64,000 nt of DNA from a virus. The notes under the pieces were generated by a model that did not search any database, had not been told where the DNA came from, and was given only the letters and a program-made list of their open reading frames with translations. Both the position numbers and the translations under genes were made by a program. Where the stretch lies: the IMG/VR virus record IMGVR_UViG_3300017605_000706, positions 33,433 to 97,432 of that record, one strand, 5' to 3'. This document shows, piece after piece, positions 1-64,000 of this stretch; position 1 is the stretch's first letter; the number at the start of each line of letters is the position of its first letter.

Positions 1-2
1 TT

Positions 3-470
3 GAGACGCTGCAGTCTGTCGTCAAGCAGGTCATGACGCTCCTCGCGCAGAACGGCAAGCTTGCCGTTCCCGCGAACCCGTCAGCGATCATCGTCGACGG
101 CGATATCGGCAATACGACCGCGACGGCGACGCAGATCGTCGCCGCTTCGTTCGTCAACAACGCCGAAATTCGAAATGCGCTTACGCAGCGGGGTACGAGT
201 ATCCCGCCCGAGATCAACTCGATCTTGGACACTTCGCTGAGCGTCCAAGAACTCGTTCAGCGCGTAGCTGCAGGCGCGGCGGAGATCGCTGGCTTCTTCA
301 AGTACGTCTCGGAGAACTTTCCCGAGATCTCGAGGGAGCCTGTCGTCATTCAAGTTCCTGAGCCGCCTAGACGCCTCACGCCCATCGGGCTTATCGTCAT
401 AGGTGTCGTAGCTCTGATCGGCATTGGATTTCTCGGCGCAGCCGCAGCCCGTTCCAAGGAAGATATCTAA
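3..470 (+). CDS. tail-anchored membrane protein, probably virion-associated (5' end may lie outside window)
   Basis: Frame open from base 3; C-terminal hydrophobic helix IGLIVIGVVALIGIGFLGAAAA followed by RSKEDI. Confidence 0.7.
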   Translation, partial: ETLQSVVKQVMTLLAQNGKLAVPANPSAIIVDGDIGNTTATATQIVAASFVNNAEIRNALTQRGTSIPPEINSILDTSLSVQELVQRVAAGAAEIAGFFKYVSENFPEISREPVVIQVPEPPRRLTPIGLIVIGVVALIGIGFLGAAAARSKEDI

Positions 471-1147
471 TGCTTCGCATGACGCTTATGGGTCTCGGTG
501 CGCTATCTCCGCCAGATGAGGCTATTTGGTGGCTCGCGCCTGGCGGCCGTGACAGTTGGCCTGTTGTTGTAGCGGCGGGTCCGCTGCATCCTGATGTGAA
601 TGTACGTACTGACGACACGCGTCACTACTATTACTGGAGCAAATCTTTCTACGATAGCGTAGCTGCGTCTCTCGCTGCGATCGGACGGTCTCTTGCTACG
701 CAGCCTCCGCCGGACAAGTCGCAAATATCCGAGGACGCTTGGCCACCTCTTTTGAGTCTCGGCAAAGCTGCCGACGTCAGGACGGCGATCCAACTCGCGC
801 TCGCGAATCCGCTGAAGCCGAGCGCCCCAGCTCCTGCGCCCGCGCCGGTACCGACCTCGCCCGTACCACAGGCATCTGTGCCTGCTCCTGCGGTAACACC
901 GACGAATCCGGCAGTGCCTACAGCGCCCGCACCCACAACGCAGGTTACTCCTGCGTCGGCTGCGTCTGCCATCGTCCAATCAGGTAATCCGGCGCCTGTA
1001 CAAGCCGTTCAGGCTTCGGCCACGACCGCGATTACGCCCCCCAGCAGCGCTCTTCGTTGGGTCTTGCTAGGTGTGCTCGCCTTGGGCGGCGCGGGCGCAG
1101 GGACGTACTACTTCATCAAGAAAAGAAAGGCTGTCAAGAATGCTTGA
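470..1147 (+). CDS. tail-anchored protein with Pro/Ala/Thr-rich stalk
   Basis: N-terminal LMGLG, PAPAPAP/TT-rich linker, C-terminal TM helix then KKRK; start overlaps upstream stop. Confidence 0.75.
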   Translation: MLRMTLMGLGALSPPDEAIWWLAPGGRDSWPVVVAAGPLHPDVNVRTDDTRHYYYWSKSFYDSVAASLAAIGRSLATQPPPDKSQISEDAWPPLLSLGKAADVRTAIQLALANPLKPSAPAPAPAPVPTSPVPQASVPAPAVTPTNPAVPTAPAPTTQVTPASAASAIVQSGNPAPVQAVQASATTAITPPSSALRWVLLGVLALGGAGAGTYYFIKKRKAVKNA

Positions 1148-1400
1148 AGGAATCAAGGCGCTGCTCAGCTCTGAGAAAGCCATCGCCGCTGGCGTACTCG
1201 TCTTCTTGTCGGGCGTCTTCGTCCTAACAGGTAAGATGACCGTCGACGCTTGGCAAAATTACACGCAGTGGGTGCTGGGCATCTACGTGACGGGTAAGAC
1301 CGTTCAGGGTTCGGTCTCTGCATGGGCTAGCACGAAAACGCCTACGTCGCTTGACGGTACCACCGGCGGATCGACGATGGGCACTGGGAAGGGCGGTTGA
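1140..1400 (+). CDS. small two-helix membrane protein, holin-like
   Basis: ATG at 1140 (MLEGIKALL...); two hydrophobic segments AIAAGVLVFLSGVFVLTG and WVLGIYVTG. Confidence 0.55.
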   Translation: MLEGIKALLSSEKAIAAGVLVFLSGVFVLTGKMTVDAWQNYTQWVLGIYVTGKTVQGSVSAWASTKTPTSLDGTTGGSTMGTGKGG

Positions 1401-1672
1401 TCGTGGCTAAGCGCAGAACCAAGCCTTCCAAGAATCGCTATTTTTGCTACGCCGTTGCGAACGGAAAGCTCAAGTGGGTCGCCAACACGACCACGGGCTT
1501 CTCCTTTCACAAGGCCCGCGCGAAGCTACTGCGTCCTAGCGAGGCCGCTGATCTGGCCTCCAACCGCGGAGTACGCTGCAAGATCGCAAAGTACAACGCG
1601 CACAAAGGCCAGCTGGGGTACGTCTACACCGGACGTACGCATCAGTGGAAGGCTAAGCGGCGGGGGCGCTGA
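1397..1672 (+). CDS. small basic protein with LGYVY-tail (copy 1)
   Basis: K/R-rich; ends GQLGYVYTGRTHQWKAKRRGR. Confidence 0.75.
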   Translation: MIVAKRRTKPSKNRYFCYAVANGKLKWVANTTTGFSFHKARAKLLRPSEAADLASNRGVRCKIAKYNAHKGQLGYVYTGRTHQWKAKRRGR

Positions 1673-1675
1673 CCA

Positions 1676-1963
1676 ATGGCCAAGATTAACGTCTGCGGCG
1701 TGAAAGTTCCGGCAAGCGGGATGAACACGTATGGCGGTGGCCACATTGCGCCCACCGCGCGCAACCTGGGCCAATACGCCAAAGTTAGTAAAGCGACGGC
1801 GAAGAAGCTCGCTGCTAGCGCAGGCCGCGATCGGCCACCGCGACCTGGCTACGAGATGACGTTGTGTAACGGCGTCTATCTTAGCAACAGCGCCGGACGC
1901 TTCGAAGTCGTTAGCCGCGGACCCGGCGAAAACTTATTCGGCGTTCGTAGAAGGAGACGTTAG
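1676..1963 (+). CDS. small basic protein with poly-Arg tail
   Basis: Ends LFGVRRRRR. Confidence 0.7.
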   Translation: MAKINVCGVKVPASGMNTYGGGHIAPTARNLGQYAKVSKATAKKLAASAGRDRPPRPGYEMTLCNGVYLSNSAGRFEVVSRGPGENLFGVRRRRR

Positions 1964-1965
1964 TC

Positions 1966-2193
1966 ATGGCCAAGCGGCACAAATCCCCAGAATTCAGAAC
2001 CGGCGACTGCGTCAAGTCGCCGCCTGAGCATCACGACGCTGGTAAAATCGTCGGTCGGGAACGCGATCTGTACCATGTCATGTTCTTCGGCGCCATGCGC
2101 CCCAAACGCTTCAAAGCCTACGAGCTTGTGGCCGCGGCGTGTCCTACGTGGCTTGCCGGCACTAAGCCTCGTCGCAGACGCCGTAGGCGTTGA
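1966..2193 (+). CDS. small basic protein, SH3/KOW-like core with poly-Arg tail
   Basis: FRTGDCVK...GKIVG...YHVMF pattern; ends LAGTKPRRRRRRR. Confidence 0.65.
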   Translation: MAKRHKSPEFRTGDCVKSPPEHHDAGKIVGRERDLYHVMFFGAMRPKRFKAYELVAAACPTWLAGTKPRRRRRRR

Positions 2194-2222
2194 TCTCTTC
2201 CTGCTTAGCCTAGCTAATCCTT

Positions 2223-2615
2223 ATGAATCCCAGACTCAACTATCTTGCGTGTATCACGGTTTCTGTCGCGCTCCTGTTGAACGCGTCCTGTTCGAACCCC
2301 GAGCAGACTCGTCGCAAGACGGTCGCTGGCGCGTTCAAAGGCGTCAACGCAGCTCGAGACGGTTTCGTTGCATGGGATCTAGCGCGGCAGGACCAGATCA
2401 TCGCAGCCGCAACGTCGATCAGCGACGGCGAGGCCAAGCTCAAGAGCTATCGCGAGCACCGTCATATGGTCGAGCTTGCCTTCGAAGTTGCCTATCGTGG
2501 GCTCGCGCTCGCCGCGCTTGAACCGACGATCGCCAATCTCGACAAGGCGCTTACTGGCGTCAACCAGCTCTACAATCTGATCCAGGGCTTGACCGGAAAG
2601 AAGTTGGGACCGTGA
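2223..2615 (+). CDS. lipoprotein, possible spanin-like lysis component
   Basis: Signal peptide with lipobox-like LLNASC followed by helical domain. Confidence 0.6.
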   Translation: MNPRLNYLACITVSVALLLNASCSNPEQTRRKTVAGAFKGVNAARDGFVAWDLARQDQIIAAATSISDGEAKLKSYREHRHMVELAFEVAYRGLALAALEPTIANLDKALTGVNQLYNLIQGLTGKKLGP

Positions 2616-2872
2616 GTACAACCGACGAACTTCTCGATCTCGCCACGGAAGGCTTGTCCGTCATTGCGCAACTGACGTCCAACGTCGTTGACGACAATGC
2701 CGTGCTTGTCATCAAAGCCGTTCGCGCCGTGATCGAAGCATTCGAGAGCCACAAAGCAGGCGCCGTCTCGTATACCGACGTACTCGATGAGTATGCCAAG
2801 CTAGCGAAATCGCTAGAAGCGAACGACACTGCTGCTGACGCAAAGCTCAAAGACAAGTTCCCTTCTACGTAA
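2612..2872 (+). CDS. helical acidic protein coupled to the lipoprotein
   Basis: GTGA overlap with upstream gene; amphipathic helices. Confidence 0.65.
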   Translation: MSTTDELLDLATEGLSVIAQLTSNVVDDNAVLVIKAVRAVIEAFESHKAGAVSYTDVLDEYAKLAKSLEANDTAADAKLKDKFPST

Positions 2873-2932
2873 GAGCTTGACTTTCCTATCAGCTTCAGTA
2901 GATCATATCTTTGATCTAGGAGATCCTACCCA

Positions 2933-3343
2933 ATGGCTTCCAAGGCACAGCCTCTCTACAAGCGCTGCAAGAAGGGCGTCCACAAGTCGGGCGCTAAGAA
3001 GGGCCGTCTCATGCAGGGCTATATTTGGCCCGGTGGCGGCAAGTGCCCTGTGAAGGGTGTTGTTGGTGGCAAGAAGGCAAAGGCTTCGCCCAAGAAGCGT
3101 AGCCGTAAGCCGAGCCGTCACAGCGTCGCGTACCGCTCTCAGGCTGCTGCTGCCGGACGCTACGGCGCAGGCGCCGAAGCGTTCATTCGTCGCATGAAGA
3201 TGACGAAGTCCAGCGGTGCACGCCCGCCCGCTAGTTACTCGCAGCAGGCTTCTGCACTTCAACGTATCTACGGCCGTTCGGGTTCGATGTCCGGCGCTAG
3301 GCGGTCGCGGCCTGTGCGCGGTCGTCGTCGGCGTCGCCGCTAA
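2933..3343 (+). CDS. very basic protamine/histone-like DNA-condensing protein
   Basis: GGAG upstream; extreme K/R content; ends MSGARRSRPVRGRRRRRR. Confidence 0.7.
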   Translation: MASKAQPLYKRCKKGVHKSGAKKGRLMQGYIWPGGGKCPVKGVVGGKKAKASPKKRSRKPSRHSVAYRSQAAAAGRYGAGAEAFIRRMKMTKSSGARPPASYSQQASALQRIYGRSGSMSGARRSRPVRGRRRRRR

Positions 3344-3395
3344 ACGTAGACGGCGCTAAACCAAAACCAACCCAGAAAGAGATAGGTAAACTACC

Positions 3396-3842
3396 ATGGC
3401 TATCACGTTCTCGCTCGTCTACGCCTCGCCTCGCCACCTTCGCTACCTGGCTACCAACTCGGGTTCGCCCCTGGGTGGTACTCAGAACATCCCGAACGAC
3501 GGCGGCGCGACCCCTGACCTTCTGACCGACATCAACACGCAGGCGTCGGGTTCGCTCCAGAAGATCATCACGGCCCGCACCAACGGTATCGGTACCGTCG
3601 TTGCTGGCGCGCTGACTCAGGCGCAGGCCCGCGCGATCATGAACGCCGACGGTACGGTTAGCGTCGGTAACGCGCTCGTTCCCCGTGCCGTTACGACGGT
3701 CTCGCCGCGCTCTGGTACCGCTACCTGGGTGATCGACATCAACGTCGACGGCCAGGGCGACCCCGTTGTTGCCGTGACCTCGTCGGCTGCTGCCGGCGAC
3801 GCGTACGTCGACATCCAGGCGCTGCACTCGATCCGCGACTGA
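3396..3842 (+). CDS. putative abundant virion structural protein (beta-rich)
   Basis: A-rich leader, strongly C-ending codon usage, Gly/Ala/Thr/Val-rich, followed by terminator. Confidence 0.6.
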   Translation: MAITFSLVYASPRHLRYLATNSGSPLGGTQNIPNDGGATPDLLTDINTQASGSLQKIITARTNGIGTVVAGALTQAQARAIMNADGTVSVGNALVPRAVTTVSPRSGTATWVIDINVDGQGDPVVAVTSSAAAGDAYVDIQALHSIRD

Positions 3843-3873
3843 TCGGTCTGGCGACCGATTGGCCGATACCATC

Positions 3874-3924
3874 GGCCCCGGCCCGTGCTGTACGAAGCCA
3901 GCCGGACGGGGCCTCTCTTTTTTT
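3874..3924 (+). terminator. Rho-independent terminator
   Basis: GGCCCCG(3874-3880)/CGGGGCC(3907-3913) stem with inner GCTG/CAGC pairing, followed by TCTCTTTTTTT. Confidence 0.7.
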
Positions 3925-3937
3925 CAGGGGGTGAGTC

Positions 3938-4174
3938 GTGGCAAAGCCGAGACGCAGCCGATCAGCTGCCCAAAAACGACGAATTAAAGAAACGGCTGTG
4001 TGCAAGGGTCTGTGGCGTAAGATGCACGGCGCCCAAGCCCCTAAATCCGGCAAGCGCATGATGAAGTTCATGGCTGAGTGCTTCCAGCATATGGGCACAC
4101 GCCGAGGCGGTCTCGGCTACGTCTACCAGGGAACGCATCACACCTGGAAAGCCAAGCGCCGCGGAGGACGTTGA
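3938..4174 (+). CDS. small basic protein with LGYVY-tail (copy 2)
   Basis: Ends GGLGYVYQGTHHTWKAKRRGGR. Confidence 0.75.
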   Translation: MAKPRRSRSAAQKRRIKETAVCKGLWRKMHGAQAPKSGKRMMKFMAECFQHMGTRRGGLGYVYQGTHHTWKAKRRGGR

Positions 4175-4177
4175 ACA

Positions 4178-4417
4178 ATGTCTAAGGCAATTAGCATTAC
4201 AGCGCGCGCGGCTATCTCAAACGCGCGCGCAGGTCATTGCAAGGCGGCGAAGCTTCTAAGAGGCGATTTGAGGCGCCTCCCAAAGAAGACGGCCTCCGAC
4301 AAGAAGACCGCTAAAATGGCGCGCGTGATCGTCGATCACTTGTGCGGCGGACTCGGCTACGTCTATCAAGGCACAGCTCAGCGTAGTTGGAAGGCTTCTC
4401 GTAGGAAGGGTCGCTGA
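4178..4417 (+). CDS. small basic protein with LGYVY-tail (copy 3)
   Basis: Ends GGLGYVYQGTAQRSWKASRRKGR. Confidence 0.75.
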   Translation: MSKAISITARAAISNARAGHCKAAKLLRGDLRRLPKKTASDKKTAKMARVIVDHLCGGLGYVYQGTAQRSWKASRRKGR

Positions 4418-4864
4418 GTGGCCAAGGCGCCTGCAAATCGCCGCGTCAAGCATCAACACGACGCCATGACTGCCGCCAAGCGCGGCCAGTGTCGCGTTGC
4501 GGCCGTGCACATGCAGAGCGCCAAGCCTACTCGAGGCAGCTCGCCCGTCGAGCGCAGCCACTTCAAGCGCGCGGCGGCGATCGTCCATGAGAACTGTCAG
4601 TGGTCGGCGGCCAGGCTCGCCGGGCCATCGGCGGACTCGAGCAAGTATATCGTCACGTGGGGCGCGGGTTCGCAGCGTGAAGAGTTTATCACCGATGCGC
4701 TCAAGCTCGCCAAGCGCAAGAGCGGTAGTCCGTTCGGCGCGTCGATCTATCGCCGTGACAAGCCAGGGCGCGGAACACTGATCGCGACCTGCGCGAACGC
4801 TGTCTGTAAGCCGGTCAGCGGCCAGACACTGTCTGGCGCCAAGTCCAAAAAGAGGCGGAGATGA
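4418..4864 (+). CDS. basic protein with basic tail
   Basis: Ends LSGAKSKKRRR; internal LAG. Confidence 0.65.
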   Translation: MAKAPANRRVKHQHDAMTAAKRGQCRVAAVHMQSAKPTRGSSPVERSHFKRAAAIVHENCQWSAARLAGPSADSSKYIVTWGAGSQREEFITDALKLAKRKSGSPFGASIYRRDKPGRGTLIATCANAVCKPVSGQTLSGAKSKKRRR

Positions 4865-5205
4865 GCACATCGACGTCAAAGATTGTCGGTTTTGGCAGCG
4901 CCGGTGTCGCTGCGGCGGCTCTTGTCGTGTCGTTTCTGCACAAGCCTAAGGCTACCAAGATCATCGCAAGCCTAAGCGGTGTCCTCGGCGCGACAACTCT
5001 TGGCCTAGCCGGCCGGCAGATGACCGTAACCCACACGCTCATGCCTGCGCCAGGAGGCCAAGCGGACCAGTCAAACTCTACAGCGCTTCGCGCAGTCGCC
5101 TTTGGCGGCGGCGCGCTCCTGACGAGCGCGGTTGCGCTGTTGATCGGATCAAGCTCGTGCAAGGCGCCCAAGGCGCTGGGGCGCGCTCGAGGAAGAAGGA
5201 GATAG
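4861..5205 (+). CDS. membrane protein with basic tail
   Basis: Three hydrophobic segments; ends ALGRARGRRR. Confidence 0.65.
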   Translation: MSTSTSKIVGFGSAGVAAAALVVSFLHKPKATKIIASLSGVLGATTLGLAGRQMTVTHTLMPAPGGQADQSNSTALRAVAFGGGALLTSAVALLIGSSSCKAPKALGRARGRRR

Positions 5206-5208
5206 CCG

Positions 5209-5475
5209 ATGCCTCGTGGAAAATGCAGCCGTGCCGCGTTCGCGGCAAAGATCCGCGACGTCAAGCGCCTCCGTTCGAAGGTCCCGGCGGATCTACGCCC
5301 GCTGTTCAACCACCTGCTCAAGCTGTCTATAAACAGCGTCGAGCATGGTTACTGCCAACGCGCGGGACAAGAAATCGCCTACGCGCGCAAGCTCTACCAG
5401 AAGCATGGCCTCGGGTACGTCTACCAGGGAACGCCGCAGCGTAGCTGGAAGGCTTCCCGCAGGAAAGGTCGTTGA
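5209..5475 (+). CDS. small basic protein with LGYVY-tail (copy 4)
   Basis: Ends HGLGYVYQGTPQRSWKASRRKGR. Confidence 0.75.
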   Translation: MPRGKCSRAAFAAKIRDVKRLRSKVPADLRPLFNHLLKLSINSVEHGYCQRAGQEIAYARKLYQKHGLGYVYQGTPQRSWKASRRKGR

Positions 5476-5774
5476 AAATGTACCTAGCAGAAGCCACCGG
5501 GTTCGATGCCGCTACTTGGATCGCCGCACGCGGTGGCGCAGGCGTCGTCACGCCGTATCAAGTTGCGCTGCTCTTCACCGATAGCGCAGCCAACCAGTGG
5601 GACTCGATCGCCGCGAGCCTCATCGCCGCCAACGTCCCGTCGAGTGTCGTCAGCACGGGCCGCGGGTTCGCCAACCAAGTCGGCATCACGCCTGATTGGC
5701 GCGTGAAGGCAAAGTGGGCAGGCATTGGCGCTCTCGGTGGAGCCATCCTGTGCATTCTGGGAAACCGTCGATGA
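5472..5774 (+). CDS. tail-anchored membrane protein
   Basis: C-terminal WAGIGALGGAILCILG then NRR. Confidence 0.65.
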   Translation: MKMYLAEATGFDAATWIAARGGAGVVTPYQVALLFTDSAANQWDSIAASLIAANVPSSVVSTGRGFANQVGITPDWRVKAKWAGIGALGGAILCILGNRR

Positions 5775-6262
5775 TGAGCCTCGGGCTTCTGCCCAAGAAG
5801 ACGCACGGTTCTGGGGGCCTCTTTGGTACGGAAGGCCAACCTACAGACCTAACTTCGTTCGTCGCTTGGCTCGCCACGAAGCCCGCGACTGATATTGTCT
5901 ACATCGTTGACGACAAGAATCCGCAGGGTACGGTCGTCACCGTCGAAGCTTGGCAGGCGATCGACGCCGACGCCAAGTCCAAGAAGATCAACTTTCAGCT
6001 GCGCGACGCCAACATCAAGAACGCGCCTGCGTTGGCCATCAAAGCCGTCGGGCCTGCCGGCATGTTGCACGACGCGCTGGCGAAAGTCCTCAGCCAACCG
6101 CTGCCCACGCAGCCGGTCACGATCAAGGCCGACCCCGTTCGAACCGGCGCTAAAGTCGTCATGGCCCTCAGCGCCGTGACGGCGGTTGGGCTGCTGCTCC
6201 TCTGGTACGGACCGGGCGCGAAGAAACGCTACCCGCATCGCTACGCCAGGGCCAGCCGATAG
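5771..6262 (+). CDS. tail-anchored membrane protein
   Basis: ATG at 5771 (MMSLGLL...GGLFG); C-terminal TM helix then KKRYPHRYAR. Confidence 0.65.
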   Translation: MMSLGLLPKKTHGSGGLFGTEGQPTDLTSFVAWLATKPATDIVYIVDDKNPQGTVVTVEAWQAIDADAKSKKINFQLRDANIKNAPALAIKAVGPAGMLHDALAKVLSQPLPTQPVTIKADPVRTGAKVVMALSAVTAVGLLLLWYGPGAKKRYPHRYARASR

Positions 6263-6728
6263 ACTGCAGCAAGTCGCGATCAGCGCGAGTGAGCGCCGCG
6301 CCTGCGATCGACGACATGGCGCCTTGGTTCGGCGCTAGATGACCCCCTGAGTTCAAGATCAGGTGGCCTAACTCATGGGTCGCGACGTTAGCGCGGTCTT
6401 TGCCCTGGGCGTCTTCGCGGATCCAGAACGCCCTGTCGACCAGATAGGCCCGTCCCCACGCTGGATCCTCGCCCTCCATGCGATCCGCCCACACTGTAAT
6501 ATCGAGACGGCACTCTCGGTTTTCGTACTTGAACCATTGCGGCCTGCAGACCGGCAAAGGCGGCGCCGAGGCTACTAGCACTTTGAATCCGCATTCTTCC
6601 CAGCGCTTCGCGCCCTCGACGACCTTGTCGTGCTCAGCGACGCCCCGCCCGAAGTGTAAGACGATCGTCGGTAGGCTCTTGGGGTAGCACGCGGTGGTAA
6701 AGGTAAGCAGAAGTACTAAAACCCTCAC
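6168..6728 (-). CDS. zinc metalloprotease lipoprotein (metzincin/matrixin-like)
   Basis: Lipobox-like TTAC; ATHELGHLILNSGGH zinc motif and downstream AM (Met-turn). Confidence 0.7.
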   Translation of the reverse strand: MRVLVLLLTFTTACYPKSLPTIVLHFGRGVAEHDKVVEGAKRWEECGFKVLVASAPPLPVCRPQWFKYENRECRLDITVWADRMEGEDPAWGRAYLVDRAFWIREDAQGKDRANVATHELGHLILNSGGHLAPNQGAMSSIAGAALTRADRDLLQSIGWPWRSDAGSVSSRPVRTRGAAAQPPSRR

Positions 6729-6746
6729 CCGAGAATAGTATCACGT

Positions 6747-7805
6747 TCATTGACGCAGAATCTCGGCAATTCGTGAACCGGCTCCACCGTCGCCGAACCG
6801 CCCACGCGACTTCCGGCGGCACCTGATCGCGACAGGGACCATTCGTAGTAGTTCATCGATCTGATCGCCTATCAGCCGGCAAGCGCTGTCCAGCGCTTCG
6901 GGGCGCTCAGTCTCACGCCGCAGGATCAGGCACGGCTTCTCGGCGTCCGCCGCTTCTTCGATGAGGCCCCCTGAGTCCGTAATGACCAAGCTCGACCAGT
7001 CTACAAGCTGCGCCATCGCCGTGTGCTCGAGAGGGCCAGGCAAAACAACATGGGGCGGCAAGACAGCCTCTTGCATCATGGCTTTGAGCTTGGGGTTGGC
7101 GTGCGCGGGCCAAACGGCCAAGTAGTCCTTCGGCAAGCTGGCGATCAAAGACACGAGCTTGGGCATGATGCTGTCCCACGCCTCGCGTCGGTGGCACGTA
7201 ATCAAGATGATCGGCTTGCCCGCAGCCCGCTCGACGATGTCCGAGACGATCGACGGCGTCGTGTGCTCAAGAGCCGATCGGAACGCGTCGATACCCGTGT
7301 TGCCGGTGACGTGAATCTCACCCTCAACCTGTTCCCGACGAAGGTTCCGCGCTGCCGCCTGCGTGGGCGCGAAGTGCAGTGTGGCGATCTTCGAGATCGC
7401 GCGGCGGTTCATCTCTTCAGGAAACGGGCTAAACACCGTCGGCGAGCGCAAGCCGGCTTCGATGTGCGCCACGCGTGTCCCGCTCAAGAACGCGGCCTGA
7501 GCGCCTGCGAATGCCGTGGCGGTATCGCCTTGCACCACGGCGTACGCATACTCCCCCCAGCCTACCCTACCCGATCCCAACTCCTTGATAGCATTACCGA
7601 CGAACTCCGTCAAGCTTCCTGTTGTACGATCGACTTCGATCCACTGATCAGGGATCAGGCCCTGCTCGCGGAGATGGCTAGTCAACAGCTCGCGGTGTTG
7701 CGTAACAGCGATCAGATGACATGACTTGCCGAGCGCACGAACGGTACTGGCGACCTTCATGCATTCCGGTCTAGTGCCTATGATGACAGCCCCCCGGCGC
7801 GTCAC
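6747..7805 (-). CDS. wecB: UDP-N-acetylglucosamine 2-epimerase (non-hydrolysing)
   Basis: GTRPE, QGDT, HIEAGLRS, PEEMNR, TGNTGIDA, TDSGG..EEA, RETERPE motifs. Confidence 0.93.
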   Translation of the reverse strand: MTRRGAVIIGTRPECMKVASTVRALGKSCHLIAVTQHRELLTSHLREQGLIPDQWIEVDRTTGSLTEFVGNAIKELGSGRVGWGEYAYAVVQGDTATAFAGAQAAFLSGTRVAHIEAGLRSPTVFSPFPEEMNRRAISKIATLHFAPTQAAARNLRREQVEGEIHVTGNTGIDAFRSALEHTTPSIVSDIVERAAGKPIILITCHRREAWDSIMPKLVSLIASLPKDYLAVWPAHANPKLKAMMQEAVLPPHVVLPGPLEHTAMAQLVDWSSLVITDSGGLIEEAADAEKPCLILRRETERPEALDSACRLIGDQIDELLRMVPVAIRCRRKSRGRFGDGGAGSRIAEILRQ

Positions 7806-7866
7806 ACCTTGATGCTAACACAGTTGACGGGCAGGTTCGACCTATAGCAGGCTAGGCGGAGTTCTG

Positions 7867-9447
7867 ATGACAAGACCTTTGGTTTGCGGGTTCCTGAAAG
7901 CGCGTAACGAAATTCTGAGGGGTAACCTCCACCGTTGCATAGAGAACCTGTCTAAGTACGTAGACACGATCGTTGCGTGCGACGACGGCAGCACCGACGG
8001 TACACGTGAGTACCTTCAAAGCGTCATTCCAAAAGATCAGCTGCTCTTGATCGATCCCGGTGATCAGGACTTTCGTAAAGAGCTGGCTGTCAAGAATCAG
8101 ATGCTTGATATGGTCAGACGGATCAACCCGGTGTTCGTCTTCTGGGCAGACACCGACGAGACCGTCGACGAAAGCCAAATCCACCTGATCCGGCCTTTCC
8201 TGCTTGCGCAGAAAGACAAGCACGAGGTTCACGCCTGGCGCTCTCACTACCTACAGCTGTGGCGCAACAAAGAGTACTGCCGCACCGACGACGGATTTGG
8301 GGACGGGCGCTTCGTCAAAGTATGGCGGTGGCAGCCGGGACTTAGCTTCAGAATCATTGATGGCACTCACCACCAGCAGTTTCCCCAGCAGATCGACCTC
8401 ACGAAAGTCGAAGACACGCCTTGGAAAGTCATCCACTGGGGCAACTACGGGGTGAGCCTTCGCTGGAAAGCTATTCAGTACTACGGCGGTCTCGGTGGCG
8501 TTGAGCGTCACATGAACTTCGAGGATGCGACTTACGAGTCGACGGACAAGCTTCTCGGCAAGCCGGTATCAGCGCCGCTGGCGCCCAAGCCGGTCCCGTA
8601 CACGCCTCGTGAGAAGCGCGTCATTCTTGACATGAAGAACCTGAAGAATCTGCCTTCATGGTTCACAGTGGTTATTCCTACGTTCAATCGTGCTGCGTTT
8701 CTGCCTGAGACGCTCAACTCGCTCCTACGTCAGACGTACCAGAATTGGGTAGCTGTCGTCCTCGATGACGGCTCGACGGACAACACGTACGATTTGATGC
8801 AGAAAGCGATGGAACGCGACCCGCGTATCTTCTACTGTCGCTACGACAAGCTCGGCGCAGTCGCCATGAATGAGCGCGGCGGTGACATGGCAAGTGAGTT
8901 CACTGAGTACTGGACGCGCCTTGGCAGTGATGACACGTTCGAGCCTCACAAACTGCGCATGGACGCGGCTGCGATGAGCCTCGGGCACGATCTTGTCTAT
9001 GGGTCGTACCGTGTACACAGAGACGGCGCGCTCGCGGAGATCTGCAACCTGCCCGAGGACAAGACAGCGCTTCGGGACCGCTTTGCCGCTGGCGGTTTCG
9101 CGGTCTCGTGGGCTAATATTGCGTGCACGTCAAAGCTGCTACGTAAAGTCAAGAAGCACTACGGTTCGTATTGCGACGCGCGCCTACGTAACATGGAAGA
9201 CTTCCTGGTCAACTACAGGCTCACGCGCTTTGCGAAGCCGGTCTGGCGTGGCATCTACAAAGACACCGTCATCATCGACCCTGGCGTGCCCATGATCGAA
9301 CAGATGAGCGCGGATCGTGACAACATCAAGCATGACGCCATGTGGCGCGTGAACCCGGTTGGCGCGTCATCGGACACTCAGACAACTGCAAACGAAGACG
9401 TTCTCACTCGAGAGCTGATCGCCGAGGACATCAAGAAATGGATCTGA
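7867..9447 (+). CDS. two-domain GT2 glycosyltransferase
   Basis: Two GT-A modules: ARNE...DDGSTDGT...DTDE and VVIPTFNR...DDGSTDNT...GSDD...ED. Confidence 0.88.
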   Translation: MTRPLVCGFLKARNEILRGNLHRCIENLSKYVDTIVACDDGSTDGTREYLQSVIPKDQLLLIDPGDQDFRKELAVKNQMLDMVRRINPVFVFWADTDETVDESQIHLIRPFLLAQKDKHEVHAWRSHYLQLWRNKEYCRTDDGFGDGRFVKVWRWQPGLSFRIIDGTHHQQFPQQIDLTKVEDTPWKVIHWGNYGVSLRWKAIQYYGGLGGVERHMNFEDATYESTDKLLGKPVSAPLAPKPVPYTPREKRVILDMKNLKNLPSWFTVVIPTFNRAAFLPETLNSLLRQTYQNWVAVVLDDGSTDNTYDLMQKAMERDPRIFYCRYDKLGAVAMNERGGDMASEFTEYWTRLGSDDTFEPHKLRMDAAAMSLGHDLVYGSYRVHRDGALAEICNLPEDKTALRDRFAAGGFAVSWANIACTSKLLRKVKKHYGSYCDARLRNMEDFLVNYRLTRFAKPVWRGIYKDTVIIDPGVPMIEQMSADRDNIKHDAMWRVNPVGASSDTQTTANEDVLTRELIAEDIKKWI

Positions 9448-10094
9448 TCAAGGCCCGGGAATTCTGGACGTGCGCGGCCGGCTTCCCTGTAGATAAAGAA
9501 GCAATTTATCCCCAGCACAGGATCGCTCAGCAGTTCGACGATATCGTTGCTAAGAGCGTCCTCGAATACGGCTGTGGCGGAGGCTCTGATACGCTGAGCT
9601 TCCTGCGCCGCGGCAACCGCGTGTACTACGCGGACATCGTACCGGGCAACGTTCAGACAACGTCGTCGCGTGTGGCCGATGCAGGCTTCGCGTCGATGGC
9701 TCGGCCGATTACGCTTGCTGCGTCGGACGCGATCCCGCTCAAGGATGCGTCGATCGACGTTGTCTCGAGCCATGGCGTAATTCACCACATTGAAGAGCCG
9801 TTCGCAGTCCTGCTCGAGTTCCATCGGATCCTGAAGCCTGGCGGTTTGATCTACGTCATGTTGTACAGTGAAAAGCTGCGCGCGGATCTTGATCCTGAGG
9901 TCAAGAAGCGGACTGACAGAGGCGCGTCCGAAGGTCGCGCGTTCGGCGAAGCTACCGACGGTGACGGCTGTCCGTACGCAAGGCCGTACACTGAATCAGA
10001 GGGCCGCGATCTGCTCACGAACGCAGGCTTCACCGTCACGAGTACGTATGAATATCTCGACGGCAAGTTCAGGACTTTCAGGGGAGTCAAGTGA
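9438..10094 (+). CDS. class I SAM-dependent methyltransferase
   Basis: ATG 9438; VLEYGCGGG, IDVVSSHGVIHH, RILKPGG. Confidence 0.88.
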   Translation: MDLIKAREFWTCAAGFPVDKEAIYPQHRIAQQFDDIVAKSVLEYGCGGGSDTLSFLRRGNRVYYADIVPGNVQTTSSRVADAGFASMARPITLAASDAIPLKDASIDVVSSHGVIHHIEEPFAVLLEFHRILKPGGLIYVMLYSEKLRADLDPEVKKRTDRGASEGRAFGEATDGDGCPYARPYTESEGRDLLTNAGFTVTSTYEYLDGKFRTFRGVK

Positions 10095-10276
10095 TCTTTG
10101 CGAAGTCGGATAAACTGGAAACGTGCACGTGCTTTTGCCACATTCCAGAAGGCAAGCAGTGGCGGCTACACTGCTTCGGCCCGTGCTGTGATCAGCCTGA
10201 TCAAAGCGCGCCCGATCCTATGATTGCAGGGCAAATCAAGGCTGAACATGACCGCGTTCTAATGGGAGTCAAGTAA
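10091..10276 (+). CDS. small Cys-rich protein
   Basis: CTCFCH...HC..CC; coupled to neighbours. Confidence 0.5.
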   Translation: MIFAKSDKLETCTCFCHIPEGKQWRLHCFGPCCDQPDQSAPDPMIAGQIKAEHDRVLMGVK

Positions 10277-10504
10277 ATGGCGAGTCGTAAAAAAGTCACG
10301 ATCGACGTTTTGTCTAACGGTTTCGTCGTAGACTACATAGGTTCTTCTAGTATCGCGCATCCACGCGTCATCAAGACGTTCGAGGAACTCGCCACTGAGT
10401 TGTGGTCGCTTCTAGGCGAAGCACACAACGTCGGCGATAGGGCCGACTTGATCGTCACGCGAAGCGGCGTAACGACGTCTGCTGACAAGATCAGGAAGCA
10501 CTGA
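10277..10504 (+). CDS. hypothetical protein
   Basis: Abuts upstream stop, operon context. Confidence 0.55.
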   Translation: MASRKKVTIDVLSNGFVVDYIGSSSIAHPRVIKTFEELATELWSLLGEAHNVGDRADLIVTRSGVTTSADKIRKH

Positions 10505-10509
10505 CAGCG

Positions 10510-10704
10510 ATGATCTTCGAGCGAAGAACAGACGATGTCGACTTGAGAAAGCAGCCATGCTGCTGCTGTGTCTGCAAAGAAGTGTCGTTGTGCACGCCGT
10601 CCAACGACTTCTATACGACGCCGATCACGGGCGATTTTCTCGTCTGTGAGCGGTGCTTTTGGGCCAATCGGCATCAAGACGTGGAGATGACCAAGTGCCG
10701 CTAA
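10510..10704 (+). CDS. small zinc-ribbon-like protein
   Basis: CCCCVC...CERC. Confidence 0.5.
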   Translation: MIFERRTDDVDLRKQPCCCCVCKEVSLCTPSNDFYTTPITGDFLVCERCFWANRHQDVEMTKCR

Positions 10705-11240
10705 CGTCACCGCACTTCAGCGACAAGATCGAAGATTGGTTGCGCATCGTCCAGGCTGGCGGCGAGGCGCTGTTCACGGACAAAGACGTGCTGGATCTCG
10801 GGCCGTCCTACGGTATCGACACGTACATGTTCGCGCCCAAGTGCCGTAGCTACACCGTCGTCGAGACGGCGCCTGACGTCCTCGAGCATCTCGCCAAGCT
10901 TCAATCCGTCGTCAACTTCAACGTCGTCGTGCACAACCTCCAACGCACGCTGCCGTTCTCCGACGCCAGCTTCGACCTCGTCATGGACCTGGGTACGCTC
11001 GACAACGTCTTGGGCGGTGTCCTGCCATACCAAGAGTGCATGCGCGTCCTGCGCCCTGGAGGCCTGTTCCTCTGCGCGTTCGCGAACCAGGAAGTCTTGG
11101 GAACGCGCTTTTCGGAGTGTGGCGACGAAGAGCGCCGTACGTACCACGAGCTTGTTGCGCTACTGACCGACGCGGGCGCCAAAGACGTCGTCGGTGCGCG
11201 AGTCATGCAGGCTCGTGCGGGCCTGATTGCGAGGAAGTAG
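10695..11240 (+). CDS. class I SAM-dependent methyltransferase
   Basis: VLDLGPSYG, LPFSDASFDLV, RVLRPGG; GTG 10695 likely start. Confidence 0.85.
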   Translation: MPLTSPHFSDKIEDWLRIVQAGGEALFTDKDVLDLGPSYGIDTYMFAPKCRSYTVVETAPDVLEHLAKLQSVVNFNVVVHNLQRTLPFSDASFDLVMDLGTLDNVLGGVLPYQECMRVLRPGGLFLCAFANQEVLGTRFSECGDEERRTYHELVALLTDAGAKDVVGARVMQARAGLIARK

Positions 11241-12542
11241 ATGACTAGCTACGATTTGGCCGTTCATTCCGGCGGATACGTCGGTCTCACGTGCGCGATC
11301 CATTTCGCAAAGGCAGGTAAGCGCGTCATCTGCTACGATCCCGATAGCCGTGTCGTTGACGGCATCAACTCAGGACAGCCGAAGGCCGGCGAATTCCTGG
11401 GTTACCTCGGCAATACGTACCCGCGCGAGAACCTGATTGCCACGAGCACCTTCGAAGAGACTCTAAGCTGCGACGTTCATATCCTGGCCGTCCCCAGTGA
11501 AAAAGATGACGAGCCTTGGATGTTGATTGTTGAGGGCTGCCTCAGCATGATCGCGCGTGAGCGCGCTGGTAAGAAGACGCTTGTCATCATCGAGAGCACG
11601 CTTCAGCCGGGCGCCGTTGACGGCTTTATCAGGGCCAACTCGAGCCTGATCTCGGACACGCTCGAGATCGCTGTCTGTCCAAGGCGCGACTGGTTCGCTG
11701 ATTCTAATAAGAATCTCAGTAGCTTACCTCGCGTCGTCGGCGGCTACACGCCAAGTGCGACTGATTGGGCATGCGAAGTCCTGTCGACCGTCACGCCGCC
11801 CGAGAAGCTCATGAAGACGAGCTATCGAACTGCCGAAGTCACTAAGGCGCTAGAGAACGCGCTCTTCCACGCGCCCATCGCGTTGTGCCACAGCCTTGCG
11901 CTAGCCTACCCCGAGCTGGATATCGCCGAAGCGGCGCGCCTCGCAGCGACGCACTGGCGCTTCGAGAGCTTCGGCGGTCTGCACCTGAACTTGGGCACCT
12001 CTGGAAGATGTGTGCCAATCGGCTCGAAATATTTGCGCGACGGCGCAGGTGATCAGATTGTCGATCTGCTCGATTCTGTCCTCGATACCGAAGACGAGAT
12101 GCCCGAGGCCGTCGCCCAGGCGATCACGCGGCGTATAGGGCCTGACGCGCGCGTATTGATCCTCGGTGTCGCGTATCGGCCTGGGTTCCGGGACGCCGGC
12201 ATGTCGGGCGGGCTACGCGTAGCCCGCGCGTTCATGAGCCCCGTCAAGATTGACTTCGCCGATCCCGTCTTCGCCAATTACGAGATCTGCGACTTAGCGC
12301 GCAAGTACGGCCTTCAGAACTTCGAAATCGTCGACGTGGGTGAACTGCACGAAGAGCGTTTGGCGACGTATGCCGCTGTCATCTTGGCCACACCGCACGC
12401 GCAGTTTGCGAACCTGCCTGAGCGCTTCACGCGACTAGGCCAAGTGCTGTTCGACGCGCGCGGCGCGTGGCTATCCCAGAGACAAACGTTCCAAGATCGT
12501 AGTATACTGTACTTGAACGTTGGCTCACCGGGATGGCGTTGA
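11241..12542 (+). CDS. UDP-glucose/GDP-mannose dehydrogenase family protein (WecC-like nucleotide-sugar 6-dehydrogenase)
   Basis: GGYVGL Rossmann motif, IESTLQPG, CPRR, KALENA, GTSGRCVP catalytic Cys, LGVAYRPG..D. Confidence 0.85.
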   Translation: MTSYDLAVHSGGYVGLTCAIHFAKAGKRVICYDPDSRVVDGINSGQPKAGEFLGYLGNTYPRENLIATSTFEETLSCDVHILAVPSEKDDEPWMLIVEGCLSMIARERAGKKTLVIIESTLQPGAVDGFIRANSSLISDTLEIAVCPRRDWFADSNKNLSSLPRVVGGYTPSATDWACEVLSTVTPPEKLMKTSYRTAEVTKALENALFHAPIALCHSLALAYPELDIAEAARLAATHWRFESFGGLHLNLGTSGRCVPIGSKYLRDGAGDQIVDLLDSVLDTEDEMPEAVAQAITRRIGPDARVLILGVAYRPGFRDAGMSGGLRVARAFMSPVKIDFADPVFANYEICDLARKYGLQNFEIVDVGELHEERLATYAAVILATPHAQFANLPERFTRLGQVLFDARGAWLSQRQTFQDRSILYLNVGSPGWR

Positions 12543-12545
12543 GAT

Positions 12546-12926
12546 ATGGCTAACCGCCCAGGAATCACCGAAGCGAGCCAGCGCGCGCAGGAACGCGTAC
12601 GCGCGACAGTGACCACACCTCGGAGTAGCATGGCTAAAGATTACGTATTCGACGCAGCTCGTTTTGCAGGCGAGCGTTCTGACCCAGACACGCATACGTA
12701 CCTCGTCGAAATTCATCAAGCAGGCGAGACTGTGTTCACCAACCGTGTCGACGCCCTCAGCGTCGAAGGCGCGCTAAGCGCAACGCGCCAGCGCCTCGAC
12801 AGCTTGTCGCTCGAAGACCGCAAGAGACTCGTCGGCGACGCGCCGTACGAGATCCAAATCTCTCGCCGATTCAAAATCGTTCCCAAAGTCGTCCATATCG
12901 TCGTAGATACCGAGGAAGTGACCTGA
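12546..12926 (+). CDS. hypothetical protein
   Basis: Fills operon gap; overlaps next start. Confidence 0.6.
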   Translation: MANRPGITEASQRAQERVRATVTTPRSSMAKDYVFDAARFAGERSDPDTHTYLVEIHQAGETVFTNRVDALSVEGALSATRQRLDSLSLEDRKRLVGDAPYEIQISRRFKIVPKVVHIVVDTEEVT

Positions 12927-13987
12927 TGTCGTCGAGCGGTTGTAGCACAAAGCGCCCCAGTTCTGCCGCGTTGGCCCCAACCAAGCTGCGCCTCGTAGTT
13001 ACAGGGGCAAAAGGCTTTGTGGGATCGATCCTGTCGCTACGCGCTGTCGAGCGCGGTCATAGCGTTCTCGCGCTCGATAACGAGTCGCGAGGCCTGAACC
13101 CGATCGGTGCCAAGATAGGCGACTCGTACCAGAAATTCGACTGCATGCAGGGTATCGCAGAGGCGGTCAAGACACGCGGCTGGGATCGCATCGACGCTGT
13201 CGTGCACCTGGCCGCTGCGACTGGCAGCCTTGAACGCCCTCTCGATGAGCTGCTCGAGTTCAACGTCGGCATGACCCAGCACGTCTACACTGACGCGCTC
13301 GCGCTCGGCGCCAAGACGTTCCTGTGGCCGACGACAAGCCTCGCGCTAGGCGTACCCGATAGCCCCTACGTAGAGTCCAAGGAGCAAGCACTCCGCTGGC
13401 TGCTCCAAGTAGACAAGCAGGCGCGCATCTCACAGCCCGTGCGCTTCTTCAACATGACTGGCGCATACAAAGGCCTGACCGAGCGCCGGCTCAATGAAGT
13501 GCACATCCTACCCGTGATGCTACAGAAGTATCAGGCACGCGAGCAGTTCGTCGTCAACGGTGGCGACTACGCGACTGTAGATGGTAGCCCCAGCCGAGAC
13601 TTCACGAACATCGTCGACGCCGTCGACACGCTGCTAGACATCGCTGAGAACCGCGCTCGAGGTAAAGTTGATCAGCCTCGCGCCAAGGACGAAGCCGTCT
13701 GGCTGGGTACCGGCCAGAGTACGACGGTCCTCGAGCTGATCAAGATGTTCGATCAGTGGGTAGGCGCGCTTGACTACAAGATCGGCCCACGGCGCGCGTT
13801 CGACTGCGGGTCTCTGATTGTCGAGCCTACGCAGGCCTCGCAGTTCAAGGCCATGCGAGGCGGCCTCGTACCCGTGCGCATCTCGGTGCGCGATGAGCTA
13901 ATGGCGCTCATGGAAGACCCCGCAGCGGTCGCAGCTGAAGAGCCTGTCACAGAGACGGTCTTAAATCGAGTTGTGGAGACAGACTGA
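12926..13987 (+). CDS. NAD-dependent epimerase/dehydratase (GalE-like extended SDR)
   Basis: VTGAKGFVG, VHLAA, PYVESK (YxxxK), RFFN, DGSPSRDF. Confidence 0.88.
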   Translation: MSSSGCSTKRPSSAALAPTKLRLVVTGAKGFVGSILSLRAVERGHSVLALDNESRGLNPIGAKIGDSYQKFDCMQGIAEAVKTRGWDRIDAVVHLAAATGSLERPLDELLEFNVGMTQHVYTDALALGAKTFLWPTTSLALGVPDSPYVESKEQALRWLLQVDKQARISQPVRFFNMTGAYKGLTERRLNEVHILPVMLQKYQAREQFVVNGGDYATVDGSPSRDFTNIVDAVDTLLDIAENRARGKVDQPRAKDEAVWLGTGQSTTVLELIKMFDQWVGALDYKIGPRRAFDCGSLIVEPTQASQFKAMRGGLVPVRISVRDELMALMEDPAAVAAEEPVTETVLNRVVETD

Positions 13988-13990
13988 AAA

Positions 13991-14173
13991 ATGAAGATAG
14001 AGCAGATCAACAAGCTAGTGCGTAACCAGATCATCTACCATATTCAAGAAGATCTAAATGGTGGAGAAGGCCTCATGAAAGAGGTGTGGGAGGCGCTTGA
14101 AACGGACGCTGATTTTGGCGCAGCCCATACGGAAATGAAGCGTATTATCGAGGCGATCAAGACACTGAAATGA
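13991..14173 (+). CDS. small helical protein, tandem paralog A
   Basis: Aligns end to end with 14170-14355 (KLVR.QII...LMK.VW.ALE.DA.F..AH.E). Confidence 0.7.
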   Translation: MKIEQINKLVRNQIIYHIQEDLNGGEGLMKEVWEALETDADFGAAHTEMKRIIEAIKTLK

Positions 14174-14355
14174 CTCAGCAAGACGTCCGCAAGCTTGTCC
14201 GCCAGCAGATCATTGCCGCGATCAAGTACGATCTTGACACACGCGGCGATCTGCTTATGAAAGACGTCTGGGCGGCTCTCGAGGACGACGCCCAATTCGC
14301 GACAGCTCATGACGAGCTGCGCGCTATTATCGCCCGGATAGGCCCTAGTAAGTAA
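14170..14355 (+). CDS. small helical protein, tandem paralog B
   Basis: Paralog of 13991-14173; ATGA overlap. Confidence 0.7.
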   Translation: MTQQDVRKLVRQQIIAAIKYDLDTRGDLLMKDVWAALEDDAQFATAHDELRAIIARIGPSK

Positions 14356-14356
14356 A

Positions 14357-15073
14357 CTAGTCCTGCGTCATCAGGTTGTAGTGCGCTAGCAGCTGCGCAG
14401 CCGTCAACTCGTAGTTGTACAGCGCGACTTTGCCAACGCCGCCCTCGAAGAAGCTAGCGAAGTTTCGCGTTCCGATGCGAAACGGAGCGTCGTTGGCGAC
14501 GGGTACGATCGCCAGATCACTTAGGGAGTCTTGGTCCCTGAAGACGCCGTTCTTGAAGATCTTCGTGTATCCCGTTGGATACGCGCCACTGACGCTGACT
14601 GTGTTGACGACGAACGCGGCATGAATCCACTGGCCTGCCGTGACGGGATCTTGAAAGAACGACCCAATGCCAAACCCGCCAGCGGGGTTGTAGCATTCAC
14701 CTAGAATACGGTTTTCGCGGCCTTCTGTGTTGTTCAGGCCGTACATGCGCATGACGTATTCGTGCTTGCCCGGCGTCCCCTTGCCGAGCCAGTTTACGTA
14801 CCCTGTACCGTCTTCGTCCAAAAAGGTCAGTACGTCTGGGCGCATCCACGCTTCAATCGTGAGCACGCCCGTTGTTGGGATAGACATCGTCGCGGTAGAT
14901 GGGTACTCGACGTAGCAAGTTTGGCCACCGGACGGAAACAGCCATGCGAGGTCCCCGTTAGGGACCGCTGTATACCCGACAGCCGGCGACGTCCAGCCAC
15001 CTGTCTCGGGGATCATGTAGTGCACGGGCCCGTCATTCAGGATGGCTAGGTCGTACAAGCTGCTAGGCGGCAT
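14357..15073 (-). CDS. LamG/concanavalin A-like lectin domain protein (copy 1)
   Basis: LTIEAWMRP...QWIHAAFV...IFKNG...FRIG..FFEG.VGKVALYNYELT..QL..HY. Confidence 0.85.
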   Translation of the reverse strand: MPPSSLYDLAILNDGPVHYMIPETGGWTSPAVGYTAVPNGDLAWLFPSGGQTCYVEYPSTATMSIPTTGVLTIEAWMRPDVLTFLDEDGTGYVNWLGKGTPGKHEYVMRMYGLNNTEGRENRILGECYNPAGGFGIGSFFQDPVTAGQWIHAAFVVNTVSVSGAYPTGYTKIFKNGVFRDQDSLSDLAIVPVANDAPFRIGTRNFASFFEGGVGKVALYNYELTAAQLLAHYNLMTQD

Positions 15074-15074
15074 A

Positions 15075-15794
15075 TTAGCAGCCGCCTTGCGTCATCGTTG
15101 TGTAATGCGACGCCAGCTGCGACGTGGTCAATTCGTAGTTGTAGAGAGCGACTTTGCCGATCGCACCCTCGAAGAAGGACGCGAAGTCACGCGTGCCGAT
15201 TCTGAATGGCGCGTTGTTGGCTGTAGGCACGATGTTGAGCGCACTCAGCGAATCCGTGTCGCGCAGGACGCCGTTCTTGAAGATCCGCGTGTACCCCGTC
15301 GGGTACGCGACGCTCGTGTCGACCGTGTTGATCGTCAATGCGTAGTGAATCCATTCGAAAGGTGTCACGGCGTCTTGGAAATACGACCCGACGCCCAAGC
15401 CGCCGGCTGCATTGAAACAGTAGCCGGAGATCCGATTGTCTCGGCCCTCACTGTTGCCCTGTCCGTACATGCGACAGGTATACTCTTGCTTGCCGGAGAC
15501 ACCTTTGCCCATCCAGTGGACGTACCCGGTGCCCTCTTCGTGTGTGAAGACGTTGACGTCGGGGCGCATCCACGCCTCGATCGTCAAGATGCCCGTCGAT
15601 GGTACCGACATCGTCGGCATGGACGCGTACTCGACGTAGTACTTGTGGCCAACTGGGAACCACCACGCCGTGTCGCAGTTGGGCATCTCAGCGAAGCCGA
15701 CGGCAGGAGACATGCCGCCGCTGATTTCAGGCGTCATGTAGTGGACAGGATTGTCGCCTAGAATTGCGATGTCGTAGAGACTGCTTGGCGGCAT
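15075..15794 (-). CDS. LamG/concanavalin A-like lectin domain protein (copy 2)
   Basis: Close paralog of copy 1; both begin MPPSSLYD (ATG 15794). Confidence 0.85.
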   Translation of the reverse strand: MPPSSLYDIAILGDNPVHYMTPEISGGMSPAVGFAEMPNCDTAWWFPVGHKYYVEYASMPTMSVPSTGILTIEAWMRPDVNVFTHEEGTGYVHWMGKGVSGKQEYTCRMYGQGNSEGRDNRISGYCFNAAGGLGVGSYFQDAVTPFEWIHYALTINTVDTSVAYPTGYTRIFKNGVLRDTDSLSALNIVPTANNAPFRIGTRDFASFFEGAIGKVALYNYELTTSQLASHYTTMTQGGC

Positions 15795-15799
15795 GGCTT

Positions 15800-16027
15800 T
15801 TAGCACTTCTTTCTGAGCTGAACGCCCGGCTCGTACCAATCGCTGCAGAACGAGTCTGGCTCACACGGAATGAGTGGCGTACCCGCCCACTGCTGATAGT
15901 AGGCGTTTGTGCACGATCCGTAGCGACCGCCGACAGGCGCATAGAATCTACAGTTGGCGCAGCAAGAGCCGCCCTTGGGGACTTGTAGTCCAGGCTGGTG
16001 ATTGCGAGGGAGCGCGAACTTACCCAT
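15800..16027 (-). CDS. small Cys-rich metal-binding protein
   Basis: SCCANCRFY...C...C....CSDWY. Confidence 0.6.
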   Translation of the reverse strand: MGKFALPRNHQPGLQVPKGGSCCANCRFYAPVGGRYGSCTNAYYQQWAGTPLIPCEPDSFCSDWYEPGVQLRKKC

Positions 16028-16056
16028 TAGCCTGTAGCCATGCTATCATACTAGCT

Positions 16057-16320
16057 ATGAGACGGCTATCCTTTCGAGGCTGTAAGCCGAACCGCCTTCC
16101 AGGCGGGAAGGCCGCTAGCCGGCGCCCTAGCGACTTCGATCCCGTTCAGCTTCACGCAGGCGCGCTCGTCGAGTTCGAGCACACGAAGGATCCGTGTGTC
16201 GCGCGTGAGATCGCGATGGATCATCTAACCGAGCGCTGGGACTACTACATCCGGCTGCGCAAGATGGAGCGCCTGCCTATCTTGAAGCGCCGCCACAAGG
16301 CGATCAAGCGCAAGCGCTAA
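16057..16320 (+). CDS. DUF5661-like protein with basic tail
   Basis: G..VEFEHT.D..VAREIAMDHL.E..DYY..L motif; ends KRRHKAIKRKR. Confidence 0.7.
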   Translation: MRRLSFRGCKPNRLPGGKAASRRPSDFDPVQLHAGALVEFEHTKDPCVAREIAMDHLTERWDYYIRLRKMERLPILKRRHKAIKRKR

Positions 16321-16321
16321 G

Positions 16322-16618
16322 TCAGACTGCCCAACGGCACTTGTACTTGCGGCCCATCGCCATCGCTTTCATAGCGACGCGTCCGTGATGGAATTGTCGC
16401 GCCCTTGCCAAAGCCGTACGAATTCCTTCACAGTCGGGCCTACAGCCGTCGTTCTTGGCGACAACCGGAAACGCTAGCGTGCTGTTTAGGCGGCCAGGCT
16501 CGAGAAACGCCTTGGAGCCGCAGCGTGACAAGACGCGCCTGCGCTCCTGGCGGGTCTTAGGGGCCAGCCTTGCCCAGCCGCTGGTCGTCTTGGATCGTTG
16601 ATGCTTGGCCCTAGCCAT
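16322..16618 (-). CDS. small basic Cys-containing protein resembling a conserved giant-virus protein
   Basis: ATG 16618; GW...AP....R......CG.KAFL.P.....FP.......C..DC.G...A..RARQ. Confidence 0.6.
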   Translation of the reverse strand: MARAKHQRSKTTSGWARLAPKTRQERRRVLSRCGSKAFLEPGRLNSTLAFPVVAKNDGCRPDCEGIRTALARARQFHHGRVAMKAMAMGRKYKCRWAV

Positions 16619-16639
16619 ACGTGATACAATAACATAGCC

Positions 16640-17299
16640 GTGCGCATCAAAGGTAGACGGATCCTGATCATAGGCGACTCGCTGTCCTACCCGGGTCAAA
16701 TCGTAACTGACCTTACGTCGCCGAGCACAAAGAACGCGAGCGCACCCGGCGCTGTCTTGGCTAGCATGCTGCTTGATCTCGGCGCCAGCGCCGTTCGCAT
16801 CAACGCTAAGGTCGGCCGCTCCGCCTACAACTTCTTCAAGAGTGAGCAGGGTGATGCGCTCCTGGCGCAGGACGCCGCAGGCCATCCCGATGTCGTACTC
16901 GTCTTCCTCGGGACCAACGACAAGAGTCTCAATACGACCGAGGACAAGAAGGCTTTCACGCGTATCGTCGACGCGTTCCCCAAAGCCGACGTCTGGGGTA
17001 TCGGGCCACCGCAGGCAGCCGGCTACGATCCCGTCTTCGCCACGATGCAGTCCGTCTTCGGACGCAAGCTCATCGACAGCCGGCCGTTTCTAGACGGCGC
17101 GTCGAAGGCCTCCGACGGCATTCACTTCCAACAGGCGGGCGCGCAGCTCCTGGCTGAGCGGTTGGCGATCGCGCTTGCAGCTACGCCATCACCGTGGCTA
17201 TCGTACGCTGTCCTGGGAGCCCTGGGGGCGACCGGGATAGGCTTGGCCTATGTTACACTAACACGGCTAAAGGCCAGGAAGCAACTGAAATCACAATGA
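16640..17299 (+). CDS. SGNH/GDSL hydrolase with C-terminal membrane anchor
   Basis: IGDSL, G, LGTND, DGIH blocks; C-terminal TM and basic tail. Confidence 0.85.
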   Translation: MRIKGRRILIIGDSLSYPGQIVTDLTSPSTKNASAPGAVLASMLLDLGASAVRINAKVGRSAYNFFKSEQGDALLAQDAAGHPDVVLVFLGTNDKSLNTTEDKKAFTRIVDAFPKADVWGIGPPQAAGYDPVFATMQSVFGRKLIDSRPFLDGASKASDGIHFQQAGAQLLAERLAIALAATPSPWLSYAVLGALGATGIGLAYVTLTRLKARKQLKSQ

Positions 17300-17847
17300 G
17301 ACCGCCAGTTCTTCCCTTGAAGGCGACCACTCACGGCGGGTTTGCCGTAATTCGTAACGGTCCGTCAGACGGCGCGTGCGGTACGCATCCGTACCCGTGT
17401 GTTCACCCGGGCTACGACGCTGCGGCGCCAGAAGGCACGTCGGTCTACGCGCCGATTAGCAGTATCATTGTCGGTATCGGCGACGGAAACTCAGCGCCGT
17501 ACACTGGGTATGGGCCCTACGTCGCTGAGCTACTAGGCCGAGACGGCTACTACCAATTGATTGCCCACATGAATCCAGGCGATTTGAGTCTGGGTCAAGT
17601 AGTCGATGAGGGCGAACAAATCGGAACCGTTAGCTCAGCGAACCACGTTCACTGGGAAGTACGCCGCAAATTGACGCCTGGGATCGGCAAGACGAACATG
17701 GATAACAACCTGGATCCGATCGCCTGGCTGACAGGCGCATACGGCTCGGGTTGGCAGTGGTGGAAATGGGGCATTGTAGCTGCGCTTGCCGGGCTCGGCT
17801 GGTACAGCTACAAGAAGTACGGCGCGGACTATTTCTTGACTAGTTGA
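17296..17847 (+). CDS. M23 family peptidoglycan endopeptidase with C-terminal membrane anchor
   Basis: ATG 17296; HPGYD (HxxxD), HVHWEV (HxH), LDP; TM WWKWGIVAALAGLGWY then KK. Confidence 0.85.
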   Translation: MRPPVLPLKATTHGGFAVIRNGPSDGACGTHPYPCVHPGYDAAAPEGTSVYAPISSIIVGIGDGNSAPYTGYGPYVAELLGRDGYYQLIAHMNPGDLSLGQVVDEGEQIGTVSSANHVHWEVRRKLTPGIGKTNMDNNLDPIAWLTGAYGSGWQWWKWGIVAALAGLGWYSYKKYGADYFLTS

Positions 17848-17937
17848 GCAGGTGCTCGGGCACGTACGGTATCTTTCGACGGTACTCGTACGCGCCAACT
17901 AGGAATCCGACCGCAGCTGCGAGAATGAGCCTCTTGA

Positions 17938-18666
17938 TCATCGTGGAATCTCCCTTACGCGTGACGCCCAACTGTCTGTGACCGCGTCAATCGCAGCGCG
18001 GCCTTCTGGAAGCTCCGTATAGTACGGATCACTAAGATAGTGCGGGATCTCGGGCGTGGCGTGGTTGCCGCCGTGGATCAAGTACACGTATCCGGTGTTG
18101 ACAATTTTGTAGGGCGCGCCTCCGGCGAGGGCGGGTACGATCATGGCTGTATCTGCGCCTGTCTGCGACGGGACCCCAGTATGGGTAGGGTATGGATTCT
18201 TCAGCGCGAAATCTCGTCGCATGACAAGCGACGCACCGATCATCCACGGCGTTTCTCCCCCGTAGACGTACTTCCACGCCTTGTCGGTTCGGATCTCGTA
18301 GATGTGCATCTCGGTGGATCCGATCATCTGAAGATACGGGTTGTCGCGGATTGCTCGATCAACCACGCTGAGCCGATCGGGCGCTAGCCAGTCGTCATCG
18401 TCCCAGACCGCGATCCATTCCCCTAGACATGCTTCTGTTGCTGCGTTACGTCGGGCGCCGTCGGTTTCGATCGGCGGGATACCTACGACGCGAATGTTAA
18501 ACGCTTGAGGTACGACTTTGAGAACGGCGTCTATATGGCTGATTGGACATACGATCACAAGCTCGCGTCCACAGGCGGCGTACGTTTGCTCCTGAAACCT
18601 CTTAACGGCTTCGGGCAGGATCCAAGTTCTAGACTTCGTGGTAAGAGTCACGCATGAGAAGCGCAT
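17938..18666 (-). CDS. GT2 glycosyltransferase
   Basis: ATG 18666; F.EQTY...ELVIV...GARRNA...WIAVWDDDDW. Confidence 0.85.
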   Translation of the reverse strand: MRFSCVTLTTKSRTWILPEAVKRFQEQTYAACGRELVIVCPISHIDAVLKVVPQAFNIRVVGIPPIETDGARRNAATEACLGEWIAVWDDDDWLAPDRLSVVDRAIRDNPYLQMIGSTEMHIYEIRTDKAWKYVYGGETPWMIGASLVMRRDFALKNPYPTHTGVPSQTGADTAMIVPALAGGAPYKIVNTGYVYLIHGGNHATPEIPHYLSDPYYTELPEGRAAIDAVTDSWASRVREIPR

Positions 18667-18701
18667 GTTCTGTTCAGACCTGTGTGATAGACCGTACTTC
18701 A

Positions 18702-19286
18702 ATGAACGTCTGGTTTGCAACTGCCTCTCGAGATAGAGAGGCGACTTCTGAATGCCTGGCAACGTGGCGTGAGCATGGGTACAAAACGGCAGCGCTGTTC
18801 GAGTACGGCATGGAGACTGTGACGGAGGCTGACCTGATCTTCTTCACAGGATCGTGGGACAGTAACTATGCGGTACTGAATCTCATGGCGCGTCTTTTGG
18901 CCGAGAATCACGAGGCGGACGTCGTCATCGCAGGCCAGCCGACATCGCGCCCGGATCCGACAGTGGACCCTGTCGTAGTAGCTGCTAACGCCTTCAACCG
19001 CTTTTCTGACGGGTGCTTTGTAGTCCGGGCCGCCTCGCCCGGGCCATTGTGGCTCGGCCGCGGCTGGATAGAACAAGCGTACAAGGGTACAGGGCCGTTC
19101 TGGATCGGCTACAAGAACGCTTGGGCTGAGACTGAGACTACAATGATCGCCGCGAGGCTCGATCGTATGATCGACCGGCCTGATATCCAACAAACGCACC
19201 TGTTCGCGACAAGCGAAGAAGACAGCGCGTTGTTTCACGAACGCTTAGCGCAATCTTTCCCGGAGTCGAGCCTATGGGAACCGTGA
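18702..19286 (+). CDS. hypothetical protein, possibly degenerate GT-A fold
   Basis: ATG 18702; weak GT-like pattern, lacks a clear DxD. Confidence 0.5.
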   Translation: MNVWFATASRDREATSECLATWREHGYKTAALFEYGMETVTEADLIFFTGSWDSNYAVLNLMARLLAENHEADVVIAGQPTSRPDPTVDPVVVAANAFNRFSDGCFVVRAASPGPLWLGRGWIEQAYKGTGPFWIGYKNAWAETETTMIAARLDRMIDRPDIQQTHLFATSEEDSALFHERLAQSFPESSLWEP

Positions 19287-19450
19287 AACAGCCAACAGAG
19301 CGTGACGTCGAAGATCTGAACCAGGCGCGCAACGCTCTGGACAGAGCGCTTTCCATGTTCGAGGCAAACTCCAAGAGCCTCACTCTTGTCGATGTTGAGC
19401 TTGCGCTCAAGCTCCTCGAGAACCTCAGAAAAAGGCTAAGCTTCAAGTGA
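19283..19450 (+). CDS. 55-aa coiled-coil protein (below ORF-track cutoff)
   Basis: MKQPTERDVEDLNQAR...LSFK; GTGA overlaps at both ends. Confidence 0.55.
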   Translation: MKQPTERDVEDLNQARNALDRALSMFEANSKSLTLVDVELALKLLENLRKRLSFK

Positions 19451-19899
19451 CTGATCTTGAACTGTACACGCGCGCTATGACGACGCGTCCCTGGATTTTC
19501 GTTAGTGGTCCCATGGCCAAGGAGCCGTATATTGGCCCTCGTCGGGCTATGGAGTTCGCTGCGAAACTGTGGCGAGCCGGCTGGCACCCGTTCGTTCCGC
19601 ATCTGAACGCCTTGTGGGAGCTGTCGCAGGGTGAGCTAGAGCCAGGAAGCATCGATGGCGTCGGAGGTTGGCTGGACTACGACTTCTCGGCCATGTCGCG
19701 CTGCGAAGCCCAAACTCGCTTACCGGGCGCGTCGTCGGGTAGCGATCGAGAGACAGCTCTAGCAAAGACGACCTACAAGCGGATCCTTACGCCTGAGGAA
19801 GCCTTGCGCGGCCCTCAAGAGTTCTTACACTGGCACGTACCTACATCTCGCTGGGGCCGCGTGGTCTCGGCTGCTGATGCCGACGAGCAGGGACCATGA
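19447..19899 (+). CDS. DUF4406-like / nucleoside 2-deoxyribosyltransferase-like protein
   Basis: IFVSGPM...PFVPH...WLDYD...CEA..RLPG.S.G...E. Confidence 0.7.
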   Translation: MTDLELYTRAMTTRPWIFVSGPMAKEPYIGPRRAMEFAAKLWRAGWHPFVPHLNALWELSQGELEPGSIDGVGGWLDYDFSAMSRCEAQTRLPGASSGSDRETALAKTTYKRILTPEEALRGPQEFLHWHVPTSRWGRVVSAADADEQGP

Positions 19900-20087
19900 G
19901 CCTATTCAAGCCCGATTGGGAACGCACACTCAAGATTCTGTACGCTGTGGGTGAGACGCTCGCTACGGGGAGCGTTCCCACGAAGGGCCTTTCTGATGCC
20001 GACCAACGTACAGTCAAGCTGACCGCAGCTGCGTTCGAGCACGCGATTCGTGGTGTGGTTAGCGTCGTGAAGCGTTACCGCGAGTAG
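19896..20087 (+). CDS. hypothetical protein
   Basis: ATGA overlap with upstream gene. Confidence 0.5.
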   Translation: MSLFKPDWERTLKILYAVGETLATGSVPTKGLSDADQRTVKLTAAAFEHAIRGVVSVVKRYRE

Positions 20088-20572
20088 CTAGGCTCGAGGA
20101 TCGTTCCTGTGGGGAACGTCAGCGTCGCAGTAGCCCCCGCTGTGACGTATTGGTCAAACGGCGCCCAGTCCAGCGCGTTGTAACCCATGATTACGTGGGA
20201 TGCGATTTTGACCTCGTGTTCGAACGTGAACGCGCGCGTTGCTGCGTCTCGAGCGACGTGGTGATGAATTCTGTGAATCTCCCACGGCAGTCCATCGATA
20301 GCTACGCAGCTCTCGAGGAGCCGTTCGCCCCGGAAGGTTCTGTGTTCGAATTCGAACCAGTAGGCGTTGATGCGCTGCCGTACGTGTTCGGCGATCTTCT
20401 CGGGATCAGGCTTGCCCTTGGTCGATAGAATCTGGCGTCGGTGCAGGCTGAGGGGATCGCTCTTTCCGTGAAGTTCCCGCGTGAATAGCTCGACGACGCC
20501 GCGCGCTTCGAGCCTCACCTCGAAGCCTCGATACCATACGATCTGGCGCCCGACGGTGATTATGTCAGCCAT
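20075..20572 (-). CDS. PWEIH-motif family member 1 (with W.PF..FPTG extension)
   Basis: WYRG; IDGLPWEIHRIHHHVARDAATRAF; LDWAPF...LTFPTG. Confidence 0.75.
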   Translation of the reverse strand: MADIITVGRQIVWYRGFEVRLEARGVVELFTRELHGKSDPLSLHRRQILSTKGKPDPEKIAEHVRQRINAYWFEFEHRTFRGERLLESCVAIDGLPWEIHRIHHHVARDAATRAFTFEHEVKIASHVIMGYNALDWAPFDQYVTAGATATLTFPTGTILEPSYSR

Positions 20573-21066
20573 GCTTTGATCTCATACTTCAAGTGCTCGC
20601 CTGTCGGAAATCGTAAGATAGCCTGCTTGGGGAACTGGACATAGCCTAGCGTCGTCCTTGGCAGCTTCTTCTTCGCTGAACCAGAACACTCGGTGACTGA
20701 TCTGAATGGCGGCCAATCGAGTACGCCGCTGTCTAGATCTACGGTGATCTCGACGCTCTTTAGATAGCTGCAAAGAGCAGACGCGTAAGCTATCTCGTCT
20801 TCGATCGCGTGGATCTCCCAAGGCACGTAGTCGATCGCGTGATAGTACTCAAGGTCTCTGAACCTGACTACTCGGTTTGACTCGAAAAAATACCTTCCGG
20901 GCGGCTTCTTCCGTGGCCGAACCAAGACGCGTGCGTCCCGCGTTTCTACACCGCGTATCCAGCTGAGGCCTACAGGATCTTGCGAAGCGCTTCGCTGCCA
21001 GCGGTACATGCCAGGGCCGCCAACGCTAAGATATCTGCCCCCAGTCCGTGAAAGATGCACCGTCAT
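20560..21066 (-). CDS. PWEIH-motif family member 2 (with extension)
   Basis: WIRG; IDYVPWEIHAIEDEIAYASALCSY; LDWPPF...LRFPTG. Confidence 0.75.
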   Translation of the reverse strand: MTVHLSRTGGRYLSVGGPGMYRWQRSASQDPVGLSWIRGVETRDARVLVRPRKKPPGRYFFESNRVVRFRDLEYYHAIDYVPWEIHAIEDEIAYASALCSYLKSVEITVDLDSGVLDWPPFRSVTECSGSAKKKLPRTTLGYVQFPKQAILRFPTGEHLKYEIKAWLT

Positions 21067-21512
21067 AGCTTGGCTTTGGGACGCGTGATCTCACCTGTAG
21101 GGAATACTAGCTTCACTGAAGCGCCGTTGAACGGAGGCCAATGTAGCGTCTCGTGGAGAGTCACCTCGGCGCTCTGTAGATAGGCCTTTGTCGCAGCAAG
21201 GCGCGCCGTGGTGTTCGTGATCCGATGGATCTCCCACGGAATGTAGTCTACGGCTGTCATCGCGCTCATCGCGCCGTCTCGTAGAAGATGCGTTGTCTTG
21301 CCTCGGATCTGAAGCTCGATATCGCCTTTGAGGCGGGCCTTGTGCAAGGCGATGAAACACAAGTTGCCGTGCGATCGGACGTGGAACCGCAGCTCGCGTT
21401 GGTCTGCCAGGCTGTAATGGAGAACGCGAATCTCAAATCCGCGATGCCATGCTAGGTCTCGCTTCTCGTTCCAGTAGATGTCAGACGACGTCGACGGGGT
21501 CGTTGTCGGCAT
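21063..21512 (-). CDS. PWEIH-motif family member 3 (with extension; start uncertain)
   Basis: WHRG; VDYIPWEIHRITNTTARLAATKAY; LHWPPF...LVFPTG. Confidence 0.75.
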   Translation of the reverse strand: MPTTTPSTSSDIYWNEKRDLAWHRGFEIRVLHYSLADQRELRFHVRSHGNLCFIALHKARLKGDIELQIRGKTTHLLRDGAMSAMTAVDYIPWEIHRITNTTARLAATKAYLQSAEVTLHETLHWPPFNGASVKLVFPTGEITRPKAKL

Positions 21513-22248
21513 GGAGTACAACGTCTTCATTGAACCACGAAACCGCGACATCGATCGGCGTCAGCTCAAGGGACGCCCGAATCGTCGATGGGTCGTGCGC
21601 GTCCTTGATGCCTTTCTTGATGTCCTTGACAGCCGCTTTCACGCAGTCGACGGCGTTGCGTAGGATGGTTCCCGGGACGCCGAGCGCTAGCTTGTCGAGG
21701 TTGCGTGACCGGATCTGGATCGTCTTGACCAGATTCAGATCGAGGGCGAGAAGCGCATCCTTGTAGTCAGCCAGGTGACTCGTGATCGTGTCAGCGATAG
21801 CCTTCGCAGCTGCAGGACCGTCCTGGCCGTCTCCGCTCGAGAGGAGCGCAGTCATCATGGCAATACGAATCCTGTGACGAGAGCCGACTGTACGCGCCTC
21901 TTCGTTCAGAGCATCGGCCTCTTCCTTGAGAGGGCCGATCTCGGCACGGAGCTTAGCCAGCTGCTCATCAGTCGCGACGAAGCCGAAGCTGACGAGAGTG
22001 GCGTGGCTGCGGAACATGTAGTCGATCTTGTTGCGCAGCTTAGCCATCTTCGCAACCACAGGCTCGTGGTCAACCTTCTTGACGACGATCGACTCAGTCC
22101 GCGTTCCAGCCGTGCCTTCAGCGGTTGTGCTAATTGGCTGCCGCTCGTACTGAACGCCGCCACCGGACTGCGTCGCGTTCAAAAGGATCCACTTTACAGC
22201 GAGGGTGACGGTCTTGTTATCTGCGCTCGTGATACTAATCGTGCTCAT
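21481..22248 (-). CDS. coiled-coil protein in the AAA+/VWA operon
   Basis: 255 aa, helical, directly downstream of the VWA gene. Confidence 0.7.
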   Translation of the reverse strand: MSTISITSADNKTVTLAVKWILLNATQSGGGVQYERQPISTTAEGTAGTRTESIVVKKVDHEPVVAKMAKLRNKIDYMFRSHATLVSFGFVATDEQLAKLRAEIGPLKEEADALNEEARTVGSRHRIRIAMMTALLSSGDGQDGPAAAKAIADTITSHLADYKDALLALDLNLVKTIQIRSRNLDKLALGVPGTILRNAVDCVKAAVKDIKKGIKDAHDPSTIRASLELTPIDVAVSWFNEDVVLHADNDPVDVV

Positions 22249-22260
22249 GGTTCGCTTCTT

Positions 22261-22286
22261 TGACAGGTTTCAGGGTAATAAATTCA
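22261..22286 (-). promoter_or_regulatory. TGAAT-N17-GTCA promoter-like motif
   Basis: 12 nt upstream of ATG 22248. Confidence 0.55.
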
Positions 22287-22299
22287 CAAGTTCATGGGA

Positions 22300-23595
22300 T
22301 CAGATCTCAGGATCCACGAGAACCTTCTTGAAATTCTCTGGCGCGCTGTCCAGGCTGCCGTAGCCAACGAGCGCAGCAACCGCCATCGCGACGTTTTTGG
22401 GCCGCGCGGGCCACTGCCCAAAGCAACCGCCATCGGTTAGGTGCACCAGCGCATCAAACTTGTCGCGTAGCTCGCTCACGGCTTGGTAGGCCGGATCGAA
22501 GATCGTTCCTCCGCGACCCTTCATGCACTTCCAAACGGCGGGCAGCGACGACGATGGCTGCAGCCAGCCCTTCCACTGCACCTCCGCGTCGTGGACTACC
22601 AAGTACAGTCGAATAGCGGGATTGGACGACGCGGCGACGACTTCGCTGACACAGCGGGCAACGGCTTTGTCGGACATGGAGCCAGACGTATCGACGATGA
22701 TGCAGATATTCTTGCGCGCTGAGATGTAGCCTGGCATCAGAAAGCTAGAGCCGTAGTACCGCCGGTTACGGCGCTGCCACGACTGGTCATCGCGCCCTGG
22801 CCACGCGAGTACCTGGCTAATCGTGTGCCGGACGAGGCGCGCCCAAGAGATTCTCGCCTTGGGCGGTTCGATGATGCGCGCCAGCGCCTGACCTGCCTGT
22901 GTCCCTGCGCCGAGGGACCTCGCCATCTCGCCCATGGCTCGCCAGATAAGCTCGGGGTTCCGCTTGGCGGTATCCGGATCGAGATCCTCGCCTTCACCTT
23001 CGTTGTTGGGCAGATCCGTGTCCACGCCGCAGCCCTGGCCCGCCTGCGGGCGCTTGTTGCCAACGGATTTGCCCTTACCAGAGCCGGACCCTCCTGCGCT
23101 TACCACTGCAACGGGCGTCTCCGGCTCGACGTCGTATAGGCGCTCTGCCTCCCACAACTTCTGCTCGTCCGTGAGAGGAAATAGCGGCTTGACTTTCTCG
23201 GGAATCGCCAGAACGTCAGCGTGCCGATCCTGCGAGATCTCCAGTAGAACTTGATTGATGGCGCGGTCTGCGGCTCTGTTCCAACGCGTAGATTCACGGT
23301 GCTGCTGGCGCTCCAGCGTTGACGTGATCAGGTGCAGCGACTCATGCGCCATCACGAACGCCAGCTCAGGCATCGTGAGCATCTGGACAAACTTCGGGTT
23401 GACGAAACAGACGCCGTACCGATTGATCGCGGCGGTTTCGACTTTCTCCGTGATTCGAATGCGGAGCGCGCTTGCGATGATGGCGAACATGGGAAGCTGG
23501 TAGCCTAGAACCACCAGCGCTTGACGGACCTGCGCGATCTCAAGAGACTTCGCGTTGGGCCACAGCTTACGCAGCTTTTCTTCGTTCAGCGCCAT
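22300..23595 (-). CDS. metallopeptidase-VWA protein (DUF2201-like), MoxR partner
   Basis: VETAA, AHESLH (HExxH), WNRAAD.AIN; VWA MIDAS DTSGS, GRGGT.F, LTDG. Confidence 0.88.
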   Translation of the reverse strand: MALNEEKLRKLWPNAKSLEIAQVRQALVVLGYQLPMFAIIASALRIRITEKVETAAINRYGVCFVNPKFVQMLTMPELAFVMAHESLHLITSTLERQQHRESTRWNRAADRAINQVLLEISQDRHADVLAIPEKVKPLFPLTDEQKLWEAERLYDVEPETPVAVVSAGGSGSGKGKSVGNKRPQAGQGCGVDTDLPNNEGEGEDLDPDTAKRNPELIWRAMGEMARSLGAGTQAGQALARIIEPPKARISWARLVRHTISQVLAWPGRDDQSWQRRNRRYYGSSFLMPGYISARKNICIIVDTSGSMSDKAVARCVSEVVAASSNPAIRLYLVVHDAEVQWKGWLQPSSSLPAVWKCMKGRGGTIFDPAYQAVSELRDKFDALVHLTDGGCFGQWPARPKNVAMAVAALVGYGSLDSAPENFKKVLVDPEI

Positions 23596-23627
23596 GTTCG
23601 TTTAGACTTTCTGTGAGGGCAGTCAGA

Positions 23628-24746
23628 TCAGAAGATAGCGCGATTGTACGCGACGAGTCGACCCAGAGCAGCTGCGCCGGCAGGAGCCCACTTCGGGTTC
23701 TTGGTCACCTGCTTGGGAACAGACTGAACGATCATAGCAGCAGTAGCGCGCTTGATCTCCGCGGACGGCAAGCGATCGATCCAGACGAAGGCTGCCCAGT
23801 AATCCTTCTCAGCGGCGCGGCGCGCGACCGTGATCGCCGCCAGCTCGTACTTGCGCTCCGAGGGCACCGGCGTCTTCTCGGGATCGTTGGCGATCTGGTC
23901 GGGCGTGGGCAGGTGCTTGCGCAGCTCGCGTTGGGCCAAGAACTTGAGCGCGGGGCCGGTACCGACAACGCCTGCCAGGATCGCAGCGCCTACCATGTCG
24001 CCCTGGCCCGTGGCGTAGTCGCGCGCGAGCGCCGAGTACGCGCGAAGCCCAAGCTCCCACGCGCGGGGGCTTCCCCACGGCTGCCCGTCGGCGATCGACG
24101 ACTCGGGCGGCGCGAACTCGATCAGATCTCCCAGGTGCTTGGCGGCAAGCGAGAAGTCCTCGGCTTCGTTCTTGTACGCAGTCGTAGCGTCGTCGTCTGC
24201 GAGAAGATTGGATAGGTTGGGCACGACAGGCGTGCCTGCGAAGAAGTTGGCGATCTCATCGAGCTGAGGCTGGACCTTGACCTGGACCATGCGGTTGACC
24301 ATCGCTGCAGAGAGCGTGATGCCGCCCGGGGCCTGATCCGGGTGGTTGCCTGCCATGAGGATGCGCGACTTCGGGTGCAGCTGGCGACCGCCTGCGTTAC
24401 GCTCGAGAGCGAGGCGCAGCATGGGCGCTTCGACAGAGCGCGGGATCGCCGTGATCTCGTCGAGGAACAGGACTACAGGCTCGTCACACGCCTGCTCGAT
24501 CTCGGGAAAGAGCGCGCGCTGGACGTGGCCCTCGTCGACGAATGGCAGGCCCGCGAAATCGGTCGCCTCCATGTTGGACGCGATCAGCGTGACGCATGGC
24601 ATGTTGAGTTGCTTGCTGACAGCGCGGGCGATCGCCGTCTTTCCGACGCCTGGCGAGCCGAGCATGAGGCAGGCGACATTCGCGCGAGCGCACGCGGCGG
24701 CGATCTCAGCGGTCTGAGCGAGATTCGAATCGGGGAGCTTGGCCAT
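23628..24746 (-). CDS. MoxR-type AAA+ ATPase
   Basis: Walker A GSPGVGKT, DFAGLP, Walker B LFLDEI, AGN, NR Arg finger, SPRAWE. Confidence 0.9.
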   Translation of the reverse strand: MAKLPDSNLAQTAEIAAACARANVACLMLGSPGVGKTAIARAVSKQLNMPCVTLIASNMEATDFAGLPFVDEGHVQRALFPEIEQACDEPVVLFLDEITAIPRSVEAPMLRLALERNAGGRQLHPKSRILMAGNHPDQAPGGITLSAAMVNRMVQVKVQPQLDEIANFFAGTPVVPNLSNLLADDDATTAYKNEAEDFSLAAKHLGDLIEFAPPESSIADGQPWGSPRAWELGLRAYSALARDYATGQGDMVGAAILAGVVGTGPALKFLAQRELRKHLPTPDQIANDPEKTPVPSERKYELAAITVARRAAEKDYWAAFVWIDRLPSAEIKRATAAMIVQSVPKQVTKNPKWAPAGAAALGRLVAYNRAIF

Positions 24747-24784
24747 GGGATTTACTCAAATTCCTTTCAGGGTTACAGAAGCAC

Positions 24785-24810
24785 AGACGTGTGAGTCGAT
24801 CAGGTATTCA
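24785..24810 (-). promoter_or_regulatory. TGAAT-N17-GTCT promoter-like motif
   Basis: Upstream of MoxR ATPase. Confidence 0.6.
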
Positions 24811-25023
24811 AGACAGCTTCGATTTTGCGCTGGTTGATAACGCTCCACTTGTAGTGGGTTGTCGAGACAGCCAGCCGTTCGCACGCAGCCCGACACGCGT
24901 TAAAGAGTCCAGCGGCGGAATCCTCGCCCCCGACGTCACCGACCTCAAAGGCGTCGTTCTCGTATACGGCTGTGAAGATCCAGCCCTTATCCCAGTCCAG
25001 TGTGATCTTGGTTGGCGTCACGG

Positions 25024-25245
25024 CTACGCAGCCTCGATCGTCAGCACGAGCTTGCCAACCCACGCGGGCGTGTCGTCGTTGCCCCACACCTCGATGATGC
25101 CCTTCTCGTAGTCGACGTTGACACCGGGCAGCTCAGCGCCGACAGCGTACGGCCCGAACGCCTTCGTGACAGTGCAGCGAGAAAAGCTGAACACCATCGT
25201 GTCGTGCTGATCCCAGCCCTTCCAAGTAAAGAATGCGCTTTCCAT
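25024..25245 (-). CDS. hypothetical protein
   Basis: GAGGAG upstream on minus strand. Confidence 0.55.
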   Translation of the reverse strand: MESAFFTWKGWDQHDTMVFSFSRCTVTKAFGPYAVGAELPGVNVDYEKGIIEVWGNDDTPAWVGKLVLTIEAA

Positions 25246-25264
25246 TGTCTTTTTCTCCTCTGTT

Positions 25265-25660
25265 TCAGTCGTCGTTATCGTAAGAATTGCGCTGTCGTTC
25301 CAAAAGCTCTTGCCTGGTGATTCCGTGCTTGTCCATAAGCGCCTGCACGTGCTGGATAGACTTGGCGAGCTTCCCGCCGGGAACCGATTCTCTATGGCGC
25401 TTGACGGCTCTGATATAACCGTCGGGATCCCCTCGGAGAAGCGTCAGCAGCTCCTCATCAGAATAACTAGCTGGGGCTGGCGCTGGCCGCGCTTCGATCG
25501 CTAGCAGCGTGTTATACAGCCTCAAGAGGGGACAGCTCTCGTTCACACCACCGCTTTTTTCAAGCGCTTTCTGCAAAGCGCTGCGCAGATCGTATGCGTC
25601 ATCGGGCGACAGCGTGATCTGCACACACTCGACAGTCGTCTCTGCTTTCTTAGCCTTCAT
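25265..25660 (-). CDS. protein with C-terminal ribosomal L7/L12-CTD-like helices
   Basis: ATG 25660 behind promoter motif; YIRAVKRHRE..GGKLAKS..HV resembles KIxAIKxxRExxGxGLKEAKxxV. Confidence 0.5.
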   Translation of the reverse strand: MKAKKAETTVECVQITLSPDDAYDLRSALQKALEKSGGVNESCPLLRLYNTLLAIEARPAPAPASYSDEELLTLLRGDPDGYIRAVKRHRESVPGGKLAKSIQHVQALMDKHGITRQELLERQRNSYDNDD

Positions 25661-25668
25661 GTCACCTG

Positions 25669-25694
25669 AGACGCCTCTCTCGGTTAAAGATTCA
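25669..25694 (-). promoter_or_regulatory. TGAAT-N17-GTCT promoter-like motif
   Basis: TGA doubles as upstream stop; 8 nt before ATG 25660. Confidence 0.65.
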
Positions 25695-26036
25695 CAGCAA
25701 TCGGATCGACGGAAGATGCGCGAGACGCGCAGGAATTTCCGGGCCGGTCCTGAGAATGATCTGCGCGCCCGGAGCCCCATCGAGGATCAGGCGCAACATA
25801 AAATCAGGCGTCGCGTCGGCGCCGTTAACCAGGATCATCGGAGGCTTTGCCCTCAAGATTGCAGCCCAGTCAACATGATCGTGATGTATAGCGAAGACTG
25901 CCGGCTGATAAGCCTGCAAGATTGCCGTGGTGACGCCCGATCCATACGGTCCTGCCACGACAAGAAGCGCGTCGTTGCTCCAGTTGAGTTTCTTGAGGAC
26001 GCCCTCAACCGAGACGACACGATGCTCTTTGGCCAT
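25692..26036 (-). CDS. degenerate P-loop-like small protein
   Basis: LVVAGPYGSGVTT; promoter motif and GGAGG upstream. Confidence 0.55.
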   Translation of the reverse strand: MAKEHRVVSVEGVLKKLNWSNDALLVVAGPYGSGVTTAILQAYQPAVFAIHHDHVDWAAILRAKPPMILVNGADATPDFMLRLILDGAPGAQIILRTGPEIPARLAHLPSIRLL

Positions 26037-26043
26037 GTCCCTG

Positions 26044-26069
26044 AGACGACCTCCGCGCTCAGATATTCA
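26044..26069 (-). promoter_or_regulatory. TGAAT-N17-GTCT promoter-like motif
   Basis: 7 nt before ATG 26036. Confidence 0.65.
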
Positions 26070-26419
26070 CGACGATCGTTTCAGGATGCAGACGGCGATC
26101 GCCTAGCCGACCTTGACGCAAAGCGCCAAGGACCGTCGCTACCTGTGGGCACAAGGGCACCACCTGTCGGTCCTCTACTTGTACCAGACAGGGCTGATCG
26201 CAGGCGATGCTCAAGCGGTCAGACAGGCTCCTGGGAGTCTCAGCCCACGCAAGTACGCGGATCTTGGTCATGTAGCCTCCTACGACGGGTCGACCCGTCG
26301 GGGCATTCATGTACTACAAGATCTCCCTAGGCGCTATCACCCCTGGTTGAATGGTCGGTCCGGTATGACCGACATCGATTCGAGTAAAATCAATGACTTA
26401 GCGGATTCTCTCAGGGCTT

Positions 26420-26445
26420 TGAATCCTGAGCTGGGGCTGGCGTCT
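26420..26445 (+). promoter_or_regulatory. TGAAT-N17-GTCT promoter-like motif
   Basis: 8 nt before ATG 26454. Confidence 0.65.
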
Positions 26446-26453
26446 TAGCGGGC

Positions 26454-26864
26454 ATGAACGGCAACATCACGGTCGGCGAGACGAACTACTCCACGGGCCA
26501 GCGCGCGGTGACTCTGGTCAATCCAATCGCGCGGGCGTTCGTTGACAACAAGCGTTACGTCCTGTGGTTCGGCGCCTACGGGGAGACGCGCCTCATGGTG
26601 TGGGCGCGTTCGCTCGAGTCGGCGCTCGATGAGTGCGTCGACTGGATCGCCGACAACGCGCCGGGTCTACTGGCCGATGACGGTGTGCATGAGCAGTACA
26701 AGCGCCTCGTGGCTGAGGGCGTGGACGAGGAGAAAGCTCAGGAGGAGGCGACTGTCGACACCACGTGCGCGGGCAACAACGGCCACTACCTCAACTCGTG
26801 GGAGTGGGGCATCGTTGCGGAGAACCCGACGCGGGCCCAGGTTCTCGAAATCTTGGGCCGTTGA
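26454..26864 (+). CDS. hypothetical early/accessory protein
   Basis: First gene of rightward block; promoter motif 8 nt upstream. Confidence 0.7.
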   Translation: MNGNITVGETNYSTGQRAVTLVNPIARAFVDNKRYVLWFGAYGETRLMVWARSLESALDECVDWIADNAPGLLADDGVHEQYKRLVAEGVDEEKAQEEATVDTTCAGNNGHYLNSWEWGIVAENPTRAQVLEILGR

Positions 26865-26888
26865 ATTTTAACTGAACCACCGGAGTCT
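26862..26888 (+). promoter_or_regulatory. TGAAT-N18-GTCT promoter-like motif
   Basis: TGA doubles as upstream stop; 7 nt before ATG 26896. Confidence 0.65.
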
Positions 26889-26895
26889 CAAAGCC

Positions 26896-27393
26896 ATGAC
26901 GAACGCGAACCAAATGTTCTGGCTGTCCACGCGCCCCTACACCTTGGTGGATGCGATCAACCGAGCGGCTGCGGCGACTGGCTCGGTCCGCTATGCGCAA
27001 GCGGCGGCCGGTGCCAACTACAACGGGCATTCGGTGAGCGTGGCCTGGAACGAGTATCGCAAGTACTGGGTGACCGAGTACTACTGGGGCGAGCGCGTGG
27101 TGCTGTACCGGGGGCGCTCACTCGAGCAGGCCCTGCAGGCTGCCAAGCAAGAATACGATCGTGGCGCGCTCGGTGCCCGCTGCACCTTTACTGCGCGAGA
27201 CGAGAATGAGGCTGCGGCCGCGCTCGCGGCAGGCTGGTCGCCAACCTCACGAGAGGCGATTAACGCGCACTACCGCACGTTCTCTGACGATCGGTTCGGT
27301 GAGGTCGGCCATGCGCTCCGAGACAGGACCGACCACCTACTACTGCAAGCAGCTACCGTCGATGAGTATCGGGCACTTTGTCGCTCACGTTGA
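26896..27393 (+). CDS. hypothetical early/accessory protein
   Basis: Preceded by repeated GGAGTCTCAAAGCCATGAC. Confidence 0.7.
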   Translation: MTNANQMFWLSTRPYTLVDAINRAAAATGSVRYAQAAAGANYNGHSVSVAWNEYRKYWVTEYYWGERVVLYRGRSLEQALQAAKQEYDRGALGARCTFTARDENEAAAALAAGWSPTSREAINAHYRTFSDDRFGEVGHALRDRTDHLLLQAATVDEYRALCRSR

Positions 27394-27417
27394 ATTTCAT
27401 CTAGGCAAACGGAGTCT
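27391..27417 (+). promoter_or_regulatory. TGAAT-N18-GTCT promoter-like motif
   Basis: TGA doubles as upstream stop; shares CGGAGTCTCAAAGCCATGAC with the 26862 copy. Confidence 0.65.
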
Positions 27418-27424
27418 CAAAGCC

Positions 27425-27649
27425 ATGACCAAGAAGCAGTTTGCGGCCTTCTGTCGCAGCGACGCAAACTGCGTCACCGCCGTGATCCAGGGTGACGGAT
27501 ATCCCGCTGCGGTACGGCTAGACAGCGACCGCCCCAGCATGCAGCCGGTAAGCGCGTTCGTGGCCATGCGCTACATCGATCGGTGCTGGTCTGAGCGCGT
27601 CGGCGGCTTGCTCGGTTATCGCGAGAATCGGTGGCGGGCCGTTAAATAA
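27425..27649 (+). CDS. hypothetical early/accessory protein
   Basis: ATG 27425 (MTKKQFAA), same upstream repeat. Confidence 0.65.
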   Translation: MTKKQFAAFCRSDANCVTAVIQGDGYPAAVRLDSDRPSMQPVSAFVAMRYIDRCWSERVGGLLGYRENRWRAVK

Positions 27650-27680
27650 CTCATTCATCTGATCCGTCGTAAAGGATATC

Positions 27681-27986
27681 ATGACCAAGCGAAACAGCCT
27701 CGATCTGGAGTCGCGTCTTGACCGTGCGCTGGCCGCGCCAAAGCCTGCTCTAAAGGCGCCGTTTCAGCTCGGCCAGTACGTCGAGTTTGTACCTCTCTCA
27801 AGCTGCGAAGAGCCGTTTCGCTCCGACGACGTCATGGAGGTGGCGGGCCTCTCCAAGAGCGGTCGCGGCAAGAAGATCTCGTGGCGCGTTCGCGTATTTA
27901 CGCTCAACCGCGCTACCGGAGGCGCCTGGGTAAGCGCGGACGTGCTGCAGCCGTACGGCGAGCCGTCGAATAACTCAGCTACTTGA
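27681..27986 (+). CDS. hypothetical protein (SH3-like)
   Basis: AAAGGA RBS; FQLGQYV pattern. Confidence 0.6.
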   Translation: MTKRNSLDLESRLDRALAAPKPALKAPFQLGQYVEFVPLSSCEEPFRSDDVMEVAGLSKSGRGKKISWRVRVFTLNRATGGAWVSADVLQPYGEPSNNSAT

Positions 27987-28278
27987 TCCGTCGGAGATGA
28001 ACATGCGCAAGACTACGAAGGCAACTCTCGAAGACCGCTTGGCGCAGGTTGTGGACCTGAGGGCGCTTCTGGTCCCGATCACTTCGGCTGTTGTCTGCGC
28101 AGAAACGGTCGAAACCCCTGAAGACTTCGACGCCAATCTTGACGCCGTCGAGGACGGGATCAAGGAGCTTCTCGCTGCTCTCAAGGAGATTCGGTCATGA
28201 AAACGCTGCAATATCGACGGTTGCAATGACCCGGCTTACCTCGGAACCTGCCTCGCCCACCGACTCGGAGTTGTTCCC

Positions 28279-28545
28279 ATGCCTTCAACCGACAGCAAGA
28301 ATCGCATGTCACGAGCCGTGGCCAAGCGCATCGCCAAGGAATTCAAGCGTACTACGCGGCGTGACGCGTGGGCTTGGACGACAGCGCACGCGGAGATCGT
28401 TGACGCGCTTGTGATGGATGAGATCCGCGTCGCATGGACGGCCGACAGCGCCGCCGTCTTTACTCCGGCTGAGATCATGGAGTTCCGCTCGATGCTCGTC
28501 GAGGAACTTGCCGCTGCCGGGTACCCGATGGAGGAAGCCAAGTGA
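28279..28545 (+). CDS. hypothetical protein
   Basis: GGAG upstream; GTGA overlap with next gene. Confidence 0.6.
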   Translation: MPSTDSKNRMSRAVAKRIAKEFKRTTRRDAWAWTTAHAEIVDALVMDEIRVAWTADSAAVFTPAEIMEFRSMLVEELAAAGYPMEEAK

Positions 28546-29060
28546 CCGCCCGCATCGAAGTGGATCACTCCGAGGACTGCCCCACGCGCATCCGGGGCGG
28601 TCGATGCACCTGCGAAGTCCAGGTGAGCGCACGCAACGTGACCGAACCGGTGAAGGCCCGCATCACCACCCGAGCCGGCCGCAAGATCCGCCACGTCGCG
28701 CCGGGTCACGTGGTGGACGTGGCGACGGGCCAAGGATTGTGGCGCTACAACGCGCCCGGGTTCATGCCGCGAGCCGTATGGATGGGGATGGAGCCCGGCA
28801 GCGGCGCGTGGCTGGACTGGTGGGTCGCGAGGCGCCCCGAGCGAGAGGACCGCGCACCTAAGCAATTCACGCTCGGCCGGATGGTTCCACTTCTCGTCCG
28901 CGTGATGCTGGCGATCGGGGGCTGGGGTATCGAGGAGCGCAACCGTCTCGCGGATTCGATCATCGAGGAACTTGCCTTGGAAGAACAACTCGTGCGCGGG
29001 GCCTGCGGCGTAGTCTCCGGGCTTATCGAGGCGTGGCAGGCGATCGGGGGATGGTCGTGA
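28542..29060 (+). CDS. hypothetical protein
   Basis: GGAGG upstream; HSEDC...CTC motif. Confidence 0.55.
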   Translation: MTARIEVDHSEDCPTRIRGGRCTCEVQVSARNVTEPVKARITTRAGRKIRHVAPGHVVDVATGQGLWRYNAPGFMPRAVWMGMEPGSGAWLDWWVARRPEREDRAPKQFTLGRMVPLLVRVMLAIGGWGIEERNRLADSIIEELALEEQLVRGACGVVSGLIEAWQAIGGWS

Positions 29061-29257
29061 GCCGTTACAATCGCAAGACAACGCCGGTGGCTACTCTTCG
29101 CGACGACGAGATCTCGCAGGAGATCGCGCTCCGAAAGTCCGACGCCAACCTGAACGAGAAGCACGTCACCGTGACCAGCTATACGTGGCCTAGCACGCCT
29201 GCGATCACTGGTCGCCGCACGGCTCCGCTTCCGCCCAACTGGGTCGTACCGAAGGTT

Positions 29258-29284
29258 TGAATAGCCTAGCACAGCTAAAGGTCA
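29258..29284 (+). promoter_or_regulatory. TGAAT-N18-GTCA promoter-like motif
   Basis: TGA doubles as upstream stop; 7 nt before ATG 29292. Confidence 0.6.
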
Positions 29285-30003
29285 AATTGCCATGTCAAAG
29301 ATCAAGCTTGTCCCGCCTACGAACACTCACAGCATGTTCACGATCATCACGTACGACGCCGTTGGCGTGACTCACACAGTTCTTCATGTCGCGCCCTGGA
29401 AGTTGACGGCTGTAGGCGCGCAAGGCGAAGTGGTCACGCTGCGCGACGTGGGAGGCCCCCTTGCGACGATCCCATGTACTGACAGCGAAGAGGCCCAGAA
29501 CCTCTCACGGGACATCGCAGACCTCATGGAAGAGACTGAGCGCTAGCCATGCCCAAGACCACCCCTACGTATCGAGTCACTGTTTCAGTGTGCGTGCCGG
29601 TCTCCCTCACGCTGACGATTCAGCGTGATGAGCACGATCCCGATATTGCCCAGATTATCGCCGTTGACGGTCCTATGTACGCTCCGTCTCTGACAACTGT
29701 GCGTGAGTGCCTCGACGAAGAGACGCTCACGTATATCGACAAGCAGCTCGCTGCGCTGGCGCTTGAGGACGCGCGCTAGCGTCATGCCCCGCGCAGAGCT
29801 TACCCCAGCGCAGCAGGCACTGTATGATTCTATCCAGAGTAGCGGTGAATCAATCATCCCCAATCGCGGGCAGACTCGAGAGTCGTCACGCGCGCGGTCC
29901 GCGTGGATTCGGACGGCGAAGAGCCTTCGCAAGAAGAATCTGATCGCGCTGCAGCAAGTTGGTGTTGATACCTGGAAAGCCTCTAGGCTATGAAGCAAAC
30001 TGG

Positions 30004-30429
30004 ATGATCTACGCGCTAAGATCGGGGTCGGCGCGCCCTCCAGCGCGTGTAACACGTTGGCCAGGGATCGCGTTTCCTATCCCATTCCAAGAATGGCGAG
30101 GCCGCATATACCGCGGCCTCTTTTTCGGTGTGCACGGAGTGAAGGAAGGCTCACCTATTTGGTCCGGCGTGGTGCGCGCGCGGACCTGCGACTACGTTGA
30201 CTACAAGTCGACTATGATCGCCTCTAACGCAAACTCGCTGCGTCACTTCATCGCGACCGGAGAGCTTCCTCCGCGCGTCGAGGACGCGTTTGGGTGCTGG
30301 CTGCACGAGCGGTTAGCTCAAGGTACACGCAGCCTTGATATGATTCCTCTCGAGATTCACGCTATCGCTGACCCTGCTGCGTATCAAGCTGCGATCAGAG
30401 CTTACCAGAGCGCGTCAGCGCCCTTCTGA
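30004..30429 (+). CDS. PWEIH-motif family member 4
   Basis: WRG/YRG; LDMIPLEIHAIADPAAYQAAIRAY. Confidence 0.7.
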   Translation: MIYALRSGSARPPARVTRWPGIAFPIPFQEWRGRIYRGLFFGVHGVKEGSPIWSGVVRARTCDYVDYKSTMIASNANSLRHFIATGELPPRVEDAFGCWLHERLAQGTRSLDMIPLEIHAIADPAAYQAAIRAYQSASAPF

Positions 30430-30452
30430 ATAAGCCAGGCGCTGGTTCGTCT
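30427..30452 (+). promoter_or_regulatory. TGAAT-N17-GTCT promoter-like motif
   Basis: TGA doubles as stop of family member 4; 7 nt before ATG 30460 (54-aa ORF). Confidence 0.65.
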
Positions 30453-30627
30453 CAGAGACATGACGATCCTAGCCCATCTTACCAAGCCGGACCTGTTGAT
30501 CTTGATTGACGCGCTCACGCAGTACACCAAGGCACCTGTCAAGCCCGAGCCTGAAAATGATCTTGTGAAGCACGCCGAGTCACTTCTTGCGCTCGTCCAA
30601 GCTTCCGTTGCAGGGGCTACTTAACTC

Positions 30628-31041
30628 ATGAAACTGCACTCGTTGCTCATAGATCGAAGCGTTCACGACAACTACCTCTGCGTGACTACGCCGTTGGCGC
30701 TCAACGCTACACGCATCCAAGACGATGGACTTGCGTGGGTGTTTAGGGGGCTCTGGTGCGGCATGATGATACGCAAGAACGCTCTTTGGATCTGCACTCC
30801 GAATCTTGAACGGTGGTTTAGCGGAGAGAGCGCGTGGGTGCTTCACGCTTCATCTTCAATCCGCGACGCGCTGCCCGGCGACGTGCCTAAAATGTTCCCT
30901 CGTGTCGTGGTCACAGAAGCGTTGCAGCACGTCGACGCCACAACTGACGGCGTTGACGGTATCCCATTCGCCATCCACAAAATTCAGGACCGCAACGCGC
31001 GCAGGGTAGCAATGCGCGCGTTCCAAGAGTCACGCCCGTGA
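30628..31041 (+). CDS. PWEIH-motif family member 5
   Basis: GLAWVFRG; VDGIPFAIHKIQDRNARRVAMRAF. Confidence 0.72.
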   Translation: MKLHSLLIDRSVHDNYLCVTTPLALNATRIQDDGLAWVFRGLWCGMMIRKNALWICTPNLERWFSGESAWVLHASSSIRDALPGDVPKMFPRVVVTEALQHVDATTDGVDGIPFAIHKIQDRNARRVAMRAFQESRP

Positions 31042-31514
31042 CGATGCTCCCAAGGCTGTACTACGTACGAGGCGGAGGATCCAAGGCGCCTTTACTGGAT
31101 CTGCAGAAGACGCCTAACCCAAAGATGTGGGATCGCCCTCTCGAGCATATCAAGAGATCCGGCGTTGCGTGGGCGTACCGAGGCGTTCACGTAGGCGTAG
31201 TTCGAACAGGTGCCGAGACTATCAAACACCTACGAGGGACGTGGCAAATGCAGTCTCGATGGGTTTGGGCGTTCTGGATCAGCCACACGTTTGAAGTCGT
31301 CCGGGACATACACGATACGCAATCGTTACTGAGCGACATCTATCCGTCGACGTCGGCCGTGATCGACCGCGACCTTCAGCGCTACTTGGATAGATTCATG
31401 GCTGACCGTCCTGAGCTGAAGTCTGTTGACGTCACACCGTTGTACATTCATGCCATCGAAGACCCGACCGCCCGACAAGCTGCCACCCAAGCCTACCTGG
31501 AGTCCATCATATGA
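31038..31514 (+). CDS. PWEIH-motif family member 6
   Basis: GVAWAYRG; VDVTPLYIHAIEDPTARQAATQAY. Confidence 0.72.
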   Translation: MTMLPRLYYVRGGGSKAPLLDLQKTPNPKMWDRPLEHIKRSGVAWAYRGVHVGVVRTGAETIKHLRGTWQMQSRWVWAFWISHTFEVVRDIHDTQSLLSDIYPSTSAVIDRDLQRYLDRFMADRPELKSVDVTPLYIHAIEDPTARQAATQAYLESII

Positions 31515-31849
31515 ACGAAAAGACGGAAAAGTTTGTTGCGTACTTGCAGACAGCCCTGACGAACGCGCAAGGTAGAATCAGCGAGTTCAAGGCGCTTCTC
31601 GAGAAGGATCATCACGGCGCTGCACAGAGATCCGGCGCACTGATTGACGCAGCTGCGACAGTCGATATCTACGAAGACGTGCTCAAGGCGCTGACTTCGC
31701 CAGACTCCAAAGCTACGTTTGAGTCGATACGAGAGTACGCGACAGAGCGCGTGGTCCTGAGCGCTCGTAACTGGCCTTCGTCGCCCTATGAGAGAAAGAT
31801 CGCTGAGACTTGGGCATTCCTAGTCGACACCATGAAACTGCGTTTCTAG
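31511..31849 (+). CDS. hypothetical helical protein
   Basis: ATGA overlap; GGAG upstream. Confidence 0.6.
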   Translation: MNEKTEKFVAYLQTALTNAQGRISEFKALLEKDHHGAAQRSGALIDAAATVDIYEDVLKALTSPDSKATFESIREYATERVVLSARNWPSSPYERKIAETWAFLVDTMKLRF

Positions 31850-32358
31850 CCAGCATCGGCACCGGTGGAAGTCGCGTATCTATTATCGAACCTGTTTCAG
31901 TAGACCGTACCCGAAATGCACTCCAAACCATCGACAAGTTGACTGTCGTGGGCGGGATTGCGTCAGGGCTGGCTTGGACCTACCGAGGATTTTGGGTCGT
32001 GATTATGCCGATACGCGATCGGGGCGCTGTGTACACAATCGGCTCTCACGATCTAGCGCCCGATGCGATCCTGGTAACAGCGTCCAATTACCTATGGCCC
32101 GAAGTCGGGCATCAATGGCCTGTGGTCGATTTGGAGGAGTCGCTGGCGTCTATGGACCGCTGGGTAAAGGTATTCAACCATACACTCTCTGAGATCTTTC
32201 CAAAGCCCCCGAGTTTACTCAGGAACGCAATTTTCGACTACGTGAAGCGCACTCCCCATAAGCTAGGAGTTGACAAAATCCCTAACGTACTCCACTCTAT
32301 AGAGGACGATATCGCGTGGAAGGCTGCTTCGGATGAGTACCGCAGGTCCCAGCTGTGA
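31810..32358 (+). CDS. PWEIH-motif family member 7 (start uncertain)
   Basis: GLAWTYRG; VDKIPNVLHSIEDDIAWKAASDEY. Confidence 0.7.
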   Translation: MGIPSRHHETAFLASIGTGGSRVSIIEPVSVDRTRNALQTIDKLTVVGGIASGLAWTYRGFWVVIMPIRDRGAVYTIGSHDLAPDAILVTASNYLWPEVGHQWPVVDLEESLASMDRWVKVFNHTLSEIFPKPPSLLRNAIFDYVKRTPHKLGVDKIPNVLHSIEDDIAWKAASDEYRRSQL

Positions 32359-32821
32359 CGCGGTCCTACCTGAAACGTATCAGATTGACCTCAGAAGGCA
32401 CGGCAGGAAAATTATAAGTGTCAAGCAGGGTGCGGCCGTCAGCCGTTCAAGGCCAATTGATCAGTTTAAGCACGGCGTTACTTGGCGTTGGCGCGGTGTA
32501 TGGGTTTTTGTGATGAACGTTTCGTGGTACGAAGAAACCCCTTATCGATGGGTTTGGGATTGGGGCCGATGCGACGAGTTTTCATATGAAACTCTTCAGC
32601 TTGTCTACCTCCACGGCTTTCGCGACGCGAAGCTACTGACCGACTTACAGGCGATCGAACCTGCCGTCAGAGTTGAGACGTACCTCCAATCTTGGAGTGA
32701 CGGGGACCATCTCGGAGTCGATGGCGTGCCATTTAAGCTGCACGCCATTCAAGATCCTACCGCACGCGATCACGCAGTACAGGCATATCGCAATGAACAA
32801 GCAAGACTTCACGTATACTAG
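32333..32821 (+). CDS. PWEIH-motif family member 8
   Basis: GVTWRWRG; VDGVPFKLHAIQDPTARDHAVQAY. Confidence 0.72.
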   Translation: MSTAGPSCDAVLPETYQIDLRRHGRKIISVKQGAAVSRSRPIDQFKHGVTWRWRGVWVFVMNVSWYEETPYRWVWDWGRCDEFSYETLQLVYLHGFRDAKLLTDLQAIEPAVRVETYLQSWSDGDHLGVDGVPFKLHAIQDPTARDHAVQAYRNEQARLHVY

Positions 32822-33030
32822 TAATCGCCGTTCTCGTCGTGACATCACTGGAGTTGATGGCGCCGTCGCGAACGTCAAATTGTTCCCTGAAGGGGTTCGT
32901 CTCACGGTCGTACAACAGGATGGCCATCACGCGCACGTCGATCTCGATCTTGACGGTCTCGAACGCTTGCTGCAAAAGCTCGACTACATGGCTGACGTCC
33001 TTGATGGGACGGAGGACCCGCCTGAGCCTG

Positions 33031-33056
33031 TGAATGTCGAGGAGCGGCGTGCGTCC
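33031..33056 (+). promoter_or_regulatory. TGAAT-N17-GTCC promoter-like motif
   Basis: 8 nt before GTG 33065. Confidence 0.6.
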
Positions 33057-33064
33057 TATGGCTC

Positions 33065-33493
33065 GTGACTGATTTCTACGTCCTGCGACGGGCCTACCAG
33101 GACAGCTACGTGATAGTAGGCCCGTTGGAGAGGCTTTGGTGGCGGTGTCATCAAGGTCTCACGTGGATTGATCGCGGAATCTGGGTCGGGGTTCGTCAAG
33201 CGCCCCTGGCAACAGGGTGGCGTTGGCTATGGTTCACGACGTCTGCGATTAGCGCGCTCACTGTCGAGCGCGGCCAGAGCAGGGCGCCTTACTGTCGTGA
33301 TGACGTATTGGCGGCTCCTGCGAAGGATCTGCCCGACTTAGCGCCGAAGATTGTCCGCGAGTGGGTGGAGATCTGGGTAACAGGAACCCACGCGCGTGAA
33401 GGCGCCGACGGCGTACCTATGGCGCTTCACAGGATCGAAGACCCGATCGCGCGCCAGCACGCTGTAAAAGCGTACCTGGATAACCGTATATGA
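33065..33493 (+). CDS. PWEIH-motif family member 9
   Basis: GLTWIDRG; ADGVPMALHRIEDPIARQHAVKAY. Confidence 0.72.
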   Translation: MTDFYVLRRAYQDSYVIVGPLERLWWRCHQGLTWIDRGIWVGVRQAPLATGWRWLWFTTSAISALTVERGQSRAPYCRDDVLAAPAKDLPDLAPKIVREWVEIWVTGTHAREGADGVPMALHRIEDPIARQHAVKAYLDNRI

Positions 33494-33762
33494 AAAAGCT
33501 GATCGCGATCGAACTGCTGTTTGCATCTCTGGTCGGGCTCGCCGTCTACTGGGGTTGGATCAACACGTCGGACACGGCAGACATCCCGCTCATGCGCCTC
33601 TGCGCAGGGCTCACCCTACTCTTCGCAGTCGCCTACGGCGTGCTATCGTTCACGACATGGCACGAGAACCGTTCAAGTGGCACGAGATCCTCATCGGATT
33701 CGTAGCTGTCCCATGGTCGTTGGTATACATAGGCCTGCGCCCTCTTTTCAAGGCGCGACGGC

Positions 33763-33788
33763 TGAATAACCCGCGCTCGCGCCCGTCC
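33763..33788 (+). promoter_or_regulatory. TGAAT-N17-GTCC promoter-like motif
   Basis: 8 nt before ATG 33797. Confidence 0.6.
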
Positions 33789-33796
33789 TAGCCTGC

Positions 33797-34120
33797 ATGC
33801 CAATCATCTTTGTTCAAAACTGGGAAGAGAGCGAGCGCGGCTGGGGAATCCGTCCCGATGGGTTTACGGCGCACCCAAATCGGGGTCACCGCGACGCGTA
33901 CGTGAAGTGGTACTACGCCAAGTTCAACAACGCGACGAGTGCTCCTGACGAGTACACGCGCGTCGCTGGCGAGCCGATCCCCGTGCAGGTCGACATCAAG
34001 ATCTACACGCAGCTGGTCGCCAAGTGCAGCGATTCTGAGAGTGCCGTCTGGGGCCAGAGCCGTTGGTTCGACCCCACGAAAGAGCTGACGTTTGAGATGC
34101 TGTTCAAGGCCGACGCGTGA
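33797..34120 (+). CDS. hypothetical phage protein
   Basis: WEESERGWGIRPDG...PDEYTR motif; promoter motif upstream. Confidence 0.7.
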   Translation: MPIIFVQNWEESERGWGIRPDGFTAHPNRGHRDAYVKWYYAKFNNATSAPDEYTRVAGEPIPVQVDIKIYTQLVAKCSDSESAVWGQSRWFDPTKELTFEMLFKADA

Positions 34121-34515
34121 AGACGCGAAGTCAATTCGTAACCGCGCGGTGTTGCCAAGTCGGTGAGAGCTTCATCCGGCTCAGCTACGGGCATCGGCTT
34201 TACGAATTCGATGGGCAGCTTGACGCGTACATGACAATGGTCGAGACCGAACCGCCTGTATGGCGCATGTCCGCTAGATCTGTAAACTGCAATTCCTTTG
34301 GAGCTTCTAGAGTTCCCGAAGAATTCGCTGTTACAACGTGCCCCTCTTGCGGCAAGCCGCTTCCGGCGGTTAGACGGCGCGCGGCAGCGCGCACGCCAAA
34401 GAAGATCACGGTGATCGTCGACGGTGGTTACTACTGCTACGCGTGCGGCGAGCGCTTGATGGGCTGCAAGTGTGCTTCGCCGGAACGCCTCTGGGAGATC
34501 GCACCGAAGCTATGA
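34117..34515 (+). CDS. zinc-binding protein
   Basis: CC, CPSCG, CYACG...CKC..PE. Confidence 0.6.
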   Translation: MKTRSQFVTARCCQVGESFIRLSYGHRLYEFDGQLDAYMTMVETEPPVWRMSARSVNCNSFGASRVPEEFAVTTCPSCGKPLPAVRRRAAARTPKKITVIVDGGYYCYACGERLMGCKCASPERLWEIAPKL

Positions 34516-35057
34516 GCACGAAGATCTACACAGCCTATCGAACGAAGCCCGGTATTGACCTGTGGGCGCTCGTGCGTGAACTCAGGCTGGAAGCTGAGAA
34601 GCGCGCCAAAGCGGCGCTGTGGACGCTGTACCCGACACTGGATGAACGTCCTGGCGCAGCATTTCACAAGATGCGTTGCGAATACGAAAAGCAGCTCACA
34701 CAGGCGACTCGCAACGAGTGGGATCTCAGCGTATCGATCGCGATCTGGAGGTCGGGTAGTCGCTATCTCCTGATCCCGTTCGCAGGTTCTGGGCATCTGG
34801 CGCACGCGCTCGATTTCATGAAAAAGCGTACGGATCTCGAGGACTACAGCTACTGGAACAGCTCAGACCGCCCTGCGGACGTCACCGCACAAGCGTGGGA
34901 AGCGCGTAAGCGCGCCTGGAATCGCATTCTTGACGCGGACAGCGGCTGGGATGATCACCTGTCGCTTAGCATCGTGAGCTATGACGGATTTCATCGCGTC
35001 AATCCCATGTACGCGCCAGAATATCAAGCTCGTCTTAGGAGGTTTACAAATGAGTAA
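34512..35057 (+). CDS. hypothetical phage protein
   Basis: MSTKIY start via ATGA overlap; DYSYWNSSDRP.DV...W..R...W motif. Confidence 0.65.
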   Translation: MSTKIYTAYRTKPGIDLWALVRELRLEAEKRAKAALWTLYPTLDERPGAAFHKMRCEYEKQLTQATRNEWDLSVSIAIWRSGSRYLLIPFAGSGHLAHALDFMKKRTDLEDYSYWNSSDRPADVTAQAWEARKRAWNRILDADSGWDDHLSLSIVSYDGFHRVNPMYAPEYQARLRRFTNE

Positions 35058-35716
35058 GTTCATGGACGCGATTCGCGCAGGGCAGGCCGTGCTAGAAGAG
35101 GCTGAGGCCAGGGCACGTGAAGAGTCCGCGCGCCGCGCGGCGGATCTCGATAAGCGCAAGCACGCGCACCTCGTCAAAGCACGCGAATGGGTTGCTAGCG
35201 AGCTACCTGCGTTGATCACTGACGCAACGATTGCCAAGCAGCCCAACGTGAGTTTGCAGGGCAGGGGCCTCTGGCCTGAAATCCTCGCACAAGCTTGCCG
35301 CGAAGAGCCTGAGCTGGCTGTCCACGAAGAGTATGTTCAGGCGTTCCGCGATCCTGACGGCGGGTACTCGCACGATGGCTACTACGCCTACTACGTCACG
35401 GTGCGATTGTCGTGAGGCGCCGTAAGTCCGTTTGGGCGCGGCGATCGCCACGCGAAACGCTACGTGACGAGCTGATTCTAGCCGACCTGATCGCGCTAGG
35501 CCCCTGGTCGGCGGGGCTTCTCGTCGATACGCCAGAGCTGCTCTTTGAGGGCATGGTCCACGCCTGTCGTCGGTTCAACGGCAAGTGCAACCTACTCCGC
35601 ACGGTCATTGACGCGTTCGAGATCTGGCAGGGGTACGCCGATCAAACGACAGACAGCCTTCTGATGACAACACGATCCCGGTCCAACTACGCTATCGGGC
35701 AAGCGTTTCGCAATGC

Positions 35717-36043
35717 ATGACCGAGATCGAGCACATGATCTCGCGCGTCGTTGTCTGTGAACAGACCGGCGCTAGATCACTTTCGTGGCGCGGATGCTAT
35801 TTTGACGGCGCCAAACAGGTTGCGTACATGCACATTGGCGCACTCCACTCGGGCTCTTTAGCAGCTATCACTGCGTCCAGTCCCGACGGGATGACCCTCG
35901 AGCAATGGGCGAGCGCGTGTCTGTCCCTGATGAGCATGTTCCCCGTCCTGGTCGCAACCGCCGAGCCCTTTGAGCTGCACACGATCGGAGATCCCGACGC
36001 GTACGTGATAGCCCTTGACGCCTACGAAGCCAACAAGCTGTGA
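35717..36043 (+). CDS. PWEIH-motif family member 10
   Basis: MTEIE; SWRG; EPFELHTIGDPDAYVIALDAY. Confidence 0.7.
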   Translation: MTEIEHMISRVVVCEQTGARSLSWRGCYFDGAKQVAYMHIGALHSGSLAAITASSPDGMTLEQWASACLSLMSMFPVLVATAEPFELHTIGDPDAYVIALDAYEANKL

Positions 36044-36351
36044 TCAACGTCGTCTGGCGCGGCATGATTTGGCGGTTCGATACCGTGGCCATGATCGACG
36101 TCCCGTCTGGCGTCCTTTCGTGGTTTCACCGCGATTGGGCTGTCACGCCAAGCAGTATGCGACGTTGCCCGCCGCGATGCTGGCGCACGCCCTCAATTCG
36201 TGAATTTCACGAGTATTTTACAGACTGCAGCCTGGCTAGCCCGCGGACGCACTGGGGCTCCGTGGATGGAATTCCCTGGGAAATCCACAGTATAGACGAT
36301 GACGCGGCGCGTCTTATAGCGGCGCGGTCCTTTTTGAATAGCCGGCCGTGA
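36040..36351 (+). CDS. PWEIH-motif family member 11
   Basis: VWRG; VDGIPWEIHSIDDDAARLIAARSF. Confidence 0.75.
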   Translation: MINVVWRGMIWRFDTVAMIDVPSGVLSWFHRDWAVTPSSMRRCPPRCWRTPSIREFHEYFTDCSLASPRTHWGSVDGIPWEIHSIDDDAARLIAARSFLNSRP

Positions 36352-36360
36352 GTGGCGTCT
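36335..36360 (+). promoter_or_regulatory. TGAAT-N17-GTCT promoter-like motif
   Basis: 9 nt before ATG 36370. Confidence 0.6.
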
Positions 36361-36369
36361 TAAGGACTC

Positions 36370-36864
36370 ATGATTCCCGGCGCCCCAGAAGCCCTCGATC
36401 TTCGTCCCCTTAGCTACAGGTCCGATCGCGTCACCACGACGATCAACTTGGTCATCGATGGAACCCGTCACGCGTGGATCACCCTCGGTGAGGTCAGTCT
36501 AACCAAGTCGGAGTCGCAGCCGTACTGGATGCTCGAAAGCGCGCTCCTGAACGCGACGGATTCGAGCCACGACGCAGCCCGCATTCTTAGGATGCCGCTC
36601 GTCGGCGTGACGCTTCACATGATCACATGGGGCAGCACGTGGATCCACGGCTGGATCAACGGCGCGCGCCCTCGCGATTTTCGCGTACCGGAGGTGCACT
36701 ACAACCCGATTGTCCTCAGGGATACCGTCACGTGCCGCCGCTGTAAGGACGACCCGCACGTGATGGTCCCCGAAGGATACTACGTTCCGCCTGTGAATGA
36801 AGCGCTGTTTGACCGCGTCAGAGGCCACGAAGTTCAGATCATCATCTCGCCTACGAAGGACTGA
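36370..36864 (+). CDS. hypothetical protein
   Basis: AAGGA RBS and promoter motif upstream; CRRC..H. Confidence 0.65.
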   Translation: MIPGAPEALDLRPLSYRSDRVTTTINLVIDGTRHAWITLGEVSLTKSESQPYWMLESALLNATDSSHDAARILRMPLVGVTLHMITWGSTWIHGWINGARPRDFRVPEVHYNPIVLRDTVTCRRCKDDPHVMVPEGYYVPPVNEALFDRVRGHEVQIIISPTKD

Positions 36865-36870
36865 GTTATC

Positions 36871-37884
36871 ATGACCGACAAGATCATCCGCTACGAGCGC
36901 TACGGCCGCGGTTTCGCAAACATGACGCCGCTCGTCAAAAGCCTCTACGCGACGTTTACGCCATTTGGGCTCAATCCAAACTGTGAGTCGCTCGAGGAGG
37001 CCCTCAAGCAGCTCGTGGAGGCGTCTGTTACCGAAGCGCTGGTCAAGGCAGGCATGCGGCCTGCTACCCCTGCCGTCGCGCCTGTTACGGAGCCTGTGCG
37101 CGTCCCTGCGTCGGAGTTGTGGGTACTGTGCCCGGCGCAAGGGCATGAACGAACCGTCAACGGAGACGTTGTCGTTGATCGCCCGATCGAAGGCTTTCCC
37201 GAAGGCTTGTCCCACAAGCAGGCGGCTGACGACATTACCAAGTGGAGGGTCGTCGTTCCGCTCGAACTGCTGGAGTCCGGCGTGTTCACGCAGGGTGACA
37301 GCGGTGGCGTTCAATTTGTCAAGGGCCGAATCCTTCATGAAGGCACTCTTGACGAGATGGCCAAGGAGCTAGAAGCTCGTCACGGCGGCCCTTTTATCGG
37401 TCCGAAAGATCTTACCGCTGCGTCTGTCTTCAAGGATCACAGGCGCACGAGAGCCGCATCTGTTCTTGCACTCACCGATGCGACGCTTGACGGTAAGTCG
37501 GCTGCGATCGTGGTCGGCAAGTGCGCGCTCGACTGGAACAGTTACGCCGCTGTGATCGCAGGAGGAAGTGTCACGAGTCGGGGCTCCGGCGCTGGCTGTG
37601 TCGTCGTACAACACCCCGCGGTGTACGGCAAAGACGCAACAACAGATCTGGGTCCGTTCAGCGTTGCGGTGAACCGCCTCAACGTGTCTGCGCAGGACAA
37701 GTGCGTCGTCGTTCTGCGCGATCAGGGCGAAGTCACAGCCACGGGAAACGACGTACTTGTCATCGCGTTCATCGGCGACAAGCGGATAGACCCTGTAACA
37801 CTGAACAAGGGCGACCGCGCAAAGATTGTCAACGGCAATCTCGAAGTCACGCGCCACGAAAAGAGCAAGAAGAGCAAGTCATGA
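36871..37884 (+). CDS. hypothetical protein with beta-rich C-terminal region
   Basis: 337-aa ORF in operon context. Confidence 0.65.
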   Translation: MTDKIIRYERYGRGFANMTPLVKSLYATFTPFGLNPNCESLEEALKQLVEASVTEALVKAGMRPATPAVAPVTEPVRVPASELWVLCPAQGHERTVNGDVVVDRPIEGFPEGLSHKQAADDITKWRVVVPLELLESGVFTQGDSGGVQFVKGRILHEGTLDEMAKELEARHGGPFIGPKDLTAASVFKDHRRTRAASVLALTDATLDGKSAAIVVGKCALDWNSYAAVIAGGSVTSRGSGAGCVVVQHPAVYGKDATTDLGPFSVAVNRLNVSAQDKCVVVLRDQGEVTATGNDVLVIAFIGDKRIDPVTLNKGDRAKIVNGNLEVTRHEKSKKSKS

Positions 37885-38372
37885 CCGATACCAAGACAGA
37901 CCCGCGGATCCTGTTTCAGACGCCGCACTTTCGCGTCGTGGCGCCCGACGCCAAACTCGACGGCGGTACTCTCCGGATCAACGGTAAGATGATCATCGAA
38001 CGCGCGACAACCGACGTACTCGGCGCCGTCGTGTGGAGAACGTGCCTGGAACTCACAGATCCCAAACATTCTCGCGGAGATGGAACTGTATACAACGTCT
38101 TGGCGTCGATTGCAGGTGGAGTCAATCGCGACTGGGGGCTCGAGTCGCTAGGGTTCAATACGAGAGGCTAGTATGCCGACGTCGGTAAAGGCGTGCCTTG
38201 CGATCGCGCTTCTGATTGGGACGATTCTAGGTGGCGTCGTCTACGCAACGAGCCACGCGCCGTCTCCCCTGGTAGGTAAGCTGCTCGGTATCGTGACCGT
38301 CATCGCGATGTTCGCTAGCATCGGATTGGGCGCCTCAGCGCTGTCTGACTACCTATACGGGCCGCGAACCAA

Positions 38373-38759
38373 GTGACGGAAGCCGACTACGTTCAGAAGC
38401 TGATCAGAGTCACGGGGCAGTCTGGTTCCATCATGGGGTCTGACTTCGGGTGGGTGCTGCGACCGTGGCGCGGGCTGGCCATCTATGGCGGCACAGAACG
38501 CCTCGAATCCTTTGCGCATGGAAAGCGTTCGAAGACTCTTTTCCTGATCGATAGTGTCGTGTGGACCGAGACTACGTGCGCTGCTAAAGTTATCGCAGCG
38601 CACGCTGCAGGTTGGGCGCGTCAACGCAGTCAACGGTCTAACAAACTAGTTCCATTCGTTCCTGTCGACGGAATCCCGTGGGAGATCCACGCGATCGAGG
38701 ATTTGGCGGCGTACCTGTCTGCGCTCGAGGCGTATAGTGACGTCGCTAACGCGGGATGA
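38373..38759 (+). CDS. PWEIH-motif family member 12
   Basis: MTEADYV; PWRG; VDGIPWEIHAIEDLAAYLSALEAY. Confidence 0.75.
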   Translation: MTEADYVQKLIRVTGQSGSIMGSDFGWVLRPWRGLAIYGGTERLESFAHGKRSKTLFLIDSVVWTETTCAAKVIAAHAAGWARQRSQRSNKLVPFVPVDGIPWEIHAIEDLAAYLSALEAYSDVANAG

Positions 38760-38801
38760 CATCAAGAGAGCTGCAGTAGCCGCTTATCTCAAGGCGCAAG
38801 T

Positions 38802-39170
38802 ATGACGGAGTTCGAGTACGTCAAGACGCGGCTTCACAAGAACGATCGCGGGGAGCGATGGCTGTGCTGGCGGGGTTGGCAATTCGTCGAGGAGTGGCCT
38901 CTGCCTGATCACTTTCGAGATTGCGGCGAGCTAACGACGTACGCTTGGAGCGGAGATGGGCGAGGTTGCGTACGCAAGAATCCCTTCATGGGTAGCGGCG
39001 ACTATACCGACGACCAGTGGCTTGATAAGTGTCTCTTAGCCATCAGGCTACTCGACGACATTGACCCGCCAGACTACCCCCTGGACGGCGTAGCGAGAGA
39101 GATCCACATGATCGAAGATCTGACCGCGTACCTGGCCGCTCTTGAATCTTTCAAGGCGAGCGCCGTCTGA
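38802..39170 (+). CDS. PWEIH-motif family member 13
   Basis: MTEFEYV; CWRG; LDGVAREIHMIEDLTAYLAALESF. Confidence 0.75.
   Translation: MTEFEYVKTRLHKNDRGERWLCWRGWQFVEEWPLPDHFRDCGELTTYAWSGDGRGCVRKNPFMGSGDYTDDQWLDKCLLAIRLLDDIDPPDYPLDGVAREIHMIEDLTAYLAALESFKASAV
39143..39168 (+). promoter_or_regulatory. TGAAT-N17-GTCT promoter-like motif
   Basis: 13 nt before ATG 39182. Confidence 0.6.
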
Positions 39171-39181
39171 AGGGCTCAACC

Positions 39182-39481
39182 ATGGCCGACAAGTACGACT
39201 TCGACGAAGATCCTCGGCTCGAGGACATCGTACAGCGCGCCATGGCTGCTTTCTTCGAGGCTGAGTCGCGCGCCCGCGCGATACTGAACGAGCTGACCGA
39301 CGAGGAGCTTGACGCCCTAGATCAAGTCATGCGCGGCAAGGGGACCCTAGGCAACTTCATCGCAGAACAGGCCCTAGGTGCCAAGCTGGTGCGCGCCGCG
39401 ACGGTGATGATCGAGTTGACTGGTCAAGGCGTGTCGTTTCCTGAGATCCACGCGTGGTTAGCTAAGAAGGGTCAGTCGTGA
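39182..39481 (+). CDS. hypothetical acidic helical protein
   Basis: Promoter motif upstream; GTGA overlap with next gene. Confidence 0.6.
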   Translation: MADKYDFDEDPRLEDIVQRAMAAFFEAESRARAILNELTDEELDALDQVMRGKGTLGNFIAEQALGAKLVRAATVMIELTGQGVSFPEIHAWLAKKGQS

Positions 39482-40023
39482 GTAATCAGATCTGGCTAGG
39501 CGACCGTGTAGATATCGAAGCTGAGCGCGTAACGAACGCGCTTCGCGCCACCGCACAGGAAGACTGGCCCGTCGACTACTGCAAACTATACCGGCACCGC
39601 AGCCGTTGGGCAGTGACTTTTGCGAATGACAATGACTACTGCTTCGACTTGTGGCAGATCGACCCCAAAAGACTTGGCACAAGCATCTCAGATTTTCCGT
39701 GGGTATACTGGGCGCAGCTTCGCGTATGTTACGCGCTTGCGTACAGAAGCGGTCTTAGGGTCTCGTTCGAAGATGGAATAGACGTCGAAACAGCTACGGC
39801 GATCACCGAGGACGATTTGGCGCGCGTCGCGTCATTTCGCTACTTCGCGAAACGGCGTATGCGCAAATATAAAGGCCGGCCTGAATATGCCGACGATTTT
39901 TGGGAAGAGGCATTCGTTGGAGCCCCACCGGAATGGGACGGCGCGCCTCGCGAGATCCACACAATTCAAGACGACGTCGCTTACGAAGCGGCCCTGACAA
40001 CATACAAGGCGACCCGCGTATGA
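39478..40023 (+). CDS. PWEIH-motif family member 14
   Basis: WDGAPREIHTIQDDVAYEAALTTY. Confidence 0.72.
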   Translation: MSNQIWLGDRVDIEAERVTNALRATAQEDWPVDYCKLYRHRSRWAVTFANDNDYCFDLWQIDPKRLGTSISDFPWVYWAQLRVCYALAYRSGLRVSFEDGIDVETATAITEDDLARVASFRYFAKRRMRKYKGRPEYADDFWEEAFVGAPPEWDGAPREIHTIQDDVAYEAALTTYKATRV

Positions 40024-40956
40024 CCAGTAAAGAAGCGAACCTGATCGAGATGGTTGTGGCGACGATCCTCGCCATGTCGAACGAAGCTCGTGATGAACTT
40101 TGGAGCCGCCTTCGCAAGTACTACTGCATGGGGTGCGGCGAGAAAACCGACGGTGGCACGTGTTGGACTTGCTATGATTCGAGGGCAGATTGATGAAAGA
40201 GCATAGAGGCACTGCAACGCGTTCGCCCAAAGACTGGGCGGAGATCATTGCTGGAAACTTGACAGGCGAACAGATCGAATCGTTCGTGGACTGTCTCGAT
40301 AGCAACTTCGACGCGTTCTTCACTGCGCTACAAGCGATCGACGCCAAGCGCAACCGCGGTATCTACAGAAAATGAAAGCGCCCACTCAGCCGTGGGAATG
40401 GGACCTCGTCGCCGCCAAGTACTCGCCGCTCAGAGGCGTCGCCAAGATCCTTCCCAAGAAGTACTGGAACGCGTTCCTGTGCGGCTACATAAACGCCGAC
40501 TTCGGCAGCCTCAAGAGCTTTGAGTTCCCTGAGGCCACCAACGCGGGCATCTTGGCACGCCACATATGCGAGGTTTTGCGTGATGACCATTCAAGAACAG
40601 CTTGACGATCTCGACACGCAGATCAGCAACGAGATCCGGCACATCGAGGTGCTACTGCAGCGGCTGTACTCCGTTCGAATCGAGACGGAGGTCGCCGGCT
40701 ATCTGATCGCTTGGGGCAAGCTGCGTGGGCGTTGGTGCTTGTCGATTCGCGATCCCGCAGACCCCAACAGTGATTTCGAGTCGCTTCTGAGCACGACCAG
40801 GCATCTGCGCACGCAGGCGTTCACCGACGGCTGGATTCAGCAGCTCGTTGACGAGGCGGGGAGCGTACTCACCAAGGAGTGCGAAGGGCGACGTAAGGCG
40901 CTCAGTCTCGCTCGAGATGTCATCATACCTGAACTCGACGCGCGGATCAAGTCGTT

Positions 40957-41367
40957 GTGACGATTCCCAAGTGCCGCCCCTACGTCGGAACAGGGACGGT
41001 AATCAGCAAGGCCAGTACGCGCGAAGTGGTCCGCGAGGCTATCGCTGAAAAGCGCGTATACCGCGGGTGCGCATGGACGCTTCAAACTTCGCTAACAGGC
41101 GACGTCGATCTCTCGGCATTCGCGGCCATGTATGGCCCTACTGGCAAGAACATAAGCGCCTATCTGGCGCACACACGGCCAGTGCCACGCGGCACTGTAA
41201 CCGCGGCAGCTACGCAACTGATCTTGTCTGCGACGATTTTGCTGCCAGATTATCGCGCGCTGGATGACGTTCCCTGGGAGATCCATCTGATCGAAGATGA
41301 GATCGCGTATGCAGCCGCGCTGGCTAGCTTCCTGCGCGAGTCTCGGAGGCTGAGGTGTCGACCGTAA
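40957..41367 (+). CDS. PWEIH-motif family member 15
   Basis: VYRG; LDDVPWEIHLIEDEIAYAAALASF. Confidence 0.75.
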   Translation: MTIPKCRPYVGTGTVISKASTREVVREAIAEKRVYRGCAWTLQTSLTGDVDLSAFAAMYGPTGKNISAYLAHTRPVPRGTVTAAATQLILSATILLPDYRALDDVPWEIHLIEDEIAYAAALASFLRESRRLRCRP

Positions 41368-41717
41368 CAAGTGCCGAGATCGATTACGTAGTGGCGCTGG
41401 TGCGCAGCGCCGACACCCAGCGTGAGTTTACTTGGCGAGGGTACAGATTTCTTGAGCAGCAGACCGACAATCTAAACTACGAGACATTTGCGCGGGGTAA
41501 ATACTACAGCGGAACAGACACGATCGCGTGGGGCGCTAGACGCCTGTCTGATGTTGCGTGGGTTGCCTCGTGTCTGCGCGCTGCCAAATATCACTATCGT
41601 GTGTGGCACGATCCTATCGATGACGTTCCCTGGGAAATTCACCAGATCCAAGACTTTCGCGCGTACGTGAACGCGCTGACTGCGTACCTGACTGAACGAT
41701 CGGCCCTAACCGGCTGA
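41355..41717 (+). CDS. PWEIH-motif family member 16
   Basis: EIDYV; TWRG; IDDVPWEIHQIQDFRAYVNALTAY. Confidence 0.75.
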   Translation: MSTVTSAEIDYVVALVRSADTQREFTWRGYRFLEQQTDNLNYETFARGKYYSGTDTIAWGARRLSDVAWVASCLRAAKYHYRVWHDPIDDVPWEIHQIQDFRAYVNALTAYLTERSALTG

Positions 41718-41759
41718 TCTTGCTAAGAAAACATCAAGTATGAACCGGTCGGGTACCTA

Positions 41760-42248
41760 GTGAGTCCAGAAAATACGCATTTTATGAACTCGTGGGGTAC
41801 ATATGGAATACGCCTATCCAGTATTCTGGACCGGCTGTCGTTCACGGTAACCCAAGACGTAAAGCATCTGTTATCATTAGGATATTTGGTCGACGACGGC
41901 TGGCGCGGCGAGTGGTTTGCTGAGCGCGACACAGTCCTGCGGCGTAGATTCGCGAATTTACCGTCATTTTTTGTGATCTTCGGCGGGACATTGGTAACTG
42001 TAGGTCCAGAGCGCTCCCCGATAGGTACGGTGCTTCAGCGCGGCTACGTGTATGGCACTGGTTGGGCCTGGCGCGTCGACCGTGTCCTTGAGCCTCTTCA
42101 TGAAGATGACACGATCGACTCCTGGCTGAGCCGCGCTGACCTGCCGTCGATGGAAACGCCGATCGGACTTCCATGGGAGATCGCGCGAATCGCTGACCCT
42201 GTCGCACGTCTAAGCGCGATTCAGGCTTATGAGGCAAGCTGTGGTTGA
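41760..42248 (+). CDS. PWEIH-motif family member 17 (PWEIA variant)
   Basis: IFGG; PIGLPWEIARIADPVARLSAIQAY. Confidence 0.72.
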   Translation: MSPENTHFMNSWGTYGIRLSSILDRLSFTVTQDVKHLLSLGYLVDDGWRGEWFAERDTVLRRRFANLPSFFVIFGGTLVTVGPERSPIGTVLQRGYVYGTGWAWRVDRVLEPLHEDDTIDSWLSRADLPSMETPIGLPWEIARIADPVARLSAIQAYEASCG

Positions 42249-42588
42249 CGTTCACGAGCCGCACTGGTGGCGGGGGTTCATTTGGAAGTGGGATTCTGAT
42301 CACCAGGCTATGGCTGCCGGTGCACTGGTAACGCTACGCCCGCTCACCGACGACGAGCGCTACGGAACTACCGAACAGCGCGCCGTCGTCTGCTCTGTGT
42401 GCCTGTTTTCGAAATCGTTCAGAGCAGGCGCGCCCGTAGCCGCCAGTCGATGGCGCGACGCGATCAACGAAGTACTCGCTGAGGGCTCATACAAAAGCAT
42501 CGACGGGATCCCTTGGGAGATTCACGCAATCGAAGACGAAGACGCTTGGCTCGCGGCGATAGAAGCCTACGAGGCGAACCGTGTTTGA
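42241..42588 (+). CDS. PWEIH-motif family member 18
   Basis: WWRG; IDGIPWEIHAIEDEDAWLAAIEAY; GTG 42241 likely start. Confidence 0.75.
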   Translation: MVDVHEPHWWRGFIWKWDSDHQAMAAGALVTLRPLTDDERYGTTEQRAVVCSVCLFSKSFRAGAPVAASRWRDAINEVLAEGSYKSIDGIPWEIHAIEDEDAWLAAIEAYEANRV

Positions 42589-43030
42589 GTGGCTCGTAAA
42601 GGGCTGCCCAAGCCATTTCAAAGCGGACCCTAAGCTCTACGGCCAGGCACAATCTCCCCGTAAGCACCTGATCGACGGGTGTCTCGTCAGACTTCACAAA
42701 GGCGGCCCTGAAGTGCTGCACCGCGACGCCTGGAAGCACTGCGATCTCAACGGTTGGCACCTGATCGCGCTAGGCGGGCGGGTTCGTCTAGAGAAGCCCT
42801 ACTACGTGCTTCACTGGGGGCCTTTCACAGGCGAAAGGCTGGTCTACACGGTGCGCAAAGACGACTATAAGACCGTCGACGAGTGGCTCGCGCATATGAC
42901 GCGTCATCGTCGGCCCGGCTACCTGAACGAAAAGCTACACCCCGAGCAGCTGCCGTGGGAGATCGCGCTGATCTCGGATCTCACTGCACAACGCGCCGCT
43001 GCAGAAGCGTACTGGGCCAGTCATGTTTGA
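42581..43030 (+). CDS. PWEIH-motif family member 19 (MFEW/PWEIA subfamily)
   Basis: MFEW start; EQLPWEIALISDLTAQRAAAEAY. Confidence 0.75.
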   Translation: MFEWLVKGCPSHFKADPKLYGQAQSPRKHLIDGCLVRLHKGGPEVLHRDAWKHCDLNGWHLIALGGRVRLEKPYYVLHWGPFTGERLVYTVRKDDYKTVDEWLAHMTRHRRPGYLNEKLHPEQLPWEIALISDLTAQRAAAEAYWASHV

Positions 43031-43436
43031 GTGGATGCCGCACCTGCCGACGTGGGATGCAGCTGCGCGCGTCTCACCGCTGCTGCTAGCGGGCAACATA
43101 GTCGGGCCACCTGCGATATCCGTTCCTCGAGATCAATGGCGTAAAGCAGGACCGCGTCGGTTCTTTTTAGCCGTAGGAGGCTGCATCTGCACGTGGGATG
43201 AAACGGAAATCCACTTGACCGCGCGATGGAGCATTCGATCCAGTATGCCCGTGGTTCGCGACTGGATAAAAGACGTCACCATAGACGATATCGTCGTCAG
43301 AAGCGTACGCCGCCACATGGAGACGCGCTCATGGTACCCCGATACACCGTCGGGGCTTCCATGGGAGATCGCGCTGATCACAGACCTCGACGCGCAGAAG
43401 ATTGCTGCGCTCGCTTGGAGGCGCGCCTATGTTTGA
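43023..43436 (+). CDS. PWEIH-motif family member 20 (MFEW/PWEIA subfamily)
   Basis: MFEW start; SGLPWEIALITDLDAQKIAALAW. Confidence 0.75.
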   Translation: MFEWMPHLPTWDAAARVSPLLLAGNIVGPPAISVPRDQWRKAGPRRFFLAVGGCICTWDETEIHLTARWSIRSSMPVVRDWIKDVTIDDIVVRSVRRHMETRSWYPDTPSGLPWEIALITDLDAQKIAALAWRRAYV

Positions 43437-43878
43437 GTGGTTCGATCGCGTTAATATTTATCGCCGTGTGGATGCCTTCCTGCCGATGGAGGCGTGTTGG
43501 AGAGGCGACTTAGTGGCAGGAAATGAGGCGCCTCTGCCACGACGTGACTGGCGCAGTATGGCTAGCCGCGGACAATACATAACGATTGGCGTGGGTACAG
43601 CCGTTCTCATCCAGCCCGGAATTCAAGCGATGTCGTTCATGGTGCGAGATAGCGCGTGGGACGCCGTCCCGTTCAAATTCAAACCTGACAGCCGCTCAGC
43701 CCAGACCCTCGACGAAAAGATCGTCTACGCGATTCGTAAGTCCGGCTGGCAAGCGCCAGCGCACGCGCTTACTACGGGCGGTATCCCCTGGGAGCTAGCG
43801 CTGATCGCTGATCTCGAAGCGCAAGCCGCGGCCGTGCGCGCTTGGCGAGAAGAGACGTCCTACCTCTCTGCTATGTAA
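43429..43878 (+). CDS. PWEIH-motif family member 21 (MFEW/PWELA subfamily)
   Basis: MFEW start at 43429; GGIPWELALIADLEAQAAAVRAW. Confidence 0.75.
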   Translation: MFEWFDRVNIYRRVDAFLPMEACWRGDLVAGNEAPLPRRDWRSMASRGQYITIGVGTAVLIQPGIQAMSFMVRDSAWDAVPFKFKPDSRSAQTLDEKIVYAIRKSGWQAPAHALTTGGIPWELALIADLEAQAAAVRAWREETSYLSAM

Positions 43879-44483
43879 GATTTGTCATGTCGTTTACGAT
43901 CCGGCAAGCAGGAGACATCCGAAGAACGCGCGTAGATCTGTCGCCGGGGCTTTACCCCCACGTAGACGGCAGCGTGATCGACGTCACCGAACCGATCGCC
44001 GCGCTCATGGTGGAACGCCTTGTATATCGCAGTGTTACAGCCAAGGGGTCGCTGGTCTCCCTCGATCGAAGCCAGCCGCTATGGCATCTCGCAGGCTACG
44101 AAGTGATCGGCGCTCTCATGATTGTAGACCCGGCGCCGCGCCTATCCTGGCCGCGTAGAATTTTCCGCTGGATCCGCCGTCCAAAGGGCGAACCACTGGG
44201 ACTTCCCTCAGCAAGAGCTATCGGCAAGGACAGATTGTGACTGCGCTAAAGACTACGAGCCAACAACGCGAGGCCTATCTTCGATACAAGAAAAACCTGC
44301 GGGATATCCACTTGCCGGACTCAGAAGGCGGCGCCTGCCGAGTTATTTTGAACCTGACCGATCTGGTTCATGACGCAGACCTTGCGCTGACGTTCGAAGA
44401 CGGTATCAGTAGACTTTCAGATACTGTGCGTGAATTGCAGGACGAGAACGCCGTCTTACGCGAAGCACTTCACAAGTTGAACT

Positions 44484-44819
44484 ATGACCCTGTCAAGACA
44501 GGATAGAGAAGCTGCCGCCAGCTTACTCAGGTGCGCAGCCGACGAGATCAGCCGATTCGGCTTGCACAGGGGCGCGTTGTGGCCAGGCGTGCAAGATCAT
44601 GATTTCCTAAGAGATGGCCCTAAGCCAGGACCGTGCTGCACCGGGGGCGCGCTCTACAAAGCCAAGCTGTCCATCTCGGCGAAGCTTGATCCGGTTCCAC
44701 TCCTTCATGAATTTTTGGGACGCACGGACGTCGGTGCGTGGAGTGACGCAGCTGACACCGACGACGTCGTCCAAGCGTTGCTCGAGACGGCCCAACGAAT
44801 CGAAGAAGGGGATCTGTGA
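44484..44819 (+). CDS. DUF6197-like protein
   Basis: L..AAD.I...G..RG...CCTGGAL..A...W.D......V...L..A pattern. Confidence 0.55.
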   Translation: MTLSRQDREAAASLLRCAADEISRFGLHRGALWPGVQDHDFLRDGPKPGPCCTGGALYKAKLSISAKLDPVPLLHEFLGRTDVGAWSDAADTDDVVQALLETAQRIEEGDL

Positions 44820-45021
44820 GATATCGTCAGAATATAGAAATTACTTGCGATTTCTGCGCGGCGTCAGCCCCTGCCGTTGTGATCATTCTCCGTAACTATG
44901 ACGGCAACGCATACGTTGACGAGATCGTAGCTCCGCCAAACTGGCACGAAAACCACGGACGCGGAGACCGTTGGCAGGGATGGAACTGCGGCTCATGCGT
45001 CATAGAGCCCTTGGAGTCGAA

Positions 45022-45402
45022 ATGATCAATCTGAACAAGCTTCTCAAAGAAGCAGACGAAGATCACAAGCACGCGACGCTGCCCCCGTGGCGCTACGAGT
45101 TCGCCTACAACAACGGCGGGTGCCCCACGGCGGACTTCTATGTACCTGGGCACAACAACCCGGAAGCGGACAACGCCAGCATCGAGATGCTCGAGGACGA
45201 CGCGCGCTTCTGCGTCCGGGCCAGAGAGCGAGAACCGATGCTAGTCCAGGCTATCCGAGATCTCACGACGGAACCCGTCGCCGTGTTCAGCGTTAGCGCG
45301 TACTTGGCCAACCCAGGCCTGATCATGAACCACGTCACTGAATATGGCGCGGCGCGAATCGTCAACGCCGACGGGTCTACTCGAATGACCCTCAGGAGAT
45401 AG
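45022..45402 (+). CDS. phage Ea22-like N-terminus with Phd/YefM-like C-terminal segment
   Basis: ATLPPW...DARFCVRAR.....L; C-terminal FSVSAYLANPG.IM..V. Confidence 0.45.
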   Translation: MINLNKLLKEADEDHKHATLPPWRYEFAYNNGGCPTADFYVPGHNNPEADNASIEMLEDDARFCVRAREREPMLVQAIRDLTTEPVAVFSVSAYLANPGLIMNHVTEYGAARIVNADGSTRMTLRR

Positions 45403-45404
45403 TT

Positions 45405-45914
45405 ATGACTAAGCACGAATGGAAGGTCGGCGATACGGCGGTCTGGCGCGGTGGCGGCAGGGAAATCCTCGTCACGGTGTTGGCAAAAGACGCGTGCGGG
45501 AACGGTTGGATAACGCGAATCGACAAGTCTACGCACGATCACTACCCAGTAGGAACCCTGCGCACGTTCCCGCTAATGTCATTCATCCATCAGACGCCTC
45601 AGCCGCCAACCCCGTCGGTTGAGCAACCAGCGTCAAAGCCAGAGCCATTTCCCTACCAAGTAGGCGACCTCGTTATGCTCAAGCTGTCTGCCGTCGAAGA
45701 GCAGCCTTGCATCGTGGCGCGAATCGACGACGATCACCGATTCGCGTACGTGTCCCTGAATGGATCCAACAGGATCGCTCAGTTTGACCAGCTCCGAAAG
45801 GCGGACGCAGTCATCCCCGCGCCCCATCAGGCCCCGCCATTCAAGTTCAAGTCCGCGTTGCGTAACCCTACGATTTACTGTCAGAGCGACAGCGATAACG
45901 ATAACGATATCTGA
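45405..45914 (+). CDS. protein with two KOW/SH3-like repeats
   Basis: WKVGDTAV and YQVGDLVM; AGGAG RBS. Confidence 0.55.
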   Translation: MTKHEWKVGDTAVWRGGGREILVTVLAKDACGNGWITRIDKSTHDHYPVGTLRTFPLMSFIHQTPQPPTPSVEQPASKPEPFPYQVGDLVMLKLSAVEEQPCIVARIDDDHRFAYVSLNGSNRIAQFDQLRKADAVIPAPHQAPPFKFKSALRNPTIYCQSDSDNDNDI

Positions 45915-45947
45915 TCTGTAACCGTTTTTCAAAGAAAAGAAAGCAGA

Positions 45948-46352
45948 ATGATGACTACTTTTGGCGATCGCCTCCGTCAATTCCGTATCGACAACCACCT
46001 GAGCCAGGCGCAGGTTGCCGAACAGGTCCCCACCAACAAGTCTTGCGTTTGTCGGTGGGAGAAGGGTGGCTCCATTCGTGAAGATGTCCGCCAACGGGTC
46101 GAAGATTACATGGCGGATTATGGAAAGAAGGGCTCAAATGGCGTGACGTCTCGAAAGACGAATGCTAATGCTTCTCCAAGCAATTTGGAAGCGCAGGCAA
46201 CCCGACTTGGAATGGCCGTGATCGCCGTTCGCAAGGCGGAACTCGAGATGGAGCGACTGAAGGCTCCGTACGAAGCCGCTCAGGCAGGCCTTGAGCAGGC
46301 CAAGGCTGATCTCGATGCGGCGGAGTCGGCGCTTCTCTCGAAGATCGGCTAG
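45948..46352 (+). CDS. XRE-family HTH transcriptional regulator with coiled coil
   Basis: FGDRLRQFR....LSQAQVAE......VCRWEKG. Confidence 0.82.
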   Translation: MMTTFGDRLRQFRIDNHLSQAQVAEQVPTNKSCVCRWEKGGSIREDVRQRVEDYMADYGKKGSNGVTSRKTNANASPSNLEAQATRLGMAVIAVRKAELEMERLKAPYEAAQAGLEQAKADLDAAESALLSKIG

Positions 46353-46362
46353 GAGAAATACG

Positions 46363-47013
46363 ATGGTGAAGAAGGTAGCGTGTCGAAGCTGCGGCTTCAA
46401 GGCCAAGGCAGACGATCAGCCTGAGACCTGCCCCAAGTGCGGCGGCGACGACTGGAAGAAGGTCTACAAGGCGCGTCAGCCTAAGAACGGGGCTGAAGCG
46501 GTGGCCAAGCCCGCCAAGAAGAAGGCCGCAGCGGACAAGAAGCCGGCTGCAAAGCCGGCCAAGCGACAGAAGCGCGCTCGGCAGGTTGACGCTATTCTTG
46601 AAAAGCGTTTCGCGGTCATGGCGAGAGCTGTCTCCGACACGCTGCCACATATCCCCGACGACGTCTTTGTCTCCATGGGAGAAGACGGGTCGCTGGGATT
46701 CAGCTCACAGCCGCCGACTGTCAACGACACGGCGTATCTGATCCCGCTCCCATTCGTCAACGAGGTGATCTACACCTGGCTAACTGAGCAGCCGGGCACG
46801 TGGACCTTCGAAGTCATTGAGCCGCAGCTAACCCGTAGCATCAAGGCGCTGTCTTTCACGCAGGCCATCACGACGGACGATCCCATCCTTCACGGGGAGG
46901 ATATCCGTAGTGTTGAGAAGCTGAAGGAGCCTGAGGACTCGGCCGAGCCCGTCATCGATGATAGCGAATACGGCGACGATGATTCGGGCTTCGATTCGGT
47001 GGCTTCGGCGTAG
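46363..47013 (+). CDS. zinc-ribbon protein with Lys/Ala-rich segment and acidic tail
   Basis: AGGAG RBS, ATG 46363; CRSC...CPKC; AKPAKKKAAADKKPAAK. Confidence 0.65.
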   Translation: MVKKVACRSCGFKAKADDQPETCPKCGGDDWKKVYKARQPKNGAEAVAKPAKKKAAADKKPAAKPAKRQKRARQVDAILEKRFAVMARAVSDTLPHIPDDVFVSMGEDGSLGFSSQPPTVNDTAYLIPLPFVNEVIYTWLTEQPGTWTFEVIEPQLTRSIKALSFTQAITTDDPILHGEDIRSVEKLKEPEDSAEPVIDDSEYGDDDSGFDSVASA

Positions 47014-47310
47014 ACAGGCCTTTGTCGTAGACGCCCCGTCTAAAGACGACGGGGACGTCCTGTACGACTTTCTGTTCAAGGTCCGAAACGGGTCCGGTCT
47101 GACGCTGGCTGAGGAGCTGGAAGCCCGCGGGTACGGGCTCCCTACACTGAAGCTGAGCTGCGATCGCGTGTCTGGCCTGTCCGGCGCACCGGTTTCGGTA
47201 CAGAAAACGTGCGGTTGGTGTGGCGGGATCGGTGCAAGCCCTGGTTGCTGCTCGAGGTGCGGCCGACGAAAGGTGTAGTAGTCATTCAGGTAATCTGATA
47301 CGCTACACCC

Positions 47311-47970
47311 ATGTCCCTGGTCCGCGATACTCAGTACCGCTGCACGTCTACTTACTGCTACGGGATCGCTTCCGGCGACATTGCGGCGCTCAAGCAGCTG
47401 CAGTCGACGCTGAACAGCGCGATCAAGGCGTTCGGCGCGGGCTCGACGCTTACCGTGGACGGCAAGGTCGGATCGGGAACGGTCACCGCTGTCAAGAATC
47501 TGGCGGCGCTGCTCAGGACGAAAGTCTTGTCGGGCATCGCGACAACGCCGATGGACCCGAAGGAGTACGTCACGAAGCTCGCGCCCGAAATCGGCGCTGA
47601 GCTGACGGCGGCGCTCTACAGCAAGGCAGCGGGCGCCAACCCGGTCGCAGCAGCCTCGAGCGCGCCACGGGTAACAGGCACGTCGGACATCACAACGCCG
47701 AGCCTTTCGACGGCGTTCGACTCTGTCGCGGCAGCGATCAGAAACGCGGCCTCGACATCACACAACGTCATTCCGTCGCCGACAAACACGACACCTGCGA
47801 TCCCCGGTGTGACGTATGGCCAGAGCCAGACGCCTGATGCGTCTGTAGTCGTGTCGGCTACGGGACCTGTAGCGCCGCTACCGACGTGGGCTAAGATCAC
47901 GCTAGGCGTTTTGGGCCTTGGGATCGTCGGCCTGGGCGCGTACATGCTCAGCACCAGTAAGAAGGCGTAA
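47311..47970 (+). CDS. peptidoglycan-binding-domain-like protein with Thr/Pro stalk and C-terminal anchor
   Basis: LKQLQ..LN....LTVDGKVG.GT..A motif; TM WAKITLGVLGLGIVGLGAY then KK. Confidence 0.65.
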   Translation: MSLVRDTQYRCTSTYCYGIASGDIAALKQLQSTLNSAIKAFGAGSTLTVDGKVGSGTVTAVKNLAALLRTKVLSGIATTPMDPKEYVTKLAPEIGAELTAALYSKAAGANPVAAASSAPRVTGTSDITTPSLSTAFDSVAAAIRNAASTSHNVIPSPTNTTPAIPGVTYGQSQTPDASVVVSATGPVAPLPTWAKITLGVLGLGIVGLGAYMLSTSKKA

Positions 47971-47975
47971 GACGC

Positions 47976-48782
47976 ATGCTGGGTGTCGCCGCTGGCACTG
48001 GGAAGCGGATCGTCCAGTCGGTCTGGGATTCGATCCAGCCTGATTGGCGCCCGACGATCCTGACACCGTACGGTTGCGGTCACTACGGGTGCGTCTACCC
48101 GACGCAGAACCCCGAGATCGTCCTCAAGGTAACGACGGACCCAACCGAGGCGGCCTTCGTTCAGATCGCGCAGACGCTTGGCTTCCCCGATGGGATCGTC
48201 AAGTACTACCGCATCGAGGCGACGGCGGCGACGTACAGAGGCCGAACTGCGTACCTGATCTGGCGTGAGTCTGCGTATGAGGTTGGCGACGTTTTTGGCG
48301 GCATCGTCGCGATTACCCGCGATGCTGATCCGTATCTTCGCCGCACGGCGCTTGAGGCGTCCAAGTACCTGTCGATGTTCCAAGGGTACGCAGGCTTGAT
48401 CCGCAACAGCATCATCAAGTCAAGTGACCCCGTCGCGCTTCAGGTCGCGGCCGCTCAATTCGCTGATTGGGCCTGGAACGAGATAAACTGGGAAGACAGC
48501 GTCAGCCGCATTAAGCAGTATCGCGGACCCCAACGACTGGCTGCCGCTGAGCGCGCTGCGCTAGGAACCGCGCAGATGCTCGGCAGCACGTACCTGTTCG
48601 ACGAAGTAGGCCAGGCCCTCGAGTACTACCTGAATCGCGGCCTCTTACTAGCCGACGTTCATGGCGGCAACATCGGCCGCGTGCGCCGAGAAGACTACGG
48701 CGAAGAGGGCTTGATAGTCGTCACTGATCCGGGCCACTTGGTAGATTTGAGGCCGTATTATCAGGCCGCAGGGAAGTTCTAA
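47976..48782 (+). CDS. protein kinase-like fold protein (copy 1)
   Basis: YGCGHYGCVY, VLKVT.D..E, DVHGGN, TDPG. Confidence 0.75.
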   Translation: MLGVAAGTGKRIVQSVWDSIQPDWRPTILTPYGCGHYGCVYPTQNPEIVLKVTTDPTEAAFVQIAQTLGFPDGIVKYYRIEATAATYRGRTAYLIWRESAYEVGDVFGGIVAITRDADPYLRRTALEASKYLSMFQGYAGLIRNSIIKSSDPVALQVAAAQFADWAWNEINWEDSVSRIKQYRGPQRLAAAERAALGTAQMLGSTYLFDEVGQALEYYLNRGLLLADVHGGNIGRVRREDYGEEGLIVVTDPGHLVDLRPYYQAAGKF

Positions 48783-49193
48783 GTGTCACGCTTCAGCCGC
48801 ATCATCAAATCAGCTCAATTGCATGGATTTGGCGGCGCATGCGGGTCTGTGGCTGTAGCCATCAACCGGGTCGTTTTTGGAGGTAAAGGGCAGCTAGTGG
48901 CCGCTTCAAACGAACACGTTAGCGCGCTAATACGTCAACCGTTTCTAGGCCACGTCGCGGTTCTGTACAAGGGCAAGTTCTACGACTCTTCAGGCGAGAT
49001 AGCTGAGGAAGATTTCATTGAATGGGGAATGGTAGACCCGTCAGATCCTGTGTTTGAGAGTCTATCAGACGAACAGGTACACGACGCTGCACTATTCGAG
49101 ATCGATGAGCGCGAAGCTCTTACGTACACCGCCAAGGGCCGCGATTGTGCCAGTTTGCGGTACGCAGAAGCGCGCCTTCGCAAGGCACTCTAA
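48783..49193 (+). CDS. small papain/transglutaminase-like Cys-His-Asp protein
   Basis: GGACGSVA.A (Cys), GHVAV (His), FYDSSG (Asp). Confidence 0.55.
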   Translation: MSRFSRIIKSAQLHGFGGACGSVAVAINRVVFGGKGQLVAASNEHVSALIRQPFLGHVAVLYKGKFYDSSGEIAEEDFIEWGMVDPSDPVFESLSDEQVHDAALFEIDEREALTYTAKGRDCASLRYAEARLRKAL

Positions 49194-49762
49194 TCTTTCC
49201 GCACAGACCACACAGCCTCAAGCCGTCGTTGTTCAGCCGCGTACCTGCGCCACAAGTACTCCTTGAGCAGGAAGCACCCGAAGTCGATCCCTGCCCCGCC
49301 TAGCACGGCGATAACCCACAGCCAGATCACAGGTCGTCGCCCATTCTCTCTTCCCACTCGCTTTGGCTGACTTCTGTCGCAATCTCGCGTATGGCATCGC
49401 GCACTTCACGAAGTGCGACCCTCGCGGCGTCAGCGACACTAGCTGGGTAGCGCTCCGAGATGGTATCAAGGTGCTTCTCGATCACGTCGGCGAGTCTATC
49501 AAGCACGATCGAAGGGCTCATCGGCGCTTCATCCTGATTCTCCAGGCTCCGGCCTCACGCTCCTGACGACCCTTCTCGAGAGCTGCACGGACTTTCTCAC
49601 GGAGAGAAACCGCAGCGGCAACCCGTTCCGGGAACGACAGGTCCTGCGCGGTGCTCTCGTCGATCATCTCTTGCAAAAAATCGTCTGTGGGCGGCTTCAG
49701 CTTCATGCTCCTGACTTTCTCAACGGGAACGCCTAGAAAGCGCGCGATGCCCTCCCAGTTGA

Positions 49763-50026
49763 TCATATCAAGCCTTGCTCCTCGCACAGCTTGATCAGTA
49801 TATCACCATGGCAGCCCTTGTACTCGTGGCACCAGCAACCTAGCGTTTTGCCCGCGATTTCAGGCAGCTTGGCCATCAGGTGAGGCTGGTTACGTACCCA
49901 GGCTTCGTACTTGGCCAGGACGTCGTCGAGATCGCCGTCGGGGCCGACCCGGAATGGATTTCCGAAGGGCGAAGGCCTGCCTATGTACGTATCGTACGGC
50001 TCTCGCTTGCAGTGTACTCGTCTCAT
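49763..50026 (-). CDS. DUF4326 family protein
   Basis: YIGRPS.FGNPF...GKTLGCWC....CHGDIL. Confidence 0.85.
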   Translation of the reverse strand: MRRVHCKREPYDTYIGRPSPFGNPFRVGPDGDLDDVLAKYEAWVRNQPHLMAKLPEIAGKTLGCWCHEYKGCHGDILIKLCEEQGLI

Positions 50027-50951
50027 TGATCAATCTCGTCGACTAGCTCGCGCGTGATCGCGTCGTTGGAGATCTTAGTGTTGCCGTATGCGAAGCTGCG
50101 GCGCTGTTTCGCCCAAGTAGACCCTTTGCAGGCCTCATCCCAACAGTACCCCTCACGACTGTAGGCCATGTCGGGACCCCTCAGGACGGCTTTGCAGCCG
50201 GGACAGCGTGCAGGCGGCCCCAACGGCTGCCTAAGCCACGCGATCACTCGACGCCAGATAGGCGCCGGTACTCTTGCAGTAGCCGTCATCGCCAAGTCTT
50301 CACGAGCTTGCGGTTCAGTGCGCGATGGCGCTCGCGCTGTTCTTTTACCTGGCTCGGCGCGTAGCCTGCACGCCGTTCCCCTTCCGTCGGACCCCCAGCC
50401 TCGCGCCACGCTTTCCACTGCTTGATCGTCAGCGTGACTTCTTGCGGGTTGTGAAACGAGAACGCGCCCTTTTGCAGGCTCCTGTGCCGCGTGCTGACCG
50501 AGAACCATCCGTCGTTGATCAGCCCTTGAACGTACTCGCGGTCCTCATCGGTGGGGATGAGCGCCTCAGGCTTGAGCATCTGACAATCACCGGCAGGGCA
50601 TCGTTGGTGATCGCACTGCCCGCCTTTTCGATCGTCTTCGTCGGTCACTTACGCCTCATCTGATGTTGGAGTTCGCGCTCAGCGGGGTAGTGACCCTCGG
50701 GCTCCTCGGCGAGCCATTTAGCCACCGTTGCCCAGTCGTTCGTCTCATCCGACATGGTGACGCGTTGGCCGTCTACGATACTTCCGTAGGTACGTGCGGC
50801 TTCGACGCCGTCTGCGCCCCAGTAGACGTGCACCGACCAATGCGAGGTTCCGGGTCCGCCCCCATAACACCACTCGAGTGTGAGGCAGCCTTCGTCAACG
50901 GTATGAAACACGAACGTCGGCGAGGGCAATCGAACGCACGCGAAGTAATCG

Positions 50952-51362
50952 TCAAGGTCGGGCTTGATCATAAGCCTCCAAAGCGGCGAGGTGCGCAGTC
51001 AAGTTTTTGATTCGGTGGATCTCCCAAGGAATCTCGTCAACAGCCTGCAATGACGGAAAGCCGCGAAAGCACCGCTCCCAAAAAAGCAACGATTCTACAA
51101 CGTTCGCGCAGCGCCTGTCCCAGTCGTGATTGGAATATGATGACAGCAGCTCTACGTGGTGTGCGTAGACGCCTTGAGTTTGCCTAAACGCGACACCTGT
51201 GAACGTATCAGTATCACCACTGATCACCCAATGGCAACCCCTGTGCGGCTTGACGCCGTGAGTGACCATGTAGAGAAGAATTGGCGGCATGGCGCACTGT
51301 GCGCTGAGCGGAAGGTCAACAACCTCGAACGCTGACCCGATCCTGATCAAGGTCTGGATCAC
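50952..51362 (-). CDS. PWEIH-motif family member 22
   Basis: HRG; VDEIPWEIHRIKNLTAHLAALEAY; GTG 51362 lies just behind promoter motif. Confidence 0.72.
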   Translation of the reverse strand: MIQTLIRIGSAFEVVDLPLSAQCAMPPILLYMVTHGVKPHRGCHWVISGDTDTFTGVAFRQTQGVYAHHVELLSSYSNHDWDRRCANVVESLLFWERCFRGFPSLQAVDEIPWEIHRIKNLTAHLAALEAYDQARP

Positions 51363-51370
51363 CGCAGCGC

Positions 51371-51397
51371 AGACGAAGCAGGGCGCGGTGGTATTCA
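51371..51397 (-). promoter_or_regulatory. TGAAT-N18-GTCT promoter-like motif
   Basis: 8 nt before GTG 51362. Confidence 0.55.
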
Positions 51398-52381
51398 CCT
51401 GCCTCGTCTGCGCTTGGCGTTCTTCGGCTCACGAACGTGAGCGCGTACCCAGTTACCGGGGTTCATGAAGTCCAAACACTGGCCGGTGTCCGTGATGATC
51501 CACTGCGGATGACCCACGCGATCTGCCAGACCAAGATTTTCCAGGTGCACATCGCAGATGTACATTTCTTCGTTCATCAGATAGTACAACGCGTACTTGG
51601 CGAGGCCTAGTTTGGGCTCAGACGTCGCGATCTCGACGCTGCGTCGGCCAAACTCGACTCTCATCGCCAGATTCATATCAACGTCATATGCACGGTGGTC
51701 GTTCAAGCGGTGCAAGAACGGCTCAAGCGAACCGCGATCGGAGAACGGTTTGGTCATGTCAAGGCGATCAACGGCCTGACGCGCGAAAGGCCGCGCAGCG
51801 CTAACCGCATTCCAGAACGCCACTCTATGCCCAGGCTTGATCGCCGTCAGATAATTCCACACGTACGTCCACGCGCTTTTGATGTCGATGAGACGAAGCG
51901 CGGCTGTAGCCGTTTCGTTGTCCAGCGTTTTCCAGTCATCGTAAAGCCCGCCTGGACGCTGCACTTCCTCGCGCCAGACCGCGTAGACGGGCTGCCTCTG
52001 GTACGTGATGTGTGACGGGAACGGTAAGTAGAACAGAAACTTGACGACGCCCTCAGGAGGGCCTGCCTTGAAGCGATCTTTGTCGGTGTAGACTTCTTCG
52101 ATGTAGACGATCTCGCTCGGGTCTGCCGTGATCTTGAATACGACTCCGGGAACGCTCGTCGGAAGCACGCAGCCAAAGAGGCCGCACCCGTAATTCTCAA
52201 AATGCCGAGTGCGCCCGCGCGGATTCGGCTTCTCTACCGGAAGATACTTCTCCTCAACCAGATCGTACAGCTCCGGGAAGCCCTGGTTGATGATCCGCTC
52301 AACGGCACTGAACGCGATGCCCAGATCGCCGAGGTCACCAAGCTGACCCATGCCGAGAGGCAGAAAATCGGCGATGTCCAT
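51395..52381 (-). CDS. protein kinase-like fold protein (copy 2)
   Basis: YGCGLFGCV, VFKIT.D..E, DVHLEN, TDTG; N-terminal LGMGQLGDLGDLG, basic tail. Confidence 0.75.
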   Translation of the reverse strand: MDIADFLPLGMGQLGDLGDLGIAFSAVERIINQGFPELYDLVEEKYLPVEKPNPRGRTRHFENYGCGLFGCVLPTSVPGVVFKITADPSEIVYIEEVYTDKDRFKAGPPEGVVKFLFYLPFPSHITYQRQPVYAVWREEVQRPGGLYDDWKTLDNETATAALRLIDIKSAWTYVWNYLTAIKPGHRVAFWNAVSAARPFARQAVDRLDMTKPFSDRGSLEPFLHRLNDHRAYDVDMNLAMRVEFGRRSVEIATSEPKLGLAKYALYYLMNEEMYICDVHLENLGLADRVGHPQWIITDTGQCLDFMNPGNWVRAHVREPKNAKRRRGR

Positions 52382-52421
52382 GGGTCGCTAGGATACACCA
52401 ACGACAGACCTTTGCGCTAGT

Positions 52422-52748
52422 ATGTCCGAGAATACGATGACCGAGCCCCTGAACCTAAAAGACGCCACTGAAAAGGCGTTGGACTACGCCGCTACCCACT
52501 GCCGGACCTGCGCTTCAGGTACGTTACGTTGTCAACGCCACGCCGACGAAGACGGCTTCCTGGCTGACGCGCTCGAGAAGTTCGGCGACGTCTGTCAACA
52601 GCAAGTCTACGAGACGACCACGGACTCCAACCAGGACGCCATCACGGACTACCGTGAGGAGCTTCGATGCGAGCTTGAGGATAAGTTCGGTAAGCTCCCC
52701 GAAGAACTACGCAGGCAAGTATTGAAAATCCTAAAGGAAACGCTTTGA
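52422..52748 (+). CDS. hypothetical protein
   Basis: CRTC...C..H; coupled to integrase. Confidence 0.55.
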   Translation: MSENTMTEPLNLKDATEKALDYAATHCRTCASGTLRCQRHADEDGFLADALEKFGDVCQQQVYETTTDSNQDAITDYREELRCELEDKFGKLPEELRRQVLKILKETL

Positions 52749-53665
52749 AAGGACTTCAAAGAACGCAGTACACGACGTGCCCGCTCATGCTTGTGATCGA
52801 GCAGAGCGAGAAGCTGTCGGACTCGAGCAAGCGCGTCTACCGCAACGCGGTCGGCGAGTGGCTCGACTTTGCTGGGGAGCACCCTTCGGGTTGGAGCTTA
52901 TCACAAGCGCAAACTTGGTACAAGACGCTATGTACCAGAATCGTAGTCAAATCAGCAAACAGTCGGGTCGCGGCCTTGAAGTACGCCTCTCGACGCTGGG
53001 CCGCGCTTTCTCAAAGACCTGATCTTGATTTCGCTGCCGCGCTCGAGATCCGGCGCGACAACTCCATCAAGGCGATCAGGTCACTGAGCTACGATGAGGC
53101 CGCGCGTCTATTAGACGCGTGTAGCGGGCGTCGCCCCGTCGACCTACGTGATTACGCCGCTGTAACCCTGGGCCTACGCACGGGGATGCGCCGCATGTCG
53201 CTAGCAGGTTCACGTTTGGACAAGATGGAGTCCGCGCCCGAAGGCGTCATGATCGAGGTTCCGATCAAGGGCGGTACTCTGCATAAAGTTCCGCTCGACG
53301 AGACGACGCTTCACGGAATCGCTCCCTGGCTTCAGTATCTGAAAATCAACAAAATCGTGGCAGGCCCCGTATTCCGGGCGTGTGACCAGGCGACGATCCC
53401 CACCGAAGGCCTCGGGCTCGAGGGTCTTTGGAAAACGCTCAAGCGGCGTGCGAAGAAGGCCGAGATCCCCAACTTCACGCCGCACGTCATGCGCCACACG
53501 TTCGTGACGTGGTGCCGCGAAGCCGGAGTGCCGGACTACCAGATCGCTGCCGTGACCGGCCACAAGGGCGGTGCAGGGCTCGAACGGATCCTTGGTGTTT
53601 ACACCGACAAGAACGTCGGTTGGCACGCCGTCGCAGCGATTCCTACAAGCCTATGGCACCGATGA
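52745..53665 (+). CDS. tyrosine recombinase/integrase (XerC/D-like)
   Basis: RD.A...L...TGMR, KGG, PHVMRH, GH, catalytic Y; N-terminal SAM-like domain. Confidence 0.9.
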   Translation: MKGLQRTQYTTCPLMLVIEQSEKLSDSSKRVYRNAVGEWLDFAGEHPSGWSLSQAQTWYKTLCTRIVVKSANSRVAALKYASRRWAALSQRPDLDFAAALEIRRDNSIKAIRSLSYDEAARLLDACSGRRPVDLRDYAAVTLGLRTGMRRMSLAGSRLDKMESAPEGVMIEVPIKGGTLHKVPLDETTLHGIAPWLQYLKINKIVAGPVFRACDQATIPTEGLGLEGLWKTLKRRAKKAEIPNFTPHVMRHTFVTWCREAGVPDYQIAAVTGHKGGAGLERILGVYTDKNVGWHAVAAIPTSLWHR

Positions 53666-54280
53666 TACCGCTTGAGAGATTTGCTGCGCTGTGATACGGT
53701 TATAGCGCCGTCGGATCGCCCTCGCTACGCGAGTGCACCTCTGAGGGTACGTTGATCGGTTCGCCTTGATCATCGGGAAGCCCCCTGCGTTGCCCAATAA
53801 CGCGCAGCGCAAGTTGCCATGGCAGATAGGCTGGTCAAGCCACGCCTGTAGATGTCTTGCAGCTACGAGGTAGTTTTCCTGTAGGTCGGAGATTAGCTCG
53901 CGGCAACGCTGCCAAGAGACGTGGCCACCTACCTGTAACGCGCCGCAGAAATACGGGCCTCTAAACCGAGAGGACCTCGACTCTGATCGCCAGAAGCCGC
54001 CAGCTCGGTGGCATTCTTCGGCAACGCATTCCATGCGCGAGACTACCTCCGAGAAGTACCTACTTTCGACGTAGGCAATTCCTAGTAGAATCTCGGGGCT
54101 TACGCCTGTTTGCTGCGACGCGTAAAGCGCAGCGTCCGCGTGTTTCGCGGCCTTACCGGGATTTGCCTTGAGGTAGACTGGTGCAGATTCAATGAGCGCT
54201 TCCGTCCAAACAGGGTCGGCAAATGTAGCCGTTGACCTTACTAGGATGAAAGACGCGATCAATGTACGCAGTGGGCGCAT
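53651..54280 (-). CDS. lytic transglycosylase (SLT/lysozyme-like) with signal peptide
   Basis: LL.IAYVES, G.LQV, N....A..L motifs; hydrophobic N-terminus. Confidence 0.7.
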   Translation of the reverse strand: MRPLRTLIASFILVRSTATFADPVWTEALIESAPVYLKANPGKAAKHADAALYASQQTGVSPEILLGIAYVESRYFSEVVSRMECVAEECHRAGGFWRSESRSSRFRGPYFCGALQVGGHVSWQRCRELISDLQENYLVAARHLQAWLDQPICHGNLRCALLGNAGGFPMIKANRSTYPQRCTRVARAIRRRYNRITAQQISQAVSSVP

Positions 54281-54294
54281 CGAAGCACCGTAGC

Positions 54295-54756
54295 ATGGCA
54301 CTGCGCTACGTCACCGGAGACGTTTTTCACCCAAGCAGCCCGCGCGCCTTTGCATTCGGCTGTAACGCAGCTGGATCGCGTGGCCGCGGGATGTCAGCGG
54401 AAGTTTGCGACCGGTGGCCTGATCTGTACAGCGTGTACCGTGATCACTGCGCCACGATTGGACATCTAGGCAGCTGCTTCTCATGGAAAACAGGCGCGTA
54501 CACTGTTTTCGGATTGGTCATTCAGCGAACGTGGAAAGCGCGCCCCGATCTTGTCGCTATCCGCGTGGCCGTGGCCGCGATGTTAGCGCAGGCCGAAGAT
54601 CTCGGGATTGCCGAAGTCGCTATTCCTAGAATCGGGACGGGGTTACAAGGCTTGGATTGGCCGGATGTGCGCGATGTAATCAAAAGCGTTGCAGAGAGCG
54701 CTAACGTAGCTGTTACCGTCTTCGATCGCTTCATCGCAGGGCAAGCCCCACGTTGA
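54295..54756 (+). CDS. macrodomain protein (Poa1p/DarG-like ADP-ribosylhydrolase)
   Basis: TGDVF, CN..G..G.G, AIPRIGTGL.GLDW. Confidence 0.82.
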   Translation: MALRYVTGDVFHPSSPRAFAFGCNAAGSRGRGMSAEVCDRWPDLYSVYRDHCATIGHLGSCFSWKTGAYTVFGLVIQRTWKARPDLVAIRVAVAAMLAQAEDLGIAEVAIPRIGTGLQGLDWPDVRDVIKSVAESANVAVTVFDRFIAGQAPR

Positions 54757-54781
54757 AAGTTCACCCTTAAAGGGTTATAGT
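54753..54781 (+). promoter_or_regulatory. sigma70-like promoter
   Basis: TTGAAA-N17-TATAGT upstream of ORF 54798. Confidence 0.5.
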
Positions 54782-55181
54782 AGATGCACTGAGAACAATG
54801 ACGAACGCCCGATCTGACCTTCTCGAGTTCCTTCATAAGGAGTGGGCGCGCCTCGACGCGCTAGAGAACCACACCGGTAAGTCCAAGGACGATGAGTGCC
54901 GCTGGCGCCTCCTCCGCAGAGCTGACGAGGGAAGCCTCGAAGAGCAAGGCTTGGTTAGCATCCTAGAAGAATGCCTAGCTCGTTTCAGTGCGATAAACTT
55001 GCAGTCCTATGGCGTGGCTGATGTTTCGGCTAAAGGCTCACGCGTTCGATGACGGCAGTCCGAGATCTCTCTGCGGGCACGTAAAGAGGGAAGGGACTAC
55101 AGGCGATCCGCCTACAGGGGCCGTTCAGTGCCATCCGTGCTGGTGCATCGTCGCCAAGCGCAAGCAGCGCGCCTCAAAGAC

Positions 55182-55210
55182 TTGACATCGTAATACGATC
55201 GTGTTCTACT
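55182..55210 (+). promoter_or_regulatory. promoter with palindromic operator
   Basis: TTGACA -35; ATCGTA-A-TACGAT inverted repeat in spacer; upstream of RHH gene. Confidence 0.5.
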
Positions 55211-55221
55211 CGTGAACACGT

Positions 55222-55542
55222 ATGAGTAGACCACGTCGTGAAAAAGACGATCTCGAGAATGATAGGCTCTTGCGCGTTCGGCTCGATGACCAACTCGCGA
55301 TCATGCTCAAGTACGCGTGCGAGCAACGCGGCATGTCGAAATCGTCATTCGTGCGCGAGTCGCTGAGGGAGACGCTATCAGCGGGTGGGACGATCGTCGA
55401 CCGCGTTGGTCTAGAGGCCATGAATCAGGCCAAGATGATCGCTTTCAAGGTCATGAATCAAGCGACGCGCGACGCGTGCAATCTCGCACAAGAGCGTCTC
55501 GCCGACGAGCTGCGCGCGTTTTTTGGCGACGACATTGGGTAG
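55222..55542 (+). CDS. ribbon-helix-helix (CopG-like) DNA-binding protein
   Basis: LLRVRLD......L...C...GMSKS.FVRE.L. Confidence 0.7.
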   Translation: MSRPRREKDDLENDRLLRVRLDDQLAIMLKYACEQRGMSKSSFVRESLRETLSAGGTIVDRVGLEAMNQAKMIAFKVMNQATRDACNLAQERLADELRAFFGDDIG

Positions 55543-55580
55543 CTTTCGTTCAGAGTGGTGAGGTAGGTTAGCGGCCACCA

Positions 55581-56249
55581 ATGGCCAAGAAAAACAAGAA
55601 TCAAGCAGCGGCAGTAAGGGACTCTGAAGACGGCGTCGTGCGCGTCGTAACGGACGACACGCCCACGATCCAGGCTAGCCTTCCCGCAGGGGACGCCGAC
55701 CCGTTCGACGCTTTTATGGAGCCTCTCTCTCCTCTGATAGAGGAGTCATCTGCGCTTGCGCCGCCGATGACTCTTGACTCCGGTGTTGAGCTGACGCCCA
55801 CGGCGTTGGGTGCATTTCCGCCGCCTCCTGCGTTCCCGCCGCTGTCATCGGTAGATGACCCAATCGACGCAGACCACACTGGCGTAATCGCGCACGAGAT
55901 CATGGCGCTAAAGCCTACAGAGCCGCTTCCTGCCTCCTTAGCTGCTGAGGATCTCTTTAATCCTCGCGTGTGGGAGCTTGAGCAAAAAGTTCAGGATCTG
56001 ACGAGCCGTATCGACGTTGAGAGCGCGCTCCACATCGCCAAGATGTCTGAGATGATGTCTCAGACGGAACGCTTGATCCAAGATCTACGCGTTTGCCGTC
56101 TCTGGAGCCTTCGGACAAAGTCCGAAGCGAACATCCTCGTTCTCGCTCACGACGCAATCGAAGCGACGCACAAGGCTGTAGCCGTGCGTGGTTTTGCGGC
56201 CGGAGATATCGTCGAGGCGAGAGCGATCTCCGACCGGGTGATTATCTAG
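55581..56249 (+). CDS. acidic Pro-rich protein with coiled coil
   Basis: Low-complexity N-half, helical C-half. Confidence 0.6.
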   Translation: MAKKNKNQAAAVRDSEDGVVRVVTDDTPTIQASLPAGDADPFDAFMEPLSPLIEESSALAPPMTLDSGVELTPTALGAFPPPPAFPPLSSVDDPIDADHTGVIAHEIMALKPTEPLPASLAAEDLFNPRVWELEQKVQDLTSRIDVESALHIAKMSEMMSQTERLIQDLRVCRLWSLRTKSEANILVLAHDAIEATHKAVAVRGFAAGDIVEARAISDRVII

Positions 56250-56719
56250 GCCTTGCCCAGCGCGAGAAGAGCCCGCTTGACGTGCTGCGCGGCGGGCTTC
56301 AGGAAGTCGTGCTTGTCGTAATCAGACAGCCAGGCTTCGAGGTCAGCGCGCGCCAGTTCAGTCACGGCCTTGCCCGACAGCGGCAGCTTCACGGACTTCG
56401 GCGGCGTCTTTACGACAGGGGGCGGCAGCGTCACCGCAACCTTGGGCGTCTCTCGGGTACGCGGCGAAACCACGTACAGGTAGCTGAGCAGCTTCTTGGC
56501 CTGGCCCACGCGGAACTGCTCGCCGGCCTTCTTGTCGTCCCACTCGAAGTACCTGCGGAGTGGCGAGTCGGGATGGCGCGCGTCCTCGATGAGGAGTTCA
56601 GGGTGGGAACGGGCTTGATCGAGACTTCCCGCGATCTTTGCGATCCGAGAGCCGATGACTTGTGCGTCCTTTGGGTTGAAGTCGCTCGTATAGCTGTGAA
56701 ACTTGTACTTGATCGCCAT
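56246..56719 (-). CDS. phage protein of the family that accompanies RAMP/Cas7-like genes
   Basis: AAGGA RBS; AR.PDSPL..YFEWDD..A...R..QA..L motif. Confidence 0.7.
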   Translation of the reverse strand: MAIKYKFHSYTSDFNPKDAQVIGSRIAKIAGSLDQARSHPELLIEDARHPDSPLRRYFEWDDKKAGEQFRVGQAKKLLSYLYVVSPRTRETPKVAVTLPPPVVKTPPKSVKLPLSGKAVTELARADLEAWLSDYDKHDFLKPAAQHVKRALLALGKA

Positions 56720-56733
56720 GGTTTGTTCCTTCT

Positions 56734-57333
56734 TTAGATCGCTGCTCTGACGGCCGTTACCGCAAATCGGCCAAAAGACCCGCCTGTAGCAGGCGTCAAC
56801 TCCCCGATCCCAAAACTAAATCCTATGTCATGCAGTAAATTCACTGCACGATCTGCGGTAACGCGCTCGGTCCTGTATTCTAGCTGGAGGGTCGCCGCCC
56901 ATCCCTCATAGCGGGGAAGCCGCTTGGTGTAGTGGCCCCCGCCTGCGCGGGTAGTAATGGCATGCGATCTCATCGCCGAATAGGTCAGCGCGATCAGATC
57001 TCCTTGATCGATCGCCTTTACGAAGAGGTCGGCCTTGACGACGAGACGAGAGATGGCCTTTCCTCGCATCGCCCCGGCCACGAGAGCCCGCTTGATCTGG
57101 TCAGTGGTGACGCAGTCCTGGCCCGCATCATTCAACAGACGCGCCGCATCAAAATCGTCCGGGTCGTCACATAGATCATGCCTTTGAATCAAAGGCGAGA
57201 TCCCCTCGATATCGACTTCAATCGCTTCGAGGTTGATAGGAGATATAGCAATTACGCGAGGTTGGCTGTCTTCTTGTGCGCTTGCTACGTTTACCGTAGC
57301 GCGCGCGCTTCGCCCTGTGCGCAGGTATGACAC
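56734..57333 (-). CDS. divergent RAMP/Cas7-like phage protein
   Basis: IEG.SPL.., RLP.Y..W......Y, Gly-rich C-terminal loop GIGELTPATGGSFGRF. Confidence 0.6.
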   Translation of the reverse strand: MSYLRTGRSARATVNVASAQEDSQPRVIAISPINLEAIEVDIEGISPLIQRHDLCDDPDDFDAARLLNDAGQDCVTTDQIKRALVAGAMRGKAISRLVVKADLFVKAIDQGDLIALTYSAMRSHAITTRAGGGHYTKRLPRYEGWAATLQLEYRTERVTADRAVNLLHDIGFSFGIGELTPATGGSFGRFAVTAVRAAI

Positions 57334-57341
57334 GCCGCCTA

Positions 57342-57367
57342 AGACGAAACTGCTTTTGACCTATTCA
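57342..57367 (-). promoter_or_regulatory. TGAAT-N17-GTCT promoter-like motif
   Basis: 8 nt before GTG 57333 (RAMP-like gene). Confidence 0.6.
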
Positions 57368-57371
57368 ACTT

Positions 57372-59606
57372 TCATCCAACAAGTTCCACCGTGACGACGA
57401 TATTCGTTTGGGGCGTAGTGGGGGCCACAGTTTTCGTGACGCGGAGCGCAATGCGGTCGCCGGCAGCAACCGTGATCTGGCTGGTGTCGGGGCCTGCGCT
57501 GGTGGCCGTGTTGCCCATGGCCTGGTCGAGCTGGGTCACGGCGCCATTCAGGAGGAGCGTGTACTGATTCGTCGAGCCGCCGGTGCCCGCCGTGGCGTGG
57601 ATGCGCATGTTGCGGAGCGTGCCCGCGCGAGGCATCAACATCTCGATCTGGACGGTGGTCTCGGTCGCCAGACCGCCACCCGGCGCGAAGAATCGAGCGG
57701 CAGTCGCCGTCGTACTCGCTAGCGTGCCGAACGTGATCTCCGACGGTCCGACGATGGCCCAGCCAGTGTTGCCGGTGCCTGAGTCTTTCGTCCAGATTAC
57801 GGCACCAGCCACGCCCTGGCTGTTCGTGGCCAACGAGCCCGGCGGCGCCGTGATGCGCGACTCGGGGCTGCCGACGACGTTGATCGTGGCCATCTGCGCG
57901 CCGGCAGGGTTGCTGTTGTTGGTGACGCCAACGTTCGCTGGCGTCGGCGGCACTACAAGGCCTGTGGTCGCGTCGACCGTGTTGTTGCCGGTGCAGGCGC
58001 GATAGCCCGCGAACGTACCCGCGCCGACGTTCGTATAGCGGATGCCTTGTAGGCTGTTCCGCGTGTAGTTGTCATTCACGGTGACGTTGTTGACGTTGAA
58101 ACCGTTCTCGGTGTCGAGGTTGATACCGTCGGTGATGCGCGTGACCGTAGCGATCACTAGATTTCCTGTGATCGTCCAGTCATCTCCGGTGACACCAATG
58201 GCACGCGCCTGAACTGCCTGCCACGTGCCCACGGCAGCCGGGTTGACGTTCAGGAATACGAGGTTGCCGCTTACCGCGAGCTGCTTGCAGTCCTCCATGC
58301 GCAAAATGATGACGCCGTTGACGTTGGCGACGCCGCGCAGGATGTTGTTCGAGACGATGATGTCGAAAATCGACCCGGGACTGTCGATGAAGTACCAGAT
58401 CGCTGCGCGCTCGTTTCCGCCGCCGATAACGTTCTCTGCATTGATGATGTTGGCGTCAGCAATGACATTTTGTGGGTTACGGAGCGAGATGCCGGCTTCG
58501 CCAAGGATCGTCTCCTGAATGTCCATCACGTTGCCGATGATGTCGGTGTTCGAGACAAGGAGCCCCTGGATCGTGCCGGCGGCAAGGAAGACGTTGAAGC
58601 TGCAAGTGTGGCGCTTCGAGTACTTGTCGATGCCGCCGTCGCGGACGCCTGTCAACGTGATCGCGATGTTCGAGAAGGCCGGGTTGAGGTCGAAGATGTT
58701 GCCGAGGATGTTGAACGCCGTTGGCCCCTCGCCGAGGTGAGGCTCGAAATCGATGCACTGCGCGGCCGTACTGTTCATCCAGTTGTCGATGATGTCGATC
58801 TGCGCGACGTCGCGCTGCGTGCTCACGCTCGATCGCGAGAAGGTTCCCTGGTTGAACGTGTTGAACAGCATGCGGGCGTTAACGACGGTGAAGCCCGCAC
58901 CGAAGGCGCCGTTGCCGCCGAGCAGACGAACACTATCGCCGCGGATGGGATCGAATATGACGTCTTGGATTTCGAGGTCCGTCGGGTTGACGTTCACGAC
59001 CGGCGGGTTGCTCTGCGAGAATTGCACCCAGTGCGTCTGATCGACGAAGTTGGTAAGCGTGTCCGCGTTCATGCGCATGTTGTAGAAACGCACGCGCTGC
59101 GTGGAGCTGGTGATACGAAACACCTCGACGATGCGCCCGAGCGCGTCACCAGTAAGCTTGATCCAACTGTTGTAGCCGTCGCCGAAAAACGTGATGTTGC
59201 TCTTAGCGCTGAGGATGATGATGCCTTCAACAACGGTGTTGTAGACGGCATAGCCGAGCACCGCCGGTGGGATGTAGATCATCCCGCCACCGGCCGCAGC
59301 GGCCGCATTGACAGCATTTTGGATGGCGGCGTTGCAGCTCGTGACCCCGTCCCCTACGGCGCCGAAGTCGCGAACGATATTGAATACGCGGAGATTGACG
59401 AGGTTCTGCTCAGCCCAGCCGTGAGCATCGGCGTTGAGCTTGAAGTAGGTCTGGATCGGATCGCTCGGACCGATCGATCCGTCGCCGCGGACCCACACTG
59501 AGCCAAGCCCGCGCGCCGTTCCCGGGCCTGCGTCGGGGTCCGTGATCCGGTTCTGCCACGACGCAATCTGATCGCGAAATTCTTCGGTGGAGAACACCTT
59601 GGACAT
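57372..59606 (-). CDS. beta-helix spike/receptor-binding protein (pectate lyase-like), copy 1
   Basis: ATG 59606; VRDFGAVGDG.T....AIQ.A.......GG.IYIP; Asn ladders; GSPE..ITA.PGS...K.SG.GNTGW. Confidence 0.85.
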   Translation of the reverse strand: MSKVFSTEEFRDQIASWQNRITDPDAGPGTARGLGSVWVRGDGSIGPSDPIQTYFKLNADAHGWAEQNLVNLRVFNIVRDFGAVGDGVTSCNAAIQNAVNAAAAAGGGMIYIPPAVLGYAVYNTVVEGIIILSAKSNITFFGDGYNSWIKLTGDALGRIVEVFRITSSTQRVRFYNMRMNADTLTNFVDQTHWVQFSQSNPPVVNVNPTDLEIQDVIFDPIRGDSVRLLGGNGAFGAGFTVVNARMLFNTFNQGTFSRSSVSTQRDVAQIDIIDNWMNSTAAQCIDFEPHLGEGPTAFNILGNIFDLNPAFSNIAITLTGVRDGGIDKYSKRHTCSFNVFLAAGTIQGLLVSNTDIIGNVMDIQETILGEAGISLRNPQNVIADANIINAENVIGGGNERAAIWYFIDSPGSIFDIIVSNNILRGVANVNGVIILRMEDCKQLAVSGNLVFLNVNPAAVGTWQAVQARAIGVTGDDWTITGNLVIATVTRITDGINLDTENGFNVNNVTVNDNYTRNSLQGIRYTNVGAGTFAGYRACTGNNTVDATTGLVVPPTPANVGVTNNSNPAGAQMATINVVGSPESRITAPPGSLATNSQGVAGAVIWTKDSGTGNTGWAIVGPSEITFGTLASTTATAARFFAPGGGLATETTVQIEMLMPRAGTLRNMRIHATAGTGGSTNQYTLLLNGAVTQLDQAMGNTATSAGPDTSQITVAAGDRIALRVTKTVAPTTPQTNIVVTVELVG

Positions 59607-59610
59607 AGCG

Positions 59611-61740
59611 TTATACAAGCTCCAGGCTGGCGATAACGTTCGTCTGGCCAGCTGCGACGCCCGCGCTCTTGACGATGCTCACCGATACCAGCGAGCCCGC
59701 GGCGACGGTCGCCGTATGCGTGAGGTCCGACACCGCACCCGTCGCCGTGTTGCTCTGGGTGGTAGTGATGGCAGTATCAACGCCGCCGATTCGCACTGTG
59801 TACGTCACGGTCGCAGCGCCGGTGCCAGCGCCAGCGGTCTGGATCCGGAGGTTGCGGATCGTGCCAGCGCGCGTAATCGGCATCTGAATCTCGGCGGCCG
59901 GCGACGTTGCCTCGTACCCGGGCGCCATGAAGACAGCAGTGGCCGCCGTCGTCGTGTCACCGGTGCCAAAGACGAGCGCCGAGCCGCCCATGGCGACCCA
60001 CCCGAGGTTGCCGACACCAGCCTCCTTGTAGTAAACAGCCGTCGAGGGACCGCCGTCGCGTCGCAGGAACATCGAGCCGATGCGCGCAGTGACGACGCCT
60101 TCCGGCGTGCCATCACCCGTGAATAGCTGGGTGCCCGCGCCACCGCCCGACCCGGAATTGAAGCCGACGCGGGGGATGACGGTGACGCCGACGTTCGTGA
60201 AGTCCGTGGTCGCGCCGGCAAAGTTGTTGCCGCCGTACATGATCACGTTGTTGGTGAAGTTACCGCCACCGCCACCGATCTCGAACTGGACACCGTTGGT
60301 GACGTTGTTGCCCAGGTTGGAGACGATGCTGACGCCCAGGACGTTGGCGCCGTTGGCGAGTAGGCGCACCGCCGCCAAGCCGGTGCCGGCGGCTGCCGAC
60401 CACTGGTTGCCGGGGCCGATGAGGACGTCGTCCATTGCGACCGTGACGGCCTGGACGTCGCAGCCGATGATCGTGCCCGCACCCGCGTTCGTCCAGCGGC
60501 ACACGTTGCCGCCCAGCGACCACCGGACGGCGTCGACTACGGTCATGATCGGCGCTGACGCGACTTCCTGCAAAAGGATGTTGTTGCCGATGCGGAAGCG
60601 GCTCGGAGCGGCGCCGCCGGAGGACTCGACCTTGATGCACTCGCCGACGCTGCCACCCTCGCGGTCGACGATGTTTGCGACGAAGGTGCAGTCAGTGACG
60701 TTACCAAAGATACGAACCACGGCGTTCGCCGTTGCAAACGTTCCCGAGAAGATCGGGTTGCCGTACACCGACAGGAACCGGCACCCCGACATGGTCAGGT
60801 ACCCGCCGAGGAGAATGTTGTTGGTCAAGACCGAGTGCGACAAGAGACCCGTCGCGTCGCCTTCGAGCCGGATGGCGCGAGGTTCGGTTCCTGTGTGATT
60901 GATCTCGTTGTTCGAGATGTTGATGGCCTGGCTGTTCACGTTCGCCGTCGCGACGATGGCGATATCGGTCTCGCAGTTGGTGAAGTAGTTATCGATCACC
61001 CACAGCGACTTCATGCCCTGCTCGCCGCCGAAGCCGAAGCGCGAGCACCCGTCGAAGACGTTATCGCGGATCCATCCGCGGTTAGCCAGGTTGCCGACCG
61101 CGCCGACAACGTGCACGCCATCGCCGCTAGCAGCGGGCATCCCACCGAACCAGTTGGAGTCGATCCGGAAGTCGGTGATAGCGCCGGCCGTAGCATCGAC
61201 GAGCAGCAAGTGATTGCTGCGCGCCGCCGCCGGGTTGGTGAGGCCGCTACCGTCGAGCCTGATGTTCGTGATGCGGGTCGAGAGCGAACCCGCCACGAGG
61301 TTGATCATGGAGCCGGCTGCGCCGCCCGCGTTGCGTGTCCACTTCAACACCGATCCCGCGCCAGCGCCCCAGAGCTGGACCGCAGACGGGACGGTGATGC
61401 TCGTGGCGATCGCGAACGTGCCGCGCGGGATCCACACGACGCCACCGCCGAGCCCCGAGACTTCAGTAATAGCCGCCTGGATGGAGGCCGTCGCGTCCGT
61501 GACGCCGTCGGCGATGGCGCCGAAGTCGAGGATCGACCGCCAACCTAGGGACTGGGAAAGTTTCTCCCAATTCGTCGCCGCCGCGCCCGTCTTCTGGTAG
61601 AGACCTGGGCTACCCGCGGTCCTCGTGTAGAGGCTGCCAATGTTGCGGACGAGCCCAGGGCCTGTGGAAGGGTCGGCCGCGCCATCAAGAATGTTTACGA
61701 GATTCAGCCTGATCTCGTCTGCAGCAAATACTTTAGACAT
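59611..61740 (-). CDS. beta-helix spike/receptor-binding protein (pectate lyase-like), copy 2
   Basis: AGGAG upstream; ILDFGA.ADG.TD....IQ.A......GG.VWIP.G; GTPEGVVTA.IGS...K..G.GN.GW. Confidence 0.85.
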   Translation of the reverse strand: MSKVFAADEIRLNLVNILDGAADPSTGPGLVRNIGSLYTRTAGSPGLYQKTGAAATNWEKLSQSLGWRSILDFGAIADGVTDATASIQAAITEVSGLGGGVVWIPRGTFAIATSITVPSAVQLWGAGAGSVLKWTRNAGGAAGSMINLVAGSLSTRITNIRLDGSGLTNPAAARSNHLLLVDATAGAITDFRIDSNWFGGMPAASGDGVHVVGAVGNLANRGWIRDNVFDGCSRFGFGGEQGMKSLWVIDNYFTNCETDIAIVATANVNSQAINISNNEINHTGTEPRAIRLEGDATGLLSHSVLTNNILLGGYLTMSGCRFLSVYGNPIFSGTFATANAVVRIFGNVTDCTFVANIVDREGGSVGECIKVESSGGAAPSRFRIGNNILLQEVASAPIMTVVDAVRWSLGGNVCRWTNAGAGTIIGCDVQAVTVAMDDVLIGPGNQWSAAAGTGLAAVRLLANGANVLGVSIVSNLGNNVTNGVQFEIGGGGGNFTNNVIMYGGNNFAGATTDFTNVGVTVIPRVGFNSGSGGGAGTQLFTGDGTPEGVVTARIGSMFLRRDGGPSTAVYYKEAGVGNLGWVAMGGSALVFGTGDTTTAATAVFMAPGYEATSPAAEIQMPITRAGTIRNLRIQTAGAGTGAATVTYTVRIGGVDTAITTTQSNTATGAVSDLTHTATVAAGSLVSVSIVKSAGVAAGQTNVIASLELV

Positions 61741-61759
61741 TCTTTAAAACCCTTCTCCT

Positions 61760-62344
61760 TTAGAAATTGAAGACGAAGAAGGCGATTCGATCACCGGCTG
61801 TAAGCGCGCCCGTTGTGATCACCCTGAACGCGAGCGTTGTCCGATCTCCAGGTAGAAGATTGGGGCAGTCGAACGCGGTAACGAGCGCCACGCCGTCATT
61901 GGACGGGAAAACTGCGTAGTTATCGTTAGCGCGAGCAACGGGTAGCGTTACGAAGAAGTCCGTGCCTTCTAGACCCGTAGCGATGTACACGAACGCATCC
62001 GGGTTACCCGAGGAGCTTCCTGAACCGCCGCCGCCTACAACAAACGGTCGAGGGCTCAACCCAGCGAATCCGTTACTAATCCCAACACCGAACCCGCGTA
62101 GCATGGAATGCCACGCCTCAAGCAGCACGTTACCGTCGATTTGAGAACCTGTCGGGTTCGTGGCGGTGAACGCTGTCGTTGTGACGAGGTTCGGGTCTAT
62201 CGTCAGGCCAGCTGAAAGCTGATCGAACTCGACACGGTCGGGCTTGACCGGGATCCCATTGATATTGATGTTGTGGGCGAATACAACCGTGCCGCCCGCA
62301 GGGACCGAAACTGGAACAATTTGGAATAGTTGTGGGCTCGGCAC
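61760..62344 (-). CDS. beta-rich structural protein heading the spike operon
   Basis: Two beta domains joined by GGGGSGSSSG linker; co-oriented with spikes. Confidence 0.65.
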   Translation of the reverse strand: MPSPQLFQIVPVSVPAGGTVVFAHNININGIPVKPDRVEFDQLSAGLTIDPNLVTTTAFTATNPTGSQIDGNVLLEAWHSMLRGFGVGISNGFAGLSPRPFVVGGGGSGSSSGNPDAFVYIATGLEGTDFFVTLPVARANDNYAVFPSNDGVALVTAFDCPNLLPGDRTTLAFRVITTGALTAGDRIAFFVFNF

Positions 62345-62471
62345 GGACCTACTCTTGTGTTGTAGCCATGGATCAGATCCCTGATCTTGACGCTAACACG
62401 AGAGTAGTTTCAACTGCAAGAGTCTACCATACTTGCAGTACTACAGACGTCCGTGCTACAAGAGGGTAGGC
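62341..62471 (-). promoter_or_regulatory. structured RNA leader (multibranch) upstream of spike operon
   Basis: Nested inverted repeats GCACGGAC/GTCCGTGC, CTACTCTTGTGTT/AACACGAGAGTAG, GATCAG/CTGATC, ACTGCAAG/CTTGCAGT. Confidence 0.55.
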
Positions 62472-62473
62472 CT

Positions 62474-62845
62474 CTAGTAGACCTCATAGAGGTCGCCGTG
62501 AAACCACTGGTTTAGCCGTTGAACTAGCCTATCCGTAGGCAACGCGCCCATCTGGCTCGTCCAGCCACGATAAGCGGCTTCACGCGGTATCTTATCGGAA
62601 ATACAATGTATTTCCCATGGGACGTCATCCCATGACGCTACGTCTGAGGTTCGCCCAATAAGCGCTACGACGCCGTCTACGAAATTGTAGACGGCGTCGT
62701 AACTGTGCACGTGTGATACGGTTACGGTCGGCGTGTTTTGCCGACCGTAGACGCGCAGATCGTTACCGTCCTGAACGGCTGCAAGTCCGCGATATACTAA
62801 AATAACACGGCCAGAGTAGTCTCCGCACCGAAAGCGCCAGATCAC
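62474..62845 (-). CDS. PWEIH-motif family member 23
   Basis: GTG 62845 (MIWRF); VYRG; WDDVPWEIHCISDKIPREAAY. Confidence 0.72.
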   Translation of the reverse strand: MIWRFRCGDYSGRVILVYRGLAAVQDGNDLRVYGRQNTPTVTVSHVHSYDAVYNFVDGVVALIGRTSDVASWDDVPWEIHCISDKIPREAAYRGWTSQMGALPTDRLVQRLNQWFHGDLYEVY

Positions 62846-62994
62846 GGCTTGGCCTTCTTGGGCCGCTTGAACTTGAGCAAGCGATCGCCTCTCTGTTTGT
62901 TCCAGAGGGCGATCGAGTGGAATCGAGTCGTAGCTTTGATCTCGCCTGAGGGGCTGAACACTACCCAAATGATTTCTGGGATGGGCTGATTCAC
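62842..62994 (-). CDS. 50-aa basic protein (below ORF-track cutoff)
   Basis: MNQPIPEIIWVV...KRPKKAKP; GTGA overlap with member 23. Confidence 0.45.
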   Translation of the reverse strand: MNQPIPEIIWVVFSPSGEIKATTRFHSIALWNKQRGDRLLKFKRPKKAKP

Positions 62995-63013
62995 AGCCGA
63001 GCACTCTAGGCGA

Positions 63014-63352
63014 TCAGTGTGACGGGACCACGATGAAGTGAAACTCGGAACCGATACTGCGGACTTCGCTGTCGCGAACTTTTCGTGGGTCCATAGCGCC
63101 TACGAGGTCGGCTCTAGTAAGCTGCACGTAGCCGAGGTTGTTCCAGTGAACAGCTAGCTTCGCCAAGCTCTTCATAGGAATGTCGAGCGCTTCGGCCAGG
63201 TCTGACAGGAAGACTTTGTACGGCCCGTAACTGATCTTGCGCGCCGCGAGTTGGCGCGCTGTCGCTAGCGCCTTGTTGGCCGCAGCTTTATGCGACGGGT
63301 TCTCCTGCATCTGTTCGAGAAGATCGAAATCGATCGGCTGATTGATCGCCAT
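63014..63352 (-). CDS. winged-helix-like protein
   Basis: KVFLS.L......L.RADLV.AMDP..V..SE......FHFI motif. Confidence 0.6.
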   Translation of the reverse strand: MAINQPIDFDLLEQMQENPSHKAAANKALATARQLAARKISYGPYKVFLSDLAEALDIPMKSLAKLAVHWNNLGYVQLTRADLVGAMDPRKVRDSEVRSIGSEFHFIVVPSH

Positions 63353-63370
63353 TTTTTATGACGCAGTATA

Positions 63371-63826
63371 CTACACGATCTCCTGAACAAGTACAGGACT
63401 GATCATAGCCAGCCTGAGCGCAAAGATCAGCCGCCTTTTCAGGCTGTCACTCGATACGGCGCCGTTCTCACCTGTGTAAGCGTGATAGGCCGCTTCTCTA
63501 GCGACGTCGTCGTCTATCGTATGAATTTCCCACGGGACGTCATCGAAAGGTTGATAGCGCCGGATCGATGGGTACTCCGTGAGGTCAAAGCGAGGCCATA
63601 TCGTATCCAGATGAGGTGGCTTGCCTGGACGGCCTACGTAATGGGCTCCCCAACTCAGTTGAAAACAGTCCGACTGGAAAGCCTGGAAAGCGCCGTAGGC
63701 GCGCTGCAGCGCGTACAGGCGCCATGAAGGGAGCCCGTGATCTTCGCGCTCGTGGTATGTTCTCAGGCAGAGTCCGCGACAGACGACGAAATAGCTGCTC
63801 AAGTCTGACGCGAAGATCCAGATCAC
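63371..63826 (-). CDS. PWEIH-motif family member 24
   Basis: GTG 63826 (MIWIF); CRG; FDDVPWEIHTIDDDVAREAAY. Confidence 0.72.
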   Translation of the reverse strand: MIWIFASDLSSYFVVCRGLCLRTYHEREDHGLPSWRLYALQRAYGAFQAFQSDCFQLSWGAHYVGRPGKPPHLDTIWPRFDLTEYPSIRRYQPFDDVPWEIHTIDDDVAREAAYHAYTGENGAVSSDSLKRRLIFALRLAMISPVLVQEIV

Positions 63827-63999
63827 TCGTCGTACTCGAGTAGCGCCCAAACAGGGTCGTCGGTTACCCGGCTGTAGTACTTGAGGTAGCCGCTGCCCGT
63901 CATACGCCAATCGTGGATCCGATCTTCAAGAAACGCGTTGACGAGATGTTCAGGCGTAATCGGTAGCGCAGGAGGCGCGTTCTCGTCGCGTTCGCGAAA
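63823..63999 (-). CDS. 3' end of a gene starting outside the window
   Basis: Open frame ...WALLEYDE* ending in GTGA overlap with member 24. Confidence 0.5.
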   Translation of the reverse strand, partial: FRERDENAPPALPITPEHLVNAFLEDRIHDWRMTGSGYLKYYSRVTDDPVWALLEYDE

Positions 64000-64000
64000 C

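Follow-up and report, generated by a model that had tools for sequence, protein, structure and literature searches.

Thirty-seven diverged copies of one small protein with a constant PWEIH block on a contig of an uncultivated soil phage

Why should a phage carry 37 diverged copies of a single small protein? Families this large are rare in the compact genomes of phages, and yet a 97,432-bp IMG/VR contig of an uncultivated soil phage gives about 16% of its length to a single family, arranged in six or more clusters. The other genes of the contig are those of a phage, including PolA, helicases, Sak4, an exonuclease, an RNA ligase, Dam, thymidylate kinase, an integrase and pectate-lyase-fold proteins. 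We have analysed a stretch of 64,000 nucleotides of this contig (the window), 16.8% of which is taken up by family members. A motif HMM built on 11 exact PWEIH sites and used with a cut-off of E 1e-3 matches exactly 24 window ORFs (E 3.5e-17 to 2.5e-4), with the best non-member at E 3.2. These are the same 24 that a preliminary description had picked out from the sequence and its ORFs, nothing else in the window lies below the cut-off, and the lower coordinates agree except where a different start codon is chosen (29959 versus 30004, 42229 versus 42241, and 43402 versus 43429). The copies are on both strands in six clusters, where at least five had been reported. The family size of 24 holds for the window but not for the contig, since a 24-member HMM applied to six-frame ORFs of the rest of the contig cleanly separates 13 further members, giving 37 in total. 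These ORFs, 24 in the window and 37 contig-wide, are real genes of one protein family that has no earlier description. The proteins are of soluble type with no outstanding hydrophobic segments and mixed pI, they contain 3.7% Trp versus 1.8% in other genes, and no fused domains were found on them.

The motif lies at the extreme C-terminus in 19 of the 24 members, as first described, and the other five, all on the minus strand, have C-terminal extensions. In 20075..20572 (165 aa; motif HMM E 4e-16; orthologue P0008 63% identical) the internal motif is followed by the extension LDWAPF...FPTG, and extensions of this type are also present in 20560..21066 (168 aa, E 1.1e-16, from the alignment) and in 21063..21551 (162 aa, E 3.7e-17, 31% identity over 159 aa with 20075-20572), which ends a same-strand run after AAA+ and DUF2201 genes. 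An extension of a second type is carried by 62474..63004 (176 aa, E 8.1e-17, orthologue P0057 50% identical), and that of 63371..63910 (179 aa, E 4.1e-17, orthologue P0023 56% identical) has LVQEIV as its last residues. A sixth minus-strand member, 50952..51398, is solitary (148 aa, E 1.2e-16, orthologue P0016 50% identical).

All other window members are on the plus strand, and many depart from PWEIH itself. The variants are IPLEIH in 29959..30429 (156 aa, E 9.3e-10, orthologue P0037 93% identical), IPFAIH in 30628..31041 (137 aa, E 2.3e-7, P0027 51%), TPLYIH in 31038..31514 (158 aa, E 2.3e-7, P0118 98%), IPNVLH in 31810..32358 (182 aa, E 2.5e-4, or 8.6e-13 with the 24-member HMM, P0092 64%), VPFKLH in 32333..32821 (162 aa, E 2.1e-6, 33% identity over 117 aa with 33065-33493), VPMALH in 33065..33493 (142 aa, E 5.5e-6), EPFELH in 35717..36043 (108 aa, E 2.5e-5), VAREIH in 38802..39170 (122 aa, E 1.5e-9, orthologue P0060 63%) and APREIH in 39478..40023 (181 aa, E 3.8e-10). 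Interspersed with these are 36040..36351, which at 103 aa is near the minimal domain (E 5.4e-16), and 38373..38759 (128 aa), the first to be modelled, with homologues P0002 and P0003 47-49% identical. Further on are 40957..41367 (136 aa, E 7.1e-16, orthologue P0029 95% identical), 41355..41717 (120 aa, E 3.5e-17, P0036 56%) and 42229..42588 (119 aa, E 2e-15, P0156 76%). A PWEIA subgroup, in which both the Asp and the His of the motif are missing, comprises 41760..42248 (162 aa, E 2.5e-8, placed by the Asp/His covariation), 42581..43030 (149 aa, E 4e-6) and 43023..43436 (137 aa, E 1.1e-4), which was modelled second; 43402..43878 (158 aa, E 8.1e-5, 26% identity over 158 aa with 43023-43436) has PWELA.

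What is held constant among these proteins is a contiguous block of 25 residues, D-G-[IV]-P-W-E-I-H-x-I-x-D-x2-A-x3-A-x2-A-[YFW], with a mean pairwise identity of 45%, and the N-terminal parts beside it often fall below BLAST detection. The motif is constrained at the protein level because its conserved residues carry mixed synonymous codons, as had been noted: Pro is CCT, CCG, CCC or CCA in 8, 13, 7 and 8 instances, Ala uses all four of its codons, and where residues other than Trp and Met are identical, the codon is the same in only 44%. Besides the motif, the paralogs have in common an N-terminal W..[YW]-R-G hairpin and a mid-protein Trp, and all three elements are conserved in alignments of 39, 70 and 104 sequences. 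In the upstream [WY]-R-G, also part of the preliminary description, the R and the G are each kept at 90% or more.

The N-terminal parts are not unrelated domains that share a detachable tail. To call the proteins barely alignable overstates their divergence, as 31 of the 37 align significantly over at least 80 aa with another paralog at 26–38% identity. An HMM of the N-terminal part only, trained on outside sequences, scores above 11.7 bits for 15 of the 37 N-terminal parts, and just one of the other ORFs of at least 80 aa exceeds that score. Structure prediction covers two members. The AlphaFold2 model of 38373..38759 is one compact alpha/beta domain (pLDDT 82.5, pTM 0.73; motif region pLDDT 91-95), in which only two helices, 103-106 and 111-127, follow the motif start. 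In the model of the divergent 43023..43436 the N-terminal part is poor (pLDDT 40-55, 62.9 overall), with the C-terminal helices at 92-98. With N-terminal parts that are homologous, paralogs that align full-length and one compact model, the idea of different variable domains with a plug-in box is not supported; a constant C-terminal module joined to a far more diverged N-terminal part does stand. Each family protein is thus predicted to be a single small alpha/beta domain of minimal size about 96–107 aa, although the second model leaves divergent subgroups less certain. In the modelled order an N-terminal [YW]-R-G hairpin leads to a 4-5-stranded antiparallel sheet and a helix with the conserved Trp, and then through the D-G-[IV]-P-W-E-I-H-x-I-x-D turn to a C-terminal helix bearing the face A-x3-A-x2-A-[YFW].

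The preliminary description did not recognise a described family, and searches of several kinds bear this out, with no already characterised domain matched. Scans of 10 and then 70 members found no family match in Pfam by hmmscan and only scattered single matches in PHROGs (best E 0.0027). A PDB sequence profile search gave no match, and Foldseek and VIA fold searches gave no convincing one (best Z 4.4). In the absence of a Pfam, PHROG or PDB relative or a convincing fold match, this would be a new family entry. A profile search does find 216 metagenomic clusters, all of them unnamed and on short contigs. No other carrier was found in IMG/VR, and a search of 185,579 species genomes with the exact DG[IV]PWEIH pattern found no true member. 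By these sequence searches, the family is known so far only from uncultivated soil and rhizosphere viral or metagenomic sequence.

Full-length orthologues of about 20 paralogs are present in other soil and rhizosphere metagenomes. In three short gene pairs compared with a syntenic relative that is about 90% identical, dN/dS is 0.21-0.32, and the N-terminal parts give 0.16-0.32 against the close relative. The term hypervariable, under which the family was introduced, does not survive these findings; with orthologues in other samples and dN/dS of 0.2–0.3 the family is better regarded as old and maintained, and the three short gene pairs point to purifying selection on individual paralogs in related phages. 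The best paralog is no more than two family positions away for 17 of the 37 members, and the sequences indicate that an old family has expanded by tandem duplication. One low-depth contig of a close relative (run X2) has a joint from 40970 to 41355 and so lacks exactly the member 40957..41367, a copy-number change between close relatives which hints that whole cassettes are now and then gained or lost.

Taking these observations as a whole, the explanation that we favor, and regard as reasonably probable, is a tandemly duplicated one-domain family in which the constant block is packed in cis and each paralog binds a target of its own. The PWEIH block would be a sub-structure of the fold that stays constant at the C-terminus. 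In the C-terminal helix the conserved residues fall on one Ala/Tyr face (conservation moment 0.38, a value reached by 0 of 10,000 shuffles), and variable polar residues occupy the other side; from this periodicity and the model confidence we infer that the Ala/Tyr face is most likely packed against the domain. The conserved polar residues (Asp, Glu, His and Asp, with the Arg of YRG) may make a common functional patch, and the diverged Trp-rich sheet would set the target of each paralog. The set would then be non-structural accessory proteins binding different host or competitor components, for example as host-takeover or anti-defence binders.

The conservation of the block exceeds what most folds need and extends to several polar positions (D, E, H and D), which would allow for a ligand or partner common to the paralogs. 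In an adaptor library of the type first proposed, the C-terminal module would dock all paralogs on one putative shared phage or host machine and the variable part would recruit targets. Consistent with this, conservation of the motif far exceeds that of the remainder, among paralogs as well as in orthologues (78% versus 41% and 83% versus 43% in two examples), the motif holds conserved polar residues of which Asp4 and His11 go together (both present in 169 cases, neither in 6, discordant in 4), and three members lie directly downstream of MoxR-type AAA+ and VWA/DUF2201 genes on the same strand. However, the helix has a single hydrophobic/small-residue face and is set confidently inside the compact model, the N-terminal parts are homologous rather than unrelated domains, the motif is internal in five members, and the F-box, F-box-like and PRANC Pfam models have no match in 80 members at E up to 1. 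The Asp/His covariation is moreover confined to one subclade and so does not represent several independent events. We therefore consider an adaptor library doubtful. A more specific proposal is that the PWEIH turn and helix form a docking handle by which some 37 target-recognition domains attach to a single machine of the phage or the host; a protease, the capsid interior or a chaperone (the MoxR-AAA+/VWA pair nearby, for instance) would be candidates. This strikes us as unlikely, although if true it would give bacterial viruses, on a new fold, a counterpart to the adaptor libraries of F-box/PRANC type in eukaryotic viruses.

Five charged residues (Arg of YRG, Asp, Glu, His and Asp) are conserved in the roughly 100 aa of the domain. 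Together with the Asp/His covariation, they could also suggest a small enzyme or a ligand- or metal-binding domain in which these residues are the site and substrates differ by paralog. This is distinctly improbable, as the motif Glu is substituted in 29 of 185 sequences, Trp/Glu or His is absent from whole subgroups that are nonetheless maintained, and there is no similarity to an enzyme family or fold, the ESM Atlas leads to T5orf172 (feature score 0.87-0.88, 131-139 shared features) being below the thresholds (0.9 for the score). An oligomerisation module, with the Ala-x3-Ala-x2-Ala face pairing the C-terminal helices of two of the 37 paralogs into homo- or hetero-oligomers, would explain why every paralog keeps a face of small residues, and such faces are a common helix-helix packing motif. 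There is no direct counter-evidence, but the face could also pack in cis on the conserved-Trp helix, and we rate the module as very improbable. That the genes are selfish cassettes spreading within and between phage genomes, like free-standing homing-endonuclease genes, is scarcely credible in spite of the many copies on both strands, the relative without exactly one member and the weak leads to the GIY-YIG-like T5orf172 domain, because no nuclease family is matched in Pfam or PHROGs (GIY-YIG and T5orf172 included for Pfam), no GIY-YIG chain is among the fold-search matches listed, and the copies are old and diverged (26-38% identity) with orthologues and synteny kept.

The commitment of about 16% of the contig to 37 maintained copies suggests a strong and diversified selective pressure, most plausibly arising where phage and host meet. 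Being compact, the domain would suit structure determination as well as screens for anti-defence or host-takeover activity. If the constant module were to serve the paralogs in common for docking or function, effector repertoires of phages would be seen to follow a modular principle that is new.

Several known systems invite comparison. The first reading likened the motif to the LPxEI core of F-box/PRANC proteins, where a short [ILV]-P-x-E-I likewise opens a helical stretch close to the C-terminal end in many paralogs. The parallel is not supported: in addition to the unmatched Pfam models, the modelled phage motif is a 4-residue turn followed by a single 17-residue helix rather than a three-helix box of 40–50 aa, and the protein outside the motif is one conserved domain, unlike in F-box/PRANC proteins. 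To our knowledge, bacteria lack SKP1. Model residues 1-92 weakly resemble type III secretion chaperone/YbjN-like proteins, the AcrIF24 N-terminal domain, immunity proteins and the MMO inhibitory subunit, sharing a helix with an antiparallel sheet and a helix across it (Z 2.8-4.4 over 59-83 residues, rmsd 3.0-4.6). With Z below 5 throughout, these scores are what unrelated small alpha+beta proteins would be expected to give, and none of these matches reaches the PWEIH module (residues 93-128). Polymorphic-toxin immunity genes also form arrays of diverged paralogs, although solved immunity proteins are only weak matches (6pdk Z 3.4, 7zhm Z 2.9), and the SMI1_KNR4, SUKH and Imm Pfam profiles were matched by none of 70 members at E up to 1.

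A further likeness is to the multigene families that large DNA viruses carry, such as the MGF families of ASFV, US22 of herpesviruses and the ankyrin/PRANC proteins of poxviruses. The phage family belongs to a virus of prokaryotes, has a different, unmatched fold and bears no sequence relation to them. The comparison is one of genome architecture and not of homology: the phage likewise has many paralogs in tandem arrays within one lineage, with dozens of diverged copies in one genome, in numbers that may differ between close relatives, each with a constant and a variable part.

We have described here a genuinely undescribed family of small phage proteins, strikingly expanded within one genome, whose members share a C-terminal block of the form D-G-[IV]-P-W-E-I-H-x-I-x-D-x2-A-x3-A-x2-A-[YFW]. 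An exact PWEIH is present in 11 window ORFs, and a motif HMM built from those 11 sites recovers all 24 of the ORFs listed in the preliminary description (E 3.5e-17 to 2.5e-4), with no match below E 3 among the other window ORFs. The family is real, and searching the rest of the genome with an HMM of the 24 members adds 13 more, all within the contig's first 33 kb, for a total of 37. The 24 window members account for 16.8% of the window, and all 37, at about 16 kb, for 16% of the contig. As first reported, the motif forms the very end of the protein in 19 of the 24, and the other five carry C-terminal extensions of two types. Across 185 family sequences the best-kept motif positions are the Ala at column 22 (183), P (182), I (178) and H (175), followed by the first D (171), the Ala at column 18 (164), the second D (157), E (156) and W (153). 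All synonymous codons are used at the conserved residues, with the same codon in just 44% of identical residues, and the DNA repeats in the family region are motif-coding stretches only, at 61–85% identity. Because synonymous codons are mixed at conserved positions, the constraint acts on the protein and not on the DNA, as had been proposed, and this codon diversity rules out a DNA-level repeat or recombination site.

The preliminary description envisaged many variable domains attached to a constant docking box, and here the evidence points to a single domain. Three elements are conserved whether 39, 70 or 104 sequences are aligned: W..[YW]-R-G in the N-terminal part, a Trp in mid-protein and the C-terminal block. 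The shortest members (96–107 aa) begin directly at M-x-Y-R-G. An HMM of the N-terminal parts alone, built from 135 outside sequences with the motif removed, scores above 11.7 bits with 15 of the 37 N-terminal parts in the contig, a value reached by one background ORF, and 31 of the 37 members have a significant paralog alignment of at least 80 aa at 26–38% identity. AlphaFold2 gives a compact model of member 38373-38759 (pLDDT 82.5, pTM 0.73), with a helix at residues 3–10, strands within 11–63, a helix at 70–87, a short helix at 103–106 (WEIH) and a final helix at 111–127, the motif region having a pLDDT of 91–95. For the divergent member 43023-43436, of the PWEIA type that lacks both the Asp and the His of the motif, the N-terminal part is modelled poorly (pLDDT 40–55), and strands, a long helix, a short helix and the C-terminal helix follow one another as in the first model, with a pLDDT of 92–98 at the end. 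The conserved D, A, R/Y, A, A/S and Y/F of the C-terminal helix all lie on one face (conservation moment 0.38, reached by none of 10,000 shuffles), and the other side of the helix is variable and polar. The most economical interpretation is that the conserved face packs in cis, since it is the sole small or hydrophobic face of the helix and the model is both compact and confident.

The proteins are Trp-rich, of mixed pI and probably soluble; no hydrophobic segment stands out, and on this ground we rejected membrane or secreted proteins. We also set aside, on our own judgement, a helix-turn-helix DNA binder, given a first helix of insufficient length and an acidic, Ala-rich last helix.

The nearest paralog lies no more than two family positions away for 17 of the 37 members, a pattern indicative of tandem duplication. 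When 1.84 billion representatives were searched with a family profile, 216 clusters scored E ≤0.001, including 21 at ≤1e-10. A set of 151 proteins, made up of the 150 listed by that search plus the separately found outside homologue P0003, comprises 15 encoded by the contig itself and 136 from other sources; the motif is present in all of those examined. Each outside cluster that was checked is an unnamed singleton or pair from Logan, JGI, NCBI or SRC metagenome data, on a contig of 1–10 kb where recorded, and on four JGI contigs two or three family members lie side by side. For some 20 of the 37 paralogs the outside set includes an orthologue that matches over the full length, with N-terminal identities of 41–100% and the motif usually better kept than the N-terminal part. 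L019, a contig of a close relative, is syntenic with contig bases 6270–7591 at about 90% protein identity, and dN/dS between the two is 0.21–0.32 overall and 0.16–0.32 in the N-terminal parts. The full-length orthologues and these ratios suggest that the family is old and that each copy is maintained, and they do not fit the hypervariability first ascribed to it. In rhizosphere and soil relatives, a joint of 40970 to 41355 deletes exactly member 40957-41367, with three bases shared at the joint, and a second joint, at 39172-39479, has eight letters in place of the non-family ORF 39182-39481; as each joint is seen in a single low-depth contig, they give only a hint of cassette turnover.

Three members close a minus-strand run (window 20075-24746). 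It opens with a MoxR-type AAA+ gene (23628-24746) and continues with a DUF2201 metallopeptidase/VWA gene (22300-23595) and an unknown 255-aa ORF; the three members that follow have in common an LDW.PF...FPTG C-terminal extension also found in the outside homologues P0007, P0008, P0021, P0042 and P0047. Several window family genes overlap the stop of the preceding gene, and few of the 24 show a Shine-Dalgarno-like string within 25 bases upstream of the assumed start, so that either some starts are misplaced or the host makes little use of such sites. We also note a 45-nt stretch present in two copies (window 26859-26903 and 27388-27432; 82% identical), each ending in GGAGTCTCAAAGCCATGAC; they look like corresponding upstream sequences, start included, of two adjacent small genes.

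The contig that carries the family is a deep uncultivated lineage. The window corresponds to bases 33433-97432 of this linear 97,432-bp IMG/VR virus record, which has a GC content of 56–63% and a CheckV completeness of 87%. Its DNA polymerase is at most 25% identical to those of isolated phages (tblastn) and finds no relative in an IMG/VR scan, and window 20000-44000 has no megablast match among 50,697 phage records. Replication and nucleotide genes include this family-A polymerase, a Sak4-like annealing protein, an exonuclease, an RNA ligase, a Dam methylase, a thymidylate kinase and two large paralogous helicases (phrog_62; L009:12129-13739, plus strand, and L010:8868-10772, minus strand; 27% identical), the second of which has family members on both flanks. 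A tyrosine integrase (window 52745-53665, plus strand; phrog_1, E 2.4e-21) raises the possibility that the element is temperate or integrative. Sugar-nucleotide and glycosylation genes form a cluster (window 6747-18762) that encodes a UDP-GlcNAc 2-epimerase, a two-domain GT2 protein, a UDP-glucose/GDP-mannose dehydrogenase, an NAD-epimerase, a further GT2 protein and two tandem LamG proteins with 68% mutual identity, and two adjacent pectate-lyase-fold proteins of 748 and 709 aa (window 57372-61740, minus strand; 27% identical) probably act as tailspikes or depolymerases. PHROGs and Pfam scans of the larger contig ORFs identified no capsid, portal or terminase, and the structural arm may be missing despite the CheckV estimate. 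Contig sequence occurs in public sequencing runs in small shares only, in rhizosphere, soil and freshwater metagenomes, and the sequencing-run search listed no RNA runs.

We lean towards a family of accessory phage proteins, each a single domain and multiplied in tandem, in which the PWEIH turn and helix would form a constant scaffold, possibly a functional module, and the diverged sheet a specificity surface, such that paralogs could target different components of the host or of competitors; we infer the functional side of this from architecture alone. That all paralogs are instead adaptors for one shared partner appears unlikely, and it keeps some weight because the motif block is conserved beyond the usual needs of a fold, polar residues are conserved within it, and the Asp and His are lost jointly in one subclade. 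Less weight still falls on a ligand or enzyme site, on oligomerisation via the Ala face (a homodimer prediction, score 0.09 and mark 0.42, was counted neither for nor against) and on selfish cassettes. The family is new, but the evidence does not establish a new mechanism; the initial observation holds, with the copies rising from 24 to 37, and its interpretation only in part.

The view that this is no described family is borne out by the searches. Pfam and PHROGs gave no consistent match with 10 and then 70 members, a PDB sequence profile none at E up to 10, and Foldseek no PDB or BFVD structure at E ≤0.001; in ESM Atlas, T5orf172 came up only below the threshold. The patterns D-x-x-P-W-E-I-H-x-I and PWE[IL]HxIx[DN] have no IMG/VR carrier besides the contig, a genome-collection scan gave four chance matches, none of which fits the motif HMM, and a metagenome scan gave 13 loci, nine by chance. 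No fused longer forms were found, which is weak evidence, and literature searches on 'PWEIH' and on paralogous tandem phage families returned nothing relevant. The proposed likeness to F-box/PRANC proteins is confined to the string [ILV]-P-x-E-I. VIA-align reached a Z of no more than 4.4 in the wide search, and of 4.1 on a second look; its highest-ranking matches, all confined to residues 1–92 of the modelled member, are small binding proteins of the alpha+beta class, namely the MMO inhibitory subunit, the AcrIF24 N-terminal domain, type III secretion chaperones, immunity proteins and actin capping protein.

Follow-up and report, generated by a model that had tools for sequence, protein, structure and literature searches.

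A known kind of viral AAA+ ATPase/VWA-metallopeptidase module with an attached lineage-specific trio of PWEIH-family genes

In the 64,000-nucleotide stretch of viral DNA analysed here (the window), genes for an AAA+ ATPase and a metallopeptidase with a VWA domain run leftward into three genes of the PWEIH family, which has many further members in the same genome. The question raised by this locus is whether the ATPase and its partner serve the whole family, as a preliminary description of the DNA proposed in calling them a candidate engine for an adaptor library. We find a module of a known kind, to which a lineage-specific trio is attached. As an explanation of the whole, a conserved module plus a lineage-specific trio, and not a dedicated engine for the other 33 family members, is the one we adopt with moderate confidence.

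Gene layout and promoter-like motifs

An ORF check places six minus-strand ORFs within 20075-24810, encoding an AAA+ ATPase, a zincin-VWA protein, a 255-residue protein (p255) and three PWEIH-family proteins. The gene set and leftward operon order are as first described. The features are as follows, from upstream to downstream.

24786..24810, minus strand: TGAAT-N17-GTC promoter-like motif, 39 nt before the start codon of the ATPase
23628..24746, minus strand: AAA+ ATPase, MoxR-like (AAA_5 type), 372 aa (Pfam, PHROGs, homology)
22300..23595, minus strand: zincin-like metallopeptidase fused to a VWA domain, 431 aa (Pfam, PHROGs, alignment)
22262..22286, minus strand: second TGAAT-N17-GTC motif, 13 nt before the start codon of p255
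21481..22248, minus strand: p255, 255 aa, conserved third component; an unnamed AAA+-associated phage protein family
21063..21551, minus strand: family member 3, with extension (ORF; orthologue P0067)
20560..21066, minus strand: family member 2, whose extension is the longest (62 aa beyond the motif)
20075..20572, minus strand: family member 1, with extension (orthologues P0055 and P0056)

The gap between the ATPase and VWA genes is 32 nt. The ORFs of the trio overlap one another by 4 and 13 nt, and family member 3 overlaps the p255 stop by 32-71 nt, the range being set by the start codon chosen; translation of member 3 probably begins at the ATG at 21512, matching the orthologue P0067.

The TGAAT-N17-GTC motif occurs in 14 copies in the window against 1.5 expected, a number matched by none of 100 shuffles, and its reported position before the ATPase and the third gene is real. 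Because the motif precedes both the ATPase and p255, p255 and the trio may be a separate transcription unit and not a mere tail of the ATPase operon, with the copy at 22262..22286 as a probable internal promoter, judged by its sequence. The motif also heads several family clusters and small accessory genes neighbouring the module. Neither an intrinsic terminator nor a sigma-70 consensus promoter is conspicuous in the locus. A blastn search of the stretch against cultured phages gave no match, and among sequencing runs none of RNA is listed with the sequence; three DNA runs (rhizosphere, soil and freshwater) have fragments of only 150-450 bp, which bridge nothing.

The ATPase, the zincin-VWA protein and p255

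The translation of the ATPase contains Walker A (GSPGVGKT), Walker B (LFLDE) and a sensor-1 Asn in ILMAGN. Over residues 27-152 the protein scores above cut-off against PF00004 (AAA, 42.5 bits) and PF07728 (AAA_5, 30.4 bits), and it matches phrog_1297 in PHROGs (2e-46). NCBIfam and PDB offer at best weak P-loop similarity, to FtsH, PAN and p97. By BLASTP, it is homologous to the ATPases of PA5oct (9e-20) and Erwinia phage S6 (4e-24), both of which themselves adjoin a VWA-peptidase. The label MoxR-type, given at first, is borne out by the AAA+ core and the VWA neighbour but not by the MoxR-specific Pfam profiles, since AAA_3 (PF07726, 17.0 bits) and bpMoxR (PF20030, 14.2 bits) both fall below the cut-off of 27. 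We therefore name the protein MoxR-like (AAA_5 type) and not a proven MoxR member.

Its partner matches DUF2201_N (PF13203; 8e-26, 91.7 bits against a gathering score of 23.2), DUF2201 (PF09967; 4.8e-9, 36.8 bits against a gathering score of 26.4) and phrog_1314 in PHROGs (5e-46). The HExxH site and the VWA domain with a MIDAS, as claimed, are both present: the zinc site HESLH is intact at residues 84-88, and the MIDAS is complete with DTSGS at 302-306, T364 and D388. The MIDAS residues are kept in all 11 aligned homologues where sequence is present, P0010 ending short of the last Asp. Two of the 11 have another residue in place of the catalytic Glu of HExxH, and proteolysis may therefore not be essential. 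A scan of viral contigs with the VWA protein alone as query gave no confirmed match.

The third protein, p255, had been termed a coiled-coil protein. This is loose, as the AlphaFold2 model (pLDDT 84, pTM 0.70) combines a C-terminal helical bundle with an N-terminal beta region. Searches of p255 against Pfam, PHROGs, NCBIfam and PADLOC gave no match, its fold retrieved only generic four-helix bundles from the PDB (Z ~8), and the ESM Atlas held no usable match for p255 or family member 1. Homologues of p255 lie directly downstream of the VWA gene in seven of the eight closest viral loci, all seven being full-length at 25-30% identity; four p255 homologues match phrog_11021 (unknown function). 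A remote homologue is gp94 of Mycobacterium phage Dylan (Foldseek E 1e-11, TM 0.69; hhalign 96.9%), encoded directly downstream of the AAA-ATPase gp95.

The PWEIH family and the extension-bearing trio

The earlier count of about 24 family members in the window is confirmed at 24, and the whole 97-kb genome holds 36, which is ~23% of its ~154 genes. Their immediate neighbours, again with 4-nt overlaps, comprise at least 16 different, unrelated genes, the two SNF2 helicase paralogues among them. Therefore adjacency alone says little, and the trio could follow p255 merely through a compact, family-crowded genome, as passengers functionally unrelated to the module. Consistent with this, the genes that follow p255 in other viruses are unrelated. 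However, the trio is a distinct subfamily. Its L[DH]W[PA]PF...L.FPTG extension, described from the start as limited to the three operon members, is found in no other family member of the whole genome and at none of 80 viral loci. The trio also appears to have been kept beside the VWA gene despite divergence to 40-64% identity. A VWA homologue, P0002 (89% identical), and orthologues of family members 1 (P0055, 64%) and 3 (P0067, 52%) are all on contigs of 9960 bp; another VWA homologue, P0003 (68%), and the extension-bearing P0058 and P0082 (~40%) are all on contigs of 4394 bp. Judged solely by these equal contig sizes, two diverged relatives appear to have kept the trio subfamily next to the VWA gene. 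We regard pure passengers as an unlikely explanation, but one with an appreciable chance of being right.

The engine proposed earlier would be a remodelling or proteolysis machine made of the ATPase and the zincin-VWA protein, for which the 24-36 PWEIH proteins serve as interchangeable specificity subunits, acidic residues of their motif docking on the MIDAS. The build of the family agrees with such a role: the body varies, and the C-terminal motif, under selection at the protein level, is constant. Only the amino-acid sequence of the motif is conserved and synonymous sites are free to vary, which rules out a DNA-level repeat or gene conversion behind it. An acidic client residue is what MIDAS sites bind in Rea1/midasin and other MoxR-VWA pairs (PMC7159879). 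The shared promoter class of the module and several family clusters, together with the apparent synteny of the trio with the VWA gene in relatives, also speaks for the engine.

The motif residues themselves argue against it. Its strictly invariant positions are hydrophobic, Ile and Ala. Five family members have lost the motif Glu, one of the conserved E/D residues assigned to docking. Only three have another residue at the Asp of 'I.D', and two of these are the operon members 1 and 3. The residues proposed for docking thus vary. The trio carries both family motifs, the N-proximal W-x-[YWFH]RG and the D-G-[IV]-P-W-E-I-H-x-I-x-D...A...A..AY, with HMM E-values of 1e-17 to 1e-18 against the family. 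In the AlphaFold2 model of family member 1, which consists of four beta strands, a long helix, the motif helices and a five-strand beta extension, the motif is the most confidently folded part (pLDDT ~90), so that a structural helix fits better than a free docking peptide. A folded domain is likewise indicated by the second conserved motif near the N-terminus (W-x-[YWF]RG).

The same observations bear on a different reading, in which the family proteins are pro-proteins cleaved by the zincin, either removing the trio extension to expose the motif or releasing a C-terminal module. The motif lies at most 7 residues from the C-terminal end in 31 of the 36 members and is internal in the trio, and the HESLH site is intact. 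A zincin peptidase next to small variable precursors with a conserved C-terminal peptide would also resemble what is found beside bacterial vWA-MoxR ternary systems (PMC7159879). However, the two motifs seem to belong to a single folded domain, no motif for a cleavage site was identified, and some VWA homologues are missing the catalytic Glu. Processing of this kind is very improbable in our estimate.

Searches of the trio against Pfam, PHROGs, NCBIfam and PADLOC gave no match. A fold match of family member 1 to a type III secretion chaperone-like structure was dismissed, its best Z of 5.7 being at noise level. The six matches from an exact-pattern scan of viral contigs for PWEIHxIxD were all due to chance, as were two Campylobacter MAG matches in a scan of genome contigs, which gave no host lead. 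P0065, with 21 matched stretches in 2389 aa, is a false positive, an unrelated tandem-repeat protein. The four metagenome contigs (1.0-1.6 kb) retrieved by a motif scan all have family genes in tandem and are too short to judge co-occurrence.

The module in other viruses and in known systems

Of 80 viral loci that encode the VWA protein, none contains a PWEIH gene, and in 66 the VWA gene is immediately preceded by the ATPase gene. The complete ATPase-VWA-p255 arrangement is present in eight other viral records (G001-G008), four of them at least 90% complete; two (G003 and G006) are true, distant relatives sharing ~20 genes with the studied virus. A family search of the eight whole records found no member, the same search giving 38 matches in the virus's own genome as a positive control. 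Hundreds of cultured tailed phages have the pair; by tblastn, 564 phage records match the ATPase and 66 match the VWA protein. Both have homologues in N4-like and jumbo phages, and their genes are in one cluster in Erwinia phage S6 and PA5oct. The phage MoxR AAA+/vWA-metallopeptidase pair has been described already (Iyer et al. 2021, Viruses 13:63, PMC7824862). Going by these comparisons of sequence, the ATPase, the VWA protein and p255 are an old, conserved viral module. Because related viruses have the module without the family, it is probably not the dedicated engine of the family. With the module older than the family and present without it in relatives and hundreds of phages, and with only 3 of 36 members near the module, an engine for the adaptor library is improbable.

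The module might instead act in virion assembly, maturing or loading virion components, with the trio as assembly factors or packaged proteins. Such a role has been shown for the tail of ATV. It has also been proposed for jumbo phages (PMC7824862), and the PA5oct homologue of the ATPase is annotated as detected by ESI-MS/MS. The gene neighbourhoods, however, argue otherwise. The pair of Erwinia phage S6 follows directly on a Mu Gam-like gene and the RNA polymerase genes; gp94 and gp95 of Dylan are among Pol III beta, Ku and ParB genes, not structural genes; and the module neighbours in the present virus are small accessory genes under the same promoter motif. We rate a role in virion assembly as very improbable.

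Returning to the favoured reading of a conserved module with an attached trio, the locus would comprise two adjacent leftward units, each headed by TGAAT-N17-GTC: the ATPase with the zincin-VWA gene, then p255 with the trio. By analogy with MoxR-like/VWA pairs, the AAA+ hexamer would power the VWA cochaperone, which would hold a client through its MIDAS metal site, and the fused zincin domain may cut the held client. The client binding at the MIDAS that was suggested earlier is reasonable as a generic model for such pairs, but it does not extend to an engine role for the whole family. p255 could be a conserved accessory or a client. The trio would be a lineage-specific, fast-evolving subfamily. 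Local tandem duplication would have produced it, and it would then have acquired a beta-rich C-terminal extension and been fixed at the 3' end of the p255 unit. It would be co-expressed with p255, probably with translational coupling, and in this lineage its proteins could plausibly serve the module as accessory factors or be its clients. The module itself would be independent of the family, the other 33 members being scattered beside many unrelated genes.

We have compared this arrangement with known systems. The pair described in N4-like Schitoviridae and PA5oct-like jumbo phages (PMC7824862) has the same two families in the same order and shares the zincin HExxH and the VWA domain with MIDAS, homology having been compared with the PA5oct and Erwinia S6 proteins. 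It differs in that a third conserved gene, p255, is present here and in a sub-clade of environmental viruses, and the multigene-family trio is attached in this lineage only. An AAA+ ATPase beside a MIDAS-bearing VWA partner is likewise seen in RavA-ViaA, CbbQ-CbbO, NorQ-NorD, Rea1/midasin and ATV p618/p892. ATP-driven remodelling of a MIDAS-held client is expected for MoxR-VWA pairs (PMC7159879). In contrast to these pairs, the present ATPase scores below threshold for the MoxR-proper model and the VWA protein carries a peptidase domain.

The vWA-MoxR ternary conflict systems (Kaur et al. 2020, PMC7159879) have a similar layout of ATPase, vWA and third protein, with rapidly diverging small proteins nearby that likewise have a conserved C-terminal part. 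However, the present locus is viral and not cellular, no VMAP, FtsH or beta-propeller component was recognised in it, and its small proteins look like a folded domain, unlike the peptide precursors of those systems. PADLOC defence models gave only weak P-loop matches in the locus.

The adaptor idea has its own parallel. In the ankyrin-PRANC (F-box-like) families of poxviruses and giant viruses, a constant C-terminal motif likewise accompanies a body that differs among the many paralogues. The logic is the same, but there is no sequence or fold relation, and the PWEIH motif looks structural. That the AAA+/VWA-zincin/p255 machine has been re-purposed, with the PWEIH family, and the trio first, as interchangeable substrate-recognition subunits, is improbable. 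If true, the machine would be a bacterial-virus counterpart of F-box/PRANC adaptor libraries, with host proteins as the targets of remodelling or cleavage.

The ATPase-VWA-peptidase pair ranks with the more widespread gene pairs of phages, occurring in N4-like phages, jumbo phages and many uncultured viruses. The locus adds a lineage with fast-evolving small proteins fixed to the module. If the trio interacts with the module, it offers an experimental handle on the module's clients; otherwise, the case illustrates how little adjacency says where about a quarter of the genes are one family. It also adds the conserved third partner, p255, which accompanies a different AAA ATPase in a mycobacteriophage as well. 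The Dylan gp95 ATPase is a classical-clade AAA protein of 566 aa with P-loop similarity only to the ATPase studied here, and no VWA protein is seen beside gp95 and gp94.

Genes of the locus and its two enzymes

The locus represents a phage module of known kind, in which a MoxR-like AAA+ ATPase is paired with a VWA-zincin cochaperone; added to these are a conserved third partner, p255, and, in this lineage, an attached trio of fast-evolving paralogues, fam1–3, of the PWEIH small-protein family. The IMG/VR virus record is 97,432 bp long, with an estimated completeness of 87%, and the window comprises its bases 33433–97432. Six minus-strand ORFs were read within 20075–24810, and the ATPase and metallopeptidase-VWA domains were matched, so the gene set agrees with that of the preliminary description.

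Genes of the locus
23628–24746, minus strand, ATPase, 372 aa
22300–23595, minus strand, VWA protein, 431 aa
21481–22248, minus strand, p255, 255 aa
21063–21551, minus strand, fam3, 162 aa
20560–21066, minus strand, fam2, 168 aa
20075–20572, minus strand, fam1, 165 aa

Neighbouring fam genes share 4 and 13 nt. The p255 stop is overlapped by fam3 over 32–71 nt, the extent being set by the choice of fam3 start codon. Since P0067, an orthologue from the database searches, starts where the third fam3 ATG stands, 21512 is the likely fam3 start.

Against Pfam, the ATPase scores over the cut-off with AAA (42.5 bits) and AAA_5 (30.4 bits) but under it with AAA_3, the MoxR-proper model (17 bits). The earlier label of a MoxR-type ATPase is therefore best read as MoxR-like, of AAA_5 type. 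A match to phrog_1297 spans the full length of the ATPase (2e-46). The VWA protein is composed, by Pfam, of DUF2201_N (putative metallopeptidase, 8e-26) and DUF2201 (VWA-like, 4.8e-9), and also matches phrog_1314; its HESLH is intact and its MIDAS set complete (DTSGS, T364 and D388). It is noted that the catalytic Glu of HExxH is replaced by Asp in the homologue P0004 (65% identical to the VWA protein) and by Thr in P0008, with the MIDAS residues remaining invariant. Some lineages may do without peptidase activity.

The third partner and a promoter-like motif

Neither p255 nor any of fam1–3 has a match in Pfam, PHROGs, NCBIfam or PADLOC. In the AlphaFold2 model of p255, made with eight homologues, a helical bundle comes after an N-terminal beta region (pLDDT 84, pTM 0.70). 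PDB fold searches with this model returned generic bundles only, and its best match among predicted viral structures is S5YZA3 of Mycobacterium phage Dylan (E 1.1e-11, TM 0.69), which was taken as Dylan gp94 on its 275-aa length. Dylan gp94, annotated as hypothetical, is encoded immediately downstream of the AAA-ATPase gp95 (both at L115:8233–10825), and the p255 profile aligns to gp94 by hhalign with 96.9% probability over 221 columns. This remote homology, together with the position of gp94 beside gp95, places p255 in an unnamed phage protein family accompanying AAA+ ATPases. As a member of the classical AAA clade, gp95 resembles the ATPase of this virus in the P-loop only.

The window contains 14 copies of TGAAT-N17-GTC where 1.5 would be expected, so that this motif, noted earlier ahead of the ATPase, the p255 gene and several accessory genes, is real. 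Two of the copies belong to the locus:

24786–24810, TGAAT-N17-GTC copy ahead of the ATPase, with a 39-nt leader
22262–22286, TGAAT-N17-GTC copy in the 51-nt gap from the VWA gene to p255

A broader form, TGAAT-N16-18-GTC[TCA], covers the two locus copies and about 12 other sites (for example 26420, 30427, 33031, 33763 and 36335). In most copies, of the narrower form (counted from GTC[TC]) as of the broader one, the start codon follows after 7–10 nt, a spacing that points to very short or absent leaders and suggests leaderless or near-leaderless transcripts from a promoter of non-sigma-70 type; a scan of the locus for the sigma-70 consensus found nothing. With a copy in that gap, p255 and the trio may have a transcript of their own in addition to read-through. 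The part of the module nearest the trio, physically and transcriptionally, is p255 and not the VWA protein. The same motif also stands ahead of several clusters of family genes and of numerous other small genes, so that it indicates co-regulation with a broad gene class and no specific tie.

The PWEIH family, its motif and the extension of the trio

An HMM built from the motif found 36 family members in the genome, of which the window contains 24; an independent profile search of the same genome gave 38 matches. Searched exhaustively against 1.84 billion representative proteins, the HMM yielded 216 matches at E ≤ 1e-3, all of them proteins of 80–180 aa save one repeat-protein artefact. By these matches the family exists outside this record as well, yet is rare and unnamed.

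The members share two elements, an N-proximal W-x-[YWFH]-R-G and D-G-[IV]-P-W-E-I-H-x-I-x-D-x-x-A-x-x-A-A-x-x-A-Y, the latter ending at most 7 residues from the C-terminus in 31 of 36. The motif codons show free variation at synonymous positions (Pro, for example, is CCG, CCA, CCC or CCT), placing the conservation at the protein level and ruling out a DNA repeat as its source. The conserved Glu and Asp of the motif had been proposed to dock on the MIDAS site of the VWA protein. Across the 36 members, only one Ile and one Ala are strictly invariant; the motif Glu is missing in five and the His in six, while exactly three, among them fam1 (His) and fam3 (Asn), have another residue in place of the Asp of 'I.D'. 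The losses of Glu and Asp speak against such docking. An amphipathic helix with a structural role accounts for these substitutions better than a free acidic docking peptide does, and a conserved surface may be compatible with them. In the AlphaFold2 model of fam1 (38 family sequences; pLDDT 79, pTM 0.71), four beta strands are followed by a long helix, the motif region and a five-strand beta extension. The most confident part (pLDDT about 90) is the motif region, which consists of a short helix and a second helix spanning residues 105–118. A PDB fold search with the model gave no match above noise.

Among the 36 members, fam1–3 alone carry the post-motif extension L[DH]W[PA]PF...L.FPTG (33–62 aa). 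This restriction, noted earlier, was confirmed by an extension HMM, which had no further match in the genome, the 80 related loci or the metagenome fragments. The nearest or near-nearest paralogues of fam1–3 are one another, indicating a local tandem-duplicated subfamily. A second type of extension, a 23–29-aa tail after the motif (..G[AE]..A[LV].[ST]D.L..RL..), unrelated to that of the trio, is found at the record's right end:

62474–63004, minus strand, member with the second extension type
63371–63910, minus strand, member with the second extension type

Four JGI soil-type metagenome contigs of 1.0–1.6 kb (L089–L092) carry 2–4 tandem family genes apiece, some orthologous to genes at 6.2–7.5 kb of this virus genome (G000); tandem arrays are thus a general lineage trait. 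In the own-genome search, a weak match to the family motif (E 5e-4) also fell outside the window within a UDG / 3'-5' exonuclease / family A DNA polymerase fusion (939 aa), in the internal stretch LPAEILCLEDHTARIVALRAYIQEH just past the Exo I DxE (G000:C1:20102–20203; L118:895–996). This resemblance may be due to chance.

The module in other viruses and its relation to the family

A profile from 11 VWA homologues retrieved 80 viral loci, in 66 of which the ATPase lies just upstream of the VWA gene on the same strand. A p255 homologue lies just downstream in 7 of the 8 closest loci (29–34% identity). Two of the closest records, G003 (124 kb) and G006 (127 kb), have about 20 genes in common with this virus at 23–59% identity, the UDG-PolA fusion and SNF2 helicases being among them, and are real but distant relatives. 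Both hold the three-gene module without a large paralogue family, which makes the module older than the family. Among cultured-phage records, the VWA-peptidase is present in 66 and the ATPase in 564, with holders including N4-like Schitoviridae, PA5oct-like jumbo phages and Bacillus phage G. For jumbo phages, this MoxR/vWA pair with an N-terminal metallopeptidase has already been described and proposed to act in the assembly and processing of virions (Iyer et al. 2021, PMC7824862). No experimental function for the phage ATPase–VWA pair was found in the literature searched.

The preliminary description proposed the module as a candidate engine of the whole family, with about 24 members as interchangeable specificity subunits. 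In the co-occurrence check, no PWEIH gene was found in the 80 VWA-protein loci or in the eight closest whole records, of which four reach 90% completeness or more. The module works without the family, in relatives as in numerous phages. Only 3 of the 36 members lie near the module. Family genes make up 23% of all genes; the different unrelated genes that they adjoin, with equally tight overlaps, number at least 16, and both SNF2 helicase paralogues are among them. A family-wide engine is accordingly very improbable. The helicase genes are directly flanked by PWEIH genes, some with overlapping stops and starts:

G000:C1:12129–14167 and 25402–28100 (loci L120 and L119), outside the window, SNF2-type helicases of 536 and 628 aa

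Three different ATPase genes, and not the AAA+ one alone, thus have family genes as direct neighbours.

A narrower link is suggested for the extension-bearing subfamily alone, whose members seem, from equal contig sizes, to share contigs with the VWA gene. A contig size of 9960 bp is common to a VWA homologue (P0002, 89% identical) and orthologues of fam1 (P0055, 64%) and fam3 (P0067, 52%), and one of 4394 bp to a VWA homologue (P0003, 68%) and the extension-bearing members P0058 and P0082 (about 40%). If each size does stand for one contig, this gene arrangement has persisted through a divergence of the small proteins far faster than that of the VWA protein. A pure-passenger status of the trio is possible but rather unlikely. 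A processing role and a virion-assembly role divide between them the slight probability left by the other readings. The best explanation, which we consider somewhat better than even, is intermediate: the trio is attached to the module in this lineage, plausibly as accessory factors or clients, and the module is not a family-wide engine.

About 1.3 kb past the locus end, at 17938–18762 on the minus strand, lies a family 2 glycosyltransferase-like gene (Pfam 5e-7), homologues of which were found in G003 and G006.
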